A stretch of DNA of 54,758 bases, filler included, from Sluysia triapertura (GCA_046118255.1; 4 parts of 4 records of this genome joined end to end with filler, not necessarily neighbours in it); one strand, 5' to 3'; numbered from the whole stretch's first letter, positions 1-54,758 are shown. Made by a program: numbers and translations. The notes: generated from the letters alone by a model not told the origin.

Positions 1-27
1 TATATTTATAAATTCATTTACTTATTT

Positions 28-730
28 ATGATGAACTGATATAAAATAATATAATAATACAAATGGAAAGACAAGAACAAACAATAAATCAAGTAAGAAA
101 CTTAGCATTGAAAGATTTTTATCTGCAAATAAATATTACTTTTAAAAATTTAAAGTTTATAGGGTTTATTTAAAATATCCGTTGAAAAATTAACTAATAT
201 TTTAGTAATAAGAGTCTACTTAAATGACCAAAACCTTATAAAATTAAATGTAGAAGTGAGTGTTCGGGGTAGATTAGATTCTGCGTGAAATCAATTAAAG
301 GAATTCTTCATCGGAATAGTAGAAATATAATTTGTCAATTAAAGTATTAAAATTTTCTTAAAATATCCTCGCAGTTCAACGTGTAGGGCAAAAATATATC
401 AGCCTGAATTAACTGTTTGAACTCGAGCTGAACTATCTTTAAACTATTAAGCTATTTTTACTTCGTTAATTAAACCGTCTAAATTATTTATATTTTTTAT
501 ATTGTTATATCACTCTGTATTATTCTGAATTTACTAAAGTACCTGAAAGTTCTTTTAATTTTACTATCATCATTTAACATTTTAAATAAACCCATAAACT
601 TTAAATTTTTAAAAGTAATATTTTATTAACAGATAAAAATCTTTCAATGCTAAGCATCTTACTTGATTTATTGTTTGTTCTTGTCTTTCCACTTGTATGA
701 TACAAATATTATTTTATATCAATTTATCAT
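28..730. repeat. Inverted duplication: arms about 28-176 and 579-730, separated by about 400 bp
   Basis: Reverse complement of 579-730 matches 28-176 with few substitutions (shared core GGAAAGACAAGAACAAACAATAAATCAAGTAAGA...AAAGTTTAT.GGGTTTATTTAAAA). Confidence 0.9.
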
Positions 731-2188
731 TTTGATCATAATCAAAAAACTCATGCCATCAAGTTTATTTGAATTGAAATATCCGCTTAGTGTCAATTCA
801 GTAAAACGTATTGGCGAAGAAATTAACATAATCATTACCGCCATAAGATTCAGTGTTACATCAAACACTCCAAATGATTTCAAGTTGTTTAAATTTTCAT
901 AAACAAATGCGCTATTTCATTTCATCATTTTATGTTAAAGAAAATTTCACGAAAATATAATACCATATAGATAGAATTTCACCTATATTGTTTATTGATA
1001 AATAATCGCTGAATTGGTTCTTTTTCAGTACGAACATTACCATAAGCAAGCTTAACAAAGAGACTAATAAAGTAAGTAGATAAATATTCATAGAATTGAT
1101 TCATAGTAGCCAAAATTTTATTAAAAATTAAAAATAAAATAAGCAAAATTATAAATAGCATTTGATAATTTTAATTTTATTTTTGAAAATGGATTGTAAC
1201 ACACTTTTCAGTGATTTCTTTCATTTCTTTTATGAATTTTTCTACGAAATCTGACAAAACATCATTACAAATTTTGCAACTAGCAAAATCATTTCTTCCT
1301 ACGTTTCTTGTATTAAATTTTCGCTTTGTTTACAAGCAAACACAATAATATTTTCTTGTGTGTATTGTAAATTAAGATTCTGTAACTTTATCTGATCCAA
1401 TTGATTTTCCAGTGAAGCACTTTTTATTTCCAACATTTCATTAGTCATTTCTAATTCTGTAAAAGCTGTGCGCATACTTTGCAAATGTGTTTCTAATTTA
1501 AACATCACATTTTTTTATTTTCAATGTTCTGATTTAGTTCCAAACGTAAATTTTGAATCTTTTTTTCTAATTCATCATTTTTGCTTGCAGATATTTTTGT
1601 TTTTGCCATTTACTCAAATTTACTTCGTTCACAAATTTTCAACTGTGATTGTACGTCAACTAATTCTTGTTTAAATTGGTTGATAATTTTCTCATTTGAA
1701 GCATAAATCAGGTTATTTCTTTCTAATTCGGCATAAGCACGTTCATGATCTTGGAACTTTGATTCCAAGTTAATTATTTCTTTATTTTGTTGCTTTATTT
1801 CTTGTTTACATTCATCATGTCTCAACACTTTAACGTTTCTCCATGCAATTTCGTATAAGTACCTTTTATTTTATTGAATTTTTATGTATTAACTGCATCA
1901 CATTTATGATTTTCATATTGTCGAATACGCTCTTCATAGTGATCCTTAAACTGTACAAGACCTTTAACTTCTTCTTCTAAAACTCGAATTCTAGCTAAAA
2001 GAGAATTTACTTTTTCACTGCATTCTGTTTTTATTTTCTCAATCAAATTTTTCAAATAATCAATTCCATTTTGTAATTGTTTGTCGTATAAGTGTAATTA
2101 ACAATAGAAATGTCAAAAACACCAACAGAAACACCTGTAAACCCACGAATAATAAAAAGGCTATCTTCTGGCAAAGATTCATAATCAT
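600..2188 (-). pseudogene. Decayed gene for an N-terminally membrane-anchored long coiled-coil protein (unidentified)
   Basis: Minus strand reads MIMNLCQKIAFLLFVGLQVFLLVFLTFLL*LHLYDKQLQNGIDYLKNLIEKIKTECSEKVNSLLARIRVLEEEVKG..., continuing through heptad-rich ORFs 1610-1828 and 1299-1508 with stops and frameshifts. A polypyrimidine-AG acceptor lies just upstream (about 2221-2230). The 3' limit is approximate. Confidence 0.5.
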
Positions 2189-3479
2189 CTTCCGTTCAGC
2201 ATATAAAGGAGCTTATTAAACTGTAAAAAAATAATTAACGATTTATCTATATAGCAATTTCATATTTTTTTGATTAATAGCTTTATAGTAGCTCTGAAGA
2301 ATGACCAATTTAAGCACAAAAGTAAATTGATCAGAATCACACATACATAAATATATACAAATTCATACAAACAAAAGAATAAAAAGATTAATTGTAAAAA
2401 TAACAGAAATCATAATGATAATAATAGAAATATAATATATTTAATGTGATGATGTTGATGGTATTGTGATATTATTTTAAGGACTATTATGCGAAATTAT
2501 TATAAAAATTATTATTACAATGGAATTCATGATAACAATAACCATAACTCATGATAATTATGTACAATGATTATGTCTGTTTTTCAATGAGTCAAGTAAT
2601 TTGTTTAGTGTTTTGTTAATGTAAGAAATGTTCGCATATGATGAAGTGTATTTGTAATTTTGATATTTGTAATTTTCCTACAATCATCATCATCATCATC
2701 ACTATCATCATCATAATTACCATCATTAAATAAATTAAAATATCCCACATCATCACATCTTGAAGAATTACTCTATATTAGTTGAAAGTTCTTGTTGAAG
2801 TTATTGATGTCTTAGTAGATTTATTTAAGATGAATATAGAGTTTTTTCTCTTTTGAATTGTTTAAACTAATTTTGTATTAAGAATATTCTCAAAAGTTCT
2901 GCGCTGCAATGTGATACTGAATAGTGTTAAGTGCATGTTATATGAAATATGATGTGTTTTTCAACTGAAAATGATTTTTCTATACTATGATTTAGTTTAA
3001 TGATTATGCTTACTGACTTAACGATTAACACGGTGTGTTAAGTAATTGAATAAGGTTTCCACAAAGAATGTAACAAGGAATATTCGATTATCTGAAGAAT
3101 GTGTCATTGCAGGTGAGTTTGGTGAATTAAATTGTCATGTAAAATGACTAAGATTGGAGATTTTTTGATATATTTAATGAGTTATTGATTTTGTCATGTA
3201 GAAATTAAAAAATAATAACATTGAGTCACCTCAAATTCTCATCCCTTTTAAGAACTGAGTTTCCATGGTTTCCATAATGAATTCGTTTCTCTTTCTTTGT
3301 GCTAGTTCACAATAGTTAGTAATTGTTTTGTAGAGGCTCCCAGTTCATTTCTGTTATTATTATTACTGTCAAGGATAAAATTTGTGGGAAAAAGGCAAAG
3401 TTGGTTGATAACTTCAAATTGTTTTGTTCTCTATATATTTAGGTAGTTCAGACTGGTGATATAAAATCAATGAATTCCC

Positions 3480-3730
3480 GTTTTTCTATTAAAAAGTTGT
3501 CAAAATTGCGGGATCTAGATCTGGTGAGTATGGAGGATTATGAAAAGTTCAACTCCAATTCCAGATATCCAACTTTTCACTTTAATGAAATGATCTAAAT
3601 GACTTAATATTCTTTATTTGCTAATACCAAACTTCAGATTCTACTGACCTTTGATTCTGAGATAAAAGTTACCTGTGCGAAATTTAGAGAGCCAATTTGA
3701 CTGTCATTATGTAGTAACACTAGAACCAAT
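3480..3730 (-). mobile_element. Mariner transposase relic
   Basis: Minus strand 3509-3560 gives (GVEL)FHNPPYSPDLDP, matching the mariner HPPYSPDLAP motif; upstream VLLHND resembles the LLHDN motif. Frameshifted. Confidence 0.7.
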
Positions 3731-3973
3731 ATATTTTTAGTGTTTTGCGCGACCTGTAATGCCATGGTTCCACGTAAGAACTCATGCATCATAATAATAT
3801 GAATTTCCAACCATTCAATTTTTAACAAAATTAATTTTAAGCTTTTTATAATGTTTTCAATAATTTTTTATAAGTAACAATGATACCTTTAGACGGATCA
3901 CATATGTATCTTTCCAACAAAAAAGCAGAACGCTAAAATATTAAGTCAGTGTCAATACAATATAATACAACAT

Positions 3974-4127
3974 NNNNNNNNNNNNNNNNNNNNNNNNNNN
4001 NNNNNNNNNNNNNNNNNNNNNNNNNNNNNNNNNNNNNNNNNNNNNNNNNNNNNNNNNNNNNNNNNNNNNNNNNNNNNNNNNNNNNNNNNNNNNNNNNNNN
4101 NNNNNNNNNNNNNNNNNNNNNNNNNNN
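3974..4127. other. Assembly gap (154 N)
   Basis: Run of N. Confidence 1.
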
Positions 4128-4924
4128 ATAATATATTATGCTGTGGTTTTTCTACGGCAAAATATTTTTGAGCAGGGTCCGGTTATAGTAAACGTCTTAC
4201 AACGTATAATTTGTGTTTCTGTAACTAATAAAAAGTAACGCATCTAACTAACAAATTAATGGTAGAGGGTCTTATAATCACTCAATATTATTAAATAATT
4301 AAACAACGTAAAATTACTAATTCTTTTATTAAAAAATGCAAATATTCAAATCACTTAAGACACTAGATTACAAAGATAAAATAATTAATTTAAAGATCAA
4401 AGCTCCGTGAGCGTTTAATCTAGTGCTAATCGAGTTTACGTAGATTTTACCACTCAATATAACGGGAGGCAAAAACTTTATAAATTGATATATATTTTAC
4501 TTGGATTTTATTATTTTAACTTCGAAAGTTAAAATCGCCCTTAAAAATATATAATTTACCAAAAATTGATCGAAATTATGACAATTACTAAAACTCACAA
4601 TTATCTTGAATCATACGTGAGATTGACAAATTTGTAATTTCCAAAATGGCGACGATAAAATGGTGATTTTCATTGTATTGATGCTAGTTTATATACTAAT
4701 CATCATCCAATGAAAATCAATGGAATGTTCTAGAATATTAATTTTTGGAAAATCATTTTCTTTTTTGGAAAATAATTGTTTTAAAGTAATTTTAAAGATT
4801 AATAAATAGTTTTAAGACGCTTTATATGATTTTAATTAATTTTTAGATAGTTTTAAATAATTTTTAAGTGTAATTAAGACAATTTTAAATTATTTTGTAG
4901 GGTTGTGATGACAACCTAAAAATG

Positions 4925-5015
4925 TAATATATTGTATAATATAATACAATATAATGTAACATAATATAATATAATTCAATACAATATAATATAATACATA
5001 ATATAATATAATTTA
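4925..5015. repeat. Degenerate (TATAA)n pentanucleotide microsatellite
   Basis: ataatacaatataatgtaacataatataatataattcaatacaatataat... Confidence 0.8.
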
Positions 5016-5109
5016 TTTTTGTTTTATTGATTTAGGTCGGATACTAAATGAGCCCATCAGGTACCTATATTTTCTCTTCATTCACGCAACATTAATAAAG
5101 ATTTATAAA

Positions 5110-5328
5110 TTAAAACAAACTGCTTGAGTCTGAATTAAACCAGCAGAATGATAAGAACAAACAAACAGCTGCAGTCATGGAAAATAAATATATACAAAGA
5201 ACAGTATAACTCTTTCCATCACATTCTTTACCACAACATGCGGCATTGTTGTTTGTGTTGCCACCATAAAATGATTTCTTTTTGATTTGCGATCTAAAGT
5301 TGGAATTTATAAAATATTGCATATTCAT
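5110..5328 (-). CDS. Probable terminal exon encoding a Cys-containing segment and a C-terminal hydrophobic (TM-like) helix; upstream exons not identified
   Basis: Open frame ...AACCGKECDGKSYTVLCIYLFSMTAAVCLFLSFCWF..., immediately preceded on the minus strand by a tttatttag acceptor. Confidence 0.4.
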   Translation of the reverse strand: MNMQYFINSNFRSQIKKKSFYGGNTNNNAACCGKECDGKSYTVLCIYLFSMTAAVCLFLSFCWFNSDSSSLF

Positions 5329-5393
5329 CTAAATAAATAAGTAAATAAATAACTAAATATTGATTTCGAACATGGATTGAAAACAGAAATACT

Positions 5394-5721
5394 TATATAT
5401 TGGTGCATAAGTTCGTGCGGTTTTTTACAATTATGAAAAATGCATACTGATCAAGAATAAAAACCAAAATCAATTTATTAAATCAGTAGAAAAAGCAAAT
5501 ATCTCAATCTGAATCGGTGAGACATTCTCCGCCACAATCGATCACTACCTTCCACCATTCTAGCAGTTTGTTAATGACACTTTTGAAGAAGTTTTGTGAT
5601 TTTCGAATAAACACTTTTGTGCTATTCGTTCGCTGAGTGAGCGAATATAACTCAAAACAAGAAGTTGATGTGTTTTCTTTGTAACAAATAAAACCGCTCG
5701 AATTTATGCACCAACCTAATA
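5394..5721 (-). mobile_element. Internally deleted mariner element with both TIRs
   Basis: TIRs (A)TTGGTGCATAAGTTCGTGCGGTTTT at about 5399-5424 and AAACCGCTCGAATTTATGCACCAACCTAATA at 5691-5721 (mariner TTAGGTTGGTGCA type). Internal minus-strand VINKLLEWWKVVIDCGGECL matches the mariner C-terminus (I..L..RW.KV.D..G.Y). Confidence 0.85.
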
Positions 5722-5723
5722 AG

Positions 5724-5726
<3 letters not shown>

Positions 5727-5765
<39 letters not shown>

Positions 5766-5795
5766 GTAATAATAATAATTATAATAATAATAATA
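5727..5795. repeat. (TAA)n microsatellite
   Basis: Direct inspection. Confidence 0.95.
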
Positions 5796-6207
5796 AATTA
5801 ATTTATACAGTGCTAATATTCTACTATAAAAAGTACTGAAAAGCATTTAGAATACAACTCTTCAACATTTCAAATTTTTCCAATGACTTATCCGGTAGTT
5901 GGCTGCATATTTTTCAAATATAAACGGCACAAATTTATATTAGTATTTCAAAGTTATAGTAAAGTGTTCATAAGAAAATGTTCTTTAAACATGAGAAGTC
6001 TAATTTTAAGTACAAGTTTTAATACAATTATTCTTTTATTTTAATGATATTACTATTAGACGACAAAATAGTAAATTTTTTATTAATGCAAAAAACAGTC
6101 TTAACAAGAGTAGTATGTTCTAATATCTTATATTAAATATATTTTATTTTTTCGGTGTTAAAAATTTTTTATTAAAAAAATTTACTTTATTATTTTTATT
6201 TTAGTCT

Positions 6208-6266
6208 TTAGGCGTCGCGAAAAAATTTGCACTCGTAAAGTGGGTCGCAGCGCAAAACGTGTGAAG
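6208..6266 (+). mobile_element. Degenerate hAT (Buster/Charlie-like) subterminal 3' end
   Basis: Paired G(C/G)GTCGC motifs followed by AAAACGTGTGAAG, same layout as the clearer hAT end at 43550-43616. Confidence 0.35.
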
Positions 6267-6749
6267 ATTTATTTTTAGAAATTTAAGGGTTCTTTAATTA
6301 ATTCATATGTTATGATTAAATTTGCTGATGTAATGAATTAATTTTATTTCTTTATTTCCACAATGTAGCATTACACGGACTAACGAAACATTGGGGTAGA
6401 CGAATTTATAAAATTATTTATTTAAAATTTCATAAACATCCCACAATTCATAAAGAATACAATCTCAAATCTCAACCATTGTTAATCACATTGCCGTGGT
6501 GGACCAACCGATAAAGTTTGAATTTTTAGCTCAAAAATTCTCTAAAATTACCATAAATAAATATACATCATCTTATCAAATATAAAATACAGTACAATTA
6601 ACCTTACTATACACAATACACAATTATTAAAATGTATTCCATAAGTTATGCAATAAATAATTGAAAGTACATCAGTAAAACTAAAAGAAATAGTTTGAAC
6701 AAAAGAAATGCAGGCTGTTTTTTGTTTATCTTTTACCAGCTTATTTCAT

Positions 6750-7020
6750 TATTTGGTTTTTGTCAAGCTGCTGCTAAATCAGTTCTAGAAATAAATGGGT
6801 TTGTACACACTGATAAAACTTTGTACCTTGATAAAGCATTAAATAAAGCAGAAAGGCAAAAAGAATTAAAAGTGAAACGAATGGCACAATATAAGAGTGG
6901 CTTGAATGAGTGCATTAAAAATTTGAGAAGTGACATAAAAATCGGCTTCGGCATTAATTTCAAATGTATGGAAACATTGAATGCAAAGTTGAAAATGATG
7001 GAAAGATCTGAAGAGTAGAA
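6750..7020 (+). pseudogene. PABPC1: Decayed fragment of cytoplasmic poly(A)-binding protein (RRM3 end, linker, RRM4 start)
   Basis: FGFC..AAAKSVLEINGFVHTDKTLYLDKALNKAERQKELK-VKRMAQYKSGLNECIKNL aligns by eye to PABP AQKAVDEMNG...IYVGRAQKKVERQTELKRK...RYQGVNLYVKNL. Intronless, with deletions and a degraded RNP2. Confidence 0.7.
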
Positions 7021-9834
7021 ACTTGATACTTGCTTTATGCGCATTTGGCACATTCATGTTACACTAAGAATATAATAAGAATATAATGATAATAATAATT
7101 GTTATAATTATAATAATTAATAATAATTTAATAAAAATCAAAATGGCCTTCTGTCTCAATGATAAATGCACGAGAATTAATATTGGCTATCAAGCTAATT
7201 ACATATACATCCTTTTCAGCTACGTCGATGTGTGGGTAATTGGCTACATTGAATTGCTAAAATAATTAGTTAAAAAATTATAATTAATACATGTAAAACT
7301 ATTAGATATCTTGTGTTGAATATAGTTGAATATATTGCAATTAATAAAATGCAGAAAATACTCCTAAAGAATTAAATGAAAAATTACAAGAAAAATGTTA
7401 TATGCTCCAAGAATAACTGAAAGTTATCAAGCGTCAGAAGTTTGTAAAAATATTGTACATAAATAAGTGTTCAACAAGAGTTTTAATTTGATGTCTCTAC
7501 ACTCATTAAAATTATTAAAATTATTGCAAGTCCTTAGTGACGTTCCTACTTAACAGAAACAAAAATAAACTAGATATTCGTGGAAATTTAATTGAAAAAT
7601 TGTTAGAAATGTTCCAAATATCTAGATGTAAAGGTGTTAAAGTTCAGAATAATTTGAGTAATGTTAGGGAAGGTTTAGTAATTGGTAAACTATCCTGTTC
7701 TTGATTGGTTATTAATTCCAGTTCCAGAACTACGAAGATGTGCTTCTCTAACTCGTATTGATTCAAGTTACACGAATTCCTACATGACCAAATTGCAAAA
7801 TTGTATGATCAGAATGATACATCTTTATACAATTCAAATAATTTTTCATCTTCCCTCAGTAAGAATGTTAAGAAGCTGTACAAGTGTCTTTTTCAAGTGA
7901 CGAATTTTCTGAGACCGGTAACACTAGTGAAGTGACAAATGTTGATGCAATTAAGTGACGAATATCAAAAAAATATTTCAATTCAATGAATTCTCTGATT
8001 CAGTAAAAGATGAAGCAATTTCAATATCAGTCTATCTGGAAAACCAGTTATTCTAGATATGGTAAAATAGTCAAACTATTGCTCTTAGTCGCGCTATGAA
8101 GGTCATTCTTTTCTATTTTTCCTCAATGAAAGCTGGAAGGCATGCATTCGTTTTCTTAGGAAGTTTTATGTGATATTGGTAAATGTTGAATGATTGTTCA
8201 ACAAATCTTTAAGATCAGACTTCGAGTATGCTAACTTTTCGTACAAATGAACGAACATTTAAAGTTAGACGTTTTTATTATTGTGTGATTTGAATTTTTG
8301 ATAAAATTTTTAAATGTCATTTTTTATTTTGGGTCATCTTTGACCCCGGATTAATAATTTCAAAAATAAAACAAAGTTATTCTTAATGAAGTTTTAGTAA
8401 TGGAATTGTTTAATCTGTTTATAAATATTAATTTTAATGTATTTACTTATAAAACTTATATTACAAGTCATAATAAAATTAACAAAATTGTGAGTTTAGG
8501 ATAGATCCTGTTATTAATATAAAATTTATAAATGAAATCAAATATCACTTGGTAAATTCCATCGAAGTAATTACAAAATCAAATCAAGGTTATAACTTGG
8601 CAACGATTTTGCACCTTAAACATAATTATACTCAACATTCATTAATTTCCTTGCAATACCTAATGATAATCTCAAATTCGAGTTTGCATAACATTTAGTT
8701 TAACATTGTGAGGTATCTATTACAATGAATAGTAATCTATGTCACAAGCATTTATCGACTACGATGATACACATAATTAGAATACTTTACTTAATGCAAC
8801 ATATTCGTAATCATTTTATGAGATGTTAATAATTGCTTCGTTTTTTTTCGTTTAGCTTCTTTGTCATGTTCAACAAAAAGTTCGTGTTTCCCTATATATT
8901 ATACAACATCTCATTTTGCCCAGTTCAAGACCGCATAACCTATGAATTTCAAATACATATCATTTTAATACATTAACTATACAAAATTGGAGTCATAAGT
9001 AATCTTGAACATTACAAAACTTACAATTCATAAAACACAAAACAAAACTCTTAATTTCAGTCACATAATCTAATTTATAAATTCACTTCGTATCCATGCT
9101 TTTTTAAATCAAACGACACTATTTCATAAAAGAAAATCTGCACATTACGCTATTCAATTCATTCACCAAGTCCGTAAACAGACACAAATTTGATATATCT
9201 AAATTTCAAACACTAAATCGAAGAAGACTCGATTATGAAACAATGTTATTTGTTATCAATAAATGAATAATTAGTTTATTCTACCTTTATTAGTAAATTT
9301 TCGAATATTTGATATTTTCATTAATTAGTAATTACACTTTTCAACAACACTTTCATATTCGAAGTTCATTCAAAATCTGCAGCAAGGACAATTCATTAAA
9401 ATACATTTCAAATTATTGTGAACTTTAGCTACTGTATTTGGTGATCCAGAACTTTAATTCGCCATTTATAAATATTTACACAAAAAATATTAATTCATAT
9501 TCAATCATTCTGTATTACTGTACTTCCGCATTCCTAATAACTTTCTATGCAATACAAATCTTTATATAAAATATTTATTAAAATTAAATCCTATTAAATA
9601 TAATTATAATTATAATTATAATTATAATAATAATTATTATTATTGTTTAATTTTATTATTATACTTGAATTTTGTTACTTTCTTTACTAAATTTTCTTAT
9701 TTTCATTAATTTTATTATATTTTTAGTTATTCATTATTATATAATTTTTATTTTTCCTTTATTACTCGTAAGTTTCTTTCGTTTATGTATTCACTTATTT
9801 CTATTTCAAACCCTTTCAAAATGTTTCTTTATGC

Positions 9835-10102
9835 ATATCTGATTTCTGATTGAAAAGAGATGTTATTTGATTTCAAAGAATTGATCAGATATGTGGGAAA
9901 AATGAATTATGGGTTTACAATTTAAATAGAATACTCATCGTAAAACCTCTTATTGAGTCTTGTGGGGTTGGCCAGACTGTTTCACAAGTTGACGTTACTT
10001 TTACTCAACGTAATTATAATAATGTTACCGACGCATTAGGCGATTAACAAAGATTAACAAAGACAGTATTTCTACTATTTTATTTAAATCTGCATTGCTA
10101 GA
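9835..10102 (+). mobile_element. Non-LTR (RTE-like) reverse transcriptase relic, cut at 10103 by the TGTGGTGG repeat
   Basis: 10063-10100 encodes DSISTILFKSALL, similar to the QGD.LS..LFN.AL RT motif; heavily decayed upstream. Confidence 0.5.
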
Positions 10103-10950
10103 TGTGGTGGCCAACCTATTGCCTTAACAAATTTTATTAAAAATTTATATTTCATATTTCTCAATAATTCATCTTTTTACATAAGTTTTTGCCAATATAA
10201 CACTCACTCCCAAAATCTACAACTCACATTTTCAAATTCACAACTAACACAAAAATAATTAAAATCGTATTCGTTCAAAACCACACAACAACCGTGTAAA
10301 ATTAGTTACAACCGTTTTTATACCTTAATTCATTTCTCATTCACCAAAATAAACTCTCGCTTGTCAAAACATTTCAAATCTTCAACCTTATAACATTCAA
10401 ACCACAATCACATACAATACCACCAAATTACACTAAGAAATTCATTAAAAATATTTTATTCGTCATTTCAGAACAATCTAACCACACCCACTTTCGAAAT
10501 TAACAATCAGACATCTTCAAACTAATTCAAACATTCTAAATTCATAATCTGCATCTTTTAATTCTCAACAGCACATAAAGACATCACTACTTAAACATAT
10601 CAAGAAAATAAATCACATTTTAAACATTCTATAATCATTGTTGCGTACATTCTAAAATTTAGACTATAATTTATCTTCTTTATATTCACTAAACCACACT
10701 CTTCTAAATGTATCTTTAGGTCACAATCTCCTAACGTTCAAACATTGTCTTCAGTTAGGGGAATTGATCGACATCTAAAAATTCATCTTAAACGTCCTAC
10801 ACATTACGGCTCAACATCATAAACATACAATTCTTCAAGGCTATCCTTTTTTAATAAATTTAAATATGTCGAGAAGTTAAGATGTAAAAGAAAGTTCACA
10901 TTTGTTCTAGGAAACAGAGAATTTATGCGTTTTTGGATAATAATAATAAC
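10103..10950 (+). repeat. Unclassified dispersed repeat (TGTGGTGGCCAACC family), long copy
   Basis: Starts TGTGGTGGCCAACC; the C/A-rich body is homologous to the reverse complement of about 52320-53400 (e.g. ATATCAAGAAAATAAATCACATTTT, AGACTATAA.TTATCTTCTTTA) and shares its distal part (AATATGTCGAGAA...AAAAGAAA) with 24690-25340; ends in a short (TAA)n. Confidence 0.85.
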
Positions 10951-11029
10951 ATTTATTATTATATTATCACCATTTTTAATTTTTATTATTATTTTTTATT
11001 AATTCAATGATAGACGAATAATTAACTGG

Positions 11030-11222
11030 GTAGCTGCCATCATCAGCAGTGACAATTTTAATTTACATTTATAATTCGATGTCACTGTTGATGATGGTTG
11101 TCATCACAATGTAATTTGGTCACTCTTCATTTTTGTTGTTAATTTGTGTGTTTCTACTGGCCATCCAACCAGAACAAGTATCAGTGCTTCTATCATTTCA
11201 ATACTTCTGGTTGGATGACCGA
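11030..11222. repeat. Two adjacent hairpin-forming inverted repeats
   Basis: CCATCATCAGCAGTGACA...TGTCACTGTTGATGATGG (about 11037-11098) and GGCCATCCAACCAGAA...TTCTGGTTGGATGACC (11159-11220). Confidence 0.85.
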
Positions 11223-11458
11223 TCAAGAATTACTAAACATCAATTGTGCTTGTATGTAAAGTTAAAATATGACAGCATACTCAATTATTGATACGTATTA
11301 GAAAAATCCAAATAAATCAACCTATTATATTTACATTAATGTCGCTAAATCAATACTAAAGAATAATTTTAAAAAACATTTCATCGATTTATTGTTCTAA
11401 AGTAACTAAAACAATATATTAGTTTATTAATATAGTCTAACAATACTGAAACTTATTT

Positions 11459-11968
11459 ATGCTGTCTGCTAAATCTAAACGCTATGAAAGGTTTGACGCT
11501 GGAAGTGAATTAATAAACGACACTGATTTTATTAAGGATTACAAAGATAAAGATTATAAACATTTTGATGATGAGTACCAAGTTAACGAGTATAAAGATG
11601 ATGACTACGAACTTAACGGTAACAAAGCTGATAATTACAAAGCTAACAATAATAAAGTTGGTGATTATGAAGCTAACAATGATGAAGATGATGATTGTGA
11701 AACCAATAATAACGAAGATGATGATTGTAAAGTTGATAGTGACAGAGATGATGTTTATGAAGTTGACGATAATAAAGACGATGATTCCCAAGTTTACAAT
11801 TGTAAAGGTGACGACTACGAACTTAACGATTATAAAAATAACGATTACGAAGCTATCGATAAAAAAGATGATTATTACGAAGTTAACGGTAGCAAAGATT
11901 ATGATTACGAAGCTAACATGATTGCCTTTTGTCCATTCGCCACGGATAAATATGGCATATGTCTATAG
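11459..11968 (+). CDS. Asp/Asn-rich ORF built on a 30-bp (10-aa) tandem repeat, followed by a Cys-containing tail; possibly a pseudogene
   Basis: About 11-12 units resembling DDYEVNNNKD at 11570-11920. After TAG 11966-11968 the frame continues NGSHCCYANTVYG, and a GT..AG intron-like stretch lies at about 12137-12189. Confidence 0.45.
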   Translation: MLSAKSKRYERFDAGSELINDTDFIKDYKDKDYKHFDDEYQVNEYKDDDYELNGNKADNYKANNNKVGDYEANNDEDDDCETNNNEDDDCKVDSDRDDVYEVDDNKDDDSQVYNCKGDDYELNDYKNNDYEAIDKKDDYYEVNGSKDYDYEANMIAFCPFATDKYGICL

Positions 11969-12348
11969 AATGGAAGTCATTGTTGTTACGCCAATACAGT
12001 ATATGGATTAGAATCTAACAAAAGATTCAAACAAGTAGTGATCTTCAATCAGCAAGAATAGTTGGACTATTCGGAAGTCTTGGAGCATTAACAATCAATT
12101 CAACCAACAGCAGCTTAACGAGGGATAATCGAAAAGTAAATAATCTTTCTATTTACATTCGTAATGTTATGAATTTTTATATTTTTTAGATCATGAGCAT
12201 GGAATAGTGGAAGACATATGCAGGATGTAAACTTGAAACTACAAAAAATAAATTTTTATGTAATTTTTATTTCTTTTTTATTAAACGGAATGTAGTAAAT
12301 CATTTTTATTTCGAAGACTTAAAAGAAAAATTTTTAATAAACTCGGAT

Positions 12349-12448
12349 NNNNNNNNNNNNNNNNNNNNNNNNNNNNNNNNNNNNNNNNNNNNTTAATTAA
12401 TTAANNNNNNNNNNNNNNNNNNNNNNNNNNNNNNNNNNNNNNNNNNNN
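12349..12448. other. Artificial scaffold spacer N44-TTAATTAATTAA-N44
   Basis: Exactly 100 nt, stops in all six frames, identical at 29299 and 43408. Confidence 0.97.
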
Positions 12449-14629
12449 TACTATATATTATATAGTGTATATATATAGTATATATATTGCATCTTAGTAC
12501 ATTAATTTATTTTATTACCTTAATAAATGTTATTTGGATTTGTAAACATGAATACCGGTAGTAGCAGAAGGGATGTTAATGTAAATTCAGTTAAACGTCA
12601 ACGTACTATATCAGATGAAGGCCGTGAATTTAATGATGAATGGACGAGAAAGTATTTATTCATACAGTTCAACAAGAAGCCTCTGTGTTTAGTTTGCAGA
12701 GGTAACATAGCAGTTTTGAAGGAATACAACTTAAAGAGGCATTACGAAACAAAACATGAGGCTGATTATTCAAAATATGAGGACAAACTGCGCGATGATA
12801 AAATTCAAGAATTGAAATTAATGTTAACCAAGCAGCAAACTCTTTTCTACAAAGTCAATAAAGAATCGGAAGCAGCAGTAAGGGCTAGTTATGTAATCGC
12901 CGAAGAGATTGCCAAGAAAAAAAACCGTTCGTTGATGGTGAATTTATAAAACATTGTATGATGCGTGCCGCTGAAATTGTGTGTCCAGATAAGAAGCAGT
13001 GTTTTTCTAATATTAGCTTGTCGCGTAATACTGTTGCTGAACGAATTACAGAATTATCTGACAATATACGCTTGCAGTTAACTGAGAAGGCAAAGAGTTT
13101 CATCGCATATTCTTTTGCTGTCGATGAAAGTACAGACATGACTGACATTTCACAAGTGGCTGTATTTATTAGAGGAGTCGATAAGGATCTAAATATAACA
13201 GAAGAGTTGGCGGCATTATTACCGTTGAGTGGAACAACAAAAGGAAGAGATGTTATGACGGAAATTGAAAAACTTATGGCAACATTTGAACTGGATTATC
13301 ATCGAATGAAAGGTCTGACAACTGACGGTGCACCGGCGATGTGTAGTAGAAATGTTGGCCTTCAAGGACTTATACAGAAAACTCGTTCCGAGAAAGGAAT
13401 TGAAGGATTCTTTCTTCATTCTCATTGCATTATACACCAGGAAGCTCTCTGTGGGCATGTAGTGCAGCTTGATCATGTAATGAAGGTGGTTGTAAAAATC
13501 ATAAATTACATTCGCGCGCATGCACTTAATCATCGCCAGTTCAAACAATTTTTGGATGACATTGATGCTGAGTGTGGTGATGTGCTGTATTATTCTGAAG
13601 TTCGATGGCTAAGTAGAGGAAACGTTCTCAAACGATTCTTTGAAATACGACAGGAAATTGCAATGTTTATGGCTCACAAAGGCAATGAAATTGCAGAAAT
13701 TTCTGATCCAGCTTGGATAGCAGATCTAGCATTTCTTGTTGACATCACTTATGAATTGAATTTACTGAATGTAAAGCTGCAGGGTCGAGACCAGTTGATC
13801 ACAAATATGTTTGACCACGTACGAGGGTTTGAAACGAAACTGCTGCTGTGGGAGCGACAGGTCAGAAATGGCAATTACTACCATTTCCCGTGCTGCAAAT
13901 CTATTAAAGACACCAACGCAAATGCTGTTATGAATGATGAACTGTATGCTACTAAAATTAAGCTGCTGCATTCAGAATTTCAGCGACGTTTCTCTGACTT
14001 TCGGTCAAATGATTATGTATTCAAATTGTTCTCTGTTCCGTTTTCAGTAAGCATTGATGAAGCACCAGCTGAAATGCAAATGGAACTGATCGACCTGCAA
14101 TGCAACGAAGAATTAAAAACGAAATACAGGCAAGTGTCACTGCAGGAATTTTATAAGTCTCTGCAACCAGATTCCTTTCCAGTTTTGCATAGTCATGCTG
14201 CTACAATGTTATGTCTTTTCGGATCATGTTACCTTTGTGAGCAGGCTTTCTCAGCAATGAAGACAACAAAATCAAAATTAAGATCACGACTTACTTCTGA
14301 ACATTTGGATGCTACTATGAGAGTGGCCTTGTCGCAACAAATTCAGCCAAATATATCCATGATTGTGGCAAGCAAGCAGTGTCAGAAGTCTCACAAACTC
14401 AAATAGTACTAGAAACGTGTGATTTAACACAACAGTGAATAAAAGCATAACCAGCTAGTGTTATTTTAGTATTGTAGCATGGTTTTGTAGGAAGAAATAA
14501 ATATTTGCTGTTGTAGTTGTACATCTTTTTCTCAGTTTGATAAATTTACTTGACTTTTGCCATAGCGGCCCTCCGTTAGATTTCCGTTGTATCAAGTGGC
14601 CCGTAAAGCAAAAAGGTTTGACACCACTG
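12449..14629 (+). mobile_element. Near-intact hAT DNA transposon, Buster group (GTF2IRD2/EPM2AIP1/SPIN-like transposase); 5' end lost at the scaffold edge
   Basis: 3' TIR AAAAGGTTTGACACCACTG ends at 14629, with subterminal GCGGCCC/GTGGCCC motifs. The following 8-mer CTATAGTC has the central TA typical of Buster target sites. Confidence 0.93.
12527..14406 (+). CDS. hAT transposase split by one frameshift in an A8 run (about 12917-12924)
   Basis: BED-like CLVC...LKRHYETKH; catalytic AVDEST, TTDGAPAM and YLCEQAFS; CIIH; VRWLS; C-terminal KSKLRSRL dimerisation motif. Adding one A restores KKKKPFVDGEFIKHCMMRAAE. Confidence 0.92.
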
Positions 14630-15349
14630 CTATAGTCTAAATAACATTCAATAACAAAAATTCAATTTTTTTTATTCTGATTCCTCACTAAATTTTGTTT
14701 ATTCTAATTTCTTTATAACAGCATAATTTTAATCCAATTGACTTTAGTGGTTCAATTAACAAGATTCTACAAAAAAATAAAATTGTTAATACAAATTTAT
14801 AGAATTTATTATCAAGATGTTGAAAGCAATATCCAGAAAGTTTAAAATAGCAATGATGCTAAAATATTTCAAAAATAAATTGGCTAGATGGTCTCCCACA
14901 AAATTATCTTACAATTAGCTAAAAATGGAATTATTAACTTACAGTATTTTGAAAACAAATCCTTCCAAAAAACGAATTTATGAATATCTTAGAATATTTT
15001 AGAAACTTCATTTTGTTTATTTTTTAATTTTCTTTTCTTTTTAATATACATTTTTTAGTGTATAATGTGAATGTTATTAGCATGGTCTATATGCATATTG
15101 CAAACAATGTGGGATTTTATCTACATGATGTGGTTTTCCGATAAATATCGAAGACCAAGTAGATATCGAACTTATGACGTAAAAACATTTTCTTCGAATT
15201 AAATTTTAATTCCCAATACTCATAATTTTGTAATTGATATTTTTGTTACTTTCCATTATTAATTGCTGCATATAAGTTTCTATATTCCTCATCTTCCTCA
15301 ATATTTATTGACTTAACTGTACCGATTGAAGTTAGAATTGTTAGTATTA

Positions 15350-17500
15350 ATAATGATGTTCAGAATGTTTTTTAGCCCTGTAGTTACTTTTACCAGAGTA
15401 AGTGAACATTACGGTCTCAACAGAACCAATTCCTGATAACGATGATTCTGAAAATCCAATTGTTACTGATATTATTGATTCAGTGGATGACTCTTTCCAT
15501 AGTAAATCATATAATCGACCAGGTGGCGGTTCAGGTGTTAGAATATGGATCGGAGTAATATAATTATGAAAGATGGAACAACAACCTGCGGCCTTAATAA
15601 TGGTGCACCGCATGGAAATTTTATAAGACCGTATAACTATATCATCAAATTTGTCGAGTATATCTAAACCAATTATTAAATCGAAAGGGGATTCTCCCCA
15701 GACTTAAATATATTCATTTACTTGTTTGTCTAATATATCTAAATGCGCATGTATTATTTCGTTCATATTTATTGGTGTTCGTTGAACATTATAAATTATC
15801 GTTTGTGGTGGATCTATAAGTACAACTTCCCATGTAGTTAAAAAATCATAATGTATTACAGTCGTGGTAGCTTCTGTGTCTTTTATGGTTCGGATCCATC
15901 TACCATTAAATCGTACATTTTGAAAGATGTGTTCGTATGCCGGTTGATACGTTAAAGATCATTGTTACTTGTTTATCAACTAATGATTGTATAGTTGGTG
16001 GTTTATCACGGTCTTTAATTTTCAGTTTAGCCTTTATTAATGTTTTAGTAACTGTTCTATTTCTTAACCTATATTCATTGTTTGGTGCTATTTTACACCT
16101 GTTTACTTGAACTACAAATGTTTCTGAATCTGAATTAGTGGTATCTTTTACAAATAAATTAGTATCAGTAATTTTTATTACTTCGTATGGTCATTTGAAT
16201 GGTTTATATAGTTTTGGCGATTGTCCAGGTTTTGCCAGTATGGATATTTGATAGGTACTTTGTCACAGATTTGAAAGTTGTGTTTTTTAAGCTTTTTTAT
16301 CATAAGTATCTTTGTGTGCTTCTTGTGAACACTTTATTTGCAATCCAGCACGCTTCCATGCATCCTGTAATCTTTCGTACATTACTCTCATATACTCTGG
16401 TGTTTCTATGTATTGTGACATTGGTGGTATCCATTCTAAATCTACAGTCATATTAGAGTGCCGTCTGTACATCAAGTAAAAAGGTGTGAAATTCGTAGCT
16501 GGGTGTACAGAACTTCTATAAGCAAATAAACATGGTGCAATGTATAAATCCCAGTCGGATTGTCTGTCATTAATATAGGATTGTAACATATTTATCAGTG
16601 TCCGATTAAATCATTCGACTAATCTATCCGGCTGTGGATGATACGGTGAAGTATAAATTCTAAGGATGTTAAATATTTTTGCTACTGATTTAATTACATC
16701 ACTGGTAAAGTTTGTTCCTTGATCACCCAATAATTTCCTTGGTTTACCATACCTATACATTATTTTTTCTACAAGTATTTGTGCTACTGTTTCGCATTTT
16801 TGATTTGGCATTGGATATGCCTCAGGTTATTTAGTCAAATAATCAGGCCATTAATAGTTTTCGGAAATGGACCATTATGTCCATTGCTGTGAACTCCATT
16901 GGTGATAATGGTACAGGCATAGGTTTTAATGGTACTTTTGTCCCGCATTTTTTCTGGAACAATTTTTACACCAATTTGTGATATCATCTTCCATATCTTC
17001 CCAATAATATTTATCTTTTATTCTAGATAGTGTTTTTCTTTAGAGAGATGACCGCCTAATTGTCCGTCGTAAAATTGTATTAATATTGGTCTTACTAGTG
17101 ATTTATGGACATCTTTCGAATTTCTAAATCTGAGTATTCCGTCAGTAATAGCTAATCTTTTCGCTTTAATTTCAGTTAACGTTCCCTTTGCTAACGAATC
17201 TATAATGTACGGGGTATCCTTATTTTCTCTTTGGTGTTTAATGATTTCTTTGGTATCTTGTACTTTTCCTGTATATTATTTGTATAAAATTAATATTTCC
17301 TTTATCATCTACATTAGTTAAGCGTGACAGAGTGTCCGCACCATTGTTTTGAGAACCTGGTTTATAGATGACTTCTAAATTAAATTCTGCTAATTTATTA
17401 AACCATCTGTTTAATCGGCTGACCTCATCTCTATGATTATACAGATATGTCAGCGGTTTATGGTCGGTGTATAAATAAATTTTCTGTCCCAATATCAATA
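15350..17500 (-). mobile_element. Decayed Ty3/Gypsy pol fragment: RNase H, integrase (HHCC, DDE, GPY/F), then a retropepsin-like domain
   Basis: LYTDHKPL...RLNRW..KLAEFNLEVIYKPG..N.GADTLSR (RNase H); GGH..K...YYW.DM..DI..WCKNC; GDQGTNF and TSPYHPQ...VE (rve core); WDLYI...LFAYRSSVHPATNFTPFYLMY; FK*PYEV. Many stops and frameshifts; RT and LTRs not seen. Confidence 0.92.
15640..15945 (-). pseudogene. Retropepsin-like aspartic protease domain located 3' of the integrase
   Basis: IFQNVRFNGRWIRTIKDTEATTTVIH (DTGA-like) ... PFDLIIGLDILDKF (ILGxD motif); one internal stop. Confidence 0.7.
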
Positions 17501-19452
17501 ATTTTTTATATATATTAAAATTAAATTATTAAATATTTTGGAATGATTCCATCAAAATATTTGTTGTTGTGTTGCTATTTAAATATTATTTTTAATAATT
17601 TGGCAATTTTTATTTTAGCATTTAATATATGTAATTTTAGGGAATTCTCCTTTAATTTTTGTATTAATTAGTTAAGTAAATTTTGTAGGAATTTTTCTTT
17701 GATTTAGCATTGATAAATTAAGTTTTTATTTATTCGTTGAATAATAATATATGTAAAATATTTAGATCAAAATAAAAAGAAAGACAGATATGAAAGAACC
17801 CTCCACTGCATCTTTCTCGCAAAAATATAAAAATACATTTATTAATTTATTTATATAAAATTGTTTGGTTTCACAATTTTGTGTTAATTATCTGTACATG
17901 AAAAAATAACGTGAGCTAAATTATAATGTTGAAATTCATCAGTATTATTAGTCGACGCAGATTATGTATAAATTATTTATTTATTAAATTCATGTAAATA
18001 AATAATTTTATGTATATTGAAATATTCAAACATTAATGCTCATTAAGATACCAAATGGAACAGATTATTGAAATCGACGTTTAATGTACTGTTAATGCAT
18101 GCCTATTATGTTAAATTCTTATGTTTGAGAGATATTATTTGATCCTAATAATTTGCCATAAATGTCAGTTATTTTTTAGTTTGTATACTTTTAATTAAGT
18201 ACCTAGAAAAATGGTTCCCAAGGTGCCAAAACTATTAAATCATTGAGCTCGCTTTACTCAGTAACATCTGTAATGCATGTTTGGCTGCTCACTAAAGAAC
18301 CAAAAGTTTTATGGTTCAGAAAACAAAATTATTTAAAACCATTCAGTACTAAACATTCACATAATCAAAACTATTAGATACAAATCAATTGCAATTTGAA
18401 ACATTTCACATTCTTGCAACTTTTCACTTTCAATATTAAATAGCTTTCAATACATTTAATATCATGTACACTTCTGTAATCTATAATAAAACTCCAACAA
18501 TCACATCTTTAGAAAATTCTGCACCTTGACATAACATATTAAATTAATTCTTGAAGATAAGGTATTGCGACACATCCAACATATTCAAAAATAGAAAGAA
18601 CTTTGTTTCCATCTTAAATATCCTTTTGTCTTTTTTAATAACTTTTATGATAATAATGAGTGCATTAGTTATTTCTTCATAATAAATGTAGAATTATTAA
18701 TTTGTAGAGGAAAAGTCTTATTTGCCTTTATAATTTTTTACTTATTTTGTGGACAGATCACTCTTCTTTTCAGTTAAGCCATAAAATTTTTGCCTTAATT
18801 ATAAGTAATAACAAAAGTAAGGTTATTGTAAAATTATTCATGGATAAAATGAAATTGGTTATAGGAATTGAAATAAATTCTTACCTTGTTCGATTAAACG
18901 GTATTACGGTTGAATATGCTTTGGCCATTCTTAAAAGCAATTCAATTTTTTAATGTATTGTGGTAGCCGAGCCCACACCTATCTACATATCACATAAATC
19001 ATCTACACAAACCTCAACACAAAAATTACACCATAACAAATTTTACACATATCAGTCACAACATTAGAACACTCATCATTGTAAAATCACAAATGTCTAG
19101 TAAAATTTCTTTTATTAACATTGTTAAAATATTAAACTCAGTGTTTAGTACCATTTTTATTATTATGACGCACTATCTTTTTTCTAGTGTCTCCCGATCT
19201 TTTTTGTGATTTAGTGCTTGGGTGCATATTAGAGAAGTATTAATCGCTTTTAACTTTATATTAATGCATTTATGGTCTTATTTTGTTTAAAGGCATAAAA
19301 ATTTGCATAAAAATGAAGCAACACCTCAAAACAGAAGCATTACAGTCAAAAACAAAATGTTAAATATAAATAGTTTAATGTTTACGCATAAATGTAGATT
19401 TTATATTTCATTGCATGATTGTCAGTTGGTAGATTCGTTTAATTTTAATTCT

Positions 19453-19720
19453 ATGCAGAATAAAGAAAAAGTTAAACCGAAAGATGATGTTGAAGACGAT
19501 GATGCTCGGGGAATAGATTTTATTAAAAACATCTAAGCGAATTTTTCATCTTTAAAACCTTTATAAGTCATATATCCTGAAAAGGAAGAAAAAGAATGCA
19601 TGGTTAACTACAACTTGGTTACGCCACCAACTCCATATGACCTCTGTCCACTTTTTGAACCAGGAGTTCTAGCATTAAATTATTTCCGTACATTTATAAA
19701 TTTTTGTATAAAAGGCTTAT
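19453..19720 (+). pseudogene. Unidentified decayed coding fragment
   Basis: Single frame MQNKEKVKPKDDVEDDDARGIDFIKNI*ANFSSLKPL*VIYPEKEEKECMVNYNLVTPPTPYDLCPLFEPGVLALNYFRTF with two in-frame TAA. Confidence 0.35.
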
Positions 19721-20048
19721 AAATGTATGTCTAAGGCATTCAAAAAAATTGGTCTGCTATGCTTTATCTATATCGAAGTTAAAACTAATTAATTCAACAA
19801 ATACGATTGAATAATTCGTGAATGCTTATTTTATTTCAATATTACACTATTGTAGTTCAGGCTGTTCAACAATCTTGAATTTACATCATTTCTAAGAAAT
19901 AGAAGCAAAATTGAACATCCAGAAAATGTAAATATAAATTATATACATACGCAATCTTGCATTCTCTGACCAAAAATTAAGCAATATTTAATTGTTAAAT
20001 ATGCTTAAAAATTAGCAAAAAAGAAATAAATCCAAAACATATATTGGC

Positions 20049-20615
20049 TTAAAAAGCGGTATTAGGTCTTCTTGTTGTAAATGTTGGTGCAGTTCTACTT
20101 CTTACAATAACTCTCTTGAGTGGGAATTTCAATTTACTATCATGCATTGCTTTAACATGGTCTCTTCTGCATTTATTGGCAGCAACTTTAACAACATCAA
20201 TTACGTGAATGGTTGTTGACCTTGCTCTATGACGAGCAGCCATTTCACTATACAACTGCGTTACTGCACCTGCAGCAGTCGTATCGCGATATTCTTTATA
20301 CATATTGTGAATTCCACTACGACTGTAATATTTAATCCAAATTCCGTAATTGTTTACATTATTTGGTTTAGTTTCATGCACTTCTTCACATGAAATTATT
20401 TCACCACTTCCTTTTTTCATTTTTTTCAATTGGCGGATAAAATACCAATATCTGCTTTTAGCAGTAACATAATCCGGAGCAAAAATTCTCATTCTATATG
20501 GTGTTGGATTAGGATCTTTTTCACTTGGTAACTTTCGGCCAGTTACCAAATATTCTTTTAACTATAAAACATCATCTATAAAACATTATTAACTTACCAA
20601 ACCACTTGCTTTCAT
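20049..20615 (-). CDS. RPL18A: 60S ribosomal protein L18a (eL20); exons 20615-20598 and 20561-20049, 176 aa
   Basis: MKASGL|[12 protein letters not shown]...MRIFAPD...AKSRYWYF...[14 protein letters not shown]...MAARHRAR...RPNTAF*; 36-nt intron GTAAGT...TTTTATAG (20597-20562). Confidence 0.97.
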
Positions 20616-21239
20616 TTTTGAAAAATTTCTATTTTTATAATTTTTAATATTAAAACAAAAAATAAGAAGTTGGAAATTGTATAAAAACACTTAGTACTAC
20701 CTAATTTATTATAAATACGAATAATTTTAGTTATTTAAATTTTGACATAATTCCAAAAATATTAAAATTTTAATAAAAATGAATTAAATAAATTTTTATT
20801 TTAAATATAAGTTTATAAGTTTACACTTTATGCATCACTGTTTCATTACTTCACATTGTTTAATAATTTTAAATATATATTTATACAATTATTTCATAAT
20901 TATAATTGCATGCATTTTCAGGGTTAAAATTAATATGATCTAATCTAAAGTTTTGTTACTTGCATATTAAAAGTTACAAAACATATTACAAGATATTTGA
21001 TGAACTTACTTTTCTGAGGATTCATGACGAAATAAATATTTGAAGTAAAATCATCATAAATAGAACTAAATTTTATTAAAATATTAAGAAGTAATAATAA
21101 AATCAAATGGAACGTATTTTCAAACTTTCCCAAAGAGTATTATGCAATTAAACTCATATTAAATTTCACATATTTTGGTAAATTACCTTTTTTGCCTCTA
21201 ATATCATTTGTTCTGATAAATAAATACCTTACTAATTCG

Positions 21240-21680
21240 TCTCTATAATTTCCTTACCGAACCGTATATGATTCCTTTGGATATAAATATTAATTCATCT
21301 TCTTTATTAGCCATTAAAATTGTTGGTGTTTCTGCTTCATTTAATCTTTCTCTTTGCACAGATTCTGTATTTTCTTTATTGATCTGTTTTCTATTTAATT
21401 CTTCCACAGGAAATTCGTTGCCTTTCTGATATAAAAATCCAGATACAAAATTGAACTTTACTTGTTTCAAAAATATCAAGATATGGGTGTAGAGTTGTTT
21501 TTTAGGATATTACATTTAAGTTTTAAAGTTTTAATAAATAATTTATTTAAGTTTAATACAACTCTTTCTTTACAACATGATAATCTATTGTTATAGCGTA
21601 TGTGCTTAAGGCACTTGAAATATTTTGTATTAGAACTTTGAGGACGACAATTATAATAAAAAGACACAAAGATTTTATTA
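21240..21680 (-). mobile_element. Possible decayed LTR-element gag/protease junction
   Basis: Degenerate knuckle-like KYFKCLKH and DELIFISKGIIYG (resembles a retropepsin N-terminus); no intact motif. Confidence 0.25.
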
Positions 21681-22079
21681 ATGTAACATTTTAGTAAATC
21701 TGCGATCAATTTATTGAAATATAAAATTTTATCAAAATGAAGAACCTTACGTGAACAGTTAAAATGTAAATAGTAATGTCCAAATGATAAGAAGGTAGTT
21801 GGATATTTATCAAATTTAAAAGCACGATATTTTGCAACAGCTTTTCCTTCTTGGCATTCGTCTTCTAGTAGACCTGGATCGACCAATGATACACCAGCTG
21901 CCTGCCCGATTCTGCCACTACTAACAGCTCCACCCGCTATGTAACCTAGTAAGAAAACTTCTACTTCTGCATTACTGATTCGGAGACGGCGGGAGAAAAG
22001 CGCAAGACTAAACGAACTATAAAGTCTGACCGAGCCAACCGACACGTTAATTCGAATACTTCGCAACAGTTCTTGAACT

Positions 22080-22224
22080 TCTAAATCATCTCTACTAACA
22101 ACGCATCTAAAATAAGTTATAAGTTGAACATAATCTTTCATCATTTCATCTAAATCATCTCTACTAACAACGCATCTAAAATAAGTTATAAGTTGAACAT
22201 AATCTTTCATCATTTCATCTAAAT
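22080..22224. repeat. Exact 69-bp tandem duplication (2 copies plus 7-nt TCTAAAT microhomology)
   Basis: Units start at 22080 and 22149; gives the repeated peptide LDEMMKDYVQLITYFRCVVSRDD. Confidence 0.95.
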
Positions 22225-22746
22225 GAATACCACTAGCTTCAAAATCTTTATGCAACAATAACAATACTCTTTTATCTACTTCATGTAATGAAAGCACGTC
22301 TTTTTCAGTTTTAAATACTTGATCGATTAATGAAAACAAGTCTTTATTTGTATTAAAAATTTCAACTATATGAGACATTGACTGGCTGACATTAGCAAAT
22401 CGTTCTCTACTATTTTTATTTGGATGCAATAATCTCATACACTCTGCTAAATCAGCAACTTGGCATATGCAATCAGATATGTCATGTAAAACTTCAACTA
22501 TTCTACGTTGACGAATGGATGACAATGCTTCTTTTAACAAAATATGACAATCACTCTCTGCTTTGTACTTCATCATATCAACCCCTGTAACTTTTTCATT
22601 GACAAATTCTCCATTACCATTCATATAGTCATTTGAATTAAAAGCTGTTAGCAGTGAACTGAAATGTCTTAAACTGATGTTTAAATACCTTGCTTTCGTA
22701 CTGAACACGTCATGAAAATAGAAAAATCGTCTCTAAGAACTAACAT
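22214..22746 (-). pseudogene. MIPEP: 5' fragment of mitochondrial intermediate peptidase (M3 family), intronless and truncated
   Basis: IVEVLHDISDCICQVADLAECMRLLHP...IVEIFNTNKDLF...DKRVLLLLHKDFEASGIHLDE matches the MIPEP N-terminus (DELSDSLCRVADLA..., KLNTN, DFEISGIHLD). ATG 22746 is frameshifted from the transit-peptide-like RRFFYFHDVFSTKARYL. No HEXXH region. Confidence 0.88.
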
Positions 22747-22839
22747 TTTTAAATTTTTAACTGTGTAAGTTATTTTACTGACGATTATTCCACAAAATTT
22801 GAATTGTGGAATATTTAAACAAAAATTGACATTTATAAA

Positions 22840-23100
22840 TACGATAATAATAATAATGATGATAAAAATTAATTAATAAAATTAATTATAAAAATAATAA
22901 AATTAATAATAATAAAATAATAAAGTAATAATAAAAATAATAATAAAAATTTATAAAATAAAATTAATAATAAAGATAATAAAATATAATTACTAAAATA
23001 AATTAATAAGAAATAAAATTAATAAAAATAGTAATAATAATAAAAAATAATAATAAAATAAAATTAATAATAGAATAATAATAAAAATAAAAAATGAAAT
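22840..23100. repeat. A/AAT-rich low-complexity tract separating the NCAPD2 and MIPEP fragments
   Basis: Direct inspection. Confidence 0.85.
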
Positions 23101-23104
23101 ATCT

Positions 23105-23715
23105 ACTGTAGCATTTCGCGTGGATTGATTTTTGCTATGCTCTGGATTTTCTAACAATTTATATCAACAATTGGATAATAGATTTATAAAATCTATCTCC
23201 ACAACTGGAGGTGACCACAATTTTTCTATAGGGGATTTAGTTAACTGACTAAGTCCATTAACAGCATCAGTAACATCACGATGCCAATCAGTATTATTAG
23301 TTGAACCAACTTTCTTTTTGCGTCCTTTTCCTCTATCCATAATAACATTATTATGTTGAATTTCTCCTTCATATAATTCCACAAATTTATAAATTAGGTA
23401 AACATTCATTTTTACACAACAACGATATCTAAATTGTCTTTCATCATTATTTTCTAACCCAACTACTTTAGCAGCCCATTGTTGAATATTTTGTAATAAT
23501 AAATCCCAGATTTTTATTCTTATTTTAGGTTCTACACGAGACCAATGATATAAAACTCCATAAAAATAATCAAAATATTTCATAATACCCTCTGGTCCTA
23601 ATTCTAATAACTTGGAAAAAAACAACATCGACATGTGAGGATATGTCATTGACATCAATTATATTTTTTACAGCATACTGATTACTAGATGTTGATGTAC
23701 AGTAAAAATACAATA
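23105..23715 (-). pseudogene. NCAPD2: 5' fragment of condensin I subunit 1 (Cnd1/CAP-D2), intronless and disabled
   Basis: SSNQYAVKNI...(frameshift in T-run near 23620)...GPEGIMKYFDYFYGVL...KMNVY...GKGRKKK...LWSPPVVEIDFINLLSNC*YKLLENP..KNQSTR matches CAP-D2 (NQYVV, GP..M..HFD..YS.L, EEFVSL..CCY.LLENP). Premature TGA, then truncation. Confidence 0.88.
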
Positions 23716-23774
23716 AAAGGTAGTGCCTTAGTGATGATGAAATGGCAACAAACGTTACATTTAACAAAGTATTA

Positions 23775-23917
23775 CTAAAATGATTTTAATAAGGAGATTT
23801 TATTATACGTTTGTGATTTATCGGAAATGAAGTGTGATTTTTTTTTGTGATGAGTTTTATGTAGTCGATGGTGATAGTGAATGTGATGTATGATATATGT
23901 TGAAGTGTGACACCACA
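23775..23917 (-). repeat. TGTGGTG-terminus repeat, short copy
   Basis: Minus-strand start TGTGGTGTCACAC at 23917, followed by a C/A-rich body. Confidence 0.6.
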
Positions 23918-24689
23918 TCTTATTTCAAATTCTAACAACAAATCGTCAAAATATGAAGTATATTTGACAAAATTACAATCAACATACGATTCTTTTTAAC
24001 TTTACAAGCGGGAAAATGAACTAAATCACAATTTTTAGTTGTTTTGTCCGAATTGCGAGTTTTAATTTAAATGCCTTAAATGCTATCCCACATCTGTGTG
24101 ATAGATTTATTTCGATCTTCAAGTTTTAAATTTAATTCATTTAAATATCGGTTAGAAGAGTTAAATCCTGTATCAAATTTTTATCCTTAAATTGTTCAAC
24201 TGAATGATCTTTCATTTCTAAGAATGTTTTGATTTCACTGAGAAGTTCCCAGAACCGCACCAAAATTTTGTGGCAAGAAAGCCAACATACTTTTGTATAA
24301 TAATTTAAGCCATCATGTTTATTTTCAATTTATGACAGTAAAGATGAAACTGTCGTTGATTCAAACCTCGAGATCGTATAAAATTTATATTTTTTGACAA
24401 ATTGAAGAACGTTTTTCATTTTTATTACTTTGGAACAAAGTATCTCCTCATGGATGATGCAATGAACATGGTGAAATTGGTTATCGGGAGAAATATCGTG
24501 TTGTTCAGCTAATAATTTAGCTATAAATCCATTTTTTCTTCCTGTCATTGTTTTCGCACCATCTGTGGCTACACATACTTAAAAGCTAGTCGACGGATTC
24601 AAAAATGCCTTCATCTGTAGTGGTGTTTTTAAGAGATAAAATTCAAGGAATTATTCAGTCACAGTAAAATCTTTGTCACAAGCACGAAT
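23918..24689 (-). mobile_element. Decayed internal fragment of a second GTF2IRD2-like hAT transposase
   Basis: ATDGAKTMTGRKNGF...HCIIHEEILCSK...(V)CWLSCHKIL.RFWEL...DLVHFPACK...LLLEFEIR; bounded on both sides by TGTGGTG repeat termini. Confidence 0.88.
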
Positions 24690-25345
24690 TGTGGTGGCCA
24701 ACCTTATAGCTTTAATAAAACATACTAAAATCTCATAAATCTACAAAAATAAAATTTTACTTCTCAAAACGCCTTAAGTCTGTAAATTCATAATAAAGAA
24801 CACCACCAACTCATAGCAAGAAATCCATCAAGAACACTTATCCAACACCTTACAACATCCAAATCACAATAAAGCTTTAAACCATCAAAACACATTAAAT
24901 TTTAATTCAGATATTTTATTTTACATCTTTTCATCCCAAACAACTTAATTACGTCAACATTCACAACCAAACGCCATCATTACTCACTCTAACGTCTACC
25001 TTATTCCAGGTTTTCATTCCAAAACTATCTATACATTAATATTATTTCAGCCAGAATTTCAGAAACAATCATACAAAAGAATGTAAAATCACAAAGGAAA
25101 ACAATATCGCGTTAAATTCACAAAACCGAAAGTTTTCTGCATTTCTTCAACCCAGATATGTTAAGTAACATAAAGCAAAGCAAAGAAAGATTGTGTATAA
25201 CATCTAAAAGCAATAAAATTATGCATTTTCTTTTCTTGGGAATATTTTCGAAACAATATTTAAATAAGCTTTTATTTCATTAAATTTAATATGTCGAGAA
25301 AAGAGTAAAGATAAAAGAAAAGATCATGTTCATTTCTAGATACTA
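24690..25345 (+). repeat. TGTGGTGGCCAACC-family repeat, long copy
   Basis: Exact 14-mer at 24690-24703; distal similarity to 10850-10915. Confidence 0.8.
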
Positions 25346-25619
25346 AAGTTTATATCAAAAACACTCAACTCTGGCTCCAACAAGTTCCTTAAATCACCAA
25401 TGGTTAAATTTGCTGGCACATTATGGGTAGATTTTCCTCTAAAATTTTTTCGCATTCTACTAATAGTTTTTGGGAATTCTTGAAATGTTTTAATTATATA
25501 AACAATGATGATACTAAAAATAATTAAAATAATAAAAAATAATTAAAGTAATAATAATTATAAAAGTAATAAAAATAATAAAAATTATAATAATAAAAAT
25601 AAAAATAATAATAATAATA

Positions 25620-25861
25620 ATAAAATAAAAAAGATGATAAAGGTGACATTGAGAATGATGATATTGATGGTGTGGATGGTAATCAGAGGGGAAGGAACTG
25701 TGATGTTGATACAAATGATTTTAGTGTGAGGTTTGGAGTTTGGAGAGCATGATTTATAAGTTTATGTTAATGTGGGAAAGTAACAGCGAAGTGAATAGGT
25801 TAAATATGAAATTTTATAAATTTTTGAGGGTGACGAAATTATGAAGATAGGAGTGACACCA
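25620..25861 (-). repeat. TGTGGTG-family repeat, divergent inverted copy
   Basis: G/T-rich plus strand ending GGAGTGACACCA. Confidence 0.5.
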
Positions 25862-25899
25862 AGGACCGTAACAGGCTAACTCAAAATACAAAGAAAAAA

Positions 25900-26050
25900 T
25901 ACAATTTTGCTTAGATTGAAATATCGATTACATATTTCTTTCGAGAATTACATGACTACTTTTAAGTATACGACGTCTTCTTCGTAGATTAAGTCATACT
26001 TATTAGGCGAAAGGACTTCCAGACATTTTGTTAAGGTGTAATTTAAGCTT
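25900..26050 (+). mobile_element. Possible LINE RT relic
   Basis: IDYIFLSR...VFFVD resembles the ST.D.IF / .FVD RT motifs; very degraded. Confidence 0.3.
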
Positions 26051-28829
26051 TTCATAGTAAAACACTTGCACTATCATAAAAAAAAGTTTAACAAATTATT
26101 TTATTCAGACGTTTACATCAATTTATAATTAATTTAATTTTTTTTGAATAACTATAGTTAAATATAATGTATTTTAATTCAAAAATTAGAGTTAACATTC
26201 TTATTGTTAGAGCATTACTTTGTCAATAAAGATAAAATAACAATAATAATAATTATTATAATAGAAATAGTAATTGTAAATAATAATAAGTAATTATATA
26301 ATAAATTCTAAGTAAGTGTAATAATCATTTTAATAATAAAATAATAAAACATAATAATAATAAATTAATTAATAAATAATTATGTTTTAAAAAGCCTACA
26401 ATCATTGTTATGTTACTGGCGTTTTTATTTGTTACAATTACAATTATTTTTTGAAGGAATACTTTTAACTGAGTGTTTGGTTGTTAATGAATTTTTAGTT
26501 AAAAACGTAGCGTTTTCTAATAGAAAATTAATAAAGGGAATTTACAAAATTAATAAAATGAATTTACAGGATTGATAAAGTTGGATCAATTTGTTAACAG
26601 GTGAATCAGTTTATAATTAATATACAACTACGTGAACCGTCGAATAATCGAAGATTAACATTTAAATTTAGAAATATTTGAATTATTTTATCGAGATTTT
26701 TCTACGTTTATAATTGTAAATTTAAGCTTTTTACAGAAGACACATTGCCTATAAAATATGTCTAAAATATTGATTATTAATATTAAGATTAAGAGATACT
26801 TTTATTATTATTGTTCATTATTATTGTTCACACTTATTTTATTTTTTTGAATAATTATTGAAAAAATAAATTAGTAATTTCATTGCATTTATAAGAAATA
26901 TACTATTTTCTAAATTAGCTTTTTGCGCATGAAATAAGAGACAATCTCAGTTTTAAAATTTTAGATCCTCGAATGAAAATAATGGTGTATATAAGTAAGA
27001 TCATAAGTCACCAACTATAGGTGTATCCTTTAAATCTATTTTGTGGAGATATTTTTAATATAAAACATTCACATTAAGGATGTATTTAAAGGAGTTAGAG
27101 AGAAAACATATAATAATAAAACGTTTTAAAGTAACGGTGATTATCCAACTTCAAAATGAATTTTATCATTTTTCTTATATCTTCAGACATAACTTTAAAC
27201 AAGTTCTTAGCTTTAGTATATTGAAAAACCTTTTCATGTATTAGAAATTTTTAAATTCAATTATTTTCTTACTGATGATTTCGTTTACTATCGATATTAA
27301 CAACTATACCTGGCATTAAATGTTTTTTTGTATAATCTACAGAACTTAAATTTGATTACCGTATTATTGTGAATATATCTGATTGCATCGCTTTTTATAA
27401 AAATACAGTAAACAGTATACATTATTTATGTATGTAAACAGAATATATGGGGAATGTCTCAATATATTCAATATTTAGTCATTTTATTTATAACAAAAGG
27501 TACCCAGTTTTGAATCAAAACTTCAGATACCACTTAGTATCCTACTGAGGTATCCAAGGAAGGCAGTATTAATTGTAATTTCAAATGTTATCTCTTTCCG
27601 ATGATTTTATTTATCTTTAACGAAGAAAAGTATTTCAACTGCAAAGCAATTTTCTTATATAGAAGATAAAACTTGGAAATTAATATCAAAATTTATAATA
27701 CTGGAGACATTAAATAAAATATTTGAAAGGTACAAAATTTAAAGTAATGACTGAAAAGTTGGACGCATGTTTCTATTTTATATAATTTAGTAGCCGATCG
27801 GTCGCATTCACATGTAATCTCGAAAATAATTGATTAATAACAATTTATTAAAAATTTTAGTGCTAAAAATTCGTTTAGGTCACTTTTTGTAAACTTTTAT
27901 ATGAAAGGAATAGTTTACTGCATTTAAAATATGTGCATCAATTTAAGATGTCTTATGATTACGCCCAGAACAAAACATTTAAAATATTTATATTTAATGT
28001 CGTGAGTCTTATACTGTTCAAGATAGAAATGCTTAATAGACAACATATAGTTTATTGCTTAAAAATTTCACTTAGGTTGAATCTTATACTGTCGGTATTG
28101 TATTTTCCTTTTACGAATCTAATCTCGGTATTTTGTGGAGCTTTACTTTGCTTTACCAAACACTTTGGTTTGTTTCACAACACCATATCTCGTTTCACAA
28201 CATTATCTTATTTCATAACATTCTCATTTTTATTTCGTGACAATCTTATAGCTTTATTTGATTTCGCGATAAAATACCTGTTGCAACTTTTATTTTATTT
28301 TAGAACTTCATTTTACTTTATTTTATTTTATAAGTTAACTTTGTTCTATAACTCTATACTCAATTCCTCCATACGTTACAAAGTTACAATAATTTATTTA
28401 TATTTAATGATTATTGTACGATATTGTGATCAATTAATTTCAACACAGTAATTATTTTTATAACTAATAAAAGAAAATTCGAGTATTAATGTTACAAGAT
28501 TAACAAAACAAAATTACTTTGTTTAAAATCAATGATAACGATGGAATCGTAGTTTTAATCTTTTCATCAGGATAACGTACAAATTAATGATGTCCTTCGC
28601 AATAGTTTAATAGCAATTGCGTTTTGATCTTTAGATATTCTAGTATTTAAATCATAACTCCACATTTAATTGTATAAGGAGAAAAATTTCACAAAATAAA
28701 TCATATATTTATATTGTTCAAAATCATATACATTGAAAATGTTATGCTGTCCAAAATATTTTATAATACACAAAAAAATCATATACAGAGAGAATTTCAC
28801 ATACGCGATAATACTAATCCTAATTTTTT

Positions 28830-29095
28830 AAATTAATTTTTAGTTTTAATGTTATTAAATTTTGACTGTTTCTAGATATTGTTTTTAAAATGATTTTGAT
28901 CGAATATTATGCTCTTAAAATTTAATTTTATATTATTTCTATCTTAATTTAAAATGATTTTATAGCAGAGTTTAATGTTTATAAATTTTAATTTTATATT
29001 ACTTACTATACAATCAACTATGATAGTAAGGTTTAATGTTTATAAACTTTGATTTCAAACTATTTTTATAGAATTTCAATTTAAAATGGTTTTAT
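28830..29095 (-). repeat. Degenerate AT-rich tandem repeat, same family as 39380-39830
   Basis: Reverse complement contains AGATAGAAATAATATAAAATTAAATTTTAAGAGCATAATATTCGATCAAAATCATTTTAAAA, nearly identical to 39551-39612. Confidence 0.75.
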
Positions 29096-29298
29096 TTTAT
29101 TTTACATATTATAAGTATTATATTATATTATATTATATTTGTAGTGGTCAACATTAATAACTTAAATTTAAATCCAACAATTATAAATCTAATCTCATTA
29201 AAATATAATTTTCTCAACAACCATACTTTTATTTTACAATTACATCACTATAAACATCATAAAACAACATTCTACAATCACAACACCTCACTAACTTA

Positions 29299-29398
29299 NN
29301 NNNNNNNNNNNNNNNNNNNNNNNNNNNNNNNNNNNNNNNNNNTTAATTAATTAANNNNNNNNNNNNNNNNNNNNNNNNNNNNNNNNNNNNNNNNNNNN
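29299..29398. other. Artificial scaffold spacer N44-TTAATTAATTAA-N44
   Basis: Same as 12349. Confidence 0.97.

Positions 29399-29470
<72 letters not shown>
29399..29470. repeat. (TTA)n microsatellite
   Basis: Direct inspection. Confidence 0.95.
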
Positions 29471-29582
29471 GCATTCTCTACTGGAAATAATGCAGATCTT
29501 TTTTCAAGGGAAATAAGTGTATTGATTTTAGTTACTTATAATAGTAAATAGTACATAATTATTAAAACATAATTTCATTTAG

Positions 29583-32500
29583 AGAATTAAAGACAAATCA
29601 CGTTACTTCGACAACTGGAAACATTATCATATCATATTCGATAATTATTTAAGTCATCCAGCATCCAGTGTTCGCTTGGAAGCTAGTAATCTTTATAAAT
29701 ATGCAGGTAATAAATTTAGTATCATCACTATTGTTGTTTTTAATTGCAGTATCTCAAGCCATTAATACTCCATGTGTCGTCAATAATATTCTAAGTTATC
29801 TTATATCACCATGGATACCGAATCAAAGTGTTATTTTGTCTAATATCCACTCTGCTGTTCATAATACAGACACGGGACTAATTCGCCGACCTTCTATTGC
29901 AAAGTTTTCCGAGTCTCCAGGTTAGATTGGATTATAATTATTATTAGTTATAAAATTATAAATTATAAATCAAAATAATCTGAAAATAAAATTATAAATA
30001 AAAATAGAAATTCTTGAATCTTCTTATGATAATATACACTTAACGAAACCTATAGGTCGCAATAGACAGTAAGAAAGTTCTACATAATCCTGTGTCGTAG
30101 AAGCCAAAAGAAAAGAATTCTAAAAGTAGCTTTTCTAAACTTTCTTTTTAATAATATTATCAGGGCCGGATCCAGGGTTTTGAGCACCGGGGCAGAACAA
30201 AATTTGGTGTCATTTCATGCAAGAATAAACGAAAGGCAAAAAAAATCACAATTACACAATTTATTTAAAAAATAATACAATAGTTATTTACTTACAAGCG
30301 ATATAACACATGAAATAGCATAATGAGCGCATTTGAAGTTTGAGCGAGAACTTTGAAAAGTAAATCATGCATACGAGTGGCATACAAGATTTTTCATAAT
30401 GCTATTTGTCAAAAATTCAATAACATAGTTAATTAAATTAATGTTTTTGAAAATCAGTTTGTAAACAGTTTACAATATTAAAATAATTAGCGTTGTGACC
30501 TTTATTTGGTATTTTTAAAGAAAAAAATTTATTGCTTGCTAAAAAAATCGATGTCTCATGAAAAATGATCGATTTTAATTTATCAAATCTAAAAAAATAT
30601 TTTATTTTTATATCAGCGTCCCGGGCAGTCCTTTTTATTCGGCGTTGGATATTATCTGTGTAAATATTTTCCATAATTTTACTTGATTTGTATTGATGAC
30701 TGTAATAAGTAAGATATTACATGAAAAAAATAATGCAGAAAATATTCCAGATGATGTAAGACCATCATTAATTAATTTTTCTTCTTCTTTATTTTATTTA
30801 TTTAAATGTTTCAAGTTTTATTTATTTATATTTAGTCAACCAAAAAGTGAGCCAATCAGGTCAGTTTAATTTAATATTAACCAATAATATGCTGATAATA
30901 TACTATAAAAAATCGCAGTTAAATATAGCGATTCTTTGTTTATTTTTTGTTAGTTTTGTTTATTTTCCAGAAGAACGGCCCATGTCCTGGGAATGGAGAG
31001 AGGGTCGGCTGCTTGTTTACGAATTGGTTTCCCAGTTACTGATCAAGAACCACATTTGGTATACCTTCGGGGGACACAGGACTAATGCTGAGTTAACTGC
31101 TGCATCTGGTATTACTGCTGCTGTGATTGATGATCGGAATAAAAGCGGTCTTAGTCAAACTGTTCAATCAGTGGACAGATGGAGTCATAGTTTACAGTCT
31201 GCCAATGAAATTTATGATAGAAATTCACTGATTATGAATGGTGGTAGTGCAACGATGACTCATTCAGATGACGATTTCAACAGTGTGGCCAGCCAATCGT
31301 GTTCGTATCTAACTTTTCCAAATATTGATATAATAATTGATATAATAATCATCCTGTTGACTACTACAATCAAAAAGGAGCATGGATGGATAGAAGAGTC
31401 TTTAATATTTGTTTAAAAGTATATGGGTCCCAGAAATTTGAGTTTTGAGGATTGTCACAGAAGGCAGTACTGTTATTAGATCATGCTCCTTGTCATCCAA
31501 ATGAAAGCTTACTGAAAACAGACGACGACCTTATAGTTGCAAAATTTTTACAACCTAATGTAACATCTTTAATTCAACCTATGGATCAAGGAGTTACCTC
31601 TTTAATGAAACGCCATTATGGCAATGATCTTCTTAGAAGCTTTTTCAACGAGAATGACGATGGAATGAATTTATGGAAAAAATGACAATGTTGGATGCAA
31701 TATTGTTAAATCTTGGAACAAAATTAAGCCAATAACACTAGTTCAATCGTGGTTGAAAATATTTGTCAAATGTAGAAAGTATTGTTTCGGACTCTATCGA
31801 ACCTGAAATATGAAACATTTCAGAATTATGTGAACTAATAAAAGAGTTAAATGGCTTTGAAAATGTTGATGACCAAAATATTGAGAAATGGATGGAATTT
31901 GATTCATCTGATTCAGGATTCCAGATACAGAGTGACACGGATCTTATTTCAAATCTAATTTCAAATCCAAATGAAAATGAAAATGAGACAGAAAGTGATA
32001 TATTACCAATCGTATTAGTCACTGACTTCTGTGGATAGTTTACTAGAATACGTCGATCAATGGAGCTTCGACTATAACGATGTAATATCTTCAAGAAAAA
32101 TTCGAGATGTTATTAAAAAGTCATTGAGAAATTTACTTAAACAAACCAAAATTATCGATTTTTTAATAAAGCATTGAATGTATTTTCATTGTCTTTGTAT
32201 TGCACTAGTATTTTTATTATTATTTTGCGAATTGTCCATGTTTTTCGATTATCCCTGCCAACCCTCACTATCATTATCCCGAATAATCTGGAGTTTACCG
32301 ACTTGATATTTACATTTTTTACACTGTAATTATTATTAGACAGCATGGAATTTATTATCATTATTATTATTATTATCATTATTATTATTATTATCATTAT
32401 TATTATTTATTGATTTTGTGTTTAGTAAATGTCAGTGGTACTAGTATTAGTGGTTCTGCAACAGCCAATAGAAATCCGTCTAAATATACACAAACCAATA

Positions 32501-35500
32501 AAAGTAATGCCGAAGATGCATCTCGATTATTTACAAAAAGTTTAAATTTTCATCCACTATCACATATGTATCATACCAGACGACCAACTGTTCCCACGGC
32601 CACCAATCATAAGCTTGCAGGGATACTTTCAACGAATCAGAATCAAAGAGCAGTTAGAATTCAATGTTTTGTTTTGTATTGTATATAAATAAACATTCTC
32701 TTTTAATTACTGAAGTCATGAACAAATCATGAGATTCGAAGGGTTTTGGTTCATTTGACAGTGTCGATAAATGAAATCGAGTATAAAGATACATGCCATT
32801 GTTTAGTATATAAGGGTTTATTGTTCACTCAAATGGTATAAAACTGATGCTTCAAACTGTTATTTAGATGTCATACGATTTTGTATATATTCCTCTGCAA
32901 TTAGTGGTTAGAAATACATGCTAAGTTATGCAATGCTTGCGTTAATGCTTCAAACAATAATGGCGTATTGAGATATAGTGCAGTAAAAATGATTTCAGAT
33001 AATAATGATAATAATTATAATTATAAAAATAATTATAATGATTATAATAATGCTAATTATAATGATAATAATAATAAAGAGTGTACAACCAGACTTAACA
33101 TCAACAATTATACATATGTTATAACGCTTGGATAATGCAGAAAATAAGATTTATTAAAATAAATCCATACATATTTATTTAATTTTGATTTAGATGCGGC
33201 GATTAAGTATGGATCTATCAAAACCGATTTTAAGTGTGGTTGATAAGTTAGTGTAGAACTATATTTTATTTTAAGTTAACCTTTTGTTATATCTCTCTCA
33301 TTAAAACGTTAGATTCAAAGAATGTCTTCATTGATTGAAGATAAAGAAGAAGGGTTTGTCTCTACTTAAATTGACCTTTTTCTGGAATAACGTATTATTC
33401 ATTATTCTAATACAATGTTAAAAGAGAAATATTCGAATTATTATCGAAAATAAAGAAACTGTTCTATATTTTTGTTGTAATGCTTCAATTGTTTATTTAA
33501 TTGACACGAATAATTTGTTTCGACATTATTGTTTAGATGGAGTCACACAGTAGTAGAGAGAAGGTTTAATAGAATGTATAGTATAATATTACAAGAAGTA
33601 ATAATAATAGAAGGTAAAATTAATATGTATTTCAAATCCTCTAAACAGCTAAAAGATAAGAAATGTGGGGTAAAGGCCTAAAGTACCATGCAGAATTATG
33701 ATAGTAATATTGACTATAGTGAAATAAAATTGATATACGGGACGAATATTTCAGTGGTAAAGCATCTAACTGTGCAGCGAGAGGTTCCAGGTTTGATCCC
33801 TGGTTAGTAACATTTATATAAAGTTGAGGATTTATATGATTGTTAGCTTCTATGTTGAATTGATGCTTGTGATCGATGTTCTAATGTAAAAGCAAACTGT
33901 AAGAATTCGTAATTCGTTTGTTACGAACTGTAATTACGTACAGGCTTGAATGTTTCGAAAGATAATTGACTATGGTGAATGTAAACTAAAGATATCTTAA
34001 TGTGATGTTAGCGTTTCTCAGATCCTTAGAAGTAAGATACATGTAAGTAGTTTTATAGAAATGTAAGCGATCGGTAGATGAGTGGATATCTTGGTTTATA
34101 AGATAATAGCTAGGAAAATAAGTCAAAAATAAAGGTTTATCTTCGAAGATGTAATGATGTTTTGGTTTATTGTTTGTTTCTTTAATTTCAGATTGTCTAA
34201 TATAAAACCATTTCGAGAGCTTGGAAGATTTGGATCTGGACGAAGAATGTCGGCAGATAATTCCAGATCTGCTGTGGAAAATAGGTCGTTTCTAGTTCAA
34301 GTTAAAGAATTGGAAGATATAAATAATGTTAGTTTTACTTTCTGACGATTTTTATGGAAACAAAATGAAAATCGAAACAGCAAATGGGAAGAATTACTTG
34401 AAAGACAACTGGAATAGGGAAAGAATTCACTCAATATGACAATCTTGAAAGTTGAGTCTTAGATCTTAATTGCCTTTCCTAATAGGATTGGTTCCAATTA
34501 AAAGGCTCCAGTACTGAAACTTCATTTTCTCATGTTAAAAACCCTTTACTAAACACTGCGACTAAATAACTTATAATATTTAGAAAAAGCAGTTGCAAGA
34601 ACGTTCTGGTTCTTTAGCTGTTTGTCTTCAATCATGTAATTTCAACAATTCCTCGTCAAGTCCAAGTGTGACTCCAGATCACATCGTTAGCATCAATACC
34701 GGTTCTACTATTTCCAACTTTAACATTTCATCATCATTCTCCACTATTCTTAGTCGTATGCTTCATACCACCGCTGAATGCTTGGTAGATCCACGTTGGG
34801 AACTTCGACGAATGGCTCGACAATCTTTGCCATCTCTTCTACAATTATCCCGATGGCTCGATCCAGCCGGTTCATTGTGTGCTGCAATACATACGCATTT
34901 GACAGCATCACCTTCTGTGATGACATACGTCGCTTTGATGAGCTTACATGACACATTGGTACACACTTTTCGGCTGAGCCAACAATATTGTCTAGAAGGT
35001 CAGTACACTTTGTGGCAAGTAAGTTTTTGCATTATAACTAATATTCAAAGTTTTCAATTTCTCAATTTCAATTACAACAAAAGAAAATATGAAATAATTT
35101 TTCTTCAATATGATTACTTTTTAATAATTAGCTACTTACAAATATAAATAGTATAATTTTATTAATGTTTTCCATTTCAGCCAATTATAGCTCAATCTAT
35201 TGTAGATACACTGATACAAACTGTACATCGAAATTTACCAATATGGATACGATCTTGTCAGTTTTATTCCGACAGAGCATCGTCCGATGATTCATCGATA
35301 ATCGATTGTATAAGTGCACAAAGTGTTCGCATTATTATGTGTGTTCTGGTTCACAATCGCCATCTGTGTTGTTCATCAGAAATTCGTGTAAACGATTTAG
35401 TGTTCAGTTTAGTAAATTTGTTGAAGCAGCTTGACACTAGTGTTAAATCGCACGGTTCACGTGGTCCTAAAGTATTTCATTTCGATATATATCCCAGGTA

Positions 35501-36096
35501 ATTGTGACGCATTCATTTATAGTAGTACAAATAGCAAAGAAAATGATCCATTATTACAATTAGTTTGTATTTTCAGTATCCAATCGGGGACATTGCATTC
35601 GGAGAATGTAGCTTTGGAATTTTTAGTTCAACTGTTAGAATCAATTAATTCAGATATGATTGGTTGGCTGGAAGCTATTTTAATTGAATTACAGCAGCCA
35701 ATTATAAATCAGGAAGATAGCACTAGTGTGAAAGTGGCCTCTTTATTGGTGGAATTATTACCAATTTATGTGTCATGGTTACAGCCCATTTCTTGTATGC
35801 GAGGGGACAATGTGAAGCATTTGAAAGAAGTTATAAAAGTGTAAATATTACATTTATTTAGTTTAAACTGTACTTATTGCAAAGACTAATAAACTGCACA
35901 TTTGTAAAATATTATTATTATTATTTGTTATTATTATCATTATTATTATTATTATTTCTATATAAAAATAAATTATTTAACTATTCCTCTCTTACATGTT
36001 CATATTTTTGTCGCCATCATCATCTTCTAAGTATTAGATTATGTACTGCTTTTTTAATCTAATATAAGTATGACGATCTATTAAATACACTAATAC

Positions 36097-36148
<52 letters not shown>

Positions 36149-39100
36149 TCATGTATTTTCTCTTTTTAGAATTTATCTGCTGTCAAATTTGACCTTGAAA
36201 CTAGTCATACTGAATTATTCATATCAACCAGAACTTTTAAAATCTATCAAAAAATTGGAATCTGTTATTACTAATTATGTAGATGACAGGGTTANNNNNN
36301 NNNNNNNNNNNNNNNNNNNNNNNNNNNNNNNNNNNNNNNNNNNNNNNNNNNNNNNNNNNNNNNNNNNNNNNNNNNNNNNNNNNNNNNNNNNNNNNNNNNN
36401 NNNNNNNNNNNNNNNNNNNNNNNNNNNNNNNNNNNNNNNNNNNNNNNNNNNNNNNNNNNNNNNNNNNNNNNNNNNNNNNNNNNNNNNNNNNNNNNNNNNN
36501 NNNNNNNNNNNNNNNNNNNNNNNNNNNNNNNNNNNNNNNNNNNNNNNNNNNNNNNNNNNNNNNNNNNNNNNNNNNNNNNNNNNNNNNNNNNNNNNNNNNN
36601 NNNNNNNNNNNNNNNNNNNNNNNNNNNNNNNNNNNNNNNNTACTATTATTAACATTATTATTATTTTCGAAATTATTGTCCTTATCACCAGTATTACTAT
36701 TATCATTATTATTACCATCATTATTATAATTGTCTTCGTCATTATTGTTATTATTATTATCCTTATTATTATATTCATTATTATTGTCATTATTACCATT
36801 ATTATCATTATCTTCATTATTATTAATATCTTCATTATTTTGATTATTATCATTATTTTCGTTATTATTGTCATTATTACCATTATTACTATTATCATTA
36901 TTATTATTATCTTCATTATTATTGTCATTACCATTATTGTTATTATCATTATTATTATCATTATTATTACCATTATTATCATCATTTGTTGATGTAATTT
37001 AAACCTTTTTCGTCACTTATGTACGACGAATATATTTGTTTTGCTTGGACCTAGTATCATAAATATGTGCGACATGTGTTCATTATCAATTTATGATAGT
37101 TGTTTGTACCAGGTCCCACAATGAACGAACGACACTTGATTTTCCTCTGACACCATGGTAACGAAAGGGTTAATGATGTGATTTTTTTTCCAAAGTTTCT
37201 ACTTCTAGGATTTTTATTTGAAATAGTAGAGGGTTTATTTTTTATGGAAAAAATGACGTATCTATAGGATTTTCCTGTAAATAAACCTATTTCTTGTTAT
37301 TCATGCCCACTTAAATTAAGATGCTATCTCATGTTACTTATCCTCTCGAGCCAAAATCAACTTATTATTATTTACAGAGTAATTATAACAATAAAGTGTG
37401 TGTGTGTGTGTGTGTGTGTAAATTCAAGTTTCTGTCGATCTAATGCTTTATTATTTTGTTCTGTTTGTAGAACATCAACCTACAGTGTTGGTGGATGATA
37501 CAGTTGTTGGAATTAGTGTTGTCATTTCAAACAGAAATTAATAACGTCATTAAAAGAACGAATTCCAGTATCACTACCATGGAAACAACGTCTTTATTCG
37601 TCTCCGTAATACATCGTATTCAGTCGGCAATTCGTGGTATGAATAGACGAGCTACATTAACAGATTTGAATATTATGGATCAAAATAACATACAACATGA
37701 TGATTCAATAAAACATTGCAACAGTTCCATTGTTGTGACTACTAAAAGTGGTTTGGATAGTAACAAGAAACGTAATAGTGTTGTATCAATTATTTCTAAT
37801 AATCCGAAAGATAATCATTGTAATTCTGAAATTGTTACTAGACAACAATCGCTTTATTTACCGTGGCGAAAGCAAAGCTCAATCAATATTGAATTGTTGT
37901 CAAGTCAAAGCAATGCTAGTCGTATTAGAAAAGGTGATATTAATGAATTGCGATATGTCAGTGATGAAGATGATGACGATGAAAATGATGAAGGTGATAA
38001 TGATGATGATGTTAATGGTGATGATGACCACAATTTTGATAATATTATGAATACATTTTCGGAAAAAGAACTGGATCATCGATTATCGTTATCGGGTTAG
38101 TGTTATGTTATGTTATGTAATCGAAATATATAAACTTTGCTGAATAATCGTTCAGTTTCAAAACTTAAATTCCTCCTTAAAAAATGTATTAGAGACATAT
38201 AGATTTAGAACAACTAATAACTTTATGTGATAGATAAACCTTTTCATGTGGACATCTATGTAACCATGAATTTATGTGGTATATTAATAAGTATATTTGA
38301 TTTACATTATGGCCAGATATTTGATAAAAATTACTGTTTACTTTACTCGCGCTCTCTTTGTTTGAATTGGTATGCATCGCTTTGATCGATTGAGTGTTTT
38401 ATAGAGTAGAATGAATAGTATATTAAATGCGGATTTGGTTTTAATTAATTGGTTCGTTTTTTATTATAGATTAGGTCGTTCTGATTGGTTGAGTGTTTTA
38501 TCTTGGTTAGAATGAGTATTAATTTTTAAAATATTTAATATTAATATAATAAGAATTTAATATAACACTCACTCTAACTAATAAAACACTCAACCAATCA
38601 GAACGATATATACCAATTAAAATTAAGCTCGCGCGGGTAAAATAGTAAAATAGATATCCTCTCATTCCCTCCCAAGATGAGGTAGTTTGGAGGTGTTTCA
38701 GCCCCTACTCCAATTATTTCTTTAGTTTTATTCTATAATAATTATCTATAGTTAATTTTTTATATGTCAACATTTTAACAAAATTTCATTAACTCACAAT
38801 TACAATATAAAATTTAATATTGTTATTATAATGCAAATTATTATTGTTATCGTGTTATCGTCGTCTAACTATTCTATTTTTATTACATACATTGCTAATG
38901 TAGTTAATGTTGTACCAGTTTTAATGTTATACCAATTTTAACTAACCATCTACTCGTAACATTGTAGATAATTCTATTTATATGGATCAGCCTTATTCGT
39001 TTTCTAATTTTCAGATTTTTATTAATTTCAGATGATATATTAATATAATAGAAATATAGTCACAATATACACATTTATATTTTGCCAATTGTATTATACA

Positions 39101-41358
39101 TTATAATAATATTTTTATTATTAAAATTAATTAATTTTATGCATAAAAACAATCAATAATTATGCATAACTAAATGTATGACGTATGCGCTTTAGTAGGA
39201 AATGATATTTTAAAATAAGTGATTTGTATCATAATGAAATTAATATTTTAGATGATGATGATGATGATCGTCTTTCAATAAACATTAATTATTTAAATTA
39301 AGTACTCATTTCAGTTGATGATAATTGTAAATATTAAAATCAAAAATTATTTTAATATAGTAAAATATTAAAAACCAAAATAAAATCATTTTACATTTCA
39401 AAAATCATTATCATTGAGATCATAATGTTTCTATAGAATAACTATTTTTAAATTGAGATTACATAGAAGTAATATAAAATTAAAATTTAGTAATAAATAA
39501 CAATCATTTTAAAGTGAATGAATAAATAAAAGTCATTCTAAATTAAGATTAGATAGAAATAATATGAAATTAAATTTTAAAGGCATAATAATCGATCAAA
39601 ATCATTTTAAAATATGATTTAAAATATTCTGTAAATAAAACAAGAGTGCATAAAAATAATATGAAATTAAAATTTAAAAACATTATGATCGATCAAAAGT
39701 ATTTAAAATTACATTATGTGAATAATATGAAAACATATTTAAAACTGAGATAGTACAAAATTAATAGCATCTTAATGTTCACAATAATATTCATAAAATA
39801 AAATCATTTTAAAATAAGAATTAGAAATTACAATACTTTAAGACAAAAAACGAATTCATAGTTTTCTTATCTTATTATTATTTATTTATTATTTTGATTA
39901 TTATTATTTTTACTTTAATTTTAATTTTTACTTTAATTTTATGATATATAAACGACTAGTATTATAATTTTTATTACTGACCATTAATATAAACGATTAT
40001 CATTATTGTATGTAACTTATTATTAGTTTTATAAGCCAAAAATAGATATAAATAGATTGTAGAAAAATATAAAGCGCACAATTAACAATCTCATTGCTGT
40101 TTTAAACCTCAACAATCACTGTGTTTATTATTTGCTGATGACATTGTGGTTATTGATTGAGATTAATCACTGATTATAATTTTTTTATTATTAAAGAGAA
40201 GTTTCAAATTTTTAACTAACGTGTCGAATTATTCATATTAAAAGGGAGTATATAGAGCTTCTGAGAAGTAAACTAAAGTTGTAAGATAAAATAAGGTTGT
40301 CACGAGATAATCGAAATTAAATTAAGATAAATTAAACAAAGCTCAATTGACTCTAGGTAAAAATAGAAATTTAAATCAAGAAAACTTATAAAATAAATTA
40401 TTTGTCAAACACTTCCATCTTGATCAACTGAGACGAGTATATGACTCATGATATTAAGCTACATATTTTGAATTTAATATGACTTTGAATAATTGATTAG
40501 GACACATGATAGAGAGTCCATAATTGATACACATTAAGAACATATATAATAAAGGACTCATCGTCGAGAATAAATTACCATATTATTAAATATTTAAACT
40601 ACCCATTTATAACTTTTATTTACATAATAATGTTTATGTTTATTAGTTTTGCCGCGCCTTAAGCCAGCACTGAATCTAATATGTTAACTTGTAATATAAT
40701 AAATAATTACGTCAGTCAACTCTCGAACCAATAAATATCTTTCTTATATCGTACTAGACAAACAGCTAATACAATTTTTGCTTTTTTAAGGATCAGTATT
40801 AACTCAAAAACCCTTGGATAGCAGTCATTTTGTTGGTGCAACCATTTATGATTCTGCTGCATCACTACGTAAGCAATCCAACAACCAATCGCGTCGCTTA
40901 AATGGATCTTTATTCGAACATGTTAGTATTGTTAAAAATGTATCGATAATTTATTTTAATTAAACATTATTTAAAACAACGAAATGATCATATCCAATCA
41001 TATTTCGATTTGATAATTTCAGAAAAAAGAATATAATTTTATTACTGATAAAGTGTATTTTCAAAACGACGAAGATAATGGCAATGGTATTGATGATGTT
41101 AACGATGAAGCATCGGGAAGTAATTGGGATTCTTCTTCAGATTCCGACCAATCAGACATTGCTAAAAAGAAAAATCAGCCAATCAGTGAAGTTGAAATAG
41201 CCAAGCAATTTCTATCGAAATTATTGACATTAAGACCAGGTAATAATGACATTTATAAAATTAGTCAAAAGAAAAATTAAATAAGTCTTCCTGTTTCGTG
41301 TGTGTGTGTGTGTGTATAAAGCAAATGTTGTTTAGATATTTCCAAGTATACGCGATAG
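29583..41358 (+). CDS. Large multi-exon uncharacterised gene (helical, HEAT/ARM-like), 5'-incomplete. Proposed exons: 29583-29706, 29750-29920, 30971-31304, 32436-32652, 33194-33246, 34192-34327, 34584-35018, 35181-35497, 35577-35840, 36170-36290, 37471-38095, 40791-40921, 41023-41239, 41336-41358
   Basis: All junctions are GT-AG and phase-compatible by manual splicing. Motif-like blocks YLSHPASSVRLEAS, SWEWREGRLLVYELV, ECLVDPRWELRRMARQSLP, acidic SNWDSSSD. The exon 3/4 junction (alternative 31300/32426) and the last exon are uncertain, and an exon could lie in the N gap. Confidence 0.8.
30161..30658 (+). mobile_element. Non-autonomous hAT-like element in an intron
   Basis: 5' end CAGGGCCGGATCCAGG...GCACCGGGGCA; degraded partner GCGTCCCGGGCAG...GGATATTATCTG at 30616-30658. 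Confidence 0.5.
31350..32300 (+). mobile_element. 5'-truncated Tigger/pogo element (DDE_1 transposase relic) in an intron
   Basis: PVDYYNQKGAWMD...KAVLLLDHAPCHP...[14 protein letters not shown]...MKRHY; 3' TIR CGAATAATCTGGAGTTTACCG ends at 32300; collinear with 45470-46605. Confidence 0.9.
33739..33810 (+). repeat. Degenerate tRNA-like module (SINE-like), paralog of 42373-42444
   Basis: Degenerate A box (TTTCAGTGGTAAAGC) and B box (GGTTTGATCCC). Confidence 0.7.
36295..36640. other. Assembly gap (346 N)
   Basis: Run of N. Confidence 1.
36641..36985. repeat. Degenerate (ATT/ATC)n trinucleotide tract
   Basis: Explains the poly-Ile ORFs on both strands. Confidence 0.95.
37003..37169. mobile_element. 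piggyBac-type MITE
   Basis: TTAA at 36999-37002 and 37170-37173 flank imperfect TIRs ACCTTTTTCGTCAC / GTAACGAAAGGG. Confidence 0.7.
38342..38641. mobile_element. Palindromic non-autonomous element (MITE-like) with an internally duplicated left arm
   Basis: TTTACTCGCGC...TTGAGTGTTTTA..TAGAATGA and TCGTTCTGATTGGTTGAGTGTTTTAT (38477) versus ATAAAACACTCAACCAATCAGAACGA...GCGCGGGTAAA. Confidence 0.7.
39380..39830 (+). repeat. Degenerate AT-rich tandem repeat
   Basis: Recurring AATCATTTTAAA and AATAATATGAAATTAAAATTTA units. Confidence 0.7.
40085..40560 (+). mobile_element. RTE-like LINE reverse-transcriptase relic in an intron
   Basis: CLLFADDIVVID (catalytic FADD) at about 40122-40157; LGHM at about 40495-40510 resembles the LRW.GH motif. 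Confidence 0.7.
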
Positions 41359-41572
41359 ATAAAGACTGAAGTTATTGATTTGCTACATTTATTTCTATTT
41401 CTATCTAGAATTTTAGTTTCCGTCTTCGTAAAGAGAAATTATATGTAACTGGTGCTAATTGATTAGTCAGTAGGTCAGAAAATAGACAGATTTCAATATG
41501 CTTCAACAGATTGATCAGAAAGATCAAGTAGCATTGCATGAGTCGTAAAAATTAAAAATTAATTCCATATTA

Positions 41573-41749
41573 CAGGGTTTCCTCCTTTATTTCAATTCTG
41601 TCAAGCCTTATTTCAATTTTGACATATTTCATTGCAAAAAGAATAATTAAGTTTAAATTTAAATTTAAGTTCTAAATTAACAATAAATGAAATATGGATT
41701 AATAAAATTTAATAATTATAACACAATTGAAATAAGGACGGAAACCCTA
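41573..41749. mobile_element. Tc1/mariner-type MITE
   Basis: TA-flanked TIRs of about 25 bp: CAGGGTTTCCTCCTTTATTTCAATT / AATTGAAATAAGGACGGAAACCCTA. Confidence 0.8.
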
Positions 41750-42372
41750 TATTAAAGAGTAAAAACGTTGTCGATAAAATCTTTATATTCTGCACGGCTC
41801 TATTAAAATAATCATTACCATTTCGGCGCATTTGATGAACATAATTGGTACGATTCGGATATTTCAATGTTGCTTGTTCCTTCTGCAAGTTTTTCATGCA
41901 CCAACCTCATGCGGATGTAAATATACTATAGCATGTATAATTATGATATAGAAAATAACATAAATAAAGCGGATGAAAATATAACCATGACTATATTATA
42001 TGACTAACTATTATGTGGAGGTATTCTAAGTTTCAGAATGGCATATGGTTTGCAGGAATCTTTGGTGCACCTCCTTGTCCCAAATTATTATTTATAATGG
42101 TTTTAGTTTTTCGTTTAAATTTTATTTGCTCTTCCATTTCTTATATCAGAGACGAGTTAGACGGGTCTGTTTAAATAATTAAATGATAATAAACTTAAGA
42201 TTTATAAATTTGTCTAAAGTTTAATAATAGTTTTAAAGAATACACCTAATCTAAATTTATTCGATTTATTCTTGACTTTTCTTCTGGATTTGAATTTTGT
42301 GTCTTCTTTGATCTTCTTTTTTTGAATTGTCTTTTTTGCTTGACAATTATTATTACTGTTAGACTTCGAAAA

Positions 42373-42444
42373 TGGACTGACCGGGGATCGAACCCGGGAC
42401 CTCTAGCTGCGCAATTTGAGGCTCTACCACTGAGCTATCAGCCC
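42373..42444 (-). repeat. tRNA-like module (tRNA pseudogene or SINE head)
   Basis: GGGCTGA TA GCTC AGTGGTA GAGC CTCAAATTGCGCAGCTAG AGGTC CCGGG TTCGATC CCCGG TCAGTCC A: acceptor, D and T arms pair, the anticodon stem does not. Confidence 0.85.
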
Positions 42445-43229
42445 CGTCTAACAATATTCAATTATACCAAGTGGCACCTTAGGCCTTTTTATCCCAGCAT
42501 TATTATTATTGATAGAATAAAAAGTTATGATTTTAGGATTTTATGTCTTTGATGATGGCTTCTACTTTACTATTTTCTAACACTTATAATAATCTCTAGA
42601 GGTTACTGTTCATTCGTCTCTGGTGTTAAAGATTAACGTTAAGATTTATGTTCCTCCTTAAAATCAAATAGTATAAACTAAACTGACTAAAAGTTTATTT
42701 ATCAAATGTAAGTAACAAATACAAAGTCTAGAAAATAATTTAGATAATGTTTTGGGTGCTTATAAACTTCTTTCAAAATTAAGTTTAAATTTAACACTAA
42801 TTATTTTAAATGTTATTCTGATAAATATTAATGCAACTTAAATTATAAAATGTCCGTTATTTAAATACCTTCGATTCAATAGTAATTGTACAACAAATAC
42901 CTTTAATTCGAACAGCAATTGAATATCTTCAATGAATAACTTCTTCAAATAATAATCAAATCGATGACTGGAACCCATCTATTTATACTTGATTTTTTCC
43001 ATAATAATGACATTTTTTAATTTTTGTAATACAGTAATATATAGTGTAATTACTTTTTTGATACTATTTCATTTACACTATAGTTTGTAACTAGTTTATA
43101 GTATATATGTTATTATTTTTCTCTTTTAATTTTAATATTATTTTATTCATTTTATTGTTTACTATTATGTTATTACTTTTTGACTTAATTTTTAATTTAC
43201 ATTATATTTTTCTATGTTATAACTTTTTT

Positions 43230-43407
43230 GATGTAATTAAATTTTAGATAATTTTACAAAGAAGTTTTGTTATTAAAGAATAATAACAAAAGAATTACAC
43301 TATTATTATTGTTGTTGTTACATTGTCTGCTGATGTAATTAAATTTTAGATAATTTTACAAAGAAGTTTTGTTATTAAAGAATAATAACAAAAGAATTAC
43401 ACTATTA
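43230..43407. repeat. Exact direct duplication (period 101 bp) at the scaffold end
   Basis: TGATGTAATTAAATTTTAGATAATTTTACAAAGAAG... at 43230 and 43331. Confidence 0.9.
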
Positions 43408-43507
43408 NNNNNNNNNNNNNNNNNNNNNNNNNNNNNNNNNNNNNNNNNNNNTTAATTAATTAANNNNNNNNNNNNNNNNNNNNNNNNNNNNNNNNNNNNN
43501 NNNNNNN
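43408..43507. other. Artificial scaffold spacer N44-TTAATTAATTAA-N44
   Basis: Same as 12349. Confidence 0.97.
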
Positions 43508-43544
43508 TACATCTACATCTACGGTTAATATATATTTCATTATA

Positions 43545-43616
43545 TGGAGGAGGGGGTCGTTTAAAATTTCCTAAGCTTGAAGGGAGTCGCTATATAAAAA
43601 AGTTTAAGAAACCCTG
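43545..43616 (+). mobile_element. hAT (Buster-type) 3' terminus
   Basis: GGGGGTCG...GGGAGTCGC...AAAAAGTTTAAGAAACCCTG followed by the 8-mer ATCTAAAC with central TA. Confidence 0.7.
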
Positions 43617-45469
43617 ATCTAAACCATACATTCATCATCTAATATCATAACTAATTCATAACTAATTCATTAACATTACCATCAACTCATGATAAACATT
43701 ATTATACACTATTATTATCTTTGTCATCATCGTTATCATATTAATAATTATATTAATAATTCAAATAGTATTTTGAAATTCATTGGCAGTTTTCAAAGTA
43801 TATGGATTGTTTTTGTATGGAGGAATACTTTAATTTTTTAGGTGAAAATTCAAAACAGTCTTTCAGTAACGGTTTAGAATTGTAACTCGTTTTAATCAAT
43901 GTTAAAACCAGTAAAATACATATCAGAATTAAGATCAATTTTTATATGCATCTAGATAAAAAGTATTACAATATCTGTAAACGTATTTATAAAAGTTGAA
44001 TGTGTCTATAATTTAGAAACATTCATCGTACATAGTTCCTAAAGTTCAGTTGATGGTATTAAATGCCAACATGGTCGTTGAAAGATGTCAAGTCATAACA
44101 AATTATGCTTACGTTTTGGCATTACTATCATAATTCTATTATCATGAAAGTAAATTATGATTACATTATAAGTCCAATGATTTATTTTTTAATCAACAAT
44201 TCAAATTTAAACTAAATGTTTTGTTTTTTAATAATCAAAGTATTTATAAGTTTTATTCACAAGATACCTAATAAATAGAATTACGCTGTACTTTAAGACT
44301 CAAACTCGATATTGTTCGTCAAAATGATAATGATACACAATGTACTAAAAAGATTTTTCTCATGTTATTGTGGATGGTAACTTCATTGATTATGCATTTT
44401 TACGCAATCTAATCCTTTTAATGGATAAGGTGTGGTGTTAGATTATATTAATAATTCACACTTATTATTTAGTGATTATTAGCCTAATGAGGTTTTGTTT
44501 TCTGATAGACATTTTAAATTTAAAGTAAAATTTATTTTATTTGTGTTTATTAGTTTAAATGAGATAAATGAAAATTTTATATATAAAACACTTAAAAGAA
44601 GAATAAAGAGGATCACAGAAGAGAACAATTGAAATTATATTTCTTACTTTAATTTGATAGTTAATTTTTTGAAGAGGTGGGTTTAGTGTGTTGTTGACGA
44701 TTGGTTTCCACATTATATATTGATGCAATACCACTGAACTGCCTTGATCGACTTGGACGCTAATTTATTTAAATTACATCGATCGACAGCATTACTTAAT
44801 TTGTTTGAATCGCATCGAACAGCATCATTACATGATTTACCTTTAACTTTAGAATTAATTAGTTCATCTTTAATAGTAGAGTTACATGATTTATTGAATT
44901 TATCTTTAGGAGCATTACATGGATTGTATTCAGCAGTAGTCATACATATTTAATTTCCTTCTTTTTAATTTCTTAAGTTTTTCTTAAATTTGGCTTTTTT
45001 TAACAATTTGTGTTTTAAGAATTTTTGCCGTTTACTGCAATTTTGAAAATTTTACTTCATGACATACTACTATGCCGTGATTTGGGATATTTATAAATTT
45101 TTATTATTTTTATGAAAAATAAATTTTTAATCGTCTACTGACCTTAGCCAGTAAGTGATTTACTTAAAAATTGATTATTATTATTATTACTATTTATTTA
45201 TTATATTATTTATTTATTATTTATTATCATTATTTTTCATAAATTACATCTATCAAACTCTCTTAATTGCATAATTATAAATTAGTTTCTGGTTTCACTT
45301 ATACAATTTTAAATTAATTTCGTCGTAGCTTTTTAATTTAATTCTTCAACATCATATTTACTTATACACCACTGAATTTTTATGAATTAGATACAAGTTT
45401 AATAATTCGATCTTTTATTGTTTCAGTTTTCAAAAACAATTTAAAAAATAATTTAAATTATTGAAAATA

Positions 45470-46605
<1,136 letters not shown>

Positions 46606-46728
46606 CTCATTTACAAATTCTCTACGACTTTGTGACCTTTTACAGTTAGCATAATTACAATAAAAATAAGACGTAAGTAGGTTGTTACAAATAAAACATA
46701 AATCATCAAATTTGATTGTACAAATAAC

Positions 46729-47143
46729 CTTTAACTCAGATGAAAAGAAATCTGTTAAGTGATCAGGTATTTCTCGGGAAAAAGTAGTTCGTGTTGATCC
46801 ATTACGCTTCTCCTCAAAATCATCGTCATTCGAATGGTTTCGATCAGAATCATTTATGTGACCATCGATATCAGAATAAAAGATGTCGTCTCGCGTATGG
46901 CTGCTGTGGTTATGTTCTTCTAATCCAGTGCTTGAGCAGTTGTCATCATCATCGTCGGTATTGGTATGATGCAATTCATTTCTAGAAAATGTACAACTTT
47001 TAAAAGAAACTTGATCATCCTCGTGTTCTTCATTATGATCATCGTCTTCTTCATTTGAATCAGTTGAAATACGACTTATAATTGAATTATACTTCATTTC
47101 CTTTGTGTTTGAGAATCTATTATGGTCTACAATTTCATCCATT
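46729..47143 (-). CDS. Isolated acidic, His/Asp-rich exon of an unidentified gene
   Basis: Open frame bounded by a ctgtttag acceptor (AG at 47145-47144) and an AAG/GTTATT donor (46728); flanking exons not found. Confidence 0.55.
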
Positions 47144-47596
47144 CTAAACAGAGGCCAAAGAGGAAATGGTTGAAACTTTATGAAAAATTTTAATATTTAA
47201 AATTTTTAAAATTCATACCTTTGTTTTTTTAAAATTCTGCGATGGACCTAAATCTATTATTGAGAACAAAATAATAGATAAGCCAATACTTTGCTTTTGA
47301 CACGTATCTGTATTTGCTCTTACAACTTTATACTTATGTTCTAACATAAAACTTTCTCTTACATAATTCAAAATGCATAATTTGAAAGAAAAAGTAATAT
47401 TTAAACAAAAAAATAAAATACTTATAAAAGAAATAATAATAATGATCATAAATAAAATTAATAATAAATATAAAAAAAACGATAATAAGAATTAAAATTA
47501 ATAACAATATCAGAAATTAATGATAATAATAATAATATGAAGCAAAAACAAATAAAAACATATCGATAATTTGACAATCAAAAAAAACTTAATTGT

Positions 47597-48190
47597 TCAT
47601 GAAGTATCTTTAAATTCTAATTTTTTAATCTCTAAACCATTATCAATCCATTCCTGAAAACCACCAGAGTAAACTCGAGCCTTTTTATAAACAATACTAT
47701 GTGCTAATTCGCATTCACTTCTACCTTTAACTTCTTTCAAACTATAAAATATCAAATTATCATTTGAATAATCTGGTTTATGACGTTGGTAAGTAGCTAA
47801 AAATTCTTCTTTGGACATTTAAAGTGCTGTCTTAAGCTTGTTAAATGGTATATGAATGTCAACCGGAATAATACCAGTTTTTTCTATATCAGCTCTATCT
47901 CTCACATGAACCAACATTAGAGATTCTGATTTTAGCACCTCTTGAACAAAATTCATATTAACTTCATTCCGTTTCGTAACTTGAGATTGTTATCTCCTGG
48001 ACGAATTTCAACTGGTTTAGGAGCACCTTTAACTGCATTTGAATATAGTCTGTTAATAGGATGAATGAATGAAGGATTTGCAATATTACGATAACTAAAA
48101 CGCGATGACGGAATAAACCAGTAAAACGTTCTGCTTAAGGAACATCTAGATATAAATGGTTTAGCAACGTGCCTCAGAAGCGTTAAAGAA
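47597..48190 (-). pseudogene. Intronless single-domain rhodanese (TSTD/Hsp67B-like) pseudogene with a transit-peptide-like leader
   Basis: MLVHVRDRADIEKTGIIPVDIHIPFNKLKTAL*MSKEEFLATYQRHKP...LIFYSLKEVKG...ARVYSGGFQEW. Frameshift near 47968, in-frame TAA at 47821-47819, active-site Cys replaced (FYS), no start codon seen. Confidence 0.85.
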
Positions 48191-48309
48191 TATTTAAAAT
48201 CGAACAATAATAATAAAAGTAAGAATAATAATGACAAGAAGATAAGGTGTGAAAGCTTGCACAACGTTGATACAATCGGAGGAGGTGATCACGGCGGACT
48301 CAAAGTAAT

Positions 48310-48498
48310 AGTGGTAAATTATTGTAATTTTATTGTATTATAATTTATTTAAATTAGAGTATATTACATATATTGTATTTTAATAAAATTACTGAAAGAG
48401 ATATTTTATTTTATTTAGGTTATTATATGTTGGTGTAGTATGTGGTGAATGTTTGTGATAGACTGTATAAGGAGTTTATGTATAAGTTGAACACTACA
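48310..48498 (-). repeat. TGTGGTG-family repeat, short copy
   Basis: Minus-strand start TGTAGTGTTCAAC at 48498, then a C/A-rich body. Confidence 0.55.
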
Positions 48499-48839
48499 AA
48501 CATCAGATTGAAATATATCAAATTAACACAGTTAAATCGTCCTTCGCTAAAATCATCAGGATTATCAACTTTTATATAACTAACTTTTTCTAAAATTGCT
48601 TATTTGTTTGTAGCAGGATCACAATCTATAATGTTGAAATCTAATTTTTTGCTTCTAACTTTCACAACCTATACTTTTAAATTCATCAACGAAATCACTG
48701 TTATGATGTTTATTTAGCTTACTACAGTTTTGCCATTTAAAAAAACTATTCCCATATATTTTTAATCATTAAATTTTATCGATTTATTTTTGTTTTTCTG
48801 GCCTAAATGGCCTGTTTAAAAATCGTATTATTATTATTA

Positions 48840-48886
<47 letters not shown>

Positions 48887-50185
48887 TTTAATCGTAGCAA
48901 TAGTCTTATTGTAAATATTCTCAACTGAATGTACACCTGACATCCATAAAATCATAATCCATGTTAATTAATAAATTGTTTTCTGAAAGAAAATTACATT
49001 GTAATGTGCATGTAAATTTAGTAATTAATTAAGATGACAGAATTCATCTATTTGGATTAAACTACGAACATTTTTATACGTAAACCATTTTTATATAAAA
49101 TACAAGAAAAACATTTTTTAACTAATCACAAATTAGGAAAACAGGCTATAATAATAATAATAATTCTTAAATTTCATATCATAACTAAAATATTAATGGT
49201 GAAAATTAACAATGAAATTGTAAATAAAACAATATTTAATATATAATAAATAATAATATTATTTAATAAAAATAATAATAATAAATAAATAAGAATAATA
49301 AATAATAAATAAACCATAAATAATACAGAAAAACAATCAAATACTCAATTTTCTTTAAATAAAACTTAAACAATCCGTAATTCAGTAGTTATACTTTCAA
49401 ATAAAATAATTATACCTAAGTATTTGTCAAGCAATGCTGAATTTTACAGCGATAGAATCAAAATGTACAAAAGACACTGCAATCTTTTTAAGAAATAATT
49501 GACATATTAAATGCAAAATAATTGTAAATTCAATAATATTCATGAAAAATATTATTAATATAAAAAACTTAAATTAACATTGACGCAATTTTCTCTATAA
49601 TAATTAAATCTTATCTTGCTTTGGTGCCTTTCTAATTTTTGAAGAAACTAAGTTGATTTTTTGTCCGCATTTAATGCCATTGTTAAATGTGATATAAGCA
49701 GAAGGTAGAGCCTGACCTTACAAACCAAACGTCATCAAAATTTTCAATCTTAGATGTAGTATGCAAAATCAGGATTATATAATAATGAAATTGGAAAGTT
49801 TTAAGATGTTAAATATGAAGAGAATTTTGTTAATTGCGTTGTGGGTTAAGATTTTCTTATAGACTGATTTAATAATAAAATCAGACGTAATGTATTGGAT
49901 CACTACACCATCTTTTGTATTATATTATATTTTAAAATATATAACGAAAGTATTTAGAGTTAATCTTAATATTAAAATTTCATTATTGTTATTATTGTAA
50001 CACAACCTGTTCTTAATTGTAATATCAATTAATTCATTTTACTATAATTCAACATTTTAGTCAATGATATTTTTATATCGTTATTATTGTTTTCAAAACA
50101 TAATTTCGAACTCTCTTGCTAATATTATATTGTAGAATTGTATAACGTTGCTTTTAATCATTGAATTATATGTTTATTATTATTA

Positions 50186-50238
<53 letters not shown>

Positions 50239-51482
50239 TCAAGATTAATAAGTATTTGTAAATAAATAAATTAGGACCTAATTCATATAGAATATATAAG
50301 CCATTCGTTAGTAAAAATAGTTAAAATTCGAAATCGACATTGTCAGGTGATGGATAGAATATAAGGTTAATGGACGAATTATAATTTGAAGTAATATCGA
50401 GAGTTTAAGTTTCACAATCTAGATTATACATATTATTAAACTAAGGTTGGTACTGTCCGAATACCCTCAAAAAAAACTAATAAATAAAACAAAAATTAAT
50501 GTCAATAAAGAAGTTGAATAACAAAATCACAGAGATAAGCTCTGATCTATATATTTGATCTCTCATACGCCAGTTAAGTTAAAGTACGGAATTTAAACAA
50601 ATAAACTTTTAGTAAATAAAAAAGAGTTCTTACAAATCTAGAAACTTGTTGTCAACCAAAAGTTAGCATACCCTCAACTTGATAGTTAAATTCCTATGGG
50701 TTGTCTTGCAGTAGGATTTGAGACACTTATTATAAGCGAACCAATCATTTAGATACATTTAGCATCTTATTCTCTTAATATGTTACTAAAATATTTTTGG
50801 AATATTATTAGTGTTCGGTTTTCTTACTACCTGAACAATTATAAAAATAATGAATTTTAGAATTTGGGTCCGCCTACGCCAAACGGTTTACCTATAAGGA
50901 CGTTCACGTAGGATTTTAAAGCTTTGTCAAATAACTGAAGGTCGAAAGAATACTTTATTCTTTGTCTTTTCCTTTTTAATATATTTTATAATTCTTGTCT
51001 AAAATTATACCTTAGTTTCGTTGTATTAACTGACTATAGATGCGTTAATCCAAACCTTTTTATCTTACACTTTTACTAATTAAATTATTCGTTCGAATTT
51101 TATCTAAACTTTATTTCTATCAAAAATCTTTAATCGCAAGAATTAGTAAATCTTTTTTAATATCCTTACTCGTAATAATAAAAAAAACAAAATAGTTTTT
51201 TGAACTTTTATTAACGACAGTATAAACAACTTTTAACTATATAAGAATTATTAATATACACAAAAGAAATATACAAAAGACTCAAATAATGATAATGCAA
51301 TAAAATATAATAAAATATATAATTTTGAAAACTTTAATGTATGATTTTAACTCAGAGGGTAACTTTGAGTTTTTTCCTTATAATTATGTAAATGAATTTA
51401 CGTGTATTTTAAGACCAAAAGAACAAGGTCAATCACTTAACATTAAAAGCTTACTTAAAATTTAATAAAAAGGTTGTCTGCT

Positions 51483-51721
51483 GGTTTCCACCGAATGCGA
51501 TTGAGCCAAATATTATCGAATGCGACCAAGTCAAATTGGAATAATTGTGAGTTAAATCAAAGCGTACGTATTACCAAATTTGTAAATTGAACAAATATAT
51601 TTTATCAAATCGACCCAAATATATATCGAACCAAATGTATATCGAACCAAATGTATATCGAACCGAATATATCGAACCAAACATAAATCGACCCAAATAT
51701 ATCGAACCAAAATTCCAAACC
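51483..51721. repeat. Array of 15-17-bp repeats (ATATCGAACCAAAT), probably a foldback/MULE-like MITE end
   Basis: About 7 head-to-tail units at 51605-51712, with degenerate units from 51483. Confidence 0.75.
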
Positions 51722-51964
51722 GTTATTCAAAAATAACTTTTAAAAAATTCCTTCTTTTTTTATTTGAGCTTATAAAAACTTCTATATCTATAAATTGTTA
51801 TGCGTCTTAATCAATAAATTCAAACCTTTATATACCTTTGACGTTAATATAAATATCCGATAAAAATTTTTGTTTTAATGTAAATATCCTAAATAATTTT
51901 CCGATTTAAAATTTTCGTTTACTAATGTAATATAAATATCCTTTTAATTATGTTAATAAAATAA

Positions 51965-52110
51965 TATAAGTTTCCGTTTTAGTTATAAATAAAGAACGAT
52001 TTTTTTAAATTTTTAAATATCCGTTTTAGTTATAATTAAACATAAATAAACAACGATTTTTTAAATTTTTAAATATCCGTTTTAGTTATAATTAAACAAC
52101 GATTTTTTAT
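51965..52110. repeat. Three tandem copies of a unit of about 50 bp
   Basis: TCCGTTTTAGTTATAA.TAAA...AACGATTTTTT three times. Confidence 0.9.
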
Positions 52111-52314
52111 GTATAATAAATATTTGTTTAATACTAAATATGTTTATAATTTTATAATTAATTAAATAAACCTTTTTTAATATTTTTTAATAAAAACTTA
52201 TTTAATCAAAAAATTTTTAATTTACAATAAAAATTTCTAATTATATTATTTAAAATAAATATTCAAAAATTATATTATTTACAACTAAGGATTATATTGA
52301 TTATATTATTTACA

Positions 52315-53405
52315 TTATTATTATAACTACATAAATTCTTAAAAATCTTGAAAATTAACACGAGCTTTCTTTCTATTCTTTAATTTCTTGACATTTTTAA
52401 ATCTAATTCCTTAAAATACTTAAAATGAAATTGTTTTAAGATGTCTGCAAGTTAAATGTCGGGATGTGATGAGCGTACGTATTTGCGATGAAATTCTACA
52501 ATGTGGTTGTGATTCTAGTGTTGTAAGACGATACGTAAAACGTTTTAAATGTACTTTTAAATACCAATTAATGTTTTTGGCTGAATATTAGTTCAAGCGT
52601 TGAAAGTCTATGATTTAAATATTTTAAAATAATATGAATGTTTAAATGGATTATAAATGTACATTGATGTTTTGAATGAAATAATGCTTAGATGTTAATA
52701 GATTGTGGGTTACAAATATGTTAAAAGGATGTAAAGAAGATAAGTTATAGTCTAGCTTTTGGTATGTTCAAAAGGTGATTGTATAAAGTTGAAAATGTGA
52801 TTTATTTTCTTGATATTTTAAGTAATATTGTCTTTCTGTGATGTTAGGGATTGAATGATAAAAATCATGAATTTGGAATATTTGAATTGATTTGAAGGTG
52901 TGCTAGATGTGGTTGTAATTGAATTGTTATGAAATGAAGAATAAAATATTTTAGATGAATTTTTTAATGTAAATTGATGGTTTTAAATATGATTGTGGTT
53001 TAGTTGTCATGAGTTTGTAGATTTAAAATGATTTGATATATATAAATTGATTTTGAAAGAATAAAAGAATAAAATATAGAAGAGGTTTTGACAAATTCTA
53101 AAAGTTGTCGTGCGATGTTGAAAAGGACATGACTTTAGTCATGTTAGTATTGAACTGTGAATTTAAAAATGTGAGATGTAGGTTTTGAGGGTGAGTGTAA
53201 TATTCAAACATATGATTTTGATTATATTGACATGGAACTATGTATACAATGTTTTTAATGAATTTTAAAATGTATATTGTACATTTTGAAAGTGAATGTG
53301 ATTTTGTAATGTTTTAAAGAAAATGTTTAAATGAAATTTGTTAAAAGTGTGAGAAAGGTAAGTGAAGTAAATAGAATAAAACTTAACTTAAAGTGAGTTC
53401 ACCAA
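52315..53405 (-). repeat. TGTGGTGG-family repeat, long inverted copy
   Basis: Reverse complement aligns by eye to 10200-10950; degenerate terminus at about 53405; (TAA)n at the distal end. Confidence 0.8.
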
Positions 53406-54602
53406 CGTACTGGACTTCCCAGTTAAGGCCAACCCTTGGATTTTATAAATCAAGATAATGTGTTAATAGGACCTTAATGCTCAATTCCATCTACAGGTAA
53501 AATTTATTAATGTCTATTGTTAAGATCCTCTAGTAATTGTCTAGTTTAAGTTTTCTTATCAAAGATGTAAGTAGATTTGAAGGTATCTAGAAAGCTTTAA
53601 TTATAAGTAGAATTAAAATTTATTTAGAAATTTTACTTAGATTCCGTTATGTGGAATCGTTATAACAGATTTTACTTGCTAGAATTAAATTCTTGCTTCT
53701 AGAAGGCAACGGTAATTAAGTTTTAACAAAATTTAAAACTATACAATTTAATTGAATAAGTAATTATAATTATCAAAATTATACAAAAGATTAAAAAAGC
53801 TATAAGAATTATCAATAATAATAATAATAAATCACAAAACTATCTTAGTTAGTTAACTAATAAAATAATTTTAAAAATATATTTTTCCAAGGATCCAATA
53901 TATGATCCAAATGAATTAAATGAATTTAAATGGATTTTACTTGTGATATTTTAGAAAATATCGATCTTATTGTAATTAAACTGAATTAACTGAATTAAAA
54001 TGAATTAAATTAAATTAAAATAAATTCTCAATTTAAATATTAAGTATCCAAAATTCAAAATTATAATTAATAATAAAATATTATATAAATCAAAAATCAA
54101 TAGTTATTTACATTTTGAAATCAAAATTGTGTCACAAAATCAATTATAATTGTGTGTCATAAAAAATCAATTAGTTATTTACATTATAGTTGTTTACAAA
54201 AGTAATAGGTTGATCACCACACGGCGATGAAATTTCATGAATGGGAGGTGGTAGACAATAATAATACATAAATGACAGAATATATATTTTTTCAAATACT
54301 TACAAAGATAATAATGTTAGTTAGTTAGATACAATAAAATGTTTTTAATAGATTTTAGTTACCCTTTAATAGCGATCTGTTTAAAATTATTAAAAAGATG
54401 TATGTTAAATGTTTGTTTAAAATATACTTTCTTATACTAAACAAAACTAACATTAAAATATTTTATATCGTTATTCTGAAATAGAGTTTGATTCAATTGA
54501 TTTTAATCGAGGAATTAATAGACAATAGATTCCTTGACTGAAATGTATAGCTTAATACAATTTTTTGTATTTGTATTAACTTCTTTGTGACAAATAAAAC
54601 TA

Positions 54603-54758
54603 AGTCGTGGCCAACACTCATAACTTAAAATTAATCAAAATTTTATATTCAATATTCATAAATTAAATTTCACCAAAATTCAATTTTCAAAATAATCACA
54701 CCTTTTTACTATCGAACTACACCAACACAAACATCATAAAATAACATTCGATATTTAT
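54603..54758 (+). repeat. TGTGGTGG-family repeat start, running off the window
   Basis: AGTCGTGGCCAACAC followed by a C/A-rich body. Confidence 0.65.

Follow-up and report, generated by a model that had tools for sequence, protein, structure and literature searches.

Pieces of host genes downstream of TG-starting repeats in a 55-kb window of the flatworm Sluysia triapertura

Background

A 54,758-nt stretch of DNA of the flatworm Sluysia triapertura (GCA_046118255.1), referred to below as the window, contains short TG-starting termini with remnants of host genes downstream of them, which raises the question of whether one element captured these genes or whether they became joined to several repeats by another route. 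The window consists of four record parts joined with filler, which are not necessarily neighbours in the genome, and it contains eight N gaps. Depth was taken from the contigs of one public run, covering 2,371 of the 54,758 bases and two of the 12 termini (23917 and 24690); contig-level statements on the 23917-24690 locus hold among the contigs listed. A publication describing this repeat was not found in a literature search that reached neither subscription papers nor Repbase reports nor supplements. A metagenome scan yielded 0 loci, and two further metagenome loci were discarded as GC-rich chance matches without likeness to the window. Rfam and ARAGORN gave a tRNA-like stretch (42373-42444) as the sole match in the window, and a Pfam read-through of the tested regions downstream of or flanking the termini gave no family.

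Termini and leaders

The terminus motif was located at all 11 positions listed in the preliminary description, two of which (25861 and 53405) are best read from 25863 and 53406, and at a twelfth (49907, minus strand). The termini at 10103 and 24690 are exactly identical 14-mers. With at most three mismatches, the earlier consensus, which was chosen after the fact, had seven matches, namely six of the 11 sites and the hAT TIR at 14628, whereas 40 Markov simulations averaged 0.7 matches and gave no more than 3; the remaining five sites fit it only with gaps or more than three mismatches. A TGTRG start is present at seven of the 12 termini and decayed variants at the other five; the terminus fits TGTNR and has the 5' TG end of LTR retrotransposons. 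A reading of the terminus as a PBS was rejected, as three copies read TAG instead of TGG and the CAAC-like tail is common to all copies, whatever their middle. The motif also resembles the TIR of the window's own hAT.

As had been stated, most termini open a C/A-skewed body. Just downstream, the G content is 0-5.5% at 11 of the 12 sites (13.3% in the window), giving a G-poor, C/A-rich leader, and nine of the 11 strongest C-skew tracts set in at a terminus, as does one of the 10 weaker ones. At 54221 (54190..54221, minus), the motif is present without C skew. The idea of one element behind all termini did not hold, since the leader bodies form several unrelated groups (at least three) with little in common past ~13 nt. 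Clear kinship exists between the long leaders 10103..10865 (plus; exact terminus) and 52390..53406 (minus), which are 74% identical over 494 nt. The third long leader with an exact terminus (24690..25360, plus) is weakly alike (69% over 108 nt, E 4e-6; z 1.2-1.6 versus local shuffles), leaving the claimed mutual homology of three long copies to the first pair; all three run to a common ATG. Similarly, the leaders 29140..29298 (plus; cut by an assembly gap) and 54602..54758 (plus; cut by the window end) are related (69% over 146 nt, z 8.2), co-oriented and 25 kb apart. The short leader 18959..19180 (plus) and the ~200-nt leader 23701..23917 (minus; inner edge estimated between 23701 and 23724) are weakly related (z 3.6; 82% over 38 nt; ~67% alike), and they seem to remain alike for a few bases beyond the candidate end. 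The remaining leaders comprise a terminus variant with a G-poor body without detectable homology to the others (6495..6763, plus), one with a decayed terminus that is followed by a (TTA)n tract (25640..25863, minus), one followed by a short (TTA)n run (48200..48498, minus) and the short leader of the additional terminus (49750..49907, minus). Four further pairs (25863/49907, 49907/54221, 25863/29140 and 29140/48498; z 3.4-4.7 among 66 pairs) were rejected as kin for want of alignment support.

In the one run, summed depth was 11,090-33,322 on the 23917 leader versus 87-110 on the adjoining NCAPD2 piece, a more than 100-fold difference, which makes this leader a high-copy repeat. The 24690 leader is multi-copy by the same measure (2,077-6,056 over 24710-25189; 854-934 over 25190-25349). 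The 23917 leader contains AATAAA at +113, a T/GT-rich stretch thereafter and a partial inverted match to its own start at +192. Spliced-leader recycling was rejected, the leaders being 200-1,000 nt long and mutually unrelated, as was a signal peptide fused in frame, its hydrophobic frames stemming from T-rich DNA and containing stops.

Host-gene pieces downstream of the termini

Downstream of 23917, the expected NCAPD2 fragment was retrieved (23105..23700, minus; Cnd1_N E 1.1e-15), containing a frameshift and a stop and lacking its own start. It is followed by a degenerate (TTA)n tract (22844..23101, minus) and by the co-oriented, tool-confirmed 5' part of an M3 peptidase (MIPEP-like) gene (22217..22745, minus; 54% to P0121), also as described before; a word-index protein search with the latter gave nothing. 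In frame after the peptidase piece lies a CSN2-like piece (21890..22220, minus; E 1.2e-4 to COP9 subunit 2), with a 69-nt exact tandem duplication, which is a tool-confirmed host piece absent from the preliminary description. Both the NCAPD2 piece and the peptidase piece stop short at the 3' side and have no poly(A), and the pieces are chained from several parent genes. On the far side of 23917, a hAT transposase fragment (23918..24689, minus; tblastn to residues 89-357 of the window's hAT ORF; span also given as 24704-23941; summed depth 1,557-4,304) is indeed cut by termini on both sides, the rest of the hAT not being found elsewhere in the window. A 336-nt contig matches this piece with three differences and two gaps. 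A joint 23917-24802 in the contig data was discarded, as it rests on 27 low-complexity letters, and the leader-NCAPD2 junction is bridged by none among the contigs listed.

The NCAPD2 piece is intronless at 23182/23183, where one contig of depth 27.8 carries an additional 31 nt, GT...AG in the coding-strand sense. Passage of this piece through spliced RNA follows from that single intron, which is known from a single contig of the one run. The piece also appears young, with two differences in a 240-nt contig and ~99% likeness to its parent.

The rhodanese-domain gene copy reported after 48498 was found as well (47597..48198, minus, co-oriented; Rhodanese E 7.5e-7); it is disabled by a frameshift and a stop and apparently full-length. 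In this copy and in the peptidase piece, a (TTA)n run precedes what appears to be the gene's own 5' end. Other proposed identities were not borne out. The possible PABP fragment after 6495 (6764..7018, plus) is a candidate with PABP3 as top PDB match at E 1.1 only, other profile and protein searches, including word-index, giving no match. After 18959, a decayed ORF is present (19351..19587, plus), its lead to inositol oxygenase being weak (E 0.86, lost on trimming; no Pfam match). The short decayed ORF taken for a ubiquitin-like scrap after 25861 (25340..25470, minus) had no relevant match, and the D/N-rich ORF of 30-nt repeats after 10103 (11450..11968, plus), counted before as a host-gene piece, matched no family. 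The LINE RT relic said to be cut at 10102 is a possible one (9860..10102, plus), with motif-like text at 10068 by eye only and empty database searches.

Of the two firm pieces, NCAPD2 has a same-strand terminus 217 nt upstream, and rhodanese one at ~300 nt. With a 450-nt limit that was set after the fact, 4.7% of random points have a same-strand terminus at such a distance, and the probability for both pieces is 0.002. The other three of the five adjacent pieces lack confirmation; for all five, the distance to the same-strand terminus upstream is 217-393 nt, and that to the nearest opposite-strand terminus at least 780 nt. With two firm same-strand pieces and two high-copy leaders, the claimed joining of host-gene pieces to repeat sequence is supported on a local scale, without a single element.

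Second ends and class hallmarks

The reported lack of a TSD and of a second terminus holds in the window, where no TSD, PBS, PPT, second LTR or TIR partner was found. A CA end with a TSD of 4, 5 or 6 nt occurred at 3, 0 and 0 of the 12 sites (expected 3.7, 1.4 and 0.5), and no TSD of 6-20 nt was above chance (best 11 nt at one of the 12 sites, control fraction 0.04; others at least 0.22). No leader has a near-identical same-strand partner downstream in the window, as a second direct LTR would be, and this includes the 23917 leader. Neither a PBS nor a shared purine tract/PPT was seen on inspection of flanks and leaders. Matches to a 3' CA end inverted to the start are partial, at +185 to +212, in the 23917, 18959 and 48498 leaders, none being perfect. 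Within the window, a Gypsy relic (15300-17525, minus), considered as an autonomous partner, is without the terminus motif on either side. The seven facing terminus pairs have neither matching flanks nor a CCGG/CCGT or RTATAY target. Rfam gave no hammerhead, and two loose cores in the window both lie outside the leaders. No poly(A) follows the host pieces; (TTA)n tracts stand behind several units, and T-rich tracts outweigh A-rich ones after seven of the 12 termini only. Helitrons have a 5' TC start and a hairpin-CTRR end; unlike these, all window termini begin with TG, and no hairpin-CTRR end was identified.

Proposed origin of the units

Published systems are cited here as described in the available portions of the respective papers. 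The units may best be explained, with a probability of roughly 0.45, as chimeric retrocopies, produced by template switching of an LTR-type reverse transcriptase from repeat RNA to spliced host mRNAs or the reverse. Such an enzyme would copy both the repeat-leader RNA and the spliced host mRNA, the joins would be template switches, and the shared ~13 nt may be an end that integrases of several LTR families recognise. TGTNR termini are those of Gypsy LTRs and Ginger (PMC2836005), and integrase specificity resides in the terminal 8-15 bp (PMC3601003), which would account for unrelated bodies with only their end in common. The second end may have been lost by deletion, or may never have formed if the cDNA entered via recombination or break repair instead of clean integration. 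The capture of the NCAPD2 piece, the testable one, is RNA-level. Its intron loss argues, for this one piece, against the DNA-capture routes considered earlier (Pack-MULE, Helitron) and in favour of a process already described. LTR-mediated retrocopies are 3'-truncated, without poly(A) and chained from several parents, and the published model requires both LTRs (PMC5131818). The mechanism thus works like known LTR-mediated retroposition, but membership among LTR elements fails on the second end. As the NCAPD2 piece appears young, the absence of a second 23917 leader downstream in the window counts against the LTR reading.

The main rival, which is possible if rather doubtful, is a one-ended route without LTRs. 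The terminus would then be the transcription start of a noncoding or 5'-derived retroposon RNA with an internal promoter, as in Sadhu, and a LINE reverse transcriptase would copy host mRNA, jump to the leader RNA and run to its 5' end, as in WEIRD and U6-L1. The sharp common 5' end on unrelated bodies, the lack of a second end, the run of the long leaders to a shared ATG and the seemingly native 5' ends of the peptidase and rhodanese pieces behind (TTA)n all fit this route; Sadhu elements have only a 5' motif in common (PMC2848041), and single or double template jumps yield bi- or tripartite chimeras (PMC2104539). Against it stand the absence of poly(A) and of a 6-20-nt TSD above chance, the weak excess of T-rich tracts, and a TGTRG start that would have to be a coincidence.

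A further reading, an unlikely one, is one-ended gene shuffling, in which many unrelated leader families with a common 13-nt 5' signal would routinely be joined to pieces of spliced host mRNA, their insertion leaving neither a second terminus nor a TSD. At the density of the window (12 termini and 2-5 captures per 55 kb), such a system would have left thousands of chimeras genome-wide, and it would be a form of retroposition matching neither LTR nor LINE rules.

Two explanations are improbable, and equally so. Ends of DNA transposons (Ginger-type TIR, Pack-TIR or Helitron-like) could have inserted beside existing retropseudogenes or picked them up: Ginger has TGTNR termini and 40-270-bp TIRs (PMC2836005), Helitrons can carry retrogenes (PMC4224331), the motif is like the window's hAT TIR, and the weakly similar termini 18959 (plus) and 23917 (minus) face one another. 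This pair, at ~67% likeness, would however enclose an intact RPL18A gene, and the bare facing pairs, the lost NCAPD2 intron and the absence of a TC start argue against such ends. Chance adjacency in a region dense in repeats and pseudogenes, or misjoins in a gapped short-read assembly, would agree with the eight gaps, the leader-gene junctions spanned by none among the contigs listed and the two firm pieces out of five, but neither with the same-strand spacing of all five nor with the 336-nt contig that supports the hAT piece. A host core-promoter element, the units being duplicated 5' ends of ordinary genes, is highly improbable: divergent terminus pairs 772 and ~380 nt apart and unstructured leaders ending at A-rich ATG contexts would suit it, but the 23917 leader is far deeper than the startless NCAPD2 piece it precedes, and the intact RPL18A gene has no motif within 3.3 kb upstream.

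Comparison with known systems

Helitron gene capture (PMC4224331) resembles the window units in the lack of a TSD, chained host fragments and possible retrogenes. Capture by Penelope-like pLTRs likewise involves ~200-bp terminal repeats, direct and inverted, variable TSDs and mobilised host genes, but these genes keep their introns (PMC3846280), whereas the window NCAPD2 lost one and the leaders contain no hammerhead core. Ginger1 and Ginger2 share TGTNR termini, in terminal repeats of 40-270 bp, but the window units are without a paired TIR, a specific 4-bp TSD and a transposase, and Ginger is not described as a carrier of spliced host cDNA in the available part of PMC2836005. Sadhu (PMC2848041) has a short common 5' motif on divergent noncoding bodies, and WEIRD/LINE chimeric retrogenes (PMC2104539) have an abundant RNA fused 5' of another template; both have poly(A) tails and 7-16-bp TSDs, neither of which was found in the window units.

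Gypsy (Metaviridae) LTRs and solo LTRs (PMC3601003) and the ta-TRIM of taeniid flatworms (PMC4558846) have a conserved 7-15-bp TG end, AATAAA and a GT/T-rich stretch as well, and solo LTRs form fusion transcripts with the genes downstream of them (PMC3601003; PMC4558846). Unlike Gypsy and solo LTRs, the window leaders are without a clean CA end or a 4-5-nt TSD (PMC3601003), and ta-TRIM fusions are transcripts from intact loci (PMC4558846), whereas the window units are genomic intronless chimeras.

The described LTR-mediated retroposition (PMC5131818) has in common with the window units the partial, 3'-truncated, intronless pieces without poly(A), the chained parents and the TG-ended repeat beside them. 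In that system, both flanks are LTR-element sequence and both LTRs are present, whereas the window units show no second LTR, PBS or PPT; furthermore, a window host piece can begin ~200 nt past the TG, and several unrelated leaders occur in 55 kb. Retroelements are known to capture and chain host genes at the RNA level, from small case sets with a two-ended structure; in the present data, several unrelated repeats do so in one 55-kb flatworm window, one case looks recent and the second end is missing. Should the pattern hold across the genome, it would contribute heavily to chimeric pseudogenes and rearrangement breakpoints in this group, whose synteny breakpoints show an enrichment of Gypsy and LINE elements (PMC11410931). 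Should complete copies prove to be ordinary LTRs, the window would provide a flatworm example of the process described.

Terminus motif and leader families

All 11 sites listed in the preliminary description for the terminus, a shared end of about 13 nt starting with TG, were present in the window, and a twelfth was found at 49907(-). The exact 14-mer occurred at two sites. Allowing up to three mismatches to the consensus proposed earlier, the window contained seven matches, one of them the TIR of a hAT element, versus 0.7 expected (40 simulations, maximum 3). A looser 7-nt pattern matched 21 times, with a subsequent C skew of at least 0.6 in five cases (background 1.9%, P 4e-5) and without it in 16. 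Starting from composition, nine of the 11 strongest skew tracts had the motif at their onset. G content downstream of the terminus was 0-5.5% at 11 of the 12 sites, the exception being 54221.

The leaders, G-poor and C/A-rich repeat bodies opened by the terminus and named after its position, had been attributed to a single element, but fell into separate groups upon sequence comparison. Leaders 10103 and 53406 were 74% alike over 494 nt, and leaders 29140 and 54602 69% over 146 nt. Leaders 18959 and 23917 were weakly related (z 3.6), and leader 24690 joined the 10103/53406 group weakly (69% over 108 nt and a common ATG region). The remaining leaders displayed no supported likeness in pairwise comparison. 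Common to all were the first 13 nt or so and the composition.

Contigs of one public run were placed on positions 23110-25480. Summed contig depth, which is not copy number according to the tool's own warning, amounted to 87-110 for the NCAPD2 piece, 11,090-33,322 for the 23917 leader, 1,557-4,304 for the hAT piece (a transposase fragment, 23918..24689(-), between termini 23917 and 24690), and 2,077-6,056 for the 24690 leader over its first 480 nt; the depth of single contigs was 22-28. The best-bin contrast was about 370-fold to 1,500-fold, with the single-copy level taken as 90 or 22-28. Both leaders tested (23917 and 24690) are high-copy. The inner edge of the 23917 leader lay between 23701 and 23724, so that this unit measures about 200 nt and is directly followed by NCAPD2. 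It contains AATAAA, a T/GT-rich stretch, and a partial inverted end.

Host-gene pieces

Among the broken host-gene copies proposed downstream of the leaders, NCAPD2 (E 1e-15), an N-terminal M3 peptidase part (125 matches, best E 3e-41, relatives carrying Peptidase_M3; putatively MIPEP), and rhodanese (E 7.5e-7) were recovered by database tools, whereas searches did not confirm PABP after 6495 (best E 1.1), the ubiquitin-like scrap, and the D/N ORF. A lead to inositol oxygenase after 18959 (E 0.86) was lost on re-search. A CSN2-like piece (E 1.2e-4) followed the peptidase part in frame. The latter (22217-22672(-)) is missing about 12 codons that both of its closest relatives have, perhaps through a deletion or because a small exon was skipped. 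The CSN2-like piece (21890-22220(-)) joins two distant CSN2 parts, appears more GC-rich than its neighbours, and contains a 69-nt exact tandem duplication, maybe an assembly slip.

The five host pieces adjoining leaders lie on the same strand as these, with their starts 217-393 nt downstream. The chance of such a neighbour for a random point is 4.7%, and about 0.002 for the two firm cases, under a distance limit chosen after the fact; the three weak pieces add little, as it was the sequence downstream of termini that was inspected to find them. No terminus was found upstream of a decayed coiled-coil ORF (1613-2097(-)); were this ORF a host pseudogene, it might count as a counter-example.

One contig (depth 27.8) carried 31 additional letters between 23182 and 23183, absent from the window, with a GT start and an AG end on the coding strand and a size matching the RPL18A intron. 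Another contig started exactly at 23183 and matched over 240 nt with two differences. The GT...AG insert and the near-identical contig indicate that a parental NCAPD2 gene has an intron at this point and that the piece in the window was copied recently from spliced RNA, or duplicates such a copy; this evidence concerns one intron in one contig, from a run that may be the source of the assembly itself. Penelope capture retains introns, according to PMC3846280. Because the intron was lost, neither direct DNA capture nor intron-retaining Penelope capture is any longer a first choice for the NCAPD2 unit.

Search for a second end

CA plus a duplication of 4, 5, or 6 nt occurred at three, none, and none of the 12 sites (3.7, 1.4, and 0.5 expected), longer duplications were at chance level, and the flanks of the seven facing terminus pairs were unlike. 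Neither a direct-repeat partner, nor a PBS, a shared purine tract, or a hammerhead was found for the leaders. The missing parts of the hAT piece, said not to resume, were not found in the window. The LINE RT relic of the preliminary description could be recognised by eye alone, and the next expected motif was absent on that strand before 36276.

Genomic setting

The window has a GC content of 26% and eight N gaps. The 100-nt gaps (12349-12448, 29299-29398, and 43408-43507) consist of N44, a 12-nt TTAA-type spacer, and N44, a scaffolding artefact. An intact RPL18A gene (20049-20615(-), one 36-nt intron) lies between the facing termini 18959(+) and 23917(-); its best named relatives are from cestodes and trematodes (63-66%), from which the host is inferred to be a flatworm, probably from outside the parasites that are well sampled. 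The transposase of the hAT element (12527-14628) is nearly intact, with one frame break, and has both a zinc finger and a dimerisation domain. The element's TIR at 14628(-) differs from the terminus motif by no more than three mismatches; on the left side, which adjoins an N gap, no TIR was found. A decayed Gypsy relic (15300-17525(-)) retains an RNase H tail and an integrase, with no RT or LTR seen; the integrase is followed by what we take, by eye, to be an aspartic-protease-like motif. Two pogo/Tigger-type DDE_1 relics (31367-32320(+) and 45446-46414(-)) are 86% alike, the former interrupting a gene-like region (about 30772-38100(+)) that has multiple exons separated by short introns, carries (TAT)n tracts in sense orientation, and gave no Pfam match. 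A tRNA-like stretch (42373-42444(-)) and a diverged second copy (33726-33815(+)) are likely tRNA-derived SINE heads. Palindromic, MITE-like elements occur at 28-730, 38339-38644, and 41559-41763, and a second RT-like relic (40080-40400(+)) has a FADD motif by eye and no Pfam match.

Mechanism and comparison with known systems

According to PMC2836005, both Gypsy LTRs and Ginger have a TGTNR end, which the start of the terminus fits. Recognition by integrase involves the last 8-15 bp (PMC3601003), which would explain unrelated bodies with one common end. Furthermore, the host pieces lack a tail, are incomplete (mostly truncated at the 3' end), and form chains derived from several genes, an anatomy that PMC5131818 reports for LTR-mediated retroposition. 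Given this LTR-type end and this anatomy, we interpret the units as chimeras with LTR-type ends (probability about 0.45), in which template switching would have joined the leader to the host-gene pieces.

In the leading alternative, the motif would be an RNA 5' end, a LINE enzyme having jumped from host mRNA to leader. This accounts for the single end and has parallels in Sadhu for the motif (PMC2848041) and in PMC2104539 for the jump, but it predicts TSDs and tails, neither of which was found, and is rather doubtful. An RNA route of either the LTR or the LINE type is, jointly, probable. That the termini are DNA-transposon ends is less likely, and improbable to the same degree as chance or misassembly; a host promoter is the least credible origin of the motif.

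The retroelement-driven process itself has been described before. Neither the one-ended anatomy nor this number of families nor this local density was described in the literature searched, Repbase, Dfam, and supplements being outside its scope; that the units form a distinct one-ended system is unlikely. Tapeworm solo LTRs are known to drive fused transcripts, as outlined in PMC4558846. LTR-mediated retroposition, as presented in PMC5131818, entails both LTRs, whereas the test for a second LTR failed here; the units of the window therefore work like that system rather than belong to it.
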